DNA of 63,065 nucleotides, the filler included, from Octopus bimaculoides (lineage: Eukaryota), in NCBI RefSeq assembly GCF_001194135.2. It is 6 parts of 6 records of this genome, joined end to end, with 100 filler letters (N's around TTAATTAATTAA, not from the genome) between each part and the next. Parts side by side here need not be neighbours in the genome. Positions count along the whole stretch, not along the records: positions 7,439 to 12,471 come from NC_068981.1; positions 12,572 to 41,121 come from NC_068989.1; positions 41,222 to 60,273 come from NC_068993.1; 3 more parts are not named here. One strand, written 5' to 3'. Below the pieces are notes generated by a model. It had not been told where the DNA came from and made no database searches. It worked only from the letters and a program-made list of their open reading frames with translations. Position numbers and translations under genes: made by a program. Shown piece by piece: positions 1-63,065 of the stretch (positions are counted from its first letter, which is position 1; the number at the start of each line of letters is the position of its first letter).

Positions 1-97
1 CACACACACACACACACACACACTACTACACAGAAATACACAGACATATAGACAGACAGTCAGACAGGCAGATAGATAGACCGATAGACAGACAGAC

Positions 98-142
<45 letters not shown>

Positions 143-247
143 TAACTGTAAGCGTGTCATTTTTTATCTGTACAAAGGTATTTACTTCGTTTTAGTGAGC
201 ACAACACTCCACTACACGTGCATGTAAATATAGGAAGGTTATTACAG

Positions 248-322
<75 letters not shown>
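1..322. repeat. Compound microsatellites (CA)n, (GACA/GATA)n, (TG)n
   Basis: Read directly; abuts N gap 323-758. Similar arrays recur throughout and create the spurious HTHT/YIYI/CVCV ORFs. Confidence 0.95.
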
Positions 323-758
323 NNNNNNNNNNNNNNNNNNNNNNNNNNNNNNNNNNNNNNNNNNNNNNNNNNNNNNNNNNNNNNNNNNNNNNNNNNNNNN
401 NNNNNNNNNNNNNNNNNNNNNNNNNNNNNNNNNNNNNNNNNNNNNNNNNNNNNNNNNNNNNNNNNNNNNNNNNNNNNNNNNNNNNNNNNNNNNNNNNNNN
501 NNNNNNNNNNNNNNNNNNNNNNNNNNNNNNNNNNNNNNNNNNNNNNNNNNNNNNNNNNNNNNNNNNNNNNNNNNNNNNNNNNNNNNNNNNNNNNNNNNNN
601 NNNNNNNNNNNNNNNNNNNNNNNNNNNNNNNNNNNNNNNNNNNNNNNNNNNNNNNNNNNNNNNNNNNNNNNNNNNNNNNNNNNNNNNNNNNNNNNNNNNN
701 NNNNNNNNNNNNNNNNNNNNNNNNNNNNNNNNNNNNNNNNNNNNNNNNNNNNNNNNNN

Positions 759-804
<46 letters not shown>

Positions 805-1005
805 GCATGCATACCATACAAACACATACACACATACATGTATATGAATGTATGTATGTGTGCATATAATATATACATACACACACACGTACGCGTTTGT
901 AGATAGGTTATAGCTGGATCCCAGTAAACAATAAACACACAAACACATGCACGCGGACACACACACTCATATACACGAAACAAAACTGTCAATCCACTCT
1001 TCACC

Positions 1006-1041
<36 letters not shown>

Positions 1042-1097
1042 NNNNNNNNNNNNNNNNNNNNATGTGTGCGTATATATATATATATATATATATATAC

Positions 1098-1148
<51 letters not shown>

Positions 1149-1271
1149 CAAACAGATAGGTATGTATGTGTACACACACAAACACACACTCTCACACACA
1201 CACTCTCTCACACACACACGGGTGTGTGTATGTGTGAGTGCATGTGTGTGTAGATATATATATATATATAT

Positions 1272-1318
<47 letters not shown>

Positions 1319-1792
1319 TGTATACACACACACTCACACATACACAAACACTCGCCATCATAGAACATTTCCGTGGGAAAAATAGTCAAAGAAAATCTCT
1401 TACCGATTACAGAAGTGTGAACAAACAATAATTGAGACAAATTGAAGAAAATGCTAAAGAAATATATAAACGAAATGGAGAAACTTACACGCTGCCGATT
1501 ATATATACAACAGAAAATATATATAAATATATTGTAAATATATAATGAGTTAATACGTATCCGAGTAATATTCTGTAGGTTATGAAGTAAAGTAAAACTT
1601 GTCTTTAGTACTAAGTTTTGTTTTTTGCTGTCAACCAACAACTACTGTTCTTCTCACTGAGAGAAGTAATAAAATACAGTCAGTGTACCACCGTACGTCA
1701 CTTTCTATAGTGTGTGTGTGTATGCGTGTGTGTGTGTTTATTGGAAAGACAGAGAGGAAGTGAGGGAGAAAGAGACAGGAAAGAGGGCACGG

Positions 1793-1829
<37 letters not shown>

Positions 1830-2662
1830 TGTGTATGTATGTTTGTTGAGAAAAAAAGCAAGAGGGAGGGAGACAGGGAAGAGGGGCACGGCTGTGTGTA
1901 TGTGAGTGTATGTGTATGTGTGTGTGTGTGTCAGAGAGACAGAGAGGAAGAGGAAGAGAGTGTACGGGAAAAGCAGCACAGCTGTCTATATNNNNNNNNN
2001 NNNNNNNNNNNNNNNNNNNNNNNNNNNNNNNNNNNNNNNNNNNNNNNNNNNNNNNNNNNNNNNNNNNNNNNNNNNNNNNNNNNNNNNNNNNNNNNNNNNN
2101 NNNNNNNNNNNNNNNNNNNNNNNNNNNNNNNNNNNNNNNNNNNNNNNNNNNNNNNNNNNNNNNNNNNNNNNNNNNNNNNNNNNNNNNNNNNNNNNNNNNN
2201 NNNNNNNNNNNNNNNNNNNNNNNNNNNNNNNNNNNNNNNNNNNNNNNNNNNNNNNNNNNNNNNNNNNNNNNNNNNNNNNNNNNNNNNNNNNNNNNNNNNN
2301 NNNNNNNNNNNNNNNNNNNNNNNNNNNNNNNNNNNNNNNNNNNNNNNNNNNNNNNNNNNNNNNNNNNNNNNNNNNNNNNNNNNNNNNNNNNNNNNNNNNN
2401 NNNNNNNNNNNNNNNNNNNNNNNNNNNNNNNNNNNNNNNNNNNNNNGAGAGTGCGTGGCACTTTGTAAGCGCGCATAATCAATGCGTTTGCGTATGAGAG
2501 TGAGCGGACGGCTTCTCGGTTCTTTGTGGATGCCATTATTTCGAAGGCCTGTATAACGCAAGAGTTCTTTGTTTATATGCGTGCGAGCGTGTGGTACATC
2601 TTGTGTTTGTATGTGTGTTATGTGTGTGTGTGTGTGTTGTGTGTGTGTGTGTGTGTGTGTGC

Positions 2663-2695
<33 letters not shown>

Positions 2696-3327
2696 GCGAT
2701 TGAGTGTTATGTCAAAGTACAGATGAATCTTATCAAATGTTTGTTTACATTTCTACATTTGCACATGAATGCACGCCATGTATATATGTAATATATGTGT
2801 GAGTGTGTGTGTGTGTGTAAGTTTGTATATGTGCGTGTATGCATGTACCAGTTATTAGTTCTGAATATATATATAACATATTTATTTATATATGTACGTA
2901 TGCATACAATGTTTAGTCAAGAGTTTGTTTACATATGTGGTCAGTGTGCATGTTATTGTTCCGGCTCGTTCTATTAAGAAAGTATGTCTCCACAAGATAG
3001 AAATATATTTAATAAGAAAGGATGTGAGAAAGGTGTGAGAGAGTGATAGTGAAGAAGAGAGATAACGAAAGTAGGAGAGAAAAGCATGAGGGGATAAATG
3101 ATAAACAGTGTATATGCATTTATGTTTCTATATACATAATTATTTATTTACGTGAATGTATTTGTGCACACACGCACAAACACACACACATATAGGTATA
3201 CTTAAAGCGGGTGTCGTGAATAATTTTATTTGCGGCACATCGTGCGTTTCATTGTTTACGTAACATGTTCAAGTGTATATGTTTTCTTGGAAGCAACGCG
3301 TTCGTGGGACTCTGTGCACGTCTTAAG

Positions 3328-3614
3328 AGTATTCTTTTATTCTTTTACTTGTTTCAGTGATTTGACTGTGGCCATGCTGGAGCACCGGCTTTAGTCGAGC
3401 AAATCGACTCCAGGACTTATTCTTTGTAAGCCTAGTACTTATTCTATCGGATCTCTTTTGCCGAACCGCTAAGTTAAGGGGACGTAAACGCACCACCATC
3501 GGTTGTCAAACGATGTTGGGGGACGAGCACAGACACACAAATATATACATACATACATACATGCATACATACATACACGACAGGCTTCTTTCAGTTTCCG
3601 TCTACCAAGTCTAC
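3328..3614 (-). mobile_element. tRNA-derived SINE family A, 3' part (head lost in gap)
   Basis: Matches 7946-8342 (ccatgctggagc..., gccgaaccgctaagtt..., ggcttctttcagtttccgtctacc); internal (TACA)n. Confidence 0.85.
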
Positions 3615-3658
3615 NNNNNNNNNNNNNNNNNNNNNNNNNNNNNNNNNNNNNNNNNNNN

Positions 3659-3670
3659 TTAATTAATTAA
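3659..3670. other. Synthetic gap linker TTAATTAATTAA (assembly artefact)
   Basis: Identical 12-mer embedded between N runs, also at 7383-7394, 12516-12527, 41166-41177, 60318-60329. Confidence 0.9.
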
Positions 3671-3714
3671 NNNNNNNNNNNNNNNNNNNNNNNNNNNNNN
3701 NNNNNNNNNNNNNN

Positions 3715-3818
3715 AAGAAGAAGAAGAAGAAGAAGAAGAAGAAGAAGAAGAAGAAGAAGAAGAAGAAGAAGAAGAAGAAGAAGAAGAAGAAGAAGAAGAA
3801 GAAGAAGAAGAAGAAGAA
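3715..3818. repeat. (AAG)n microsatellite
   Basis: Perfect trinucleotide run next to a gap. Confidence 0.95.
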
Positions 3819-6800
3819 ACGTTTTGGGAGAAAGACGAAGAAAGTCGGTCATAAAATACACGAAAGAAAATAAGAAGAAAAAAAAGAAAAGAAAAGAAAA
3901 AGATGGCATAAGCCACTAGAGGAAGATTCCAGCATTCACAACACAGAATTTATTGCAAAACAAAAAAGTCTGCCTTTCGCATCAAAATAAATAGTAATAA
4001 TAATAATATAAATAATAACAATAAACTAAGAGAATGTGGATATCTATTTGAGCGTAAAATATTGTTATTCTTTGTGCAAACATCGAAGTCTAAGGAAGGC
4101 TACAAGAAAGAAAAGGAAAGAAAAAAAAAGGATAACTGTTATGTGTCAGTGATATCAGGGATGAAATATTGTATTATTTGAAGAATATGGCATAAAAGAA
4201 GGTAGCTGTCAAAATACTGTGGTATCCGTGTAATACTGTCTCGGCCTGCGTTAGATAAAAGGGAAATCCGTTACATTGGCATTGACGACAAAACGTAGTA
4301 GGAAAGATCGAACGTTTTTAACTGTATAGATATCGATTAGAAAAAGCAATGGTTAGGTAATTGGAATAATTAAATAGTTAGGACAAAGTAAAACACGGAA
4401 TTAGTAATAATTAGGGGAGTGAGTTGAGGTAAGATTTCATATGTGTACGGCCCCTGTCGGTCTGCGCTGATCATGATGATGGGTTGCTTTTGCACCTAAT
4501 ATGTCCTTGTTCATACCATAGGCTTGGCAAATAAAGAATGTTGTATGTCTACATGAAGTCTGTGCATGGAAGTATCCCTTCCGTCAGGCCGCCAGTGATG
4601 TCCAGTTGAAAGGGTATGTTACCGCAGGCGTTGCAGTCAGAAACGAAAAGAACCGGAAGAGATGTCTTATGTAGCACTTCCTGTCTCATCAATCCATCAA
4701 ACTTGTTTGGTACTTTTCATCGACCTCGAAAGTCAAAACAAGCAACGTTGACCATTGTAGGATTCGAAATGAGAACCATAGAGAAGAGGAACACATTTTT
4801 GCTCTATCCGATGCTTTGACGGCTGCCAATTTGCCTCTTTCGAGAAGCAAATGTTTTTTTTTTGTTTCATCGACCTAAATTTCAAGAAGGTAAAATAAAT
4901 AAATGTATAAGTGATTGAATAAATGAAACAATAAATAAAGTGTTACGATTCCTAATTTCTTAAATAAAACAGTGTGAAGGTAAAAGAAGAGAGAATTGGT
5001 TCCTTGAAAAAATGTTAAGCCCTGCACTGGTTAGTAGTTGTTTTGGGGATGAAATTTCTTTTCAATGAGCGGAGATGGATTTAACCCCTTAAGTATCATA
5101 TGGACTGGAAGTTGATTGGCATCGCCCAGTTAGTGCCGCTACCATTGTCTAAGTGAGCACTTTGTTCCAAATTCTTCAGAGTCCGCTGAGCAGACATATA
5201 GGCCTGTAAACCGTCTATAGGCCCATGTTGAACAATTCTACAGGTCTGAAATTATATACGACGCCCTATTGTCAGCGTTGATGCTATTGTTGGTGCTATG
5301 TTGTGTTTATTGTTGGTGGTGTTGTTACTAAATATTGGCTATTGTATTCATTTGCTGTTGTTGTTGCTGCTGTTATTGTTGTTATCAGCTGTCCATTATT
5401 GCTTGGTGAATCATTGTTATCAAACCTGAATCCATACACGTTGATAACATACAGAATTATATGTCTTCAGTTTGGTTTTAGATTTACCGTTTTATCTTAT
5501 TGTATTCGTTCAATTATTTTTAAATGATACGAACACTATTGTGTCAAGATAAAAAAAAAACAGCTAGGTGGAGGAGAGACGAGGAGGTTGCATATCACCA
5601 TCCCATAGGACATGTTATCCATCTATATTAAGCAACAAATGGCTTACCAGTTATTTTTAAACTGATAACTGACAGACCGGACATAAGACACCCACGTCTG
5701 GAGAACAGAGCCTCCATTTATCAAATTGTTTGTTCTTAGATACAGGTTTTACATATACAATAACGAAAATCAACCCCCAGTACATATCTACGAGCTAATG
5801 TGGGAGCCTGTACGTAGACACTCAATTTGCTAGAAATAGTAGCCGAAAGTCTTTTAAAAGCTAAAGTATACTTAAAACAATGTAGAGGAAATAAATGGTC
5901 ATGTGGACGTGAACAGCGAATATCGAAACTATGGTTTACGTACTTATCCTTGATAAATTCTGGTTGATTCGAACGTGAATAGTATTTGTCCTCTACGATT
6001 AATGTGTGTTCAGAACACACTTGGTTCTTTAGTAGAAGTGACTCTACGACGGCCGGTGTTTCAGCATCATTGTGTCTCGTCAAGAAGAGGCATCTCGAAC
6101 TAATTAATATCTGGCTTAGATCTTCAGCAGACAAGCTGCTTCCTGATCCGCGCTGATATATACCAAACAATGAGTAACTATTATATCCTCGCTTAACAAA
6201 GAGAATGAAAACGATGTCGTTAAACTGGGTGAATGACCCAGAGGCACTTGCGTTTATGAAAAGATAGTGGTAAGAATATGTATTCGTAGTAAACTAGAAT
6301 TTGTTTTCCTGTGATGATCTCGATAATAATTAACATATTTTCGTTCGAATCTGCCAAAACATATTAAGAATAAATACACAAGACATTCAATCTCGGTATG
6401 CGAAACAAACGTGATGGTCATTTCTGGAACGCCTTTGATCGGAGATTCCTACTGAATTACGGTTGATGTAGGACTAAATATGAGCAACAACAATTAATTT
6501 AGCAATTAATAGGGCAGTAAGTCTGGAAATAAGTTGGAACTCATTGTAATGTCAGACAAAAATAAGTAAATTCTTGGAACTAGAAAAGATCAAATATATT
6601 TATTAGAATGCGTTCGATTTTTTATTGCAATATTGATTTAAGATGAAACAGCAATACTTCAGAATAAAATTAACGAAGCAAAAAACATATAAAACGATAA
6701 TGTAGTCCTAGGTAAAGTAATCTGTTATCTTTTATCTCTGATTTCTTTCAGTTATTAGACTGCGACCACGCTGGGGCATTATCTTGGTTGATTTGAGCCG

Positions 6801-7945
6801 AACTAATCGACACCAGTAATTATGTTTCTTTTTCTTTTAAGTTTGAGACTTAATCTAACGCTGTTTTCCGTGGAGCCCTGGTGGTCTGCAAAGATAGAAC
6901 TGGGAGTCCGTCCTTAGTCGAAAGACACCTGTTGTTATGTCCTGTTATTTGTATTTGTGTAACTTTCTCCGTTTTTTCCGTCCTTGTTTTCGTATACATT
7001 CGCTGCTTTCTTCCAAGGAATCTAATGCTCTTAGCTTAGTTTTTCCTTAGGGCTGGCCAGATTGGAGCAATCTCGAGTATAACCAGCCGAAATTGCCATG
7101 ATAATCTGGAACTCGACTTAGGAAAGAAAACTCCGAATGACCTATCCTCGTTTTCTTTGTACCATCTGTCTGGATGTTTTGTTGTCCCATTTTGTATCAC
7201 CTAAAGCGGTCTTACTCCCACACTCTCAGGAACAGTCATTCTGAATCACGGAGTTTACACTTGCGTACATGAGTATGTATATATATGTGTGTGTATGTGT
7301 ATGCATCTATATATACGTATATATATATATATATATATNNNNNNNNNNNNNNNNNNNNNNNNNNNNNNNNNNNNNNNNNNNNTTAATTAATTAANNNNNN
7401 NNNNNNNNNNNNNNNNNNNNNNNNNNNNNNNNNNNNNNGTGTGTATATATATATATATATATATATACATACAAAGACGTTTCCAGAAAATGGTGAATGA
7501 TTTATTTATGTTGTGTAAGTTAATCTCTTATTAATCGCTGCCTTTATTTCTGTAACTCTCAGAAACACAACTCGCATTTCTTGCTCTTTGCTTACGCCTT
7601 CAACTGTAGTTTCTCCTCGGGGAGAACATGGATTTCTCCACCCACCCTCTCTCTCTCTCTGCATTTTTCTTGAGCCCTAGGATTCACAAGACCTTTTACT
7701 CGTTTTTCTACGGTGTATAATTGACCGGAATCACAAACCGAGATCACAGTATTCCCCCCCCCCCACCTCGCCCCTCATCCACCAACTTGAATATATATAA
7801 TTCTTAAACAAGAATGTTGTTGACAATGATTTGCGGAGTTTCGGCCTGGTGCACCATCGTCAGCTCAGCTGTGTCTTCTACTATAACCTCGGGCTGATGA
7901 CTGAAACAGGCAAAAGATAAATAAAATAAGTATTAGAATAATTTT

Positions 7946-8342
7946 TTTTCTTGTTTCAGTCATTTGACTGTGGCCATGCTGGAGCGCCGCCTTTAGTCGA
8001 GCAAACCAACCCCAGCACTTATTCTTTGTAAGCCTAGTACTTATTCTATCGGTATCTTTTGCCGAACCGCTAAGTTACGGGGACGTAAACACACCAGCAT
8101 CGGTTGTCAAGCGATGTTGGGGGGATAAATACAGACACACAAACATATACACACACATACATATATATACATATATACGACGGGCTTCTTTCAGTTTCCG
8201 TCTACCAAATCCACTCACAAGGCTTTGGTCGGCCCGAAGCTATAATAGAAGACACTTGCCCAAGGTGCCACGCAGTGGGACTGAACTCGGAACCATGTGG
8301 TTGGTAAGCAAGCTACTTACTACACAGCCAGTTCTGTGCCTA
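7946..8342 (-). mobile_element. tRNA-derived SINE family A, near full length
   Basis: Reverse strand begins ggcacagaactggctgtgtagtaag...ggttccgagttcagtccc (tRNA-like A/B boxes), has an internal TA/TG microsatellite and ends in a gaaacaagaaaa tail. Other copies at ~9810-10015, 13458-13972, 15570-15735, 25600-26300, 40080-40210, 45335-45795, 58262-58940. Confidence 0.85.
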
Positions 8343-8780
8343 TAAAATAAGTATTACAAATCTTTATTCCTTATATCCTTCAAGAAATTTTAGGTTTCGA
8401 TGTTTCTTCCTGAATGACTTTCTCACATATTCTGAAGGATCAAACGTTTTGAATTAGGATTTTCAATGGATAAACAAACTCAAAAGGATTTTTTAAGTAA
8501 TTTTCCACCTTCGTATTTAATGTTGGACATGTGTTACGTTATGTTTGCATAGGCAGGAAGTTCTGGAAGCGAGTCTTTCACAACTGTATATACTGGAAAT
8601 CACAATGTGTCTGTGTGTGTATGCGCATGTGTGTGTGTGTGTGTGTGCCTATGTGTGATTTATGTGAGTGTATGTATATATACGTAAATATATATATATA
8701 TATACGTACATATATATATCTATATCTATATATATGGAACAAACATATATATATATGGAACAAACGTATATATATATATA

Positions 8781-8854
<74 letters not shown>

Positions 8855-8923
8855 NNNNNNNNNNNNNNNNNNNNNNNNNNNNNNNNNNNNNNNNNNNNNN
8901 NNNNNNNNNNNNNNNNNNNNNNN

Positions 8924-8985
<62 letters not shown>

Positions 8986-9158
8986 GCACACACATATATA
9001 TGCATTTATGTATGTGCATATATGTGTATGTATATATATATATATATATATATGTACCTAAATATATATACATATATGCATGCATGTATGTATACATATA
9101 TATATATGTTTATATGTATATATGTATATATATAAACACACACATGTATGTATGTATG

Positions 9159-9206
<48 letters not shown>

Positions 9207-10056
9207 TTCGTTTCAGAGCGGTCCTTCTCATAGATGACATTATACATTGTTTCTGTCAAATATGAGGCCACGTAAGAAGATCATTCTCAGATAACATTTT
9301 GTAGCAGCTGCTGATCACGTGATTAATATCTTCCACAAATGACAATACAGAAATATATGACATAATCAACAGTTTGTCTCATGTCTTAAATGTTTAAAAC
9401 CTTCCACTGTCTCTCTTGTACGACAGGTATTTCGTAGTTCACTCATGCTATAGGGTTGAAAAGAATAACCTTCGAAATGTATCTTAATGGCCTCGAATCG
9501 AAGGGAATCTGTATGCCATGTGAATGTTAAAACAATTTACAAGTTTACGGCTAGAAAAGCTATAAAGTATATTTCTTTTCGATGTCAATGTCGAGGTTGA
9601 CCTGTCCAGCGTTTCTGGAAACTCATGGAAGAATATCATCAGGGACTAAGTATCTCTTAGTGCTTGTCTAGAGTTAAGACTCTTGACTCATATATGTTAC
9701 TGTTTAATGCATTATTGCTGTTATTGTTTATCAGGAACTCCCCGGGCGATGCATTACGATTGTAAAATTTTGTCTTCCGCGATCTTTCTTTCTTAGTTAG
9801 AGTCATGCATTATCTTTTATTTTTCATTTGTTTCAGGCATTAGACTGCCGCCATGCCGGGGCACTGCCTTGAAGGTTTGAACAAATCGCATCCCAGAATT
9901 TATTTAAAAAAAAAATATGGTACTTATATTTGCTCTTTGCTGAACTGCTAAATTACTGGGATGTCAACAAACCAATATCGGTTGTCAAGAAGCGGTAGGG
10001 GGCAAACACAAAGACACACGTACATACATATGCACATACATATGCACATACAATAT

Positions 10057-10094
<38 letters not shown>

Positions 10095-10392
10095 TTTAGT
10101 ATGAAAATATGGAGTGAACAGGTTTTATTGCGACTCACTACAACTGTTTCAACGCCTCATTATCAGCTGTTACTTTCTGAATATTACGTCATTTATACAC
10201 AATATTGTATTAATATGATTCAACAATAGCTGTGGTGACCCGAGTCAAAGCACTGCTTATACTCTACGGATATATGCAGATTTCCACGTGTATATGCAAT
10301 AACAGAAGTCCTACAATATGATAACATTTGGTAGCTGATACCCAGGGAAAGCACACCATAAGGTTATCACACAGATTATATATATATATATA

Positions 10393-10511
10393 TGTGACAA
10401 TTAGTCGGTTGCCATAATAAAACTCAGAGTTTCTGATGTCGGGGCGGAATTCTGTTCCGGCATCTTGTCAGTTATTAAGGGTTTTATTATGGGAACAGAC
10501 TAATTGTCACA
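10393..10511 (-). mobile_element. Fold-back mini-element carrying a decayed hammerhead motif
   Basis: Inverted ends tgtgacaattagtc/gactaattgtcaca flanked by TA; internal minus-strand hammerhead at 10416-10476; related to 13709-13792. Confidence 0.75.
10416..10476 (-). ncRNA. Minimal type-I hammerhead ribozyme, probably inactive (G8>A)
   Basis: AAUAA-CUGACAA-GAUGCCGG..CCGACAUC-A-GAAA-CUCUGAG-UU-UUAUU; stems I-III pair, core CUGACAA deviates from CUGANGA. Confidence 0.7.
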
Positions 10512-11188
10512 TATAATATAGATAAATTCCTCTATTTAATAATATCGAGGTCTCATTCAGTCTTTTGTTGCCATATTATTATTATTATTAATAATATATA
10601 TATATATATATATANNNNNNNNNNNNNNNNNNNNNNNNNNNNNNNNNNNNNNNNNNNNNNNNNNNNNNNNNNNNNNNNNNNNNNNNNNNNNNNNNNNNNN
10701 NNNNNNNNNNNNNNNNNNNNNNNNNNNNNNNNNNNNNNNNNNNNNNNNNNNNNNNNNNNNNNNNNNNNNNNNNNNNNNNNNNNNNNNNNNNNNNNNNNNN
10801 NNNNNNNNNNNNNNNNNNNNNNNNNNNNNNNNNNNNNNNNNNNNNNNNNNNNNNNNNNNNNNNNNNNNNNNNNNNNNNNNNNNNNNNNNNNNNNNNNNNN
10901 NNNNNNNNNNNNNNNNNNNNNNNNNNNNNNNNNNNNNNNNNNNNNNNNNNNNNNNNNNNNNNNNNNNNNNNNNNNNNNNNNNNNNNNNNNNNNNNNNNNN
11001 NNNNNNNNNNNNNNNNNNNNNNNNNNNNNNNNNNNNNNNNNNNNNNNNNNNNNNNNNNNNNNNNNNNNNNNNNNNNNNNNNNNNNNNNNNNNNNNNNNNN
11101 NNNNNNNNNNNNNNNNNNNNNNNNNNNNNNNNNNNNNNNNNNNNNNNNNNNNNNNNNNNNNNNNNNNNNNNNNNNNNNNNNNNNNNNN

Positions 11189-11533
11189 AGGTCGACTTTG
11201 CCTTTCATCCTTTCGGGGTCGATTAAATAAGTACCAGTTATGCACTGGGGTCGATATAATCAACTTAATCTGTTTGTCTGTCCTTGTTTGTCCCCTCTGT
11301 GTGTATCCCCTTGTGGGCAGTAAAGAAATAAGAAACGTTAGCACACCGGGCGAAATGCTTAGCCGTATTTCGTCTGTCTTTACGTTCTGAGTTCAAATTC
11401 CGCCGAGGTCGACTTTGCCTTTCATCCTTTCGGGGTCGATAAATTAAGTACCAGTTGCATACTAGAGTCGATCTAATCGACTGGCCCCCTCCCCCAAAAT
11501 TTCGGGCCTTGTGCCTAGAGTAGAAAAGAATTT
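11189..11533 (+). mobile_element. Two adjacent copies of tRNA-derived SINE family B
   Basis: cgttagcacaccgggcgaaatgcttagc...gagttcaaattccgccgaggtcgactttgcctttcatcctttcggggtcg; more copies at 12080-12260(-), 19700-19890(-), 22585-22770, 33225-34810, 35985-36480, 43395-43612(-). Confidence 0.85.
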
Positions 11534-11689
11534 GTATACATCCTGTGTTTGCTGTTGAAACATGGATCAAAATGGTGAATCGTGGGGAGGGGGTGGATTT
11601 GCACACCCTGTACTATAACAATACAGTATATTGCTCTTTTTGTTTTTTTTTGTTTAGATATTTGCATAAACTGATGATATCCTCTGTAG

Positions 11690-11850
11690 AGGTGCGTGGC
11701 CTAGCAGTTAGCCTGTTGCACTCACAGCGCGAGATCGTGGTTTCCAATCCTAGACCGGCTGCGCGTTGTGTTCTTGAGTAAAAGACTTATTTTCATTTTG
11801 CTCCAGTCTACTCAGCCTTAAATGGATAATCTTGTGACGGATTGGTGTAC
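11690..11850 (+). mobile_element. tRNA-derived SINE family C
   Basis: tggcctagcagttag...gtttccaatcc head followed by gttgtgttcttgag.aa.acact domain; related copies at 16585-16830, 32718-33005, 35325-35630, 61862-62185. Confidence 0.75.
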
Positions 11851-12261
11851 TAGGATGAAATGGTGACTAAGAAAAATCCCCCGAACGGAAATCTTGCGAG
11901 GCACGTTTTGTATCCAGCGATCGAAAGACGAACACTACAACCCAGACTATGAGCCCGAACTGATTGGTATTGATTGCTCAACCACGTCGAAGGTTAACTG
12001 ATTGATTGATTGGTACCCTCTGTTAACATTTTATGCAAGAGACTAACAAAGGCAAGGACCTATAAAATGAAACGATATTCAATTCTACTTTAGGAACAAG
12101 GCCCGAAATTTTGCGGGGAGGAAGCCAGTCGATTAGATCGACTCCAGTATGCAACTGGGACTTAATTTATCGACCCCAAAAGGATAAAAGCAAAGTCGAC
12201 CTCAGCGGAATTTGAACTCAGAACGTAAAGACAGACGAAATACCACTAAGCATTTCGCCTG

Positions 12262-12392
12262 TTATACATTATTTATATTTGTCATCTTGTTTGTTGTTAA
12301 CACAACGTTTCGGCTGATATTCCCTCCAGCCATCATCAGGTGTCTTGGGGAATTTTAAACCTGAGCTCTCATTCCTGAGTTATTTTTCGATG

Positions 12393-12471
<79 letters not shown>
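12262..12471 (-). mobile_element. Hammerhead-bearing SINE (family H), head lost in gap
   Basis: Homologous to 27124-27372 and 27419-27670, with (ATT)n tract, body and hammerhead. Confidence 0.85.
12299..12344 (-). ncRNA. Minimal type-I hammerhead ribozyme, intact core
   Basis: GACAC-CUGAUGA-U-GGCUG(gagggaauau)CAGCC-GAAA-CG-UU-GUGUU; palindromic AACGUU stem III without a loop; GUU triplet. Confidence 0.85.
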
Positions 12472-12571
12472 NNNNNNNNNNNNNNNNNNNNNNNNNNNNN
12501 NNNNNNNNNNNNNNNTTAATTAATTAANNNNNNNNNNNNNNNNNNNNNNNNNNNNNNNNNNNNNNNNNNNN

Positions 12572-12799
12572 CAATAGTGCTTTTACCTGGCACGAACCCA
12601 AACTGCATCTCATCTAAATTGATTCGCTCCCTAATTAGTTGGGCTATGACCCTCTCTGTAACTTTCATAACCTGATCTAACAGCTTGATGCCTCTGTAAT
12701 TATTTGTATCTAAAGTGTCACCTTTACCTTTGTAGCAGTTGACTATGATGCTGCTACACCAGTCATTGGGTATGACTCCTTCGTGTATCACCTGGTTCG

Positions 12800-12800
<1 letters not shown>
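12572..12800 (-). mobile_element. RTE-clade LINE fragment (RT N-terminal region)
   Basis: Translates as IPNDWCSSIIVNCYKGKGDTLDTNNYRGIKLL...QFGFVPGKST. Confidence 0.9.
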
Positions 12801-12850
<50 letters not shown>

Positions 12851-12982
12851 TACATACATACACACACACATGATGTGTAAGATGTTATGTAAAGTCACTT
12901 CCAAAATAAAATAAAATATATTGAGAATCTGTAAGTTATACTCTAATGATGACATATCTAACAATATTTGAAATAAACTTAC

Positions 12983-13063
12983 CTCACAAACTGATCAACA
13001 ATTCTATGTTTTATCATAACTTCTGTATTAGGTCTGGCCATTGCCAGTATATCTTTAGATACC
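12983..13063 (-). CDS. PTPDC1: PTPDC1-like phosphatase, internal exon: (W)VSKDILAMARPNTEVMIKHRIVDQFV
   Basis: Acceptor ttttatttcag, donor ag|gtaagt; 81 nt, phase 2/2; resembles the remembered PTPDC1 motif WVTDNILAMARPS..IIDQF; the split W codon fits the upstream exon. Confidence 0.88.
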
Positions 13064-13731
13064 CTGAAATAAAACCCTTTTATTATTAGTATGAATTCAA
13101 AGAACACAGACATCATTCTTTCATTTGTTTTATGCCTGATTTTTTTCTTTCTACAATTACTTGTCTAAGACAGACCTACACTTTTGAAATAAATTGGCTT
13201 TTGTAGAAAGTTATCTTATAGTTTTATGATCCTACTGGAGTGCAGTCAGCTTCTTGAGTGAACAGAATTAACTGCATAGCAAATCATCTTTATTGTTTAC
13301 CAAACAGCAGAGTAGGAAAAGAGAAGAGATAACTTGATGGTAACTATAAATTGGTGCGTAATTTCTGCTCTATGGTTTATGACATTGAGAAAAGTACCTT
13401 CTCCCATTGTTTCCCAACAATGTACTTTCAAGTTGAGCCCTCATGTGTGGCACCTTATCTTTTATGTTTTACTTGTTTCAGTCATTAGACTGTGACCATG
13501 CTGGGGCACCACCTTGAAGAATTTTTTAAAGCAAATAAATTGACCCCCCAGCACTTGTTTTTTAAGCCTGGCACTTATTCTATCAATCTCTTTTGCCAAA
13601 CCACTATGTTATGGGGATGTAAATATGCCAACACTGGTTGTCAAGTGGTGGTGGGAAATAAACAGACACAAAGATATATGTGTGTGTGTGCGTGTGTGTG
13701 TAAAAATATGTGACACTTATTCAGTAACCAT

Positions 13732-13792
13732 GATAAAACTCCAAGTTTCGGATGCCAGGGTGTGAGCCCATGCCAACATCTCTTCAGTTATC
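13732..13792 (-). ncRNA. Minimal type-I hammerhead ribozyme (same family as 10416-10476)
   Basis: GAUAA-CUGAAGA-GAUGUUGG..CUGGCAUC-C-GAAA-CUUGGAG-UU-UUAUC; core intact, one unpaired nt at the base of stem II. Confidence 0.75.
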
Positions 13793-15542
13793 CGGCTATT
13801 GAAAATTCCTGTGAAAAGGCTTCATTCAGTTTCTGTCTACCAAATCCACTCATAAGGCTTTGGTCAGCACAAAGCTATAGTGGAAGACACTTCACAATGT
13901 GCCACAGAGTGAGACTGAACCTAGAACCATGTGGTAGGGAATTAAGATTCTTACTACACACCCACGCCTGTGCTTACGGGCAGGTTTTCTACAATAGTCT
14001 TGGGCTGACACAAATCTTTTGACAGGATTTGGTAGATGGAAATTGAAATAAGCTATATGTGTGTGTGTGTGCGTTTGTGTCTCCTTGGTCTTGACATCAT
14101 GTAATAGTTGTAAATGAGTGCCACTGTCATTCATTTCCAGTATTCTGTAAAAATGTCTGGCCATGGGGAGATACTACCTTGCTTGGAAAACAGGTAAGGG
14201 TTGGTAACAGAAGGGCATCTGGTTGTAGAAAACCTTCCTCAATAAGCTCTGCCCAATCCATGCAAGCATGGAAAAGTAGATGATAAAACAAAAGGGAAAC
14301 TGAAACATAAAATACTTTAGCTATATTGGGTATTTTAAGGATGGCACTATTGATGCTATTTAGAATTTTCATAAACACGTAGTGGCAATCATCCCTCTCC
14401 AAGATCTTTCACGATTTAATTCCCAGTTAAACTGACAGAAATTAGACAAACTAAATGTCTTTGTTAAAATACATTACAATAGCTAAGAAAGGCAACACTA
14501 ATAATGATGATATTATTTCTTGGTAATTTCTTTCTCTTGCTGATTTCCGATATTGGAATGGGGCCATGCTGGAGCACCACCTTCAAAAAGGTTTTAGTTA
14601 ATTATATTGATCTCAATACTTAGTCTCGTATGTATGTCAGATACAAAATAATAATAATAATAATAATAATAAAATGCAGTCAACATTTCTATAAAAGGAA
14701 TTAATTCATGCAAACTTAAATATCCAGGTCACTAACACTTTTAGCCCAAATGTATTGGTTCTCACCCAACATGCACGAACATATATATATATATATATNN
14801 NNNNNNNNNNNNNNNNNNNNNNNNNNNNNNNNNNNNNNNNNNNNNNNNNNNNNNNNNNNNNNNNNNNNNNNNNNNNNNNNNNNNNNNNNNNNNNNNNNNN
14901 NNNNNNNNNNNNNNNNNNNNNNNNNNNNNNNNNNNNNNNNNNNNNNNNNNNNNNNNNNNNNNNNNNNNNNNNNNNNNNNNNNNNNNNNNNNNNNNNNNNN
15001 NNNNNNNNNNNNNNNNNNNNNNNNNNNNNNNNNNNNNNNNNNNNNNNNNNNNNNNNNNNNNNNNNNNNNNNNNNNNNNNNNNNNNNNNNNNNNNNNNNNN
15101 NNNNNNNNNNNNNNNNNNNNNNNNNNNNNNNNNNNNNNNNNNNNNNNNNNNNNNNNNNNNNNNNNNNNNNNNNNNNNNNNNNNNNNNNNNNNNNNNNNNN
15201 NNNNNNNNNNNNNNNNNNNNNNNNNNNNNNNNNNNNNNNNNNNNNNNNNNNNNNNNNNNNNNNNNNNNNNNNNNNNNNNNNNNNNNNNNNNNNNNNNNNN
15301 NNNNNNNNNNNNNNNNNNNNNNNNNNNNNNNNNNNNNNNNNNNNNNNNNNNNNNNNNNNNNNNNNNNNNNNNNNNNNNNNNNNNNNNNNNNNNNNNNNNN
15401 NNNNNNNNNNNNNNNNNNNNNNNNNNNNNNNNNNNNNNNNNNNNNNNNNNNNNNNNNNNNNNNNNNNNNNNNNNNNNNNNNNNNNNNNNNNNNNNNNNNN
15501 NNNNNNNNNNNNNNNNNNNNNNNNNNNNNNNNNNNNNNNNNN

Positions 15543-15581
<39 letters not shown>

Positions 15582-16179
15582 ATGATCTTCTGCATAATTT
15601 CTGTTTACCAAATTTTCCTCATGAGTATTGGTCAAACTGAGGCAACAGTACAAGATACCCAAATTGACATGCAGCAGGACCGAACCTAGATCCACATGGT
15701 TGGGAAAAAGATTTCGTAACCACACAGCCATGTCCATATCCAATTACTTGAAACACTTACATGTCACAGCTCATATCATCTTTAGAATTAAAAAACTGAC
15801 AACACTTGAAATACTTGGTAAGTACAATTCAGACTACTTGAATATTATGGTATTTACTATCTTCCACACATAGTGAATATTTCCTTTTTCCTCACTTCGT
15901 AATACCTTAGTCTTAATCCCAGACAGTGTCACTTATGGAGTGATTTAAATTTATATTTTCTTTAGTAGTTCTTGGATTCCTTATAACAATGAGATGCAAC
16001 CCTTCTCACCATATGACATTCACCAACAGCACACCTGATGCATCCCACCACCTCGTTTTTTTTTTTAAAAGACTTATTCACTGTTCACTTCTTGTGCATA
16101 TTCTATGTACTATTCATGAACTTTTGGTTACCTTTTATGATGAGTTGTAGTGCAGCTGAGCACTGTATTCAGTAAGTTC

Positions 16180-16552
16180 ATTATTACCTCTGCCTTACTG
16201 AAGGTGGAGGTATTGTTTTCAGTTGTGTTTGTTTGTTTGTTTGTCCGTGGACAAGATATCTCAAGAACCGTTGGATGGATTCAGATAAAACTTTCAGGGA
16301 TGTTTGGCCTCGTGACCGGCACGAACTGATTAGATTTTGGGATCGATCCAGTATGGGACAAGGATTCTGGATTATGTTTCGTTTTTTTTTACTTAGTTTT
16401 TGAGAGCGGTCGGGTTCATTTTTAGTATTCTCGTTTGTAAGAACAGTCGAGTTTATTTCAGATATTCTCATTTTAAAAATAATCTCTGGCTAATTGTTGA
16501 GACAACACTAGTGTTGCCTTGGTGGAGGTTTGTGCTCTCTGAGTGCTCTTGT
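16180..16552 (+). mobile_element. Helentron-associated HINE/DINE-1-like element
   Basis: 5' ttattacctctgcc..aggtggaggt hairpin, (TTTG)n, core ggatggattcagataaaacttt, 3' ccttggtggaggtttgtgctctctgagtgct; a similar relic at ~41440-41750. Confidence 0.65.
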
Positions 16553-17228
16553 TATAAGTATTATTATTATAATACTTGTGAGAACACATGGCCTAGTGGT
16601 TAGGATGTTGCACTCACAATTGTGGTTTCAATTCGTAGACAAGGTGGTGTGTTGTGTTCTTGAGTAAAAACACTTCATCTCATGTCACTCTGCGATCACC
16701 CGACACGTGGTACACCAAGCACCTGTTCGGGCAATGTCGATAGTGTGAGCTACAGTACATAAATTTGATCGCTATAAACAAATCATTTGCGCAGGTCGTT
16801 CTGCAAAAGCTGAACACTCACACATCGTCTTCGACGGGAGAGTTCATTATTATGCTAGAAATTGAATGGACTGAGTTTAATCAATGCATCCATCTTTTCT
16901 GCCTACTATTCCAGGGAGGGTTGTGGGGACAGAGTCCTCAGGCACCTTCTCCATAAGGTCCTCTCAGAAGCCACCATTATTACACTTTCCAATTCCCAAT
17001 CACTAACAGTTGTTCCCTGCTGGACTTGATTAGGGGTACTGAGACAATCATCCATTGTGCTCCCACCCAACACCTTCCAGAACAAATTGCAGGCTTATTG
17101 CAATATATTTTCCAAACAGATCCCTCTTCTAGAACAATCAAAATACACAAGAAAAAAACCTGTTATGAACATGATATACTAAACTAGATAAAAATTTTAA
17201 TACAGGAATTCCACAGAGAGAAACTTAC

Positions 17229-17391
17229 CAATGAGAAAAGAGTCCGGTAATAGCCATTTGGCCTTCCCAGCAGTCACTGCGATCATATTTACAATTGCGG
17301 CCACCACAAAACAAAGCACATTGGTTCTTCAACGAAATTAAGCCCTGAGCCTGTTCTGTCAGGACACTATATTGAGGGTTAGGAATGCTGG
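17229..17391 (-). CDS. PTPDC1: PTPDC1-like phosphatase, internal exon: SIPNPQYSVLTEQAQGLISLKNQCALFCGGRNCKYDRSDCWEGQMAITGLFSH(W)
   Basis: Acceptor ttttatcatttcag, donor tg|gtaagt; 163 nt, phase 1/2; CGGRxCKY..W...AIxGxxSxW matches the remembered PTPDC1 N-terminal motif. Confidence 0.9.
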
Positions 17392-17519
17392 CTGAAATGA
17401 TAAAATAATATTGATGATAATCATGAGGAGTCCATTAAAAACAGTTAAAATATGACATGTAAATTAATGTATTTATGCAGATCACATTAACCATTAACAA
17501 ATAAATTCTAATTTATATA

Positions 17520-18860
17520 ACATATCTATTCATTCTTAACACATTCTGGCAGATTCAAATGTAACCATCTGGTCACTTTTGTTTTTTATCAATGGAAAAC
17601 ATCACCTCCTTTTAGATGACATGTTCAAAACCATACGGTTTACTGGTGTGAGGGGACTTCGAAACACTAGTGTTTCAACCTTATAGTATGTCTCATCAGT
17701 CAAAGTTATTCTGTCAGACTGATGAATCAGACAAAAGCACGAGCTCTTGTTTATAGGGATCAGCAAGTTATTTGCTGATGCAAGCTGATTTCTGCTAAAC
17801 AGATAATAAATGCATGCAGAACATTGAGGATCAAAACAATGATATACCTATACATTATTAATTCTGGCAGGTTTGAACATGAATATCCTGATCTCTGTTG
17901 TATTTCATCTTCAGAGAATATCTCTCTTTAGACGATGTGTGTTCATAATACATGCAATTTGTTTACTTTTGTTTACTCATTGATCTGCAAGTCACTTTGA
18001 ATGAAGAGACACATCATAAGGTCAAAATAACCGTGTCACAAAGTAAAAAAGTCCCTTATGTCAATGAATTGTGTGTGTTCATGCATAACACACATTGTTT
18101 GAAGGAAGGAGGTATTCTCCAATGACAAAAAACAACAGCAATCAGCATATTTATGTTTGAATTGTATTAAAAAGGAACAGATACATTCTCATTTAGATTC
18201 TTGATGTTCTGCATTCACCTCATGAATTATGATCTGGCAGACATCAGCATGCATCAGCAAATAATTTGTTTGCAGCTTTCTATAAACAAGAGGTACTACT
18301 CCCATTTAGATTCACTGATTTAGGGATAGCTTTGGCAGAAAAGACACAATAAGATTGAAATGCCTCAAACTCAAAATTCCCTTACACCAACGAACCATGT
18401 CTACCTATATTGTCATAAGGGAGGAGATATTCTTTAAAGGCAAAATGTAACAGTGATCAGCAGATTCACAAATGAATCTGCCAGACTGTTTTGAGAGTGA
18501 TAAATAAGTTATCATTTAGATTCTTGCTGTTCTGCATACACCACAAATTATTATCTGTCTGGCAAACATTAGTATACATCAGCAAATAATTTATTTGATG
18601 ATTTCCATAAACAAGAGCCAGTACTCTTGTTAGTTTCATTGATCTAGGGGTAGCTTTGACTGAGAAGACACACAATATGGTTGAAACACTACATTGTCTC
18701 AAAGTCGTCATCGGAAGACCAGAGATGTTCACTAAAGACAGAATACAATAGTGATCAGCACATTCATTTTTGAATCTCTCAAAATGTGTTCAAAATGAAT
18801 AGATACATCATTGTTTAGACTCTCACTGTTTTACGTAGATCCCCTGAATTGTAATTTATA
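17520..18860. repeat. Diverged ~310-bp repeat: about 3 direct units plus inverted partial units
   Basis: Block gttctgca..catcagcaaataa..ataaacaagag recurs near 18205 and 18525, partially at 18750-18860, and as reverse complement at 17520-17960. Confidence 0.7.
17656..17706 (-). ncRNA. Minimal type-I hammerhead ribozyme, intact core
   Basis: ACUUUGA-CUGAUGA-GAC(auacuauaag)GUU-GAAA-CACUAGUG-UU-UCGAAGU; 7-bp stem I, perfect palindrome ACACUAGUGU as stem III. Confidence 0.85.
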
Positions 18861-20038
18861 AATGTATGGAAGGGACATAATTCAGCATTCACCAATTGAA
18901 TTTATTTAATGGTGCTGCCAACCACACAATAGGTGAAATAGATGAAACAACTGAATGATAGCATAATTTACAGTAAACCATTTGGTTGCTGCTTTTAAAG
19001 GGTTCATCTATTCATGGGTTATTGAGTGTTAGTCAACACCGTAGGCTCCAGTACTTGACTTGTACTTTATTTCATCAACCCTGGAAGGTTGAGCTGAAAC
19101 AAACATAGCAAAGCATTTTCCTGATGTTCTAATGATTCTGTTAGATAGAAATTCTTTGATTTAGCAGAGTTCACTTTATATTAGCTTAAAATAGAGTCAA
19201 ATACTTCATTTATTTTCAAAACATTGGATGTGATATTTACAATAGTATCAACAAGTCATATAACCATATCTTTATTCTTTCACTTTGGAATACAGAGGTA
19301 TGGAATTATAGAATTTTTCTCTTTTCCAAAACTTCCTAAAGGAAAGCTAGATTATAAGACAGCTCATCTGACAAACTAATGACATTCGAATCTTTGCCTT
19401 CTTTTGTCACCCCTTTGTTATGGGGAAACAGGTTAAGGGTTGGTGACAGGAAGGGTACCCAACCATAGAAAAATCTCTCAACAAATTCTGACTGATTCAT
19501 GCAAACATGGAAAAGTGGACATTAAAACTATGATGATGATGATGAAATGAAAATATTATCTTTATAATATATATCAAAATATAATTTATAAATTGATATT
19601 TAAAAAGTATATTTATATATATCATATATATTAAAAATGTTATTTTTATAATATATATCTTTATATTATTTTTATTAACATGTCTTTATAATATATTGGT
19701 TTCAAATTTTGGTACAAGGCCAGAAAGTTCAGGGGAGGGGGTAAGTCAATTACATCGACCCCAGTGTTCAACTGGTACTTATTTTATTGACCCCGAAAGG
19801 ATGAAAGCAAAGTCGACCTCGGTGGAATTTGAACTCAGAAAGTAAGGACAGATGAAATACCACTGAGCATTTTGCCTGGTGTGCTAATGATTCTACCAAT
19901 ATATTATTTATATTAAAATGTTATCTTTATAATAGATATTAAAATGTAAATGAAATGTTACCAAAATTTCACAATTAAAATTTAAATATTAGAATAAGAA
20001 ATATAAAAAAAAGCAAAAAACAAGAAAATGTTATATAC

Positions 20039-20121
20039 CCGCTACAGCCTCATTGAACTCCCAGAGAAAAGTATCATCTTTTTCATTATGTCCTTCCTCC
20101 AGTTCGGAATTCATTTCAATA
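20039..20121 (-). CDS. PTPDC1: PTPDC1-like upstream exon: IEMNSELEEGHNEKDDTFLWEFNEAVA; possible start ATG at 20114
   Basis: Very strong acceptor tttctttctatcttttcttctttaag, donor gg|gtatat; only one open frame; its phase-1 end joins exon 17229-17391 in frame. No homology recognised for this peptide. Confidence 0.65.
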
Positions 20122-20899
20122 CTTAAAGAAGAAAAGATAGAAAGAAATGTAAAACACAGACTTATAAATTAAATTCCATGTTGTCTTTCTGTCATATTGT
20201 CTCTTAAAATCCTCTCATGGCTTAGAATGAACTTTTCTGTAACTGTACATTGATAACTCTAGATATGGTCGTGTTGGACTAATAACAGGCTTTTTTTAAA
20301 CTCAGTATGTTTGGTTGGTTTCAATAGTAACACAAAAACATCTGATAAAAAAAAACCAAAAAAAAAAACCAGCAATAATATTCCTGACCCTCTTTGCTGT
20401 TACTAGGAATATTACCACCTACAGACTGTGGTGGTTATTTCTTAGTGATGTAAACAACAACATAACAGAATTCACTTTAAAGAGCAACATGAATAATTAA
20501 TCAAAGTGAATAAGAGAAAGAGAGAGAGAGAAACAATAGGATTGTATACAACTGAATCTCATGCTTCACAACAACAGATCATGTTTGAACACATTCTTAC
20601 ATCATTATCAATTAACATCTGTCTTCTGGCATAGATTGGCTGGTTTGAGAGGATCTGATAAATCAAAGGACTGTGTTGAGCTCCAGTTTCTCTGCTTTGG
20701 CATGTTTTTCTTTTATGGTTCAATGCCCTTCTTAACACCAACCAGTTTACTGAAAGTATTGAGTGCCTTTTTCATGCCACTGGCACAAGTGAAGTTACCA
20801 AGTAACTTGCAAAACAAGACAACAACCTTTGAGCTGAGTGGGGTTGTAATAGAGAGTGAGATGGTTTTGTGCCAGGCGTTGAGAAGTTAAAGTTTGATA

Positions 20900-21545
20900 C
20901 GAGTGTCAGCTGAAAAGTTCATAGGCTGACCAAAATTCTCTCATAAAATGTGACCAAATAAGGTTTATTTTTCAACATAGTCTCCCTTGCAACCAACACA
21001 CTTCTTCCATCAGTGTTGCAGTGCTTGGATCCCATTGGTGAAGATGCTTCCATCATGTTGATCGAAAAAACCCATCAGAAGTAGATATGACATCATCATG
21101 ACTATGATACTGGTTATCATTTTGAGGAACAGATGATAGTAAGATGGAGGCCAAATCAGGAGAATCTGGAGGTTGATCAACTAGTTCAAAGCCATAGTCA
21201 TGCACAGAAGCCATTGAAACCAAAGAATTGCGTGCTGGTCCATTGTCCTGATGAAACAAGACCCCTTTTGTCAGTTTTCCTGGGCATTTGATCTTCATAG
21301 CCTTTCATAACTGCCTCAGCAAGTTGACATAGTAGTACTCTCTACTGATGGTGAAGCCTTTTTGAAGATAGTCAATAAACACAGTGCCATTTGCATCCCA
21401 AAAAACTGAGGCCATTGCCTTCCCTGCAGATGAAACAACCTTGGCCTTCTTTGGAGCTTTGGTGATGAGGGGTATTTCCACTGCATGGATTGCCTCTTTG
21501 TCTCTTGCTCAAAGTGATAAACCCAATACTCATGGTTACCCCAGC
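20900..21545 (-). mobile_element. Mariner family 1 fragment (one TIR plus 3' transposase)
   Basis: TA+cgagtgtcagctgaaaagttcataggctgac; FHQDNGPA, QPPDSPDLAS, EQETKRQSMQW; frameshifted. Confidence 0.9.
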
Positions 21546-22819
21546 TAAAAAGAGAGAAAAGAGATGGTAGTGATGGGGCATCAGGGCATACACCCAAAGT
21601 ATAAGAATGTGAAAATGAGAGAGGATACAGACAGAGGATTGAAAGTGGTGGGTGAGTAGATAAGTTTGTGAGAGTATGAAAGGAATGTGGTTAGAGATGC
21701 AGTTCCAAGATCTAGTTCTTACTGTCGGGAACACAATCAAGTAAACTATCCTAAAATAAAATTTGTAGTCATTACTCTGTGTAACAGAAGTATTTTTTTT
21801 TTTGCCTTTGGTCAGTAAAGTGTTATTTCCTAATTGTTTCTATCAAGAAATCAAAGGAAATGACCATTATTCCCTTCAAACTTTGTTTTTGTGACCTGGA
21901 CATCAATGTTTTAAAACTGACCCATTTTCCATTACATTTCAGACAGACTCAGGACTGAGTTGCTGAAGTAGAATTTTCTAGTACTTTTTAGAAGTTTCTA
22001 AAAGTTTCAAGAATGGCAGTATAAATACAAGGCTCGTAAGCTCAACAGTTCAGTTTACTTCTAGCTGTCCAAGTGGAGACAAGTTTTAGGAAAGCAAAGC
22101 TTGAAGGAAATATCAGCCATTTTTTATGCTTTCTAGGGATAAGCAAATAGGAAATAACAGTCACTACCCAAGGACAAAAATTGTGTTACACAATGTTGGA
22201 TCACAATGAATGTGCTTGCAACTCAATGGAGATCCTTTAACCATTAAAAACTAAACTAATATGACAGGCTGTTTAAAAGGGAGAATATGATAAATTCATG
22301 GATATGGTGAGTAGCCCTTTCATTAGTTTATTTTCTTTTACTATCTTACATCAATTCTTTTTTAAGTGAGTATGATATATTTTATTAGAATAGATTGTTT
22401 TCACATCTGGATGATTACCCGACTACAAAAATACTCAACAGTGAAGTCGGAATTCAACTTGTTGTTATTTGTGCAAAATATGGATATGACAATATCTATT
22501 TATTTACTGCTTTCACTGTATTGAAGTTTTAGTAATTATTCTTATACAATTTAATAATTATACTCACATCTAAGGTAGTGAGGTGGTATAATTGTTAGCA
22601 TGCTGGAAAAAATGCTTATTGGCATTTTGTCTGTCTTTACGTTCTGAGTTCAAACTCTATGGAGTTCAACTCTGCCTTTCATCTTTCCAGGGTCAATAAA
22701 ATAAGTATCATTTCATCAATTGATTTATTCCCTCAAACGAAATTGTTGGCCTTGTACCAAAATTTGAAACCAATACTTACACTCATCAAGAAAACACCTT
22801 TACACTCCACTCCCTACAT

Positions 22820-23200
22820 ATGAGCCCTCATAGTTACTCCAGATGGTAGGCATGGCTATCACCAAAGACCTCTCCTGGAGAAAGCACATCCTTAACATAA
22901 ATAGAACTACATTCCAATGACTGACCCTTCTCTTCAAGGTCAGACAATAATTCAGTAACTAACGATTGCTGACACAAGGTTCACAATGGAATGTTACTCC
23001 AATATTTGGGATGATGCTGCTATTATTGAACACACATGTCCAGGAAAGGATCATTCAACTGACTGATATAAAATTACTCACAGACAAGCTCCAGGCTCCT
23101 GACCCCACTTTTACCACAATATCCTTAACCCACAAAGAGAGACTCACTTGCATTTTCTCTCAGACTGATTTTTAGAGAACAACGTATTAAAATATAGTCA
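22820..23200 (+). mobile_element. CR1/L2-like LINE fragment
   Basis: Degraded ITKDLSWRKHILNI...MECYSNIWDDAA...QERIIQLTD; similar old pieces on the minus strand at ~23400-23650, 26370-26700, 34830-35150. Confidence 0.55.
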
Positions 23201-23842
23201 ATACTTTCTGTGACTGACATAATTTATTTACATAATGATCCAAAATTGAGACTGGTGGCCTGACAATTTTTTTTCTTTTTCATTACTTGTTGGATTTTGA
23301 AAGTGCCCATGACTTTTGAAATTCTTCCTCAACTTGTGAGACAAATTGTATTAATGTTTAACTTAAACTGTTACAAGTTGACCCCTGTAAGGAACAAAGA
23401 GGAGATTTCAGAAGGATGATGTTCTAGAGAAGGAAGGAAGGAATGGGAACAGTGATTAGTACAGGGTCTGGGGTGTTGGACACAACATGGGTGATGAGAG
23501 GTGACAAGACAAGTGGATCAGGGATGCCCGAGTGGAGGTAGTACAAAAACTGTCAACATCAAAGAACAGAGGTCATTACAGTATTGACAGAAATGGCAAT
23601 AAGGGGAAAAAAGACAGAGATGGTGGAGATGAGATGCCAGAGCAAACTAATGTTAAATAGTGAGTTCATATATTTATTTTTTCATGCAAAGTAAAGCAAA
23701 AGCAAAACTATGTCTTGTTGACTTGTGTGGTAAAATGACAGTGCTGGACTGATGTAAATGAGATAATCCAGCATCTTAATCTCAAAGTCAGGATCATTCC
23801 TGTAATGCCATCAAGTAATTACATCAACAACATAATCAAACC

Positions 23843-25427
23843 CAGTACAGCAATGAATTCCGGGTAGAGGTAGGGGTCCACCAAGGTTCCGTCCTCAGCC
23901 CCCTATTATTTACCATAGTCCTCCAGGCAATCACAGAGGAGTTCAAGACAGGTTGCCCCTGGGAGCTCCTCTATGCTGATGACCTTGCCCTAATTGCGGA
24001 GTCACTATCAGAACTAGAGGAGAAGTTTCAGGTGTGGAAGCAAGGTCTAGAATTGAAGGGCCTTAGAGTCAACCTAGCTAAAACCAAAATCCTAATAAGT
24101 AGGAAGGTAGATAAAACACAAACCCCTTCAGGTAGATGGCCCTGCTCAGTATGTAGAAAAGGAGTAGGTAGTAACTCTATAAGATGTACCCGGTGCAAGC
24201 TATGGACACATAAGNNNNNNNNNNNNNNNNNNNNNNNNNNNNNNNNNNNNNNNNNNNNNNNNNNNNNNNNNNNNNNNNNNNNNNNNNNNNNNNNNNNNNN
24301 NNNNNNNNNNNNNNNNNNNNNNNNNNNNNNNNNNNNNNNNNNNNNNNNNNNNNNNNNNNNNNNNNNNNNNNNNNNNNNNNNNNNNNNNNNNNNNNNNNNN
24401 NNNNNNNNNNNNNNNNNNNNNNNNNNNNNNNNNNNNNNNNNNNNNNNNNNNNNNNNNNNNNNNNNNNNNNNNNNNNNNNNNNNNNNNNNNNNNNNNNNNN
24501 NNNNNNNNNNNNNNNNNNNNNNNNNNNNNNNNNNNNNNNNNNNNNNNNNNNNNNNNNNNNNNNNNNNNNNNNNNNNNNNNNNNNNNNNNNNNNNNNNNNN
24601 NNNNNNNNNNNNNNNNNNNNNNNNNNNNNNNNNNNNNNNNNNNNNNNNNNNNNNNNNNNNNNNNNNNNNNNNNNNNNNNNNNNNNNNNNNNNNNNNNNNN
24701 NNNNNNNNNNNNNNNNNNNNNNNNNNNNNNNNNNNNNNNNNNNNNNNNNNNNNNNNNNNNNNNNNNNNNNNNNNNNNNNNNNNNNNNNNNNNNNNNNNNN
24801 NNNNNNNNNNNNNNNNNNNNNNNNNNNNNNNNNNNNNNNNNNNNNNNNNNNNNNNNNNNNNNNNNNNNNNNNNNNNNNNNNNNNNNNNNNNNNNNNNNNN
24901 NNNNNNNNNNNNNNNNNNNNNNNNNNNNNNNNNNNNNNNNNNNNNNNNNNNNNNNNNNNNNNNNNNNNNNNNNNNNNNNNNNNNNNNNNNNNNNNNNNNN
25001 NNNNNNNNNNNNNNNNNNNNNNNNNNNNNNNNNNNNNNNNNNNNNNNNNNNNNNNNNNNNNNNNNNNNNNNNNNNNNNNNNNNNNNNNNNNNNNNNNNNN
25101 NNNNNNNNNNNNNNNNNNNNNNNNNNNNNNNNNNNNNNNNNNNNNNNNNNNNNNNNNNNNNNNNNNNNNNNNNNNNNNNNNNNNNNNNNNNNNNNNNNNN
25201 CATAAAAGACACCATTTCGAGCGTGGCCGTTTTCGTGCGGGTGACACGTAAAAGCACCCACTACACTCTCTGAGTGGTTGGCGTTAGGAAGGGCATCCAG
25301 CTGTAGAAACTCTGCCAAATCAGACTGGAGCCTGGTGTTGCCATCCGGTTTCACCAGTCCTCAGTCAAATCGTCCAACCCATGCTAGCATGGAAAGCGGA
25401 CGTTAAACGATGATGATGATGATGATG
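23843..25427 (+). mobile_element. 5'-truncated RTE-clade LINE spanning a gap
   Basis: GVHQGSVLSPLLF...LLYADDLALIA...WPCSVCRKGVGSNSIRCTRCKLWTHK before the gap (24215-25200); 3' UTR with (GAT)n tail after it in the same orientation. Confidence 0.85.
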
Positions 25428-26070
25428 AAAGATAATTAGTAGTCGTGTTCTAATATTAGAAATTAATTAACGTTCAAGTTGAGATCATTCAAAGAATATT
25501 GACACAAGGAAAGAAGGAAAAAAAGAGCAAGGGTTTTTCATATAGTGTGTTGTGTATGCTAAAATTAAGTTTTAAATATACAAATATATATCTTTGATCT
25601 TTATCTTTTAGCTTTTACTTGTTTCAGCCATTGGACTATGGTCACTCAACAACTGGTGCTGGTTTGTTTATGTCCCTGTAACTTAGTAGCATTTCAGCAA
25701 AAGAGACCGATAGAATAAGTACCAGGCTTAAAAAAATAAAATAAATACTGGGGTTGATTTGTTCAACTAAACCGTTTGGGGCAGTGTTCTAGCATGGCCA
25801 CAGTCCAACAATTAAAACAAAGGATAAAAGATGAAAAATATATAACAACCTTTTACTTCTTTCAATCATTTGACTGTGGCCATGATGGGGCACTACCTTG
25901 AATGATTTTAAAGCCTAGTACTTATTCTGTCCATCTCTTTTGCTGAACCACTAAGTTACAGGAACATAAACAAACAAACACTGATTATCAAGCAGTAGTG
26001 GGGAACAAACACAGACCACAAATACATACACACGCATAGATATATACGTATGTATGTATATATATATATT

Positions 26071-26140
<70 letters not shown>

Positions 26141-27123
26141 ATGGGCTTCTTTCAGTTTTCCCTCTACCAGATCCACTCACAAGGCTTTGGTTAGCCTAAG
26201 GCTACAGTAGAAGACACTTGCCCAAGGTTCTATGCAGCTGGACTGAAACCTGGAACCATGTGGTTGGGAAGCAAGCTTCTTACCACACAACCATGCCTGC
26301 AGTTACAAATGTTGTGAGAACTATACAACTGTATACAGTTAAAGAAATGGATAACGCTCAAGATTTTGTTTTTGTTGTATCCTATTAATTTGGCCTGTAA
26401 GGGGTCCAAAACCAGTGAGATTGATACAGTTAATATTGTACTCAAATCAGTGGAAGCTGACAGGATATGTGCAGGGAGGGAATTCAAGAGAGCTGATGTT
26501 CTGGGAGGAAAAGGAAAGGACTAAGCATTGTGATAAGAGTGGGGCCAGGAGGTGGTGGTTAAACATATGGTGATAAAAGGAGAATCAAGTGGGTTAAGGA
26601 TATATGGATGGTACTGATCTCATGCTGAGCAGAAGTAGCTAGAGATCAGTCAACACTAAGGGGTAATAATAGAAAAGGCAGAGATGAGCTGGATTGTTTG
26701 TGGGCCAGAGTGGATGTGTTGGTGTATGACTTTACAACAATCAGTCAGGTCAGGTCATGTCTCAGGACGTGGTCTTGGATATGCTCTCTCTCTCTCCCTC
26801 TGTGTGTGTGTGCGCCTGTGCTTGCATGTGCAATGTCCCAGATAGAGGAGTTGTATTGCAATGAGTTTCCTGGAGAGTATTTTCTGGCCTTGAATAGAAG
26901 AGCCCCATTTTTAAAGATGATGTCTTTGCTATGTTAGATCTTTAGTGTTTATACTGGCTATATCAGGCCCAAATATTCTACATGTTTTATGTTCAAACCA
27001 AATTCAGCCTCTCACACCTAACATAAAATGTCATACTAAAAATATACTATGACATCATTGAAATCTAGAAACAGCAAGATAGTTCATAATTCAAACCAAT
27101 TTGAATAAATAAGCATTATGCTT

Positions 27124-27372
27124 CATTATTTACAATATTTACATTCAACGGATATTTGTCCTCATCTTGTTTGTTGTTAACACAATGTTTTGGCTGATAT
27201 ACCCTCCAGCCTTCTTCAGGGTTCTTGGGGAAATTTCGAACCTGGGTTCTCATTCCTAAGGTATTTTTCGATGTTATTATTATTATTATTATTATTATTG
27301 TTCAGGTCAATGCTTGGAATCGAACTCAAAATCTTGGGGTTAGTAGCCTGTGCTCTTAACCACTACACCATA
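27124..27372 (-). mobile_element. Hammerhead-bearing tRNA SINE (family H); hammerhead decayed
   Basis: Head ggtgtagtggttaagagc...gagttcgattcc, (AAT)n, body; core CUGAAGA but GAAA>AAAA and stem I damaged (27179-27224). Confidence 0.85.
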
Positions 27373-27418
27373 TACCTTTGGTTTTTTTTTCCCTTCTTTC
27401 CTTGTGTCAATATTCTTT

Positions 27419-27670
27419 GGCGTAGTGGTTAAGAGTGCCCAAAATTCTGAGTTCGATTCCAAGCAGTGACCTGAATACTAATAATAATAATAATAACAAC
27501 ATCAAAAAATACCTTAGGAATGAGAACTCAGGTTTGAAATTTCCCCAAGACACCTGATGAAGGCTGGAGGGTATATCAGCTGAAATGTTGTGTTAACAAC
27601 AAGCAAGATGAGGACAAATATCTGTCGAATGTAAATAATGTACATAATTCCTCATCTCTTAAATATAGAA
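27419..27670 (+). mobile_element. Hammerhead-bearing tRNA SINE (family H)
   Basis: ggcgtagtggttaagag..gagttcgattccaagc head, (AAT)n, hammerhead at 27549-27594, AT-rich 3' tail. Confidence 0.85.
27549..27594 (+). ncRNA. Minimal type-I hammerhead ribozyme
   Basis: GACAC-CUGAUGA-A-GGCUG..CAGCU-GAAA-UG-UU-GUGUU; two CpG-decay changes give G-U wobbles, core intact. Confidence 0.8.
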
Positions 27671-29714
27671 AAGCATTATGCTTGATAGAATAATCTGAAT
27701 GTTAAAAATGTGTTGTTGTCACAATATATCCTTACTGATAATGAAATCAGACGTTTGAAGGGATGATAAGGGTTCTAGTTGCATGATGTTCATGTTTGGA
27801 GTGGTGTGTATGATTATGTTGTCTTGCAACATGTGAAGTGATTTTTTTTTACCAATTAAGCAATCAAAATTAGCATAACCCCTTAGTAGGCTATTTTCAA
27901 AATTCATGTTGATGGAGTCTCAGTGCAGGTTAGTTGTGAGGTGTTTAGGTTACATGAGGATGGTGCTTGAGTGTGGCAGGTTAGGAACAGCTGAAGGGTG
28001 GCATTATCTGTGTAAGTGTTATTGGAAGCGACTACAAGTAGAAGGTTGATGTAGAAGAAGAAGAAAGTGGGGGGTGGGATGGGGTGGACATAAAAACTAA
28101 GCCCTGGAATGCACCAAAAGAGATGTGGGTCAGAGAAAGCTCCATTAGCACAATAAATGATGATACAATTTGACTCACTGATCTAAGAAATGAAAAACAG
28201 TCTATGGACTAGAAGTTTGACCATGAGAATTTGCATTCCAGACACAGTCAAAATCTTTACTGATATTGAGGGTAACAATAATATTTTCGCTATATTTCTC
28301 AAGGACGAGAACCCACAGAGGTGTTGGGCTCATGAACCACTATTTAGGCTCTCAGTTACTGGTTCAAATCATACTAAGGTCAACTTTGTCTTTCGTCTTT
28401 CATTCCTACAAGGTCAATAACAGAGTAGCTTATACAATCAACTGCAGCCTTCACTTCCGACAATTAGTCTTGTAGCTAATTAACCACTATTTAATTGATT
28501 TGATGAAATATAAGACAATTGCTAATTAACGATGTTCAGTGATGAGTTATTACATCTATTGATCAAATGGAGAAATGGAACCATGGCTTTTATGCCTTAC
28601 CTAATAGTATGAGTGATCTTGAAGAAATGAAATACCTACTAACTTCCAAGCTTACTTTTACTGAAAATTACTTCTACTTTAACATGTTTGTCTCAAGATG
28701 AATGTACATAAAACATTGTGCAGGGTTAGGTTGGTAGTAACCAAAGAGCATCTATAACACAACCAGTAATATGCAATTAAAAGATGGTCATTAACATTTG
28801 TCTGGTGGCAATTATTGATATTTATCTCTACCTGGAACAAACCATCTCCCTTATAACTGCACTCCAACTCTGTCAAAGAGTCTTGTCTTGTAAATTATTT
28901 GTTGACCTCAATAGAGTTGGGGGCTATGAAAAAAGCAACCAGTACACTCTGTAAAGCTGTAGAAACTTTGCCAAAGTAGACACTGAAGCTCAATGCAATG
29001 CTCTGGCTTGTTGGATCCTGTCAAACTGTCCAACCTATGCTAGCATGGAATATGGACATTAAATTATGATGATGACAATTTCATTAAGCTGCTCAATCAA
29101 ATAGCACCAAGAGTGCAATAGGTATTTCAAATATAGTCTATGGTCTTGGATTATGTCATTAGGAGGGAGTTACAAGATTTAATATATAGACTGTTGAAAT
29201 ATATTATTTTAATCAACAATTTTTTGACATAAAAGTACCCTACACATTAAAAGAAATGTTACTTTTGTGGTATTTAGACAGATGTTGTATTCAAGGTTTC
29301 TAATTACTTGATGCTCTATGGTAAATAATGCATAACAATAATCCTAATTGATCCCTACTATTGGGGCAAAACCATGACTTTTGGCAGTGGGAGAGAGAGA
29401 GAGAAAAAGAGATGTAGTCAATTTAATAATTAGTGCTTGTTTTATCAAACTCAGAAGGATAAATGACAGTCATCTTTGGTAGAATGTATGACCAAAACAT
29501 CTGGAGAGATAAGTTACAAAGTGCAGACCAGAAGTTTCGAGACATTTTTAGGAGAAGCAATTATAACTTTCCTAGATTACTATGATTTTAGTATATCATT
29601 ACTATACATCTAATAAGCTGACCTGCCAACCTCTGTTAGTCAAGATTGAAGAAGATAGCTGTAACAATACTTTGAACACACACCCAACTGAACACTGCTT
29701 CTCACAGTTGACTT

Positions 29715-31012
29715 CGAGGGTCGGCTGAAAGGTTTATAGGTTGACCGAGATACTCTCATGAAATGTGACTAAATGAGGTTTATTTTTCAACATAATCCCC
29801 CTTGCATTCTGCACATTTCTTCCATTGGTGTTGCAGTGGTTGGATCCCATTGATGAAGAAGTTTTCATTGTGTTGGTCAAAAAAGTCATCAATGGAAGAC
29901 ATGAGGTCATCATCACTGGGATACTGCTTTCCAGCCAAGTGTTTTATCATGTTGGAGAACAGGTGATAATCAAATGGAGTCAAAGCAGAAGAATAGGGAA
30001 GGTAATCAACCAGTTCAAAGACAAAGTCATGTATAGCAGCCACTGATACGAAGGACTTGTGTGCTGGAGCACTGCCCTGATGAAACAAGACCCTTTCATC
30101 AGTTTTCCTGGGCATTTGGTTTTCAAAGCTTTTAGTAACTATATCAGCAAAGTACTCTCCATTGATGGTGTGGCCCTTTTGAAGATAGTCAATAAACACA
30201 ATGCTGCTTGTATTCCCCCATAAAAAAACAAAAAAAAAAACAGGCCAACACCTTCCCTGCAGATAAAACGATCTTCACCTTCTTTGGAGCAGGTGAGGAA
30301 GTGTGTTTCCACTGCCTGAATTGTCTTCTTCTCTATGGTTCAAAGTGATGAACCCAACACAAATCCCAGCTTAAGAAACAATTAAGGAAACCAGATGGAT
30401 CTGCCTCAAACAATGTTAGATTTTCCTGTGATGTGACAAGCCTGGTGTGCTTTTGACCAGGTATCAGAAAACATAGCACACACTGAGCAGAAACCTTCAT
30501 CATATTCCTTGTGCAGAATCTTCTCAACTTTCTCACAGGATATGCTAATAGCATTGGCCACTTGACTGATAGTCAAATGCCTGTCATCCATCACCATGTG
30601 ATGAACATGATAAATGTTTTCCTTGGTGGTGGCAGTTGGAGGACGTCCAGACCTTTGGTCATCTTTGGGACTCTCCCTTCCCCTCCTAAATTCAGTTGTC
30701 CACTTTTGCACTGTTGATAAAGCTGGAGTGTCATCTCCTAATGTAGTAACTATGTCAGCATGAATGTCCTTGAAGGCTAAACCCCTTTTCTGCAGATACT
30801 TGAAAACACCATGATGCCAAATTTTTGTCCATTTTCAAGAGAAGTTGCTACTAGTTACCTTTGAAGTCTTCTTTGGACAGTCAGATGTCAGTTTATTTGG
30901 AAAGAAACAGTGCAGCTATTAATAAGAAGGGTTGAAATTAATGAGTACAAGATTTCACAGCTCTAGCATCACTCCTTCATAGTCAGCCTATGAACTTTTC
31001 AGCCAACCCTTG
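29715..31012 (-). mobile_element. Full-length degenerate mariner (family 1, DD34D spacing)
   Basis: 31-bp TIRs 29715-29745 and 30982-31012 (TA on the right); HTH KWTTEFRRGRES..DDQRSGRP; 34-residue spacing from HQG(D) to TPFDY; multiple stops and frameshifts. Confidence 0.95.
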
Positions 31013-31228
31013 TAGTTTACTGAACACAGCTGGGTAGTGAAGACAATTTGGAAGCTTGCTATGCAATAAAGTTTTGTGTGAAACTGGGCAAAAAGACTAC
31101 AGAATCAGGTTTCATCATCTTCAACTACCTATAATGATTTAACATTAGTCTATTTGACTGATTAGCCAGGACACAAAACTTTGTTAATCAATAACTTTTA
31201 TAGACCAAATGTTTGATTTCACAGCCAG

Positions 31229-31282
<54 letters not shown>

Positions 31283-31416
31283 CAGTAGTACCTCGGTTTT
31301 CGAACAACCTTGATCATGAATAAATCGTGCTTTATCTCCCGTCTTTCCCATATTCATTTAATACAGTAGTATCTTGGTTGTTGAACAACTCTGATCATGA
31401 ATATATCATGCTTTAT

Positions 31417-31450
<34 letters not shown>

Positions 31451-31451
<1 letters not shown>

Positions 31452-31936
31452 CCAATTTAAATAAGAGCCATAACGCAATCCATAGTAAAAACTTGTTTAA
31501 TGACCTATGCACATTTCAATGCAACATAATTTTCTTTCTTCGTTTTATTTACTTTCAATAGTCCAACGGTTTTTATTGAATTTACAGCGTCCCTTACTTG
31601 TTCGCTACTTAACATCCTAGGTTAATATCCTAAGTTAACAACACTACTTACTTACTTACTTTACTATATAACGGTTTTCTTAACTGATATTGTATGCAGT
31701 TTCAATGTTTCATGTCGTTACAACCTGTTTATACACATGTAATTTAAGGACAACTATTAATGTTGTCTGTTGCTTGCTGTCTGCTATGAATTAATGAAAC
31801 TTGACCCTGAAGAGATGCAAGACCCCATATTCTTATCTCAGACAAGAGTGAGTTGGGATCTTGCATTGAAATGTGCATAGGTCATTAAACAAGTTTTTAC
31901 TATAGATTGTGTTATGGCTCTTATTTAAATTGATAT
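31451..31936 (+). mobile_element. Penelope-type mini-element: inverted 3'-end duplication plus hammerhead
   Basis: ~75-bp inverted repeat 31451-31524 vs 31861-31936 (about 3 mismatches); the right arm overlaps the hammerhead. Confidence 0.75.
31802..31884 (+). ncRNA. Type-I hammerhead ribozyme with long stem II
   Basis: UGACC-CUGAAGA-GAUGCAAGAcCCC..GGGaUCUUGCAUU-GAAA-UGUGCA-UA-GGUCA; quasi-palindromic stem III AUGUGCAU; AUA triplet. Confidence 0.85.
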
Positions 31937-33224
31937 GCACACAAAGTTGTATGATAAACAATCTTTCATATGAGAATTTTGCTACGTTGATAACAGGTAC
32001 AATATTTTTACCGAATATTTGGGAGAGATCTAAATATACATATATATATATACTAGCACTTAAGCCCGGTTTCACCCAGTTGGTTTGGATGATGTGGCTG
32101 TAAAACCTGCTCTGTGTAAGCATTTGACTTGTTTGGGCATACTTATGAAAAATACAATTTTAGAATGACATTTTTCTATCAAAACGCTAAAAATAACTGA
32201 CCAAAAAAAAAAAAAAAAGCCAAGAGTCAACCAAATCAAAAAATAAACCCAAATACTAAGTGAACAAAGATGAACCATCCCACTTCTATTGTGCACGCAC
32301 ATGCACACACAAACACACATTCACATACTCCCGCTTTTACATACACACAGATATATTCACACGGAGTTGAAATGCTGTTTGATTTATTTTTCAGCATACA
32401 ATTTTCATGATCCCACTACCAAGTATGACATCACCCTTCCTTTCTCATTCATAAACACAAGAGTATTATTATAGTAGATTATCTCGGTAACCATGGGAAC
32501 TATGAAAAAAATACAAGGCCCAGCAGCATCACTGGATCATTCTACACATCTGTGTAATTTTTCACACAATTCCACCCAGCCGTTTGATCGTGAATCCCAA
32601 GACAAGAAATAATCGCCCTGTCAAATTTATATGTATAGATATATATATAAAGCATGATTTATTCGTGATCAGAGTTGGTCGAAAACCAAGGTACTACCGT
32701 GTGTGTATGTGTGTGTGGAGGCGCAATGGCCCAGTGGTTAGGGCAGCAGACTTGTGGTCGGAGGATCATGGTTTCGATTCCAACACCGGGCATTGTATGT
32801 GTTTAGCGAAAGCACCTAAACTCTATGAGGCCCCAGCAGGGGGTGGTGGCGACCCCTGTTGTACTCTTTCGCCCCAACTTTCACTCTTTCTTCCTGTTTC
32901 TTGAGTAAAGCTGCGATGGACTGGCGTCCCATCCAGCTGGGGGGGGGGGCACATATGCCATAGAAACCGGGAAACCGGGCCCATGAGTCTGGCTAGGCTT
33001 TAAAAGAGTAAATAAATAAATAAATATATATATATTCAATATAAAGTATACGAGAAATTACCTATACGATATTGAATATGTTGTCTATTGACTTTTTTAC
33101 ATGCTAGGCCACTGGTAGTATAACTTTGTATAGTTTATATATTTATTTATTCATGAACATTGGTTGCTATTATTAACTAACATTAAGACAGTTCAAGCTA
33201 AATTTTCTAACTTTATTATTATTA

Positions 33225-33398
33225 AGGCGATGAGCTGGCAGAATTGTTACAGGGTGGACAAAATGCTTAGTGGTATTTCTTCAGGCTCTTTATGTTCTGA
33301 GTTTAAATGCCACTGAGGTCAACTTTGGCCTTCCATCCTTTCAGGGTAGATTAAAATGAAGTGCCAATCAAATACAGGGGTTGTATTATTAGAAAGAA

Positions 33399-33429
<31 letters not shown>

Positions 33430-34810
33430 TATTATTATTATTAAGGTGATGAGCTGGCAGAGTCAATATAGGACGGACTAAATGCTTAGTGGCATTTCTT
33501 CCACTTCCAGCTCCATACATTTTGAGTTCAAATCCAGCTGATGTCAACTTTGCTTCTGATTCTCCAGGTCAAGGAATGGGGTTTATGTATTCAACTAACC
33601 CACCAAAACTGCTGACTTTATGTCAAAGTTTGAAACAATTCTTAATATTACTGGTGGACTTGCAGACTCGACAGAGCATCAGGCAAAATGCCTTGAGGTG
33701 TTTTTTCAGTTTCTATGGAATCTATGTTCAAATCCTGCAAAAGCCAACTTTACCTTTCATCTCTCTGAGGGGTGGGGTTTGATACAATAAATTACCAGCC
33801 TTGTGCCAAAATTATAAAGAATTATTATTATTATTATTATTATTATCATTATTATATAAGGCAGCAAGCTAGCAGAATTGTTAGTATGCTAGACGAAATG
33901 CTTAGCACTATTCTGCCTGTTGTTCCATTCTGAGTTCAAATTCCACCAAGGTCAACTTTGCCTTTCATCCTTTTGAAGGTGATAAAATAATTTCCAGTTG
34001 AGCACTGGGATTGATGCAATTGACTAAGACACTCCCCCGAAATTTCAGGCCTTGTGCCTATAGTAGAAAGGATTATTACTGTTATTATTATTATTACTAC
34101 TACTAAGGTAGCAAGCTGGCAGAATCGTTAGCATGCTGAGCAAAATGCTTAGTGGCATTTTGTTTGTAAGTGACTTACTTACTCCTCTGAAATTACTGGC
34201 CTTGTGCCAAAATGTGATATTAAAAAGCAGCGAGATGATAGAATCACTAGCATGCCAGGCAATATGCTTAGTGGCATTTCATCTGTCCTTATGTTCTGAG
34301 TTCAAATTCTTCCGAGGTTGACTTTGCCTTTCATCCTTTCGGGGGTCGATAAATTAAGTATCAGTTGAGTACGGGAGTCAATGCAATCGACTAGTACCCT
34401 CCCGCAAAACTTTACATCTTGTGCCTTTAGTAGAAAGGATTATTATTATTATTATTGTATACGATTGACAAATTCTATCACTAAGGTAAACATAGCTACA
34501 TCTCGTGTGTCTTCATCTGGTTCAAAATAAAATAAATGTCAGTCTAATTCATGCTGTTAAGCATTTTGTCTCTCTTTACATTCTAGTTTAAATTCCTCCA
34601 AGGTTGACTTTGCCTTTCATCCTTTCAAGGTTGATAAAATAAGTACCATTTGAGCACTGGGGTTGATGTAATCCCCTTCCCCTAAAATTGCTGCCCTGTG
34701 CCAAATATGAAACCATTATTATTATTAAGGCAACAAATTTATAGAATCATTAGCATGTCAGACAAAATACTTAGTGGTATGCCTTCCAACTCTTTACATT
34801 CTGAGTTCAC
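33225..34810 (+). mobile_element. Head-to-tail train of ~8 SINE family B copies separated by (ATT)n
   Basis: Heads near 33225, 33443, 33650, 33858, 34105, 34225, 34545, 34727. Confidence 0.85.
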
Positions 34811-37800
34811 ATCATTATTCATGCAGTTTTTGAGCATTACTAATTTGTGAAGTAACGTTGAACAGCTGTTGTTGTATGTAGGATGGATCCAGCTATCAGC
34901 TGGGTACATTGTGAGGATTACTCCCACCATCAACCTTTAACAAGGTGGTGAAAGAGGTGTGGTGACAAGGCTGAAAGGATTGAGGACAGGCACTCTCCTC
35001 TTTGGTCAAGCCTTTATCAACTTTTTTCAAGTTCCACTTGAAAAGGAAAGTGAGAGAGGAGAGGAAAGTGATTTCCTCCAGTGAATTTGTCCAGAGATGA
35101 GAAACTGGCAAAAATGATTAGGCTGAATGGACCTACTCTATGCATGTGCCTGTGGAGAGGAAAACAACAGCTGGGTCAGGGGCTTGTGTTCTAGATGACC
35201 AGGGTGTTGCTATATCTGTAGGGTTTCTTGACTGGCCTTAGTTAGAGGCTGTCCTGTACCTAGAGGACTGCATCATCTATATGTTCACATTCTTTGTATG
35301 CTATGTATATTTTTTATTGTGAAGGTGTGTGGCTTAATGGTTAGGGTATTTGGCTTACGATCGTAAGGTCATGAGTTCAATTCCTGGCGATGCATTATTT
35401 CCTTGAGCAAGACAATTTATTTCATGTTGCTCCAGTCCACTCAGCTGGCAAAAATGAGTAGTACCTGTATTTCAAAGGGCCAGCCTTGTCACAGTGTCAT
35501 GCTGAATCTCCCTGAGAACTACATTAAGGGTACACCTGTCTGTGGAGGGCTAAGCCACTTGCACGTTAATTTCGCGAGCAGACAGTTCTGTTGATTGGAT
35601 CAATTGGAACCCTTGTCATAACAAATGGAATGCCAGATATTTTTTATCTTATTTCCACTTTCTCTCTCTTTCTTCTCATTTGTTTTACGTAAATCCCAAC
35701 ACTAATTGTAAACTGTCCTTGTAAAGCTCCCCTTATTTGATGCCCCTGTGGCAAACTAAAAAAAAATATTATCATTATTATTATCAAGAAGGTGTTAGAT
35801 TAGCATAATAACAGAATGTCTTGTGCTATTTACTTATGTTTCTTTATGCTTAAAGTTCAAGCCTTGCTGGGGCTACATAATATTTTATTGTTTGAGGTCA
35901 ATTATTTAATTACTACTCAAATCAACAATAAGCCTCATCCTGAATGTGGGTCTTCAGCCTAACTTAGAAATTATCATTATTACTAAGGCAGTGAGCTGGC
36001 AGAATTATTAGCATGCTGAGCAAAATGCTTAGCGGCATATCGTCCGTCTTAATGTTTTGAGTTAAAATTCTGCTGAGATCAACTTTGCCTTTCGCCCTTC
36101 TATATTTCTATAATACACAAAATATTTTAACAAATTTTTAAATACAATTCCTTCTCATATTTACGTATAAAAAATATAATAGGATTTTTAAAACTTTGAA
36201 TGGCTATGAGGATCTACCTGAATAAAATACAAATCAAAGGGGTCCATAGGCAAAATATGGTTGAGAACCACTGGACTGAACCCCACTCCCTTTAAAATTG
36301 CTGGTTTTTGCCTAAAATAGAAACGATTTGACAGAATCGTTAGCGCACCGGACGAGATGTTTGGTGACATTTCTTCCACTTCATGTTTTGAATTCAAATG
36401 ACACCGTCGAGGTTGACTTTGCCTTTTATCCTTTCGGCATTGATAAAATAAATACCAGTTAAGCACTGAGATCGATATTGCAGAAGATTATAAAATAAAA
36501 CCGAGCAAGTGCGAGATGTCGACCACTAAAACGAAGTTGAATAAGCTCAGATATTTAGGTTGTGTTTAGCTACAGGTCAGACACAGTCAAGGGTATATAA
36601 GGAAAGCTTAACAATACTGTATTTATGAATGATTTAGGCGTAATTTCATTTCATGCAAGATTTGGACGTCGAAATGTTTTGGTAGTAGATAGACTAAAAT
36701 TTAAACGATACTAGAAAAAATTCTCCAATGCATTTCGAAGTATGATAATTCTAATGACTATAAATGTTTTTATGGGTAATACACGTTTTCATCTACGAAG
36801 GCAATTTTATGATATTTTGTCGAAGTAAAAACGTTCATAGAAAAACTGTTCAATTAAATCAATATTATGTTTATGTGCCAATTTCCTGAATAAATCCCAC
36901 CACAACAATTGCGATGTACAAAATAATAAACAGTAGAGAAAGATGCTAATATATTAAGAAATTGGAATGGTGAATTATAAAACAGGGTTTAGGGGTCTAG
37001 ATTCTGTGTTTAAGAGAACTGCCAGCCGTGTCTTTAAAAAATTAAATTACGTTGTTATCGATACGATAGCGATTCTCTTTCAAATACACATTCCGCACGC
37101 ATATATACGTACACATGCACCTACATAGTCACATGTACGTTTATCTAACTAGAGACAGACACACGTTTATCAATATTATTCTATTACATACCTATTAAAC
37201 AACCTAAATTATTACATAAACTATCACGTTAAATATACGGCGTTACGCTATATATACATATATGTATGTGTGCATGTGTGTGTGTAAAGAGAGAGAGAAC
37301 TGTGTCGTGTTTAATTATTTATTACTAAAAATAGGAAGGCGTTATTATAGTTGGGTTTATCAAACATATTATCAAATATGACGATATGCACATGGATAAT
37401 TACACATTGGTCTTCGGCTTACACACATATACCTTAATTGTCATAGACAAAGATATTCAATTCGTAAATTTATTCGTCACAAAAACCGTTGGCCTAATAC
37501 ATGCATAGCAAGGCGACATGGAGAAGCTAATTATAAACAAATATACGCTTGTTGTTCATTGAAAGAAACTTTTGATAATTACCTTAAACCGAACGAATAA
37601 AGTTGAGATAAAATTCCTTTAGACAAACTCCTGCCATCCTCTGCTTTGTTCAGTCATTCGTGAAACTTCCTTGCCAACCAACTGTAAACATTGAACCGGT
37701 GGAGGCTGATATCACTTGCCGCTTGAAATTAAGTCCGACATCAGTTGTTTGTTGTTGAGAAATTTTATTTTCCTCGACTAAACCAAAGGAAATCGCTAAA

Positions 37801-38209
37801 ATATTGAGTGCTTCTTTTAAATCAACTCACTAATCATTATATATATCGGTAGAGTCTGACATAACATAATATGATGAATAACTGAATTATGTATACAACT
37901 AATCAATAAAATCTCCCCCTCGTTCTCTAACATGTTACTTTTATCCGTTGACCTTAAAGATCACATACTCTCACATATTACATCTTTGTATAATTTTCAG
38001 ACATCTCAGTCCTATTGGAGATGCCTCTTTTTAGATATTAACCATCTCTAGAGAGAACTGCATGGATAATCTTAGTTTATCAGTTTTTCAGCTTACTATA
38101 TCATGGATAGGTGAGATTCTTCAGAATTTGTATTTTGTATGAATACTTCCAAGAGGTATTTTTCCTCAGTCATGTTGCTTAAATTTCATAGTCAGCATCA
38201 TTACATTTC

Positions 38210-38239
<30 letters not shown>

Positions 38240-38245
<6 letters not shown>

Positions 38246-39545
38246 GTGTAAGGTATTTGAGGACATAGCTTTTTTGGGTCATTGCTGCATAGTTACTAAC
38301 TCTGTATAATCTTTCTGTCAGAAAATAACAACGGCAGACCCTCAGCTTACTCAAGAAATGAAGAGGCATGCTGTTATTGTGGTTATAATGGCTGAACATA
38401 GCGATTTAGAAATATTTCGATTTTTAAAAGTTGTCAAATCTTTTGTGACCAAAGTTTGTAAGGATCTGGAGACAGAAGATGGAAACGTATCACCAGTATC
38501 AAAACATAAAAAGCATTCTAAACACTCTGAAATCATCAGAACACCTGAATTTATCCAATAAGTTCACAGACTATTGATAACAATCCCAGAAAGTCCATGA
38601 AGTCAATTGCAAAAGATCTCCATGTGTCAGAAGGAACAGTCAGAAATGTTATCCATGAAGATATCAGATATAAATCTTATATGATGAGGAAATATCAAGT
38701 TTTCAGAAAAAGCAAAAGAACATCACTACATCAAATATAAAAGGCTCTTAAACAAACTGAAAAATCCAGCAGAAGAAGATTTGATTTGGTTTTTCTCAAA
38801 TGAGAAAAACTTCGACCAAAATCAAAAAGTTAACAGAAGAAATGACAGATGGTTATGTGCAAACCCTTCTGAAGTTCCAAGTGTTATGCATACAAAATAT
38901 TCTGCAACTGTCATGATTTTAGGGGTTATCAGCAACTGAATGCAGGATGTAGAAATTGCCTATCAGAAGCAGCTATAGGTGGTTTTTCCTCGAGCAGGTA
39001 GATAAAGATTAAAGTAAAAATAAAAAGGCAAACTATTTGGCATCACTTGAGAAGTCATTTAATTTAGATAGAAGGCCTTAGAGTTAACTCTGCTGCCTAC
39101 ATTGAGGTCCTGGAAATAATTGTTCAGCCCTAGATAGACAGTGTATGCAATGGAAGGCCATATGTGTTTCAGTAAGACTCTGCACTATCACACATGACTC
39201 TAGTAACACAGGAATGGATAGCTGAAAATTCTTATGATCACATGAACTCTAACATTTGGCCCTCTAATTACCCAGATCTCAATCCATTGGGCTGTTACAT
39301 GTGGTGCGTTGTTGAGAGAGAGGTCAATGAACATGCCCATAACATCAAAGATTCTTTGAAAGCTGCCATAGTCAGAGTAATGTCCAAAATGAACCAAGAC
39401 CACTTGATTCGAGCTTGTATATGATTTAGATCTCATATAAAAGCAGTTGTTGAAGCTGAAGGTGGCTTTATTGAATAACATTATAGAAAAGAAGGTTTAT
39501 TTTTATTCTCATAACATTTTTTGATAAATAAAGTTATTATCTTTT
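38240..39545 (+). mobile_element. Degenerate maT-family (DD37D) transposon; transposase 38358-39478
   Basis: FSNEKNFDQNQKVNRRNDRW, FQ*DSALSH, WPSNYPDLNPLG(D) with 37-residue spacing; ~120-bp internal insertion at ~38940-39060; right end in gap. Confidence 0.85.
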
Positions 39546-39612
39546 NNNNNNNNNNNNNNNNNNNNNNNNNNNNNNNNNNNNNNNNNNNNNNNNNNNNNNN
39601 NNNNNNNNNNNN

Positions 39613-40070
39613 AGAGTGTAAGTACCTTGAGAGAAAAGTTAGACCTAAGAAGCATCAGATGTGATGTGCGAGAGAAACGACTGCACTGGTATGGTCATGT
39701 GGTGAGAATGGATGAGGATAACTGTATGAAAAAGTGTCACACCCTAGTGGTTGAGGGAAACTGTGGAAGAGGTAGACCCAGGAAGACCTGAGATGAGGTG
39801 GTGAAGCACGACCTTCGAACATTAGGCCTCACTGAAGCAATGAATAGTGACCGAGACCTTTGGAAATATGCTGTACTTGAGAAGACCCGACAAGCCAAGT
39901 GAGACCAAAACTCATGGCCTATGCCAGGGGTGTAACCAGCCCACTTATGTGTACCTTTCTTTCATTGGACACTAAACTCTGCTTGCAAAGACCTGTTGAG
40001 ACAAGTGAAATCGAAATCAAATTCGATGACAGCACCGCATGACTGGCATCTGTGCTAGTGGAGCACTAAG
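39613..40070 (+). mobile_element. RTE LINE 3' end
   Basis: RLHWYGHVVRMDED..GRGRPRKT*DEVVKHDLRTLGLTEAM..LWKYAVLEKTRQAK* followed by 3' UTR. Confidence 0.9.
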
Positions 40071-40476
40071 AGTGATTGAGAAATTTGCTTTTTAACCACA
40101 TACTTTCAGGTTCTGTCCCACAGTGTGTACCTTGGGCAAGTGTCTTCCACCATAGCCCCAGGCCAACCAAAACCTTGTGAGTGGATTTGGTAGATGAACA
40201 CTGAAAGTAAACTGTCATATATCATCATCATCATCACCCTCATCATCATTTAGCATCAGTTATGCTGGCATGGATTAAACAGTTTGATTGGAAGTGGTTA
40301 GCCAGAGAGCTGCACCATGCTCCACTGTGTTTCGGTTTGGTTCTACAGCTGGATGCCCTTCCTAATGCCAAACACTCCAGAGTGTAGTGAGTGCCTTTTT
40401 TGTATCATTGGCTCTGGCTACGACTATGATTTCACTTAGTTTGATGTACCTTCTCAAGCACCACAAATCACCAAAG

Positions 40477-40509
<33 letters not shown>

Positions 40510-40539
40510 CTATTTATATATCTTCTTGTCTTGACATCA

Positions 40540-41121
40540 TGTCATCATCATCATCATCATTATTTAATGCCTGTTGTCCATACTGTCATGGGTTGGACGG
40601 TTTGACAGGGCTGGCATGCTGGAAGGCTGCACAAGACTCCAGTCTGATTTGGTATGGTTTTCTATGGCCGGATGCCCTCCTGAACACCAACCACTCTGAG
40701 AGTGTAATGGGTGCTTTTACATGGCACTGGCGCAAGTTCCATTTGCATGACACTGGGGTGCGTTTGCATGACACTGGTATCTGCCATGACTGATTTTGCT
40801 TGGCTTGCTGGGTCTTCTCAAGCATGACATAATGCCAAAGGTCTTGGTTATTGCCTCTGTGAGGCCCAACACTCAAAAGGAACTGGGCCAGTTTGCCTTC
40901 GTGAGGCCCAATGCTTGAATAGAACTCAGGCACCTTACCTCCGCGAGAACCAACACTTGAAAGGAACTTAGCCACTTTACCTCTGTCAGGCCCAACACTC
41001 AAAAGGAACTCAGCCACTTTACTTCTGTCAGGCCCAACACTCAAAAGGAACTCAGCCACTTTGCCTCTGTCAGGCCCAACACTCAAAAGGAACTCAGCCA
41101 CTTTGCCTCTGTCAGGCCCAG
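40540..41121 (-). mobile_element. RTE-related 3' fragment with a 42-bp tandem array (40860-41121)
   Basis: Unit aggcccaacactcaaaaggaactcagccactttgcctctgtc x ~6; adjacent DLWHYVMLEKTQQAK and (GAT)n tail. Confidence 0.8.
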
Positions 41122-42392
41122 NNNNNNNNNNNNNNNNNNNNNNNNNNNNNNNNNNNNNNNNNNNNTTAATTAATTAANNNNNNNNNNNNNNNNNNNNNNN
41201 NNNNNNNNNNNNNNNNNNNNNCGTTGTTTATTTTTCTATCTACTATTTTATTCCTTTATACACCGTGAACTTTCCTACATACTAACCTTGTCTCTCGTGA
41301 CGGAAACCCCAGTGTATGGAAACGCTAACCTATCATTTGAGATATTCCAGAAACAGCTGTAAGGCATCCAGTAATTAATTACTAATTGATTGATTAAGTG
41401 ATTACTTCAAATTCAATATACCAACATCAATCCACCATTGGGTGTATGTGTGTGTATTTCTGAATTTGTTACTTTAACTCCTCCGAGACTATTCAACCGA
41501 TCTTGATGAAACCTGACACATGGCNNNNNNNNNNNNNNNNGGGGGGGGGGGGACTAACGCCCATGCGGTTACTTTCGCACTTGGAATTTCAAAAAATCGA
41601 TAATTTTTTATCGGCATCGATTTTCCAAAAATCAGTAGGTCATTTTTATGCAAATTCTCATATGAATGTTATTTTCTGTTCCATTACTTTTAAAGTTTTC
41701 AACCGATTTTCTTGTAATTTCATATACAGATGGAATATACGCTAAGGATGGGCTGAGACAAATAATTTTTTACCTAGGCCACACAAGTAAAGCGTAAGAT
41801 GATTTTTTATTAACTGATTAACGAAATTTGGCCTAAATTGTTGTGGGGTTAAAATGTTCAATTATTTCCATATTCTCAGGTTGCTGTAACACATATTTTC
41901 TTAAGACCTGCACTTAAAATTATCGATTCTAAACGTTGTGTGCTAAAACATGTAACATGTATTTTCTTAACACCTACACTTAAAATTCTCGGTTCTAATC
42001 CTTGCAATCGATATTTGATTCTCACGATCAGTGGAACAATACCCATGAAACACAGTCGTCAAATTAAGTGCCTTTTCTCTAAGTAATTTTTTGTTTACTT
42101 TTCAAACTTTTGTGTTCTTTTTTTTTCATAGCACTCCTTTACACTGATCATATATTTGCCACTTTCCTCTCATCTGACCAAATGATTGCTATTTTCTGAT
42201 TCCACATGTATTTATTTGTATTAGTTTCATGAATGAATTTTCTTACACTTTCTACTCTCTGTCCTATGTCTTGATTTCAATTTTTTCATCTGTGAGAAAT
42301 TAGGCATTGTAATAGGTACTGGGAATATCCCCACTCTCGGATATTAGCGGGTACCTCAGCTAGTGTATGTACGTGTGTGTGTGAGTGTGTGT

Positions 42393-42460
<68 letters not shown>

Positions 42461-45400
42461 ATATATATTGACCGGTAGACAGATAGCAGAGAACAATATA
42501 AAACAAATCTATTCATCTTTTCTTACAAAATGCAAATTATGTCTGCTATCGGAAGTGTTCTTCAGAGTATATGTGTGTATGTACTTAGGAATGTACGTGT
42601 ATATATGAATGCGCATACATACATATTTTGTAAATGTGTTTGTGTGTACATATACACGTATGTATGTATTATATATATGTATGTACATATGTATGTATTA
42701 GTGTACAATTAAATTTTCATTGTTCATTTGTTGCATATAACTTTTACTTCGATTAGTAGCTTTAGAGAAATAATGTGCAGTATGAGAATATTACAATGAA
42801 CTGATTTAGACTTTATAGAGAAATAAATAAAATGATTATATGACAACGGTATAAAATTGTGTAATAACAGAATGATCTGCAGTATATAATCAAATTGAGC
42901 AATTTTAGAATATAATTTTCATATCTGAATAAATTTTAGAATTAACATTAGATTCTAGAACATCAAATTTAAGTACTTAAATGTCGAATAAATGTTTTAT
43001 TTATGAATAATGTAAATATAAACGGGTACAAAATAGCCTCTATGTAGTCGTCTATGTGCTATAAATACTAGCGAAATCTTTGTCAAATCGTACGCTTCTA
43101 TTGTTTTTTGTTTTGTTTTTTTGTTTTTTGTATATATTAAAGAAACGACATAGTCTTGGATGTTCATTATGACAACATAACGATGATGGTAACACCTTTC
43201 ATCATAGCTCTGTTCATTCATGGACGTCGTAAGTATAAACAGCGAATAAAGACATCGTTACGTGTTTGCTGGTGTTGCTTTGGTACCACATAGTCTCGAG
43301 TTGTTTCATTTCACTACATACCTCTTTGGGCCACTAAACGTTTTAACAAACTAAATCTTTTTTGACTAAACAGAGGTAGTGAAATATTCTTTTCTACTCT
43401 AGTTACAAGGTTCAAAAATTTCGGGGAGGGGGTCAGTCGATTAGATCGACTCCAGTACGCAACTGGAACTTAATTTAACGACCCAGAAATGAAAAAAGGC
43501 AAAGTCGACCTCGGAGGAAGTTGAACTCACAACCTAAAGACATACGAAATACCGCTAAGTATTCCGCCTGGGGGGGGGGGGGTGCTAACTTATCTGCCAG
43601 CTTGCTGCCTTAACAAGAATGACATATTAAGCAGCTTGGTGTTTTCGAGGAGCAAGTTACGTGCAAAACAAAGATGTCCTACAATACTAAATCTGAAATC
43701 ACGCTCTATCTTAAAAACTTGCATCTCCTCAGAGAATCATAGTCTAGTTTATTAAAGATGAAAGAAGGGACATGTTGGATAACAGAGTCCTAGGTACTAG
43801 ATACGTTTTATCAGAGGAAAATGGTAAATATACTGTTCATGACTGAATGCTGATTGCTTTCAGCTTTGTGCAGAATGTTAATTTTACAACCAATACACTG
43901 AGGTTGAGTCAAATGACTGCATTTCTCAATGCTTAAAGCCTTTGTGCGTTCGCTAGAAATAACAGCTAAATCTTACTCTTTTGTGGAGAAATAGAAAGAA
44001 TTTATTATATAATATAGTCTTTGGTAAACAAACAGATGATATATATCAAAACTGGGACATATTTAAAGAGGGTTCTCCTGGATCAGGACTGACTGGGTGC
44101 TAAACAGTAATAACAACAATTTATAAGATTGTACGGAATAAAAAAGAAATCCTTATTTATTTAACCCGGTTCTACTTTCGTTCCAATCAGTCGCAAGATC
44201 ACCGGCTGCATTATTTTCAATAATCGATTAATTTTATGCTTTCTTCACAAGCTACCAGAAATTTTGTGAGATATTTCTGCGCAATTTTATGGTTGACAGT
44301 TCTCTATGTAAGTTGAATGTGACTTCTTCATTTGGGAAAATAGCCGGAATAATTCTAGAATCGAAGACACATCGGGTGGAAAATATTATGTTAGCAAAGC
44401 TATAATTAATGTTTATATAATCGATTAAAACTCGTTCTTCTTATCGACATTACCATCATCATCATTGTTGTCGTTGTCGGTCTCATCGGGTGGTTTAGCA
44501 TTTGCACGCTTGTTTTACTACTTAAATGCTTTCTTACACAGAAACATGATTTGCTACAAATTTTAAGGGGAGAATATATTACAGTAGAATTAAATCGACC
44601 TTAAACCAGTGATTGGTAATTATTTTATCAATATTGTCTATTAGATGAATGTAATGCCAAAGCTAATGGGATTTCAATACAGAAGGAAAAGAATTATCTG
44701 AAGTCATTTTGTAGATCTATAGAATATGATCAACTGAGTCAATTATTACCGGTTTTGGTCTACCTTGTCAATATTCACAGAGCTATTCAATGTGGCCTCA
44801 TTATTTAGTCCCTACAGGCTATCATTTATTTTGCTTACAAGACCGTCCTCCATACGCTTTTATGTTTCTCGTTAAGTGATATTTAAAAATTCCGATTAAA
44901 ATTTGAGTAGATTTTCTGATATGTAATGTCTAATTTCTCTATATCTCTTTCATTCATCTATATGTATTCGCTCGCTCATAAATAAATTTAGGGCATAACT
45001 ACAAATGTGTGTCCACCATCGATTTATTTCATTACAGCTTTCTGAAAAATGGATATTTGTTAACGAAATTTTCTACAAATATGTTCCAAATTTTCAACAA
45101 ATACGTTCAGAATTTCTTGTGGAAATCTATTTTGAAGTGTTAGAGAGATTCGAACAATTCGCACACCACGACTTTGTTTCTTCGTAAATTTTCTCATACG
45201 TTTTTGATGATGAAGATTATACTTATGTTGAGAAAAATCACTTCTCAAACCCACGTGTTCCCAGCTATTTCTAGCATGTTAGGTGACCACGGAAAGGATA
45301 GAGATTAAGACTACGAGCAAATAATGAAATGAATGTACATGCTGTGTAGTAAGGAGCTTGTTTCCCAACCACATAGTTCCGGGTTCAGTCCCACTGTGTA

Positions 45401-45493
45401 ACATCTTGAGCAAGTGTCTTCCACTATAGCCTCGAGCCGACCAAAGCCTTGTGAGAGGATTTGGCAGACAGAAACTGAAAGAAACGCATCGTG

Positions 45494-45566
<73 letters not shown>

Positions 45567-46292
45567 TTACGTGTGTTTTTGTATTTATGTTTGTCACCCC
45601 AGCATCGCTTGACAACCGGTATGGTGTGTATACGTCTCCGTAACTTAGTACTTCGGCAAAAGAGAACGATAGAATAAGTACTAGCCTTACAAACAATCAG
45701 TTCTGGAGTCGATTTGTTCGACTAAAACCTTTCAAGATGGTGTTCCAGCATGACTGCAGTCAAATGACTGAAACAAGTAAAAGAATAAAAGAATATAGCC
45801 AATAATTAGCGTTAATATTGCACTCACTTTTCTACAAAGATATCTTTCAGAGAATTTTCGGGTAAAAATGGAATAGTCCTCAGTTTTTTTTTTTGTTTTT
45901 TTTTTTGCTTTTTTTTTTTCACATTATTGTAATCTGCATCGTTACAACGTATGAAGAAATGAAGTCGATATGTGTGAAATATCAACTCTCCCAATTTCTT
46001 TCCACATTATATTCCGTTCTAATCGCAATCTACACGATCTGAAACGCATTTATATCCACTTTTAACAAAGTTATGAGAAAATAATGCTGGAGGAAGATAC
46101 TCCTGTAGTTTTGTGGAAGAACACTATCTCACATTGAATAAAAATTAGTTTTTTGACAGAATTGTAATATTGAAATCTGCAAAAGTAAAAGACACATTAA
46201 AAAATAACATTCTGGAAAAAATATTAAAACTGGAAGTTTTAAGAATGTTCCAGAAAAGGTACACTTTAACTGTTTTCCTTTAATAAAAGTTA

Positions 46293-46515
46293 CGAGGGTC
46301 GACTGAAAAGTTCATAGACAAAGATATTCTCGATGTTCCAGTGCTTGGATCCCACTGGTGAGAAAGCTTTCATCCTGTTGGTCAAAAAAGTCATCAACAG
46401 TAGATATAACATCATCATCACTGCAACACTGGTTCCCAGCCAAGTGTTTCTTTGACGTTGGAAAGCAGGGGATAGTAAGAAGGGGACAGGTCAGGAGAGT
46501 AAAAGTACTTCAGCC
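46293..46515 (-). mobile_element. Mariner family 1 fragment
   Basis: TA+cgagggtcgactgaaaagttcata TIR; YSPDLSPSYYPLLSNVK; internal deletion. Confidence 0.85.
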
Positions 46516-47879
46516 ATTTAAATAACAGTTCCCACTCTCTCCCTTTTCTATGTTTGTGGGCGTTATTTTCTATCGTGTGCTGGTTGGTTCGGATCTGGTG
46601 ATCGACAGGTGTGTGACGTTTCAATAATGTACCAAACTCAGGTACACAGAGAGACAGACAATGAGAAGCAGAGAGACATAGCGACAGAGAGAAAGACAGA
46701 GAGAGACAGTGAGAAAGAGAGGGACGGACAGAGACATGATCACTTTAAAACTACTCTAATTGATATATTGCAAATAATCCATTGATAGTCAATAATATTC
46801 ATTACGTAAAACACAGGTAAACTTGATAAATGACAGTCTAAATTATTATTGTTGTTGGCTTCATTCAGGTCGTCTCTAGATATGCAGAGATATGACCAAT
46901 TACGTTTTAGTTGTGACTATCTAGTCCTTCTTCCACAAAATTGTATAATGTATCATTGGAGGGGTTTGTGGACTTCATAGACATAGATTGTTGTTGCTGT
47001 TGCTGCTGTTGTTTTTATTGTTGTCATTGATGCTGTTGTAACTGTTCTTGCCGACTTAGTTGTTATTATTGTTGTAGTTTACCTCTGAGTGGCCTTAGAC
47101 ACGCAAATCAATAATCACAGGCGTTCTATCCGTGACTTTACCATCTGATTTTCGTTCAGACTAATTTTTCATCTAACGTGGCATTTATACTTTTTTAAAC
47201 ACCAGCTGGATGTAATTTGAGGTAGGTCTGACCGTCAAATCCTGTAGAATGGTTTGGCAAGTTGGGGCCACACCTCATTGTGCAGAATGTTACACAGAAA
47301 GAACATCTAAGTTATTTTTCTTTCCCGAATACGAAAGAAAAAATTGCCAGAAGAAATTGCCATTCCTTCATATACAAATAGAAAAACGTACACACATATA
47401 CACACGCAAGCACATCACATACATAGACACACTAACAGTCTACCTCACTAACACATACACACTTACACACACACACAAGCGCATACATATATACACACAC
47501 ATGCAAAGAGAAACACTCGCACGCACAAACGCATCAAATACACACATGCACACACTCACACACACAAACGAACACCTAAGGAGCGTGCACACACATAAAC
47601 ATACACAGAAGACATTTACGCACAAAAACACGCGCGCACATACACGCACCTATACACATATATACTCACACAAACGCCTCCAGATAAACACCTACACATA
47701 CATACACTCACATGCACACAGACACACACACATATATACACACATACATGCACACACAAACACACACAAGCACACACATACACCTCAGCTTTATTGCATT
47801 ACAGTTTGGAAACAAACATAATTCTTTTATGGTATCATGACATGCCGACTTCAAACGTTTTTCTGTGACGTCGTTGATG

Positions 47880-48520
47880 ACATCATCATACGTACTATCA
47901 CCACGAAGCCCATTGTTACTACCACTACTACTACTGCCACCACCACTTTCACTACCAACACCATTAATATCATACCGACTTCTACCGACACTACTAACCT
48001 AACTGATCCCCACTACTATCATTATCCCCGACAAAACCACCATCACAACCAATACCACCATCTCCACCGCTGTGACCTTTCTAAGTACCACCAATGCCAC
48101 AACCATCACCATTACCACTACCTCCACCACCATCACGATCTTCACCGTCATCATCGTAAGTATCTTCACCGCTACAAACAACACCATCACTACCAACATC
48201 CATTTCACTAATACAACTGTGATTACTGCAACTACCACGATCCCCATCTCCACCGACGTCAATTCAACCAGCAACAATACCATGGTCCCCATCACCCCTA
48301 TCCTACACCATCCCCTCCACTGCTCTCACCACCACAACGGCTACGAAGATTTCCGCTGCCAATACCAAAATTGCCAAAAAACAACGTGACCAACATCGAC
48401 ACTATCACCAGTACCTCAACCGCCAATACCGCCGTTCCCACTACCGCCAACACTATCACTATTAACACCAGCAACACCACCACTACTATCACCAACATCA
48501 ATACTACGTTACAGTATAAA
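47880..48520. repeat. Degenerate (ACC/ACT/ATC)n trinucleotide tract
   Basis: Low-complexity Thr/His-rich ORFs in several frames; similar tract at 62300-62600. Confidence 0.8.
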
Positions 48521-48942
48521 TAAACTACAATATGAAATCGTGTTCACAACTGTCATTGAAATTTCTTTAAAACTGAAAAAAGAAACACCACAAAATTTAA
48601 CTAGTTTTTAACATTCCAGTTATACTACGTTCAGTTGAAGTATGCGGTTGGATGTGTATGAGANNNNNNNNNNNNNNNNNNNNNNNNNNNNNNNNNNNNN
48701 NNNNNNNNNNNNNNNNNNNNNNNNNNNNNNNNNNNNNNNNNNNNNNNNNNNNNNNNNNNNNNNNNNNNNNNNNNNNNNNNNNNNNNNNNNNNNNNNNNNN
48801 NNNNNNNNNNNNNNNNNNNNNNNNNNNNNNNNNNNNNNNNNNNNNNNNNNNNNNNNNNNNNNNNNNNNNNNNNNNNNNNNNNNNNNNNNNNNNNNNNNNN
48901 NNNNNNNNNNNNNNNNNNNNNNNNNNNNNNNNNNNNNNNNNN

Positions 48943-50424
48943 AAAAGAAACATCGCACTGTAAAGGATTATTTGTTTCACACACAATATTGGGATTCTAT
49001 GGATTTTATCATATTTCTACGTATTTGACATCACGAAAATGTCACTGACCCACAACACCACTCTCTTTTGAAAACACAAGGGTTGCATGTACAGTTCGAA
49101 CTCGCTCACTGTTCGTGAACATGGTAATGCTCACGAACGCATCTTTATGAAAAGCATGATGCACATACAAAATGTTGACTCATTGGGTATAATAGGCACC
49201 CAAACTTATCAGACTGTCATTCGTTTCCCGAACGCAGCAAGCATGACAAGACTGACATGAAATCAGAAGGAGCAAGCCATCGGACGTCTCTATGCTGGTC
49301 AACGTCCATGGCTCATTGCTAATGATTTGATCTGCAGTATTCGGACAATTGAGCGGTTGAGGGAACTATACATTCCCACAAGCAGCATGGATGATCGTCA
49401 ATGCACTGGCCGACCGGGGGTTACAACTGCACGTCAAGACACCACCTGCACCGACAGCCCTTGCAGGACCGATTCTGTCGGGCAACGGAATCAGCTCCCC
49501 AGACTGTAGGAACTCACGACAGACCCATTTGTCCAGAGACAGTTCGCCACCGGCTGAGATTTTCAATCTGTCTTGTCGACATCCCGCTAGGGACCCCGTC
49601 CTCAGATCGTCATCGACGGGCAGGCCTGCAGTGGGCTCAAAAACGTCAGAACTGGCGATATCAGTATTGGAGGACTGTAGTCTTCTCTTATGAAAACCGA
49701 TATTGTATTTCTGTACCAGATGGTAGAGCTAGGATTTCGAGAAGGAGTGAATGTCATGCTGATGGTTGTGTGGTGGGGTGAGACTTGTGTGGAGTACAGA
49801 ACATCATGCTATGGGGCGGGATTGCACTCAACCAGAAACTTGGACCGGTGGTCTTCCAAAACATTGGCCAAGGCCGGGGTACTGAAGTAACCGCTGCTCA
49901 CTACATCTACCAAGCGTTGAGGCCTCACATTGTTTCATACTTTGCCTATCATCGGAATCACTTGATCCAACACGACAACGCCTATGTCTATCCAGCCAGA
50001 TTGACAACAGGCTTCCTCCAACAGCACAACATCAAGACACTGCCATAGCCTGCCCTAAGTTCAGACTTAACCACCATAGAGCACCTGTAGGAGGAAATCC
50101 AGAGAAGGCTAAATGACATCCGTCTAAGGCCGACAACTGCGGCACAACCCACTGCAAGTTTTAACAGAATGTAGGTTGCTATTCCCATGGCTTTCAATCG
50201 TTTGGTGCATTCAATGTACAGAAGATGCCTGGTGATAATCAATGTTAACGGTGCTCACACGAGATATTGAGTTCATCTCTTTGGATCGAGGACACTGCGT
50301 CATCAAGTGACACCATGTGACGTCAAATGTAAATGACGTTTTATCGTTAGGGAAGGATGGTTTCTTAATTAGCATTCTTAAATCAATGCTATGGCAGCAT
50401 GTTAATAAACCGGTTTCTATTTAG
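48943..50424 (+). mobile_element. Degenerate Tc1-family (DD34E) transposon; transposase ~49243-50270
   Basis: MTRLT*NQKEQAIGRL..TGRPGVTT, WGGIA, QHDNA..LP*PALSSDLTTIEHL* (34-residue D-E spacing), GAHTRY*; right end ..tttctatttag+TA; left end probably in gap. Confidence 0.85.
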
Positions 50425-50457
50425 TATATGTGCGACATTTCTTTTGTGGTTCAGTTC

Positions 50458-50501
<44 letters not shown>

Positions 50502-52679
50502 NNNNNNNNNNNNNNNNNNNNNNNNNNNNNNNNNNNNNNNNNNNNNNNNNNNNNNNNNNNNNNNNNNNNNNNNNNNNNNNNNNNNNNNNNNNNNNNNNNN
50601 NNNNNNNNNNNNNNNNTATATATATGTACGTATATATGTATGTATGTATGTATGTATTATGTATGTATGTATGTATGTATGTATGTATGTATGTATGTAT
50701 ATAGGTTGTTCGATTAATATGAAAAAACGTCTGTACAATCACATTTCCTCTTTTAAACTTAACCATAAGGCGAATTGTACGTCATTATCTAGGAAGATTT
50801 GGGAACTAAAGTAAAGCAGAGTTGGGTTCAGCCTTAAATGGGAAATAATAAGGAAAGCGAAGCCTTATAGAAATAGTGGATATGGCCGTGAGCTGTTTTG
50901 TATGGAAAGATTTGAAATGTTTAAGCATAAAGATAAGTGCAACCTGATTAACAAGAGATTACACCTTAGGGTACCATGCGTACATGGTGTCACTCGTACA
51001 TTTAAATATTTTCGAAAGTAGCACTTTATATGTCTTGTGCTTGATCTGAATTTGATGGAAACTTACTTTTAATATTTTTGTTTGGAAATTAAAGTACATT
51101 GCATATATTATAATACAGTAAAAGCTATATCGTATAGTTAGTTAGTGTGCTACATAGAGTTAGTATACTATCCATATAACTCTGTCTTGCCTAGTTGGTC
51201 AGATTTCATCAGGGTTTTAGTAATTAATCAATTTATCCCTTTCCTATAGGGTTCCACCCTCCTGATCTTAGTATTTATAAGAGCCTTTATGCAAGTAGAT
51301 CTCCTAATTAAGTACCCCTAAGAAACTATAATATCAGGTATGGATTAACACTAAAAACGTTTCAAACCTACATTATACACCTCTTAGTTCATAATTAATA
51401 TATAGTTAGCATGTCCTATAACTTCAATATTCCTTTAGTTAATACCAGGTATCAGTTTTTATAGATACAAACTAAATAAGTAAATAAACAATTTTTAGTT
51501 TAAATACTTGAATTATTATACATTTTCTATTAATCTTCTCTATTGATGATAATAAGGTATATATACTTCATGGTTTTATTGATTAAGCTATTTTATTCCT
51601 TTTCTATGGTGTTCTACCCTACCTGATCATTTTATTATTTTATAATAGCCTTTATGAAATAAACTTAATTTGTGTGCCCCTAGAAATTCAAATTTAGCTT
51701 ATATATAACAGTACCGGTATCTTCACAACTTACAATAAACTGCTTAGATTATAATTTAATTAATATATAGTTAGCATTTTCTTTCGCCTCAGTACTCCTT
51801 TATCAAATACCAGTAAATGCCAATGATCAATCTTCATAGATATCATCTAATAAGTTAATAATTAAGTATGTAATATGAATAGATATTAAAATACTCCTAT
51901 GTAATTTATTTCCTCCCTCTATCGTAGCAAATTTTGTTATATACTCAAAAATATTCAAAAAATTTATCCTTTTGGTTATAATTTTCTTTTTAATAATCAT
52001 CTTGATAACCCTAAATTTTAACTTTATACAATATAGCAATATTGTTTAAATCATTCAACTATAGTACTCCATGATAAAATTTCCCCTGTATTATCACCAT
52101 TGATTTTACTAGAGTCTTACCTCTTTGACTGATAACTAACATCTTGATTGAGAATTCCCTTTACCAAATCTCATTATATTGCTTCAAATTAATCTTGATA
52201 GTTTTATGACTATACCCACTATGATTTTTGTCGACTCCCTCAACCCCTTTCCTAACAGACACTGCGCCCTGTTCTTGGCCTTAGATTTTGATATACAAAG
52301 ATTTGATCAACAAGACTATAAATTAAAACTAACCCAAAAAAACAGTGACAAACTAGATTTCTAACAAGTTTTTTTTCCTGCTACCTTAGTAGCTTCTAAG
52401 CTGAAGTGAAGACAGCATGATCTTTGTCTATCTCCTTACCTTCTTGGAGGTTTTAGGTAAAACTATACTAATGTGTCCATCTGATTTAATTTACTTTCTA
52501 TGTATTTATGCAGCTGAGGATTGCTCTGCATTTAAATTGATGCAATGATTGCTTTGTTCAATTAAATGGAGTTACTTGAAACGATCGTACTGCATTGCTT
52601 CTGGATATCCTGTTGCTTATTTTGATATATATATATATATATGCATATATGCGTATGCACGTGTGTCAATGAATATGTA

Positions 52680-53775
52680 TTGGGTTGTCCGGAAAGTTCG
52701 TGACGATTTTTAAAGGAAAGAAAAAGGTCAATAAATACTTGCCAGTACATTTTTAATCAACCTAATATGAACCATTTTGTTGCACAATGCATCTCCATAT
52801 TTCCTTTAACTTAAAAAATACCCTCTTCCCAAATTGGAGGTGGTTTCATGGCAAAGAATTCATCAAGGTATCTTTTTACGTCATCCAAGGAATTGAAATT
52901 TTTACCATTAAGACTATTCTGCAGAGACCTGAATAAGTGTAAATACGAAGGAGCAATATCTGGTGAATATGGAGGGTGGGGTAACATCCCTGCCGAGCTG
53001 CAGACATTTTTGTTTGATTCCTAAAGAAACGTGCGGTCTTGCATTATCATGTTGCAATGCAACACCCTTCTTGTTGGCCAATTCTGGACGTTTCTCCTGA
53101 ATTGCTGCTTTTAACTCGTCCAGTTTGTGCAGTATTTACCAGAATTAATTGTCTGATTACCTGGGAGAAGCTCATAGTACAGAATTCCTTTCCAATCCCA
53201 CTAGACACAAAGCAAGACTTTTTTAGGGTGAAGACCCGCTTTTGGGTGGCTCATGTTGCTTACTCCAGGATCGCTTTCTTTGAACATTTCGGTAGATAAT
53301 CCATTTCTCATCACCTGTCACAATTTGCTTTAAAAAGGTGCGTTTTCATTCCGTTTATAAAGCGAATCACAGATGGAAATGCGATCCAAAAGGTTCTTCT
53401 CACTCAACTCATGTGGTACCTAAACATCGTAGCGATTTGTGTACCCAAGCATTACCAAGTGCTCATGAACGACTGATTTTGATAAAGAAACATCACCGTT
53501 AACTGCCCATATATCTTTGGTTGCTGGTGAGGCATTTTTCCCTTTACGGAAAAAGAAAAGCATCAAGTGGCGAAAATGAACTTTATGTTCCATTTTAAAG
53601 GGTTACAGAATTAACACAGGTTATAGGAACATAAACCTTCTTCCACGAAAAGATAGCTTAACCTGTGCTCTAAATGGAGGTATAGTCACATCTTATTTTA
53701 TGGACTCAACCATGTTGTAAAATAAGTCGAAAGGTAAGCTACTATAAATCGGCACGAACTTTCCGGACAACCCAA
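52680..53775 (-). mobile_element. Mariner family 2, internally deleted, both TIRs with TA flanks
   Basis: TIRs 52680-52709 and 53746-53775 are 29/30 identical; *VPHEL, IVTGDEKWI, KGILYYELLP, HPPYSPDIAPS. Confidence 0.95.
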
Positions 53776-55556
53776 TAAGTATGAGTGCGTATGTATGTAT
53801 GAATGTATGTATGTATTTATGTATGTATGTATGTATGTATTTCAATGTATTTCTTTAAGTGGATATTGCTTGGAAGCGAAGGAGCATGAAAGAATGAGTG
53901 TAGTATATATATGAGTATGTGTGTTGGCTTAAGGCGTGAATGTGCATATGTGTTATTATGAGATATAAATTCGTCTATATGTGGATAAGTGTTGTTTGTA
54001 TTTGGTTGGATGTCTATGGCTGAAATTATATGTTTATGTATAATATTAAAGTGTGTTTTATGTATTTATGTGTTTATGTGTTAGTCGCGTGTTTATGAGT
54101 GTTTGTGTGCTTATATGTTGTGTGCATATGTGTGGTTATGTGTGTGTGTGTATGTGTGTGTGAGTGTGTGTGTGTGTGTGTTTATTTAAGTGTTTATGTT
54201 ATGTGTGCATCAAGGAATAAACTTTTGCTTATATTTTGTAATGGCATCTTTTATTGTATCAACCAAATATAAATGGTTCTCTTGTATTTTAAGGAACTAC
54301 AAAACCTCAATAATTCGATTTCGAGCCAAACTAAAATCAATTCCTCGGTCACTAAGCCAACAAGAAATAGGTAGTAAGTCTCTCTCAAAGCATACACCAT
54401 GCCCTCCGTCAAATGAAGGACTCAATATAGTTCCAAATTCTGAAAAAAAGATGGCGTGATATCCATGGGCATGTCTTTGATGATAGTCCTACTCAATTAC
54501 GACTGAGAGCGTGGTAAACAACAAAAACATTTTATAGTGTTCATGCAATGAAATTAACATGGTAGTTAACTTTAATAATTGAAGTTTGAAATATCGATAT
54601 TGAGAAACTGTGATGATCGATCTTTTACTTGAGAATGTCATGAAAAATTTCAACAACGGGTGAGCTAAATATTAAACTACAATTTTTATAGTTGTTGATG
54701 TTATTGTTGTTCCGTCGTCTTTGTTGCTATCTTTGTTAGTGTTGTTGTTGTTATTGCAGATATTGGTTATTCGCAGATCAATTCTGTACAGAAGAAAGAA
54801 TACTATGACGATGCCATATTTTATAAAGAGAGACTATCTAGAGACCCATCCAATGTAACCGCTTTCTGAAAGTTGTAGAATGTGTAATTTGAAGACATGG
54901 CTGCTTTTCTATCAACTCTACTGGTCACACTGAAAATTCCTTCCCTTTTAAATTTCCAAGAATTGTGACGTTTAGCACCAGCAATTGGTTATACATAGGA
55001 AACCTAAGCAAATACAAACTCTTTCTACTGTAGATTAGTGATTTATTCGGTCGGTTTCATATCACCAAACTGAAAGCATTTGTAATAATGATATCCTTAT
55101 ATTAAAGCCTGAAGACATTCAAGTTAATTTTGGATGAATTTATTCGAGAGTTCATTGGCTTTGAGAATAGATATTATTCAAGTTAACTAATTAGATCTTA
55201 GCCATAATTAATTAGATATAAAACAGAAAAACCATTGAACCTGAGGAAACTAGTGTTAGTCGACCACTAGTAAATATACGAGAGGAAGTCAAAAATTATC
55301 CGCACTTTCGCCATAAAATATCTTTATTATCGTCACACTACCTTCAGCGCATGCGTGCTTATAGTAGGTACTATTGAGGTCAGGTGATAAAGTTTGAGCC
55401 TGATCACGCCATTTTTACTTCTGGCTTTACTTCTGGCCGCTACACCAGCAATGTGCAACAAAGAAAAACAAGGAGCAGTGTTCCGAGAGATGGTAATGGT
55501 GAACCGGTTCACCATTACCATCTCACAAATCATTATATATATATATACATACATAC

Positions 55557-55587
<31 letters not shown>

Positions 55588-55597
55588 TGTATGTATG

Positions 55598-55645
<48 letters not shown>

Positions 55646-55734
55646 AAGAGGTACTAAAGGCGTATTTTAAAAAAACAATATGCCTGTATTATCAAAACAA
55701 GTTAAAAAATACCATTTCATTTTGTTGTATCTAG

Positions 55735-55846
55735 GAGAACCAGAGCTTGTCTTATTATTATTGGCGCAATGATTCTTACAAGCATGAGCTTGTTATTATC
55801 ATTGGTGTATGATTGCTCTCTCAGGCCTGCATACATGCAGACATAA
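55735..55846 (+). CDS. Candidate terminal exon encoding a single TM helix: RTRACLIIIGAMILTSMSLLLSLVYDCSLRPAYMQT*
   Basis: Acceptor ttcattttgttgtatctag; ~21-aa hydrophobic stretch; phase-compatible 44-nt candidate exon at 55449-55492. No homology recognised. Confidence 0.35.
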
Positions 55847-56130
55847 GACCAACTCTGAGATAGGCGTAGAACAGACCTCGGAGTGAAAATGAGAGTCAAC
55901 GAGTTACTGAAAAAATCGTGAACTGCGACGAAAGAACTTTGACTAACAAACAAACAACCGATTGATTGTTTAACGAACACGTTAAACAAACGGTCGATTT
56001 GTTAGTCGGTTAGATATTTGATCAATTGACTAACACTAAAGAAGTGGAATTGAACCATTTCATTGTTATTTAGAAATTCTCTTATTTGTTATTACAAATT
56101 AGTTTTTAATTTAATTTAAACCTTACTAAT

Positions 56131-56243
56131 TTACTCAGTCAAAATTTGCCATGTGGTTATAATTTGTTGATCTTCATAGCACACACTATCTTAAACATTC
56201 TCTTCAAAGTCACTGCTTTCTGAACTATAACGTGCACACACAC

Positions 56244-56281
<38 letters not shown>

Positions 56282-57453
56282 CCTTTCTCTCGTTCTTTCT
56301 TTCTCTTTCTCTCTCTCACTTTCACTCTCGCTCTCTTCTCCTTTCTCTCTTTATAACTATATTACAGTATTTATACTTAACACTATGTTCCATCTTGCTC
56401 TGTCGAAAANNNNNNNNNNNNNNNNNNNNNNNNNNNNNNNNNNNNNNNNNNNNNNNNNNNNNNNNNNNNNNNNNNNNNNNNNNNNNNNNNNNNNNNNNNN
56501 NNNNNNNNNNNNNNNNNNNNNNNNNNNNNNNNNNNNNNNNNNNNNNNNNNNNNNNNNNNNNNNNNNNNNNNNNNNNNNNNNNNNNNNNNNNNNNNNNNNN
56601 NNNNNNNNNNNNNNNNNNNNNNNNNNNNNNNNNNNNNNNNNNNNNNNNNNNNNNNNNNNNNNNNNNNNNNNNNNNNNNNNNNNNNNNNNNNNNNNNNNNN
56701 NNNNNNNNNNNNNNNNNNNNNNNNNNNNNNNNNNNNNNNNNNNNNNNNNNNNNNNNNNNNNNNNNNNNNNNNNNNNNNNNNNNNNNNNNNNNNNNNNNNN
56801 NNNNNNNNNNNNNNNNNNNNNNNNNNNNNNNNNNNNNNNNNNNNNNNNNNNNNNNNNNNNNNNNNNNNNNNNNNNNNNNNNNNNNNNNNNNNNNNNNNNN
56901 NNNNNNNNNNNNNNNNNNNNNNNNNNNNNNNNNNNNNNNNNNNNNNNNNNNNNNNNNNNNNNNNNNNNNNNNNNNNNNNNNNNNNNNNNNNNNNNNNNNN
57001 NNNNNNNNNNNNNNNNNNNNNNNNNNNNNNNNNNNNNNNNNNNNNNNNNNNNNNNNNNNNNNNNNNNNNNNNNNNNNNNNNNNNNNNNNNNNNNNNNNNN
57101 NNNNNNNNNNNNNNNNNNNNNNNNNNNNNNNNNNNNNNNNNNNNNNNNNNNNNNNNNNNNNNNNNNNNNNNNNNNNNNNNNNNNNNNNNNNNNNNNNNNN
57201 NNNNNNNNNNNNNNNNNNNNNNNNNNNNNNNNNNNNNNNNNNNNNNNNNNNNNNNNNNNNNNNNNNNNNNNNNNNNNNNNNNNNNNNNNNNNNNNNNNNN
57301 NNNNNNNNNNNNNNNNNNNNNNNNNNNNNNNNNNNNNNNNTTACTCAGTCAAAATTTGCCATGTGGTTATAATTTGTTGATCTTCATAGCACACACTATC
57401 TTAAACATTCTCTTCAAAGTCACTGCTTTCTGAACTATAACGTGCACACACAC

Positions 57454-57491
<38 letters not shown>

Positions 57492-57619
57492 CCTTTCTCT
57501 CGTTCTTTCTTTCTCTTTCTCTCTCTCACTTTCACTCTCGCTCTCTTCTCCTTTCTCTCTTTATAACTATATTACAGTATTTATACTTAACACTATGTTC
57601 CATCTTGCTCTGTCGAAAA
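56131..57619. other. Exact ~280-bp direct duplication flanking an N gap (probable contig-overlap artefact)
   Basis: 56131-56409 is identical to 57341-57619. Confidence 0.8.
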
Positions 57620-58016
57620 AAAAACAACTGAAAATACATAAAAAGACAGCTTTCCAATACCAGGTGTCATTCATCAAAACAGTATCAGCATTTTAGCATT
57701 GACTTACACTAAAGTACATCACAGCAACAAAACAGCCTGTATAACATGACAATAACTTATGAATATTGATATATTTATATGACATTATAATATAACATGT
57801 ATATTTTATTGCATATTTATATGATATTTATATATTTATATAAGCTTATTATACACTGTATATGTTATCTATATATTATTCATAAATTTATACAAGCTTA
57901 TTATGTACGGCAGATGTTATTACATGTTAATATATCTATGGAATCTTACATACACACACGCGTGCACACGCATATATTTATATAATATTGCTATACTTAT
58001 ATGATAATGTCCTCTG

Positions 58017-58061
58017 CATTACACTGACGAAATCTAAGATGAAACACGGATGTCAGTAATG
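58017..58061 (+). ncRNA. Candidate type-I hammerhead ribozyme with GUC site
   Basis: CAUUACA-CUGACGA-A-AUC(uaa)GAU-GAAA-CA(cgga)UG-UC-AGUAAUG; only the first stem-I pair is mismatched (A.A). Confidence 0.65.
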
Positions 58062-58704
58062 GTTCCCATGCTAACATATAACTGTAATATCATTCTCTGC
58101 TCTGTAACAATGTAGTACTGAATAATATTTCTACATTCCACGTAGTCTCTGCGTGAGTTCGTGTGAGTATTAGTGCGTACACGTGCGTGTGTGTGTGTGT
58201 GTATGTGTGTGTATGTCCGCTGGGGCGCGCGCCTGAGTCTGCATCTTCAATTATATTATTTGTAGGCGGAGGAGTGGCTGTTTGGTAAGAAGTTTGCTTC
58301 CCAATCACGCGGCTTCGCCTCAGACCTACTGCGTGCACCTTGGCCAATCGTCTTCTATAACNNNNNNNNNNNNNNNNNNNNNNNNNNNNNNNNNNNNNNN
58401 NNNNNNNNNNNNNNNNNNNNNNNNNNNNNNNNNNNNNNNNNNNNNNNNNNNNNNNNNNNNNGGTTTCTAATTACAGCGGGGCGGGGGTAGTTTGAACTCT
58501 TGTGATTGTATACTGCATCCTCGTTAGGCTCCTTGTACGGGTAATACTTGCCCGTTCTCAGGTCTAAGTTACGTCATTCAAATTCAAAATGGCTTACAAC
58601 TAGCATCACGCTTGAAACTCAAGAGTACCAAAAAATTCGAATCATATGTGTGTGTGTGTGTGTGTGTGTGCGTGCGTGCGTGTGTGTGTGCGTGCGTGCG
58701 TGAA

Positions 58705-58737
<33 letters not shown>

Positions 58738-60006
58738 GTATCTGTGTCTGTCTTTATCTCCCAGCTCTGCTTGACAATCGACGGTGGTGTATTTGCGTCC
58801 CCGTAACCTTGCGGTTCGACGAAAATGACCGATAGAATGAGAAACCGACATTTACACAACTAAGTACTGGGATCGGTTCATTCAGTTAAAACCCTTCAAT
58901 GCAGTGTCACAGCATGGCCACAGTCTAATAATTCAAACAATTGCACAGTAAAAGCTATTCTAATACACTGAATTTCAATATAATGAGATAAAGAGCATTT
59001 GCTTATGCACCGCAAAGGAATAAAGGTAGATGGAATTGGATAATAATTGTATTGGAATGTTCAAATACGCAATAGCAAAGAGAATGAAAATTTTTAAAAA
59101 ATTGAAAAATGAACTATATAACGAAAATGCAAAGAAGTATCATAATAATAATAAAAAAGATAAAGAAAATTAAAATTCAGAGATCATAGAACAAAGAAGT
59201 TTTTGAAAATTAAGATAAGACGTACAGGATAAAACAGCTAATAAAGATAGCCAAAGAAAATATATTATCAAGCTTACCAAAAAATATATGTAAATAGAAT
59301 AAGAAAAAAAAAGCCAAAATACATAATAAAATGCAAAGAAAGTAAAAAAAAAATTAAATATATAATAAATTCAGAATTTTCCCTTCGTCCAAAAAAAGAT
59401 ATACGTAAAAGTTAGATGTAAATGTAAAACATCAGCGAATTAAATTGCTGGAGCACTAAGGAAGATAAGAACCTACCTTATTGAGTAAGTTAAACGTGTA
59501 TCCCTGAGCTTATAAACGATAGTGCATTGGTTATTATCTAATCCGATAGCTCACTGGATTGAATCGTAGTTATCTAGGGAACATTCTACATGTTTTATTG
59601 CAAAAATGTTTGTATCGTATTGCTAATTCCTGTAGTTGATCTATAATACTATCTTCTGGCATTATAAGTTAATTAAGTATTTAGAGTGAGCCTTCTAGAC
59701 AAAGTTCACATCTCAATCCGTCTACGTCGTACGGTTGTGCTCTAATTAAAATCGACAATTCTAAATTATACTTAGTTTTGTTGACACTAAATTACCACAT
59801 TACCTCACTAAATGATGTCGAGTTTTCTTGATTTCTATGTCTAAATGATAAGACGTGATTGAACAAAGAAAGTTTAAAAGTTGGTGCGCAACATTCTCTG
59901 TCATAGTAAACTTTATTAATTGTAATGACCGAGCATCTATGTACTATGTTCTTCTTCTGACAGTGTATTTAATGGAGATTTCCTCCGTTCTCTAATTTAA
60001 CTTTTC

Positions 60007-60008
<2 letters not shown>

Positions 60009-60068
<60 letters not shown>

Positions 60069-60273
60069 GTTCAGTAGTTTTATTTTTATAACGTGCTTTC
60101 ACTTCACTACCGAGCGCAGCTCTGTGCGCCTTGGGTATGTGCTGTGGTTTGCTGTGGTGCTCTTATGGTTACTGTATTGAAAGTGTTTTGCGTAGGATGT
60201 GTGCTGTGCCCAGTAGTGCAATTTTCTGTATGTTATATATATTTGTAAGTCCTGGTGTTTTTGTTATGTATTT
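60009..60273 (-). mobile_element. R4/Dong-like LINE 3' end with (TAA)n tail
   Basis: KYITKTPGLTNIYNIQKIALLGTAHILRKTLSIQ*, short UTR, then (TAA)n at 60009-60068. Confidence 0.7.
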
Positions 60274-62840
60274 NNNNNNNNNNNNNNNNNNNNNNNNNNN
60301 NNNNNNNNNNNNNNNNNTTAATTAATTAANNNNNNNNNNNNNNNNNNNNNNNNNNNNNNNNNNNNNNNNNNNNTATGCATATATATATATATATGCATAT
60401 ATATATATATATGCATATATGCATATATATATATATATATATATATATAATGTATATATATATATATATATATATGTCCCTTTCTTCATTTGTTGCTGTT
60501 CTGTTTATCCAAGAATCTCTCTTTAAATCCTGTTTCTTTTTGCTTTTTTTTTTGTTATGCTGTTCTTTGAGTTGTGTCCACCCTAAACATTTATTCCACA
60601 GTTGACACCTTGCCCAGTTTGTAATACCAAAATACAAACATGACAGTCACACAACAAAAACCACTCTGCATCATTACTTTCCTTCGTTATATTATTTTTT
60701 TTTAATTTTGTTTCAAACTTTAGTGTTGTTTTTAATTAATTTTTATGCATGTGGTACGTAAAAAACACCATTTTGAGCGTGGCCGTTGACAGTACCACAT
60801 GACTGGCCCTCATGCCGTTGGCACATAAAAGCACTCGCTACACTCTCAGGGTGGTTGGCGTTAGGAAGGGCATTCAGCTGTAGAAACTCTGCCAAATCAG
60901 ATTGGTACAGCCATCCGGTTCACCAGTCCTCAGTCAAATCATCCAACCCATGCTAGCATGGAAAGCGGACATTAAACGATGATGATGATGATTATCTTTG
61001 TGTGTGTGGAAGTGTATGTGATGGCAGTTGGTACCACACTGAAGGAATATGAAGTTGGAACAGCAACACACATTAACAAGATAAGTGAGCTTTCATCTTG
61101 GCACTTGGTGAGGGCAAGTCCACCCTATTAAATGATATGGTTTGTTTGACTGATGGTTCCTTTAAGGTACTTGGGCTCTGATTTAAGCCAAACCTCCTGA
61201 TAGATAGAATTAAAGTTAAGCTTTGTATGGTTGTCATTGTCACCTAGAAATCAGTCGAGAGGAACCTTTTCTTGAATGATTGGTCAGAAGTGGCTAACAT
61301 ATACGTTAGTTCTGTTCTGTATTACCACATGACCGTAGTGCTTTTGCATTTCTTCCACAAGAAACAAAAAAAAAAAAGCAACAAACCATAATTGCATATG
61401 TACTCTTTCACTTCTTGTCAATCTGCTGCCAGATTTTTCTCTGCATGTAAGGTTTGTTATGCCGTGGCTAATGATTCAAGACATGTGCTGAGGCTGTTGC
61501 ATTGACAGAGATTCTTGGATGGTGACTAAGTCATGTTTGTTCAGCTTGCTTCTTTAATGGAGCAGCAGTCCTGGGTTGGATGGAAACCAAAATGAGACAC
61601 TTGCCACCTGGGATGTTGTCAGGTGCTTGTAGATCTTGTACCAGTCAGGCAATGTGATTAGTGGTACATCAACTTTTGCATTTAACAAATGAATAGTGGT
61701 GGGCATCTTGGAGTAGCTAAATGTTGAAGTTAGTCTTATTCTGGAGAACTTTTTGCCTGGAGGCTATGGACGACTTCCACTGCTATTGAGGAGGAGGAGT
61801 GGGGTCTTTGCTTTGAGATAAACTCTACAGGTACAGAAGTGCCATCAAAGTGACCCTGTCTAAGTGCATGGCTCAGTGGTTAGAATATCGAGCTTACGAT
61901 CGTGAGGTTGTGAGTTTGATTCCTGGACCAGGCTGCGTGTTGTGTTCTTGAGCAAGACACTTTATTTCACGTTGCTCCAGTTCACTCAGCTGTAGAAATG
62001 AGTTGCGACATCACTGGTGCCAAGTTGTATCGACCTTTGCCTTTCTTCTGGATAACACTGGTGGCGTGGAGAGGTGAGGTTGGTATGCATGGGTGACTGC
62101 TGGTCTTCCAGAAACAACCTTGCCCAGACTTGTGCCTCGGAGGGTAGCTTTCTAGGTGCAATCCCATGGTCATTCATGACCGAGGGGCAGGGTCACCTCC
62201 TCATTCATAGTTTGAAATACACATGAAGAATCTCCTTTTTCGGAACAAGAATTAGGTACACCTTGGATAAGTTTTACAGAAATGTTATCGGTAACACTAC
62301 TACCTCAACTGTAAACATCTAGTACTACTTTGGCCACCACAGCATCCACAACCACCACCACCACTGCATCCTCCACCACAACAACAATCATTTGAACAAC
62401 CCTCACTTTCGCCATCACCACCATCGTCACTGCATTGCCATCATTGACTACAGCAACAACAACCGATTTCAGCACAACAATAATATCCACCACAACTACC
62501 ACCACAACCACCACCACCGCCATTATTGCCATCATCACCATCACTACCACCACAGTAACAATAACAATTGTCAACGACCAGCATAACAACAGCTAAGGTG
62601 TATCATTCAGAATACAATGATATATATTCTGTCAAGTACCACTTGACTGAAATCTGTACTAGTATTCAATATGAGCAGTAGTAGTAGTAGTAGTAGCAGC
62701 AGCAGCAGCAGTAGTAATGTCAGTCCCAAACATCTCCGTCTTTTAAGCTGCCTGTATGTCTGTGCATCTACTTAGAGAAGCTAAGCTAAAGGAAATAAAT
62801 TTGTGTGTGTGTGTCTCTCTCTAGGTATGTATATATATAT

Positions 62841-63065
62841 ATCATCATCATCATCATCGTTTAACGTCCGCTTTCCATGCTAGCATGGGTTGGACGATTC
62901 GACTGAGGACTGGTGAAACCGGATGGCAACACCAGGCTCCAATCTAATTTGGCAGAGTTTCTACAGCTGGATGCCCTTCCTAACGCCAACCACTCAGAGA
63001 GTGTAGTGGGTGCTTTTACGTGTCACCCGCACGAAAACGGCCACGCTCGAAATGGTGTCTTTTCT
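62841..63065 (-). mobile_element. RTE 3'-UTR/tail copy with (GAT)n
   Basis: Nearly identical reverse complement of 25201-25427; further copies at 60755-60992, 14150-14285, 19420-19545, 28920-29075, 40225-40460. Confidence 0.9.

Follow-up and report, generated by a model that had tools for sequence, protein, structure and literature searches.

Minimal type-I hammerheads in an Octopus bimaculoides genomic window and a candidate Penelope-mobilized SINE-like element

Minimal hammerhead ribozymes at the ends of Penelope-like elements (PLEs) occur as scattered single motifs and as opposite-strand pairs 100-700 bp apart, according to the available text of the paper describing them (PMC4209133). In the 63,065-nucleotide stretch of Octopus bimaculoides DNA analyzed here (six genome parts joined end to end; hereafter, the window), nine such motifs from at least five unrelated families had been predicted, and they raise the question of whether the motifs are genuine and whether any of them belongs to something other than a PLE end. 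Many dispersed minimal hammerheads are ordinary for a PLE-bearing invertebrate genome, and the “ecosystem” of motifs as a whole is already known because the same paper describes both arrangements. Our preferred reading, to which we assign a probability of roughly two in three, is that minimal type-I hammerheads mark the 3′ modules of several PLE lineages and that one family in the window, family A, is a PLE-mobilized Pol III SINE-like element.

The window was searched with a type-I descriptor requiring the core CUGANGA/GAAA/UH, a stem I of at least 4 bp, and a stem II of at least 3 bp. Five complete-core motifs were found, at 27554(+), 58024(+), 17699(-), 13787(-), and 12339(-), against a mean of 0.02 and a maximum of 2 in 1000 local dinucleotide shuffles, the comparison that the original prediction had called for; the reversed window yielded no complete-core hammerhead with this descriptor. 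When one core mismatch was allowed, there were nine matches versus a shuffle mean of 0.89 and maximum of 4 (150 shuffles). Two of the additional matches, 10471(-) and 18660(+), are relatives of intact motifs, and the other two, 7894(+) and 52514(+), are without kin and may be chance matches. Self-BLAST and pattern searches added decayed kin at 27219(-), 18001(+), and 18336(+). The hammerhead motifs in the window are genuine, five of them intact and several decayed (Table 1). The six intact cores claimed beforehand were one too many, because the motif at 9604-9646(-), in which CUGAUGA, GAAA, and a GUCC/GGAC stem I are present, has C for U16.1 and no stem II. Among the stem-I labels proposed earlier, GACAC corresponds to family A, RAUAA to B, ACUUUGA to C, and CAUUACA to D, while UGACC is matched by no motif; the loop-less or palindromic stem III ascribed to most motifs is seen in family A, at 17699 of family C, and at 9604, and B and D lack it as they stand. 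Rfam returned 144 matches at E ≤ 5 over the whole window, none of them a hammerhead, and in a narrow scan 17699 scored 21.4 bits against Hammerhead_1, under the cut-off of 34. A core variant with U3-A8 occurs once, at 9456(+), and stands outside the motif count.

Table 1. Features of the five hammerhead families (A-E) in window coordinates
Feature	Position	Strand	Description
Family A head-to-head pair	27124-27670		~250-nt element: Pol III A/B boxes, (AAT)n, minimal hammerhead, tail
Family A right arm	27418-27670	+	A box 27418, B box 27451, (AAT)n, body, minimal hammerhead, long-tail 3′ end
Family A hammerhead	27549-27594	+	All core letters, loop-less stem III; predicted cut after 27589
Family A left arm	27124-27378	-	Complete tRNA-type head (A box 27370, B box 27325), (AAT)n, short 3′ end
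Damaged hammerhead of left arm	27179-27224	-	
Target-site duplication of family A pair, left copy	27111-27123	+	13 bp
Target-site duplication of family A pair, right copy	27671-27683	+	13 bp
Filler between the two family A heads	27379-27417	-	Resembles window 25490-25547, 85% over 59 nt
Third family A copy	12266-12471	-	(AAT)n, body, intact hammerhead 12299-12344; 5′ part in assembly gap
Family C array	17518-18846		One inverted unit, 5′-truncated unit, ~300-315-bp head-to-tail units (marks 18109, 18424, 18722)
Family C intact hammerhead	17656-17706	-	7-bp stem I, palindromic stem III
Family C hammerhead, one core change	18653-18705	+	More decayed copies at 18001, 18336
Family C target duplication	17504-17517 (left), 18847-18860 (right)	+	14 bp, 1 mismatch
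Family B terminal fragment	13706-13792	-	Intact hammerhead 13732-13792; adjoins (TG)n tract of another repeat
Family B fold-back	10390-10514		Minus-strand piece with one-mismatch hammerhead (10415-10477), head-to-head with plus-strand piece; (TA)n flanks
Family D single hammerhead	58017-58061	+	Core complete, stem II of 3 bp; without kin in window
Family E damaged hammerhead-like motif	9604-9646	-	C at position 16.1, unpaired stem II; kin absent from window

Family A is represented by two facing arms within an exact target-site duplication, which 3 of 1500 random window pairs equal, and by a third copy elsewhere; the pair has a one-sided tail of 21-22 nt. At ~250 nt, dispersed, and in high copy number, the element falls within the SINE criterion of 80-500 nt of non-coding sequence. 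The A and B boxes of the left arm are 33 nt apart, where 30-35 nt is required (consensus from PMC8969392), and a 12-nt deletion lies between those of the right arm; the box pattern occurs twice in the window versus a shuffle mean of 0.07. Neither ARAGORN nor Rfam recognizes the head as a tRNA: ARAGORN makes no call on these diverged copies by default, relaxed thresholds give 24 to 162 calls in the window, which is noise, and Rfam reports neither hammerhead nor tRNA, whether on the window or on 27100-27700. In all three window copies the body begins at the identical letter after (AAT)n. This simple repeat lies inside the element, which terminates at its 3′ end in a hammerhead-plus-tail module and has no LINE-type tail of poly(A) or simple repeat. 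The majority letters of the family, taken from DNA sequencing runs, restore the core and stem I of the damaged left-arm hammerhead (27191, 27215, 27221, and 27222) as well as the A box, and reverse two C>T changes in the right-arm hammerhead (27581 and 27586). The best co-fold of the 12339 copy has -29.3 kcal/mol, and its double-hammerhead fold, at -22.5 kcal/mol, is less stable. The filler between the heads is likely a templated insertion from outside family A; that it is a family A leader was ruled out by its depth of ~100 versus millions in the arms.

In the DNA runs X1 and X14, which represent two organisms, family A is matched by 35,058 and 39,985 contigs with unlike flanks. Among the ends listed, the main 3′ end (27670) forms loose ends with unlike flanks in 558 (X1) and 602 (X14) contigs, and the short 3′ ends at 27642, 27648, and 27124 are seen in 76, 80, and 126 (X1) and 81, 87, and 112 (X14) contigs; the two 3′-end classes lie 22-34 nt apart. 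These ends fall 52-81 nt beyond the predicted hammerhead cut. Copies ending at the cut site were ruled out for most ends, only joints at 27180 coming within 3-4 nt of it. Among the 15 joints shown of 367, eight connect the 5′ end of the head (27373) to the interior of the opposite arm, at eight break points within 27529-27628, and a head-to-tail joint is absent. Summed head depth is about a quarter of the hammerhead and tail depth. None of the contig pieces listed, which skip the letters at (AAT)n, crosses from head to tail, and the family-wide link between the two therefore rests on both arms of one insertion together with short-sided joints (19-59 letters, flagged as weak at such likeness).

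A sister family, with the same hammerhead-plus-tail module and a different head, accounts for 34 of 55 protein-collection matches; 11 of these 34 are 126-129-nt tandem repeats, in which the head-to-tail repeats begin at stem I. P0045 looks like an independent head-to-head pair. Stem residue pairs across the 55 matches, compared for compensatory changes, include paired as well as wobble and broken states and are confounded by CpG decay; the window itself contributes only three family A copies. An autonomous PLE with a family A end was not found in the protein and DNA collections searched; the protein collections gave only exonised or spurious frames: RT or GIY-YIG was present in 0 of 42 scanned among the 55 representative matches of the family A frame, and the open-frame search for longer proteins returned two matches, both host proteins with an exonised family A copy. 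That a PLE ORF might start in the open frame running through the family A hammerhead was considered and, on weak evidence, rejected for now. No metagenome or viral contig matched a 24-nt family A motif. The original prediction had noted no PLE RT or GIY-YIG ORF in the window, and a Pfam scan covering 222 of 522 stop-to-stop pieces of at least 40 aa found none. Fragments of LINE RT are present in the window.

Judged by its sequence, family C is a tandem retrozyme bearing PLE insertion marks. Each unit holds a hammerhead motif or remnant, the right end of the array exceeds the left by 36 nt (a one-sided tail), and the target duplication is matched by 5 of 1500 random window pairs; the inverted arm, duplication, and tail therefore give a direct tie to PLE insertion. 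Inverted truncated partners and 30-40-bp tails are marks of PLEs in the available parts of three papers (PMC8557442, PMC11167929, PMC8969392), and the proposed PLE link is supported, more strongly than the original prediction could show, by two arrays, A and C, with target duplications, head-to-head arms, and one-sided tails. Tandem Repeats Finder missed this decayed array. Non-LTR retrozymes, which are non-autonomous PLE derivatives (PMC7229834; bioRxiv 10.64898/2026.07.22.740005), resemble family C in being built of non-coding tandem units of ~300 bp that carry a type-I hammerhead, and resemble the sister family of A, with its 126-129-nt repeats, in being tandem. However, family C has the inverted arm, duplication, and tail, and only its inverted unit is intact, so this copy lacks the two consecutive intact motifs by which the preprint recognizes active copies; family A differs in being dispersed and head-to-head, with Pol III boxes.

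No clear target duplication was found for families B, D, and E, which are likely truncated PLE-type ends. Nothing tells a non-autonomous element from the 5′-truncated end of a full PLE in these three of the five families, and they need be no more than the latter. The idea that the window carries non-autonomous passengers is supported for the SINE-like A and the retrozyme-like C. Head-to-head, often 5′-truncated inverted copies are present in A, B, and C within the window, and the plus-strand piece of the family B fold-back begins near the predicted cut site. The fold-backs, previously taken for mini-element families of their own, look like truncated head-to-head pairs and are likely insertion products of truncated copies; read data contain junctions of this type at numerous break points.

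How might family A move? RNA polymerase III would transcribe the element from its tRNA-type head, and a PLE reverse transcriptase-endonuclease would copy it into the genome in trans. If the Anolis PLE (PMC11167929) is a guide, the protein would bind the hammerhead-plus-tail module, nick AT-rich DNA on both strands, and begin reverse transcription from two positions separated by 22-34 nt, the two start sites producing facing copies, one with the tail and one without. Folding of the hammerhead would require dimerization or the aid of a protein, and its role may be mainly that of a recognition module. The tandem retrozyme of family C would have been inserted in the same way.

Other readings have to be weighed against this one. 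All motifs, including those of family A, could be ends of 5′-truncated autonomous PLEs. In that case the head would be a short SINE in its own right with (AAT)n at its end, a PLE end would have inserted into this microsatellite, and the resulting chimera would have moved only once or on few occasions. This suits families B, D, and E well, the lower depth of the head and the lack of a listed contig piece across (AAT)n point the same way, and the available text of two papers has PLEs favoring AT-rich and microsatellite targets (PMC8557442, PMC11167929). We nevertheless consider it unlikely, given the shared first letter of the body after (AAT)n in all three window copies, the presence of head and body in both arms of one target-duplicated insertion, and the eight break points, among the joints shown, at which the head 5′ end meets inverted body pieces. 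A rolling-circle or Sm-alpha-like retrozyme, in which hammerhead cleavage and circularization set the limits of a mobile RNA that any reverse transcriptase could insert, would explain the tandem structure of family C and the sister-family repeats that begin at stem I, and Sm-alpha is itself described, in the portions available, as SINE-like, tRNA-related, and hammerhead-bearing (PMC2770079, PMC6765202). For family A we find it improbable: the ends lie past the predicted cut and not at it, the joints shown include no head-to-tail one, and the arms face each other, each transcript therefore having a single sense hammerhead.

Pol III boxes, a target duplication, SINE size, LINE RT fragments in the window, and inverted arms in the pair are also what an ordinary LINE-mobilized SINE, or a MITE, with a captured hammerhead might display. 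It is very doubtful that family A is either, since its simple repeat is internal, neither poly(A) nor a repeat tail closes its 3′ end, and its arms are unequal and variably truncated at many break points, with the promoter on the inside, unlike the fixed, equal terminal inverted repeats of a MITE. Chance matches in AT-rich repeat DNA, finally, would be compatible with the failure of every motif to reach the Rfam cut-off and with the two kinless one-mismatch matches, but the excess over shuffles refutes this for the five intact motifs, and family majority letters restore the core; as a general account it has next to no probability.

Family A has partial counterparts among known systems. The minimal hammerheads of PLE terminal repeats (PMC4209133) share with those of the window the core, the extra nucleotide before stem II, the G-C first stem II pair, the palindromic loop-less stem III (A, C, and E), and the occurrence of several families per genome, mostly as dispersed singles with some opposite-strand pairs; in contrast, the available text makes no mention of a Pol III head, and no autonomous PLE is seen in the window. 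Schistosome Sm-alpha and Sj-alpha (PMC2770079, PMC6765202, as far as their available text goes) likewise combine a tRNA-related Pol III promoter with a type-I hammerhead behind it, in tens of thousands of copies, but the Sm-alpha hammerhead is canonical, tandem copies are freed by cleavage, and no PLE partner is assigned, whereas family A has a minimal hammerhead with PLE-type inversion and tail. In the accessible account of the Anolis Poseidon PLE, PAc (PMC11167929), a hammerhead is followed by a short stretch with two alternative 3′ ends, targets are AT-rich, and RNA-seq ends are absent from the cut site, all as in family A; PAc is autonomous, with an ORF starting inside the hammerhead, whereas family A has no coding capacity for RT or nuclease. 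SINEs, with LINEs as partners, and TRIMp3 elements, Helenus and Ajax among them (LTR partner; PMC10886601), are also short passengers with a small-RNA-derived Pol III promoter, but the likely partner of family A is of a third retrotransposon class, and the text of PMC10886601 never mentions Penelope. In the literature searched, we found no description of a SINE with a hammerhead tail on PLE machinery.

By definition, SINEs travel with LINEs as their passengers. If our reading is true, a SINE that ends in a PLE terminus would widen that definition and add a third kind of small-RNA-headed passenger beside the LINE-SINE and LTR-TRIMp3 pairs. Family A would then point to the minimal RNA signal, some 130 nt comprising hammerhead and tail, required in trans by a PLE protein, and the role of PLE hammerheads would become testable on a short natural substrate. 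Of 900 recently active SINE families in octopus, 893 have no classification (PMC13282606), and part of the unclassified SINE/MITE content of octopus repeat libraries would be misfiled. Under the same reading, PLE insertion lays down facing copies, and such a SINE would therefore make its own double-stranded RNA wherever it lies inside a transcript. Whether Octopus thus harbors tens of thousands of Pol III-driven, PLE-partnered SINE copies whose self-made double-stranded RNA feeds A-to-I editing is, in our estimate, evenly balanced. In two RNA runs (standard cDNA libraries), read starts and ends do not pile up at the predicted family A cut and depth does not drop there, an outcome that has no bearing on whether the RNA is cleaved; most reads (73-74%) continue into unlike host sequence.

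Hammerheads (minimal type-I ribozyme motifs) are far denser in the window, a microsatellite-rich animal DNA with 5,232 N, than in shuffled sequence. A structural descriptor applied to the whole window returned five with a complete core, against a mean of 0.02 and a maximum of 2 over 1000 local dinucleotide shuffles; with one core mismatch allowed, nine motifs were found versus a mean of 0.89 over 150 shuffles. This is the shuffle comparison proposed with the original prediction, whose nine motifs are largely present, although by the descriptor the intact ones number five rather than six, and for its stem I label UGACC no matching motif was found in the window. None of these window hammerheads is recovered by Rfam at its cut-offs. 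As the original prediction also noted, no reverse transcriptase (RT) or GIY-YIG domain of a Penelope-like element (PLE) turned up in a Pfam scan that covered 222 of the 522 reading frames cut from the window, made up of 137 among the 171 longest and all 85 shorter ones close to motifs. Pfam does report two RVT_1 reverse-transcriptase fragments, which by their motifs look LINE-type, not PLE-type.

Hammerhead motif families (A-E, by stem I) and other repeats in the window
Feature	Position	Description
Complete-core hammerheads	27554(+), 58024(+), 17699(-), 13787(-), 12339(-)	
Damaged kin of intact hammerheads	10471, 18660, 27219, 18001, 18336	
Family A arms	27124-27378(-), 27418-27670(+)	left, right; about 250 nt each
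Family A third copy	12266-12471(-)	
Family A filler	27379-27417	between the heads
Family A direct repeat	27111-27123, 27671-27683	13 bp
Family B	13706-13792(-), 10390-10514	terminal fragment, fold-back
Family C	17518-18846	inverted unit, then truncated unit, then ~300-315-bp tandem units
Family D	58017-58061(+)	
Family E	9604-9646(-)	lacks U16.1 and stem II
U3-A8 core variant	9456-9481(+)	single weak match, facing the family E motif
A-box/B-box pattern	35330-35383(+)	second occurrence, likely another SINE's head
RVT_1 fragments	12573-12884(-), 23819-24214(+)	
Tc1/mariner transposase remnants	21308-21508(-), 29783-30834(-), 38549-38737(+)	Pfam
Short repeat family	11173-11531, 12080-12261, 19695-19878, 22548-22744, 33287-34812, 35961-36491, 43383-43571	hammerhead-free, many copies
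Repeat with (GAT)n end	25204-25426, 60759-60995, 62841-63063, 40228-40727	likely LINE 3' end; contains CTGAGGA...GAAA, rejected as hammerhead by stem test
Exact 279-nt duplicate	56131-56409, 57341-57619	flanks gap; likely assembly artefact
Minisatellite	40851-41144	42-nt period, within open frame; weak DUF7726 match

In the sense direction of each family A arm, the A box and B box are followed by a brief spacer, the (AAT)n, some 50 nt, the hammerhead and a 3' stretch of 52-81 nt. Both boxes match the SINE promoter consensus of PMC8969392, with an A-B spacing of 33 nt in the left arm, and the window contains this box pattern twice, versus 0.07 times in shuffles (300 shuffles), one of the two instances lying outside family A. 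As neither ARAGORN nor Rfam calls the family A head a tRNA, we describe the promoter as tRNA-type and the head as only putatively tRNA-derived. The two arms stand head to head, pointing apart, within a single direct repeat whose length was matched by 3 of 1500 random window pairs, and the 3' end of the right arm reaches 21-22 nt beyond that of the left. The filler is low-copy and similar to 25490-25547, which lies 1.9 kb upstream; it probably arose by templated insertion where the two arms invert. Proteins from Octopus sinensis and O. bimaculoides match the reading frame through family A, so the family occurs in Octopus and the window is probably octopus DNA. Two annotated Octopus proteins (P0003 and P0004; one a membrane protein that looks TNF-receptor-like, the other a dystrobrevin isoform) start with a translated family A piece, through either exonisation or annotation error.

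We compared 611 bases (27090-27700) at 80% likeness with two RNA runs (X21, X22) and two DNA runs (X1, X14) from two organisms. Contigs matching the family A stretch numbered 35,058 (X1) and 39,985 (X14), with a summed depth that does not equal copy number. The majority letters of the run reads undo most of the damage of the window copy: those at 27191, 27215, 27221 and 27222 restore the left arm core and stem I, those at 27581 and 27367 restore stem II and the A box, respectively, and those at 27328-27329 remove the sole sense-strand TTTT. A C at 27586, in stem III, is present in about half of the reads. At the same place, 3 nt of stem III are absent in ~11% of RNA reads (X21/X22) and <1% of DNA depth, probably reflecting one or a few host transcripts that are strongly expressed and carry a dead copy.

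Among the ends listed, the long 3' end at 27670 has at least 558 (X1) and at least 602 (X14) contigs with unlike flanks, and the short 3' ends at 27642, 27648 and 27124 have at least 76, 80 and 126 (X1) and at least 81, 87 and 112 (X14). Common letters run on for ~5 nt beyond 27670, and the 5' end lies close to 27373-27378. Eight of the 15 joints listed (of 367) connect 27373 to positions 27529-27628 in the opposite arm, so that a full head meets an inverted truncated copy, and in others two truncated copies meet back to back, as in the family B fold-back; joint sides are short (19-59 letters) and weak at this likeness. The comparison passed over letters at the (AAT)n, and the head-to-tail span is in none of the pieces listed.

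A spurious frame through the family A hammerhead matches 55 proteins, among which, by motif, 13 share the upstream sequence seen in the window, 34 have a sister 3' module and 16 have a different head; in 11 the module (hammerhead plus 3' tail) forms head-to-tail repeats with a period of 42-43 residues. The sister family (P0005-P0057), of which no copy was seen in the window, has the module behind another head, in tandem arrays of 126-129-nt repeats. P0045 matches both family A arms in turn and can be read as another head-to-head pair. The ten proteins looked up are singletons, and the 42 scanned contain no RT or GIY-YIG. Such sharing of a 3' module among different 5' parts is what would be expected of a partner-recognition signal.

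In PMC11167929, a PLE protein nicks both strands of AT-rich DNA and reverse transcription starts at two sites bounding a 30-40-nt tail; the hammerhead of that PLE cleaves only with protein and is dispensable for in vitro insertion. The marks of PLEs, inverted truncated copies and one-sided tails (PMC8557442, PMC8969392), are present in families A and C. Both were likely copied in trans by a PLE protein, and family A RNA is likely supplied from its own Pol III boxes. Family C lies within a 14-bp direct repeat with 1 mismatch (equalled by 5 of 1500 random pairs), its right end exceeds its left by 36 nt, and it fits non-LTR retrozymes with PLE insertion marks added. For families B (microsatellite flanks), D and E (one copy each in the window) no clear target duplication was found, and truncated PLE ends would suffice to explain them. 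With its loop-less stem III, the family A hammerhead would form only when dimeric or assisted. For the 12339 copy, the double-hammerhead fold has -22.5 kcal/mol versus -29.3 for the best co-fold, and the facing arms place a single sense hammerhead in each transcript, so cleavage may be rare.

The hammerhead "ecosystem" of the original prediction was correctly spotted and is, as worded, mostly known biology. In published work, dispersed minimal hammerheads fall into multiple families within a genome and also form pairs on opposite strands (PMC4209133); retrozymes are non-autonomous PLE derivatives (PMC7229834; bioRxiv 10.64898/2026.07.22.740005); short non-autonomous Penelope elements are on record (PMC6685494, PMC8557442); Sm-alpha is a SINE-like tRNA-related element with a hammerhead (PMC2770079, PMC6765202, PMC8490949); Pol III-headed passengers are described for LINEs and for LTR elements (PMC10886601); and the octopus SINE OR2 is a CORE SINE (PMC4758252). 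An octopus repeat annotation assigns 6.83% of the genome to PLEs, and "hammerhead" and "ribozyme" are absent from its supplement (PMC13282606). No description of an element that combines a Pol III head with the insertion marks of PLEs was found in literature that excluded most subscription journals, Repbase and Dfam. Octopus SINEs published in 1994 reportedly include OK and OR1. Family A is likely a PLE-mobilised SINE. It is the part worth following, more so should a PLE partner and transcription by Pol III be demonstrated and should it lack a library entry.

With ~6% of each RNA run sampled, 9,813 and 8,014 reads matched family A, equally in both directions, and 73-74% of them continue into unlike sequence, as expected of copies within longer host transcripts. 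RNA read starts and ends show no pile, and depth no fall, at the predicted cut, which is silent either way on cleavage and Pol III transcripts; an Anolis PLE gave the same blank (PMC11167929). Sites that differ by A>G and by T>C number 31 and 23 (X21) and 35 and 25 (X22) in RNA, versus 7 and 14 (X1) and 7 and 13 (X14) in DNA, an excess between different individuals that amounts to no more than a hint of A-to-I editing in inverted copies.

What the first reader, a model, noticed from the sequence alone, without database searches (positions are those of the whole stretch)
17656..17706. Textbook minimal hammerhead in sense orientation 265 nt upstream of a splice acceptor
Seen: full core, 7-bp stem I, 3-bp stem II and a perfect 10-nt palindromic stem III, with no recognisable carrier element around it. 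Inference: it could pair in trans or at long range with another molecule and cut the PTPDC1 pre-mRNA. Minimal hammerheads without tertiary contacts may be slow in vivo.
Basis: partly seen in the sequence, partly recalled or inferred. Interest (0 to 1): 0.75.

Follow-up and report, generated by a model that had tools for sequence, protein, structure and literature searches.

The report
Decayed hammerhead-bearing tandem repeat in intron
The hammerhead ribozyme motif is really there, but it is one unit of an old, decaying cluster of about 330-base repeats of a known mobile-element type (animal "retrozymes"), and this copy probably cleaves poorly if at all, so it is an ordinary relic and not a dedicated regulator of the gene.

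Summary
The motif exists on the minus strand, 17706 to 17656. It has every invariant hammerhead core base, a 7-bp stem I, a 3-bp stem II and a 3-bp stem III. It lies in sense to a PTPDC1-like gene, 265 nt upstream of the acceptor of exon 17391-17229. A descriptor scan finds it once in the piece; dinucleotide shuffles predict about 0.0007 per piece.

The motif sits in a 1.45-kb array (17517-18965) of a ~330-nt, 34% GC repeat: about 1.4 units on the minus strand, head-to-head with about 3.3 units on the plus strand. Three plus-strand units carry degenerate copies of the same hammerhead. The majority consensus of the four is a cleaner hammerhead, with a GUC site and a perfect stem I.

This matches metazoan non-LTR retrozymes: type I hammerheads in 150-450 bp, low-GC tandem repeats. 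Units are only 58-73% identical, so the array is old.

The intact copy is weakened. It has U17, a G10.1-U11.1 wobble, and a 16-nt palindrome that pairs GAA with UUC. An upstream 9-nt segment pairs with GACUGAUGA. The hammerhead fold is 16.6 kcal/mol worse than the MFE. No Rfam model matches.

Verdict: a relic retrozyme-like repeat, a new member of a known kind, of modest interest.

The parts
17656..17706 (-). Complete type I hammerhead motif (copy M). Stem I 5' strand 17706-17700; CUGAUGA 17699-17693; stem II/loop 2 17692-17677; GAA 17676-17674; stem III hairpin 17673-17664; U17 at 17663; predicted cut 17663|17662; stem I 3' strand 17662-17656.
   Evidence: Sequence. It is the only descriptor hit in the piece, against 0.0007 expected per piece.
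17661..17676 (.). Perfect 16-nt palindrome GAAACACTAGTGTTTC. It extends stem III into the core (G12-C1.2, A13-U1.1, A14-U17) and competes with stem I.
   Evidence: Self reverse-complement BLAST hit. Pair probabilities are 0.83 for the extension and about 0 for stem I.
17717..17725 (-). Upstream 'anti-core' segment UCAUCAGUC. It pairs 9/9 with GACUGAUGA (17701-17693) and so sequesters the first core strand.
   Evidence: Inverted repeat I20. The helix appears in both the MFE and the centroid structure. Pair probability is 0.95-1.0.
17668..17945 (-). Repeat unit m1 (minus strand; unit positions ~30-318). It carries the intact hammerhead at its 3' end.
   Evidence: nhmmer E=1.4e-73; alignments. 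The fold z-score is -3.35.
17517..17661 (-). Repeat unit m2 (minus strand; first ~143 positions of the next unit). The array ends 126 nt before the exon acceptor.
   Evidence: nhmmer E=1e-35; alignment.
17945..18044 (+). Partial unit u0 (plus strand; 3' ~100 nt of a unit) with degenerate hammerhead A at 17994-18044. Its core reads AUGAAGA ... AAAA, its stem II is GAC/GUC, and its site is GUC.
   Evidence: nhmmer E=4.5e-4 for a segment not used to build the model; alignment A2.
18047..18366 (+). Repeat unit u1 (plus strand). Degenerate hammerhead B at 18329-18377 spans its 3' end and has core CAGAAAA.
   Evidence: nhmmer E=2.5e-87; alignments.
18372..18692 (+). Repeat unit u2 (plus strand). Degenerate hammerhead C at 18653-18705 has core CUGAGAA (G8->A), a perfect stem I CUUUGA/UCAAAG and a GUC site.
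   Evidence: nhmmer E=1.2e-91; inverted match I5 to copy M at 85%; alignment A2.
18699..18965 (+). Repeat unit u3 (plus strand), the most diverged and truncated before the hammerhead. It marks the right end of the array.
   Evidence: nhmmer E=1.8e-59.
17229..17391 (-). Exon of the PTPDC1-like gene, encoding ...CALFCGGRNCKYDRSDCWEGQMAITGLFSHW. The acceptor AG is at 17393-17392 and the donor GT at 17228-17227.
   Evidence: Sequence. The joined peptide hits PTPDC1 N-termini at E about 1e-16, one of them named as PTPDC1.
12983..13063 (-). Next exon of the same gene (VSKDILAMARPNTEVMIKHRIVDQFV), in phase with the previous one.
   Evidence: Sequence; the same protein hits.

Best explanation
The motif is the best-preserved hammerhead in a short, old array (17517-18965) of a ~330-nt, AT-rich repeat. 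That repeat belongs to, or closely resembles, the metazoan non-LTR retrozymes, which are hammerhead-bearing tandem repeats linked to Penelope-like elements. When such a family is active, multimeric transcripts are cut by the type I hammerhead in each unit. The monomers are then circularised by a host tRNA ligase and copied back into DNA, probably by a Penelope-like reverse transcriptase. Those mechanistic steps are taken from the literature and are not shown here.

In this locus the array was inserted, or rearranged, head-to-head inside an intron of a PTPDC1-like gene and has since decayed neutrally. Three units lost core bases. The sense-strand unit kept all of them by chance, but it acquired C17->U and possibly C11.1->U by CpG decay. 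It also acquired changes that create a 16-nt palindrome and a perfect anti-core helix. Its catalytic fold is therefore strongly disfavoured, and it is most likely inactive or very slow, with no dedicated role in the host gene.
For: Shown:
- About 5 repeat units of ~330 nt lie in two orientations, and no other copy occurs in the piece.
- Each of three further units has a degenerate hammerhead at the homologous position, 1-2 core substitutions away from an intact core.
- The majority consensus of the four is ACUUUGA CUGAAGA GAC..GUU GAA ACACUAGUGU C UCAAAGU. This is a full hammerhead with a GUC site and a perfect 7-bp stem I.
- Hammerhead pairs hold in 90% of cells, against 14-46% when the partner columns are slid.
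- GC is 34% and CpG observed/expected is 0.21.
- Units are 58-73% identical in all pairings, and the hammerhead region is not clearly better conserved than the rest: 63-82% against 63-73%.
- The hammerhead fold is -0.8 kcal/mol against an MFE of -6.6 for the 51-mer. It is 16.6 kcal/mol worse than the MFE in 161-nt context, where stem I probability is about 0, stem II about 0.0004 and the anti-core helix >=0.95.
- No Rfam hammerhead model matches, even at E<=10.

Literature: type I hammerheads in 150-450 bp, low-GC tandem repeats define animal non-LTR retrozymes, including a mollusc (PMC7229834). A short helix III with a palindromic loop is typical of metazoan type I hammerheads (PMC4209133). 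Tandem plus inverted 5'-truncated insertions are typical of Penelope-like elements (PMC8557442). Retrozymes are related to the pseudo-LTRs of those elements (bioRxiv 10.64898/2026.07.22.740005).
Against: - Only one locus could be examined. No other family member was retrievable, so genome-wide copy number, dispersal and expression are unknown.
- No unit here is flanked by two intact hammerheads.
- With copy M left out, the consensus of the other three has A at G8, because B and C share it. The intact ancestral core therefore rests on M and A together.
- Covariation is not significant with four sequences.
- Nearest-neighbour folding ignores the tertiary stabilisation of the hammerhead core, so 'inactive' is a prediction.
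- The only intact copy is the one in sense to the gene. That is not what selection against intron cleavage would favour.
Confidence: 0.75

Rival explanations
1. A functional, exapted intronic ribozyme. The sense-strand hammerhead cuts the PTPDC1 pre-mRNA co-transcriptionally 271 nt upstream of the acceptor and tunes splicing or mRNA output. The anti-core helix and the palindrome might act as a switch.
For: The core is intact, the motif is in sense and it lies near a 3' splice site. It is the only one of four copies with an intact core. Unit m1 is unusually well folded, with z=-3.35. Conserved intronic hammerheads exist in amniotes (cited in PMC7761336).
Against: The motif has a weak stem II with a G-U wobble at 10.1-11.1, a GUU site and no recognisable loop-loop contacts. 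The catalytic fold is 16.6 kcal/mol above the MFE. The hammerhead region is not clearly more conserved than the rest of the decaying unit. An intact core in one of four copies is expected by chance at this divergence: about 12-15% per copy by my estimate. No Rfam model hits. No orthologue data were available.
Confidence: 0.07
2. Pure coincidence. An AT-rich tandem repeat with no ribozyme ancestry happens to spell a hammerhead in one unit.
For: At the strict descriptor, about 0.0007 hits per 27 kb implies tens of chance motifs in a Gb-size genome. The scan that produced the finding looked at many windows. Rfam models do not recognise the motif. The leave-M-out consensus has a broken G8.
Against: The other three copies each lie within 1-2 substitutions of an intact core at the homologous position, with the stems in register. 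The four-copy consensus is a better hammerhead than any single copy. Unit size, tandem arrangement and GC match the known hammerhead-bearing repeat class (PMC7229834).
Confidence: 0.08
3. A remnant of the pseudo-LTR region of an autonomous Penelope-like element, partly tandem and partly inverted, and not a non-autonomous retrozyme array.
For: The head-to-head junction at ~17945, with a 5'-truncated inverted copy, is the arrangement described for Penelope-like insertions (PMC8557442). Hammerheads of those elements lie in the pseudo-LTRs (PMC4209133).
Against: No reverse-transcriptase or GIY-YIG open reading frame lies between or beside the units, and the array consists of units only. At least three consecutive ~330-nt units fit a retrozyme multimer better. 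The helix sizes (I = 7 bp, II = 3 bp) differ from the min-HHR of those elements (I = 4-5 bp, II = 6-8 bp; PMC4209133).
Confidence: 0.1

Closest known systems
Metazoan non-LTR retrozymes (Cervera & de la Pena 2020, PMC7229834): coral, mussel, axolotl
   Same: A type I hammerhead inside a short tandem repeat: ~330 nt here, against 170-400 nt. GC is low (34%), there is no coding capacity, and helix III is short with a palindromic tetraloop. As in the mussel, the archetypal loop 1-loop 2 contacts are not recognisable.
   Different: This is a small, old array of about 5 units at 58-73% identity, with only one intact core, so no monomer is bounded by two working ribozymes. It includes an inverted segment. 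Helix II is only 3 bp with a 10-nt loop. Expression and circular RNA could not be tested. Cephalopods are not mentioned in the papers I could search.
Classical hammerhead satellites: newt satellite 2 (~330 bp), Schistosoma Sm-alpha, cave-cricket pDo500 (established knowledge; now counted as retrozymes in PMC7229834)
   Same: The unit length is about 330 bp, the organisation is tandem, and the hammerhead is type I with a weak, palindromic helix III. That helix III suggests a dimeric (double-hammerhead) mode in multimeric transcripts.
   Different: Those families have thousands of near-identical, transcribed copies. Here only a decayed local array is seen. The palindrome of copy M extends into the core, so even a dimer would pair GAA with UUC.
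Minimal hammerheads in the pseudo-LTRs of Penelope-like elements (PMC4209133; PMC8557442)
   Same: A palindromic helix III, low predicted activity as a monomer, and a tandem-plus-inverted insertion architecture.
   Different: There is no RT/GIY-YIG ORF at the locus. Helix I is long and helix II short, the opposite of the min-HHR pattern.
Conserved intronic hammerheads of amniotes (HH9/HH10) and the CPEB3 HDV-like ribozyme
   Same: A self-cleaving motif in sense inside an intron of a protein-coding gene.
   Different: Those are single-copy, deeply conserved, stably folded motifs that Rfam models detect. This one sits in a decaying repeat, is not detected by Rfam, and is predicted not to adopt the active fold.

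Membership tests
Hammerhead ribozyme (type I) | Invariant core: C3 U4 G5 A6 N7 G8 A9, G12 A13 A14, A15.1-U16.1, H17 not G | tested here: met
   CUGAUGA ... GAA A...U U at 17699-17663 on the minus strand.
Hammerhead ribozyme (type I) | Three helices around the core in the correct order, with helices II and III closed and helix I open | tested here: met
   The helices have 7, 3 and 3 bp. It is the only descriptor hit in the piece, against 0.0007 expected.
Hammerhead ribozyme (type I) | G10.1-C11.1 pair closing helix II next to the core, and a GUC/GUA-type cleavage triplet as in nearly all natural examples (established knowledge) | tested here: not met
   Copy M has G10.1-U11.1 and a GUU triplet. 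The other three copies have C17, and copy A has C11.1.
Hammerhead ribozyme (type I) | The catalytic secondary structure is accessible (at or near the MFE) | tested here: not met
   -0.8 against -6.6 kcal/mol for the 51-mer. The fold is +16.6 kcal/mol in 161-nt context, with stem I probability about 0 and stem II about 0.0004. The nearest-neighbour model ignores tertiary energy.
Hammerhead ribozyme (type I) | Match to the curated covariance models (Rfam Hammerhead_1, _II, _3, HH9, HH10) | tested here: not met
   No hit at gathering score over the piece, and none at E<=10 in 17300-18100 or 17900-19100.
Hammerhead ribozyme (type I) | Loop 1-loop 2 tertiary contacts that give fast cleavage in vivo | tested here: inconclusive
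   No closing helix or internal loop is evident beyond the 7-bp stem I, and loop 2 is a 10-nt AU-rich loop. The mussel retrozyme hammerheads also lack the archetypal contacts (PMC7229834).
Hammerhead ribozyme (type I) | Site-specific self-cleavage giving 2',3'-cyclic phosphate and 5'-OH ends | not testable with these tools
   Needs in vitro transcription or end-specific RNA sequencing.
Metazoan non-LTR retrozyme | Tandem repeats of 150-450 bp (dimers to multimers) | tested here: met
   Units of ~320-332 nt: u0 (partial), u1, u2 and u3 on the plus strand, m1 and m2 on the minus strand.
Metazoan non-LTR retrozyme | A type I hammerhead in each unit, so that a monomer is bounded by two cleavage sites | tested here: not met
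   One intact core and three degenerate ones are present now. The four-copy consensus is intact, so the feature is inferred for the ancestor only.
Metazoan non-LTR retrozyme | Low GC (<45-50%) and no LTR, PBS, PPT or coding capacity | tested here: met
   GC is 34%. ORFs across the units have no Pfam hit and no real homologue. PBS and PPT were not searched for explicitly.
Metazoan non-LTR retrozyme | Many dispersed genomic copies, and expression as linear and circular RNAs | not testable with these tools
   Only this piece is available. Two pattern scans of metagenome contigs found nothing.
Penelope-like element (pseudo-LTR hammerhead) | Unit flanks an ORF with a telomerase-like RT and a GIY-YIG endonuclease | tested here: not met
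   No such ORF lies in or next to 17517-18965. The nearest RT fragment (23819-24212, RVT_1) is 5 kb away and was not typed.
Penelope-like element (pseudo-LTR hammerhead) | Tandem plus inverted 5'-truncated insertion architecture | tested here: met
   There is a head-to-head junction at ~17945. The minus-strand copy starts at unit position ~30, as in PMC8557442 Fig. 2.
Conserved intronic hammerheads (HH9/HH10 type) | Conservation of the motif at the orthologous intron across species, above the flanks | not testable with these tools
   No cephalopod orthologue was retrievable. The best protein hits were about 50% identical.

The most novel reading that the evidence does not exclude
The sense-strand hammerhead is kept by selection as a gated, co-transcriptional self-cleavage element in the PTPDC1 pre-mRNA. 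The 9-bp anti-core helix and the 16-nt palindrome would act as an off-state that some factor or the rate of transcription can relieve. This would be an invertebrate counterpart of the amniote intronic hammerheads, exapted from a retrozyme.
Probability: 0.04. Interest if true: 0.65.

Novelty: new member of a known kind. Interest (0 to 1): 0.3.

Why it matters
If the reading is right, it adds a cephalopod example to the hammerhead-bearing tandem repeats (retrozymes) known from cnidarians, bivalves, insects, flatworms and amphibians. It also gives a ~330-nt query with which the whole family could be found in cephalopod genomes and transcriptomes, along with any abundant circular RNAs it produces.

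It is also a caution for scans. A formally complete hammerhead core in an intron is not evidence of gene regulation when it sits in a decaying repeat and cannot readily fold. Only if orthologous introns conserve the motif would it bear on the open question of how self-cleaving ribozymes become domesticated in host genes.

Tried and rejected
- **Rfam.** There was no hammerhead hit at gathering score over the whole piece, nor at E<=10 around the motif or the plus-strand array. Only chance snoRNA- and sRNA-like rows appeared.
- **Metagenome contigs.** Two exact-pattern scans found nothing: one with the hammerhead consensus CTGANGAGACA..ATAWGRTYGAAAC, one with the conserved unit block CATCAGCAAATAAYTT..ATAAACAAGAG.
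- **ORF translation.** I translated the 81-aa stop-free frame across unit m1 and searched 1.84 billion representatives, hoping to catch ORFs called on other copies. The single hit (P0027, E=7.5e-8, 5 stretches) is a BTB/BACK protein with duplicated exons on an unrelated contig, so I rejected it as spurious.
- **Orthologous introns.** The protein search for cephalopod PTPDC1 orthologues gave only ~50% identical N-terminal fragments, and the PDB search gave nothing.
- **A fifth hammerhead.** I first thought a copy 'D' lay at ~18920-18990. The profile alignment places that stretch in another part of the unit, so I withdrew it.
- **Target-site duplications.** I found no convincing ones at the array ends.
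- **Double-hammerhead dimer.** The cofold gives a 20-bp duplex that also buries GAA/UUC, and there is no second intact hammerhead on the minus strand.
- **Selection on the hammerhead region.** Identity there is 63-82%, against 63-73% elsewhere. Only the M-C pair stands out, so selection is not supported.
Full report
**1. What is at the coordinates**

Read on the minus strand, 17706 to 17656 is ACUUUGA-CUGAUGA-GAC-AUACUAUAAG-GUU-GAA-ACA-CUAG-UGU-U-UCGAAGU. In standard hammerhead numbering every invariant position is present:
- C3 U4 G5 A6 U7 G8 A9
- G12 A13 A14
- the A15.1-U16.1 pair
- H17 = U

Stem I has 7 bp, one of them a U-G wobble. Stem II is GAC/GUU, 3 bp with a G10.1-U11.1 wobble next to the core and a 10-nt loop. 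Stem III is ACA/UGU, closed by the palindromic tetraloop CUAG.

Stems II and III are closed and stem I is open. This is therefore a complete cis type I hammerhead, and it needs no partner in trans. The predicted cut is between 17663 and 17662.

A descriptor written for this purpose (stem I >=6, stem II >=3, stem III >=3 bp, loops up to ~40 nt) finds this site and nothing else in the piece. It found 1 hit in 1500 dinucleotide-preserving shuffles, or 0.0007 per piece. That is far below one per piece. It would still allow tens of chance motifs in a Gb-size genome, so the motif alone does not settle its origin.

**2. Gene context**

On the minus strand there is a well-formed exon at 17391-17229, with acceptor uuucag| and donor |guaagu. 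A second exon at 13063-12983 is in phase with it.

The joined peptide (...CALFCGGRNCKYDRSDCWEGQMAITGLFSHW|VSKDILAMARPNTEVMIKHRIVDQF) matches N-terminal fragments of proteins at E about 1e-16. One member of the best cluster is named 'protein tyrosine phosphatase domain-containing protein 1' by its source.

The species could not be verified.

**3.

Repeat searches around the motif show that it is not solitary. Alignment and a profile search resolve a 1.45-kb array at 17517-18965, built from a ~320-332-nt unit.

| Strand | Unit | Coordinates | Note |
|---|---|---|---|
| minus | m1 | 17945-17668 | ends in the intact hammerhead |
| minus | m2 | 17661-17517 | first ~143 nt of the next unit |
| plus | u0 | 17945-18044 | partial, starts at the same junction |
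| plus | u1 | 18047-18366 | |
| plus | u2 | 18372-18692 | |
| plus | u3 | 18699-18965 | |

The two blocks are head-to-head and meet at about 17945. No other copy occurs in the 28.5-kb piece. The array is 34% GC, with CpG observed/expected of 0.21. All pairs of units are 58-73% identical. The copies are therefore about equally diverged and the array is old: the Jukes-Cantor distance is about 0.38 between copies, or about 0.19 per lineage by my arithmetic.

**4. The other units carry the same hammerhead, broken**

At the homologous position, three plus-strand units have degenerate versions:
- **Copy C (18653-18705):** GCUUUGA-CUGAGAA-GAC..GUU-GAA-ACAC..UGU-C-UCAAAGU. It has one core change (G8 to A), a perfect stem I and a GUC site.
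- **Copy A (17994-18044):** AUGAAGA and AAAA, so C3 and G12 are lost. It has a GAC/GUC stem II and a GUC site.
- **Copy B (18329-18377):** CAGAAAA, with a disrupted stem III.

The tool's majority consensus of the four is ACUUUGA CUGAAGA GAC ACACnAUAAG GUU GAA ACACUAGUGU C UCAAAGU. This is a complete hammerhead with a GUC triplet and a perfect 7-bp stem I, so it is cleaner than any single copy.

Across the four copies, 90% of cells in the hammerhead pairs are standard pairs. When the 3' partners are slid by 1-3 columns the figure is 14-46%. With four sequences the covariation measures do not exceed the shuffles, and I make no claim from them.

Two inferences follow.
- **H17.** It was C in the ancestor, since three of four copies have C. 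Copy M carries C17 to U.
- **The 11.1/12 dinucleotide.** It reads UG in M, B and C, and CA in A. That is the pattern expected from decay of an ancestral CpG on either strand, which would make the ancestral pair the canonical G10.1-C11.1. This is plausible given the CpG depletion, but it is not proven.

One caveat applies. With M left out, the consensus of A, B and C has A at position 8, because B and C share that change. The intact ancestral G8 therefore rests on M and A.

**5. Is copy M likely to work?**

The palindrome is 16 nt, not 10: GAAACACUAGUGUUUC at 17661-17676. It extends stem III by pairing A14-U17, A13-U1.1 and G12-C1.2. This removes three core purines and competes with stem I.

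Results for the isolated 51-mer:
- The hammerhead secondary structure scores -0.8 kcal/mol, against an MFE of -6.6.
- The z-score against shuffles is +0.16.
- The stem II pair probability is 0.002.

In its native context a second trap appears. UCAUCAGUC (17725-17717) pairs 9/9 with GACUGAUGA (17701-17693). Results for 161 nt of context:
- That helix has probability 0.95-1.0.
- The palindrome extension has probability 0.83.
- Stem I has probability about 0, and stem II about 0.0004.
- The best structure forced to contain the hammerhead is 16.6 kcal/mol above the MFE.

A homodimer folds into a 20-bp duplex that also buries GAA/UUC. The minus strand has no second intact hammerhead with which to form a double hammerhead in cis.

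None of the Rfam hammerhead models reports the site, even at E<=10 in an 801-nt search where rows of 10-14 bits were listed.

These are predictions. Nearest-neighbour energies omit the tertiary structure of the core, and GUU sites and G-U closing pairs reduce activity without abolishing it (established knowledge of minimal hammerheads). Together they point to a very slow or inactive ribozyme.

**6. Selection or chance?**

The hammerhead region is not clearly better conserved between copies than the rest of the unit: 63-82% against 63-73%, and only the M-C pair stands out.

At about 0.19 substitutions per site per lineage, the chance that 11 invariant positions all survive in a given copy is about 12-15%. 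One intact core among four copies is therefore unremarkable (my arithmetic).

Unit m1 does fold better than shuffles (z = -3.35, 0 of 200), while u2 does not (z = -0.94). The family consensus UCAUUGAUC is also largely complementary to the core strand: 8 of 9, counting two G-U pairs. The anti-core pairing may therefore be an ancestral feature of a highly self-paired repeat RNA, as described for retrozyme circles. This is inference.

**7. Comparison with what is known**

The literature held here describes exactly this kind of carrier. [quoted passage not shown] These are the non-LTR retrozymes. They are transcribed, self-cleaved and circularised by a tRNA ligase, and they are known from a coral, a mussel (350-390-bp units, hammerheads lacking the archetypal loop contacts, kobs ~0.1 per min) and axolotl (330- and 350-bp units) (PMC7229834).

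Metazoan type I hammerheads typically have helix I of ~6 bp, helix II of ~4 bp, and a short helix III capped by a small palindromic loop, and they are thought to act as dimers in tandem transcripts (PMC4209133).

Penelope-like elements insert as partial tandems, often with an adjacent inverted 5'-truncated copy (PMC8557442). A 2026 preprint relates vertebrate retrozymes to the pseudo-LTRs of those elements, and reports that retrozymes are under-represented in introns.

The locus here shares several of these features:
- the unit size
- the tandem organisation
- the low GC
- the lack of coding capacity
- the helix I and III architecture
- the tandem-plus-inverted layout

It differs in having a 3-bp helix II with a large loop. 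It is also small and decayed, with no unit bounded by two working ribozymes. I found no mention of cephalopods in these papers. I therefore file it as a probable new member of a known kind, with membership in the retrozyme class inferred for the ancestor. For the present sequence that membership is not demonstrated.

**8. What could not be done**

No other family member and no cephalopod orthologue could be retrieved:
- Two pattern scans of metagenome contigs were empty.
- A search with the translated unit gave only a spurious BTB protein.
- The best PTPDC1 relatives were ~50% identical fragments.

Copy number, expression, circular RNA, conservation of the orthologous intron and actual cleavage therefore remain open. 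They are the decisive tests.

**9. Verdict**

| Explanation | Probability |
|---|---|
| Neutral relic of a hammerhead-bearing retrozyme-like repeat in an intron | about 0.75 |
| Remnant of a Penelope-like pseudo-LTR | 0.10 |
| Chance motif | 0.08 |
| Exapted regulatory ribozyme | 0.07 |

Interest is modest, at 0.3.

Noticed in passing
window 17717-17725 with 17693-17701 (minus strand): A perfect 9-bp 'anti-core' helix: UCAUCAGUC pairs with GACUGAUGA. The family consensus UCAUUGAUC is also 8/9 complementary, counting two G-U pairs. This may be an ancestral self-pairing of the repeat RNA that keeps the ribozyme off, as in viroid-like circles.
   Followed up: partly
window 27125-27299 and 27474-27648: Two tRNA-like SINE copies in inverted orientation (175 nt, 90% complementary, 174 nt apart), each next to an (ATT)n run. 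If transcribed they could form a long hairpin.
   Followed up: no
window 33200-36500; also 22554-22734 and 19693-19898 (inverted): A dense cluster of at least 9 copies of one SINE family (core GGCAGAATCGTTAGCATGC...AAATGCTTAGTGGCATTT...GTTCAAATTC), 60-90% identical to each other.
   Followed up: no
window 29706-30834 (-) and 20891-21304: Mariner/Tc1-like transposase remnants (Pfam HTH_48 3e-5, Transposase_1 1e-3), with a second copy about 80% identical 8.8 kb away. Both have broken reading frames.
   Followed up: no
window 23819-24212 (+) and 12573-12884 (-): Reverse-transcriptase fragments (RVT_1, E=1e-14 and 8e-3). The first is cut by an assembly gap at 24215-25200. I did not determine whether they are LINE-type or Penelope-type.
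   Followed up: no
window 40851-41121: A 42-nt tandem repeat of at least 6 units that runs off the end of the piece. It is stop-free on the minus strand, reading (GPDRGKVAEFLLSV)n.
   Followed up: no
window 14799-15542, 24215-25200, 39546-39612: Runs of N (assembly gaps), the first flanked by (TA)n microsatellites. They produce artificial 'inverted repeats' and long 'ORFs' in mechanical scans.
   Followed up: yes
L001 10001-22196 (NCBI GCA_029852925.1, CM056765.1): The only library hit to the translated repeat unit is a 563-aa BTB/BACK gene model that repeats the same ~60-aa segment five times. This looks like a tandem exon duplication or an annotation artefact and is unrelated to the finding.
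   Followed up: partly
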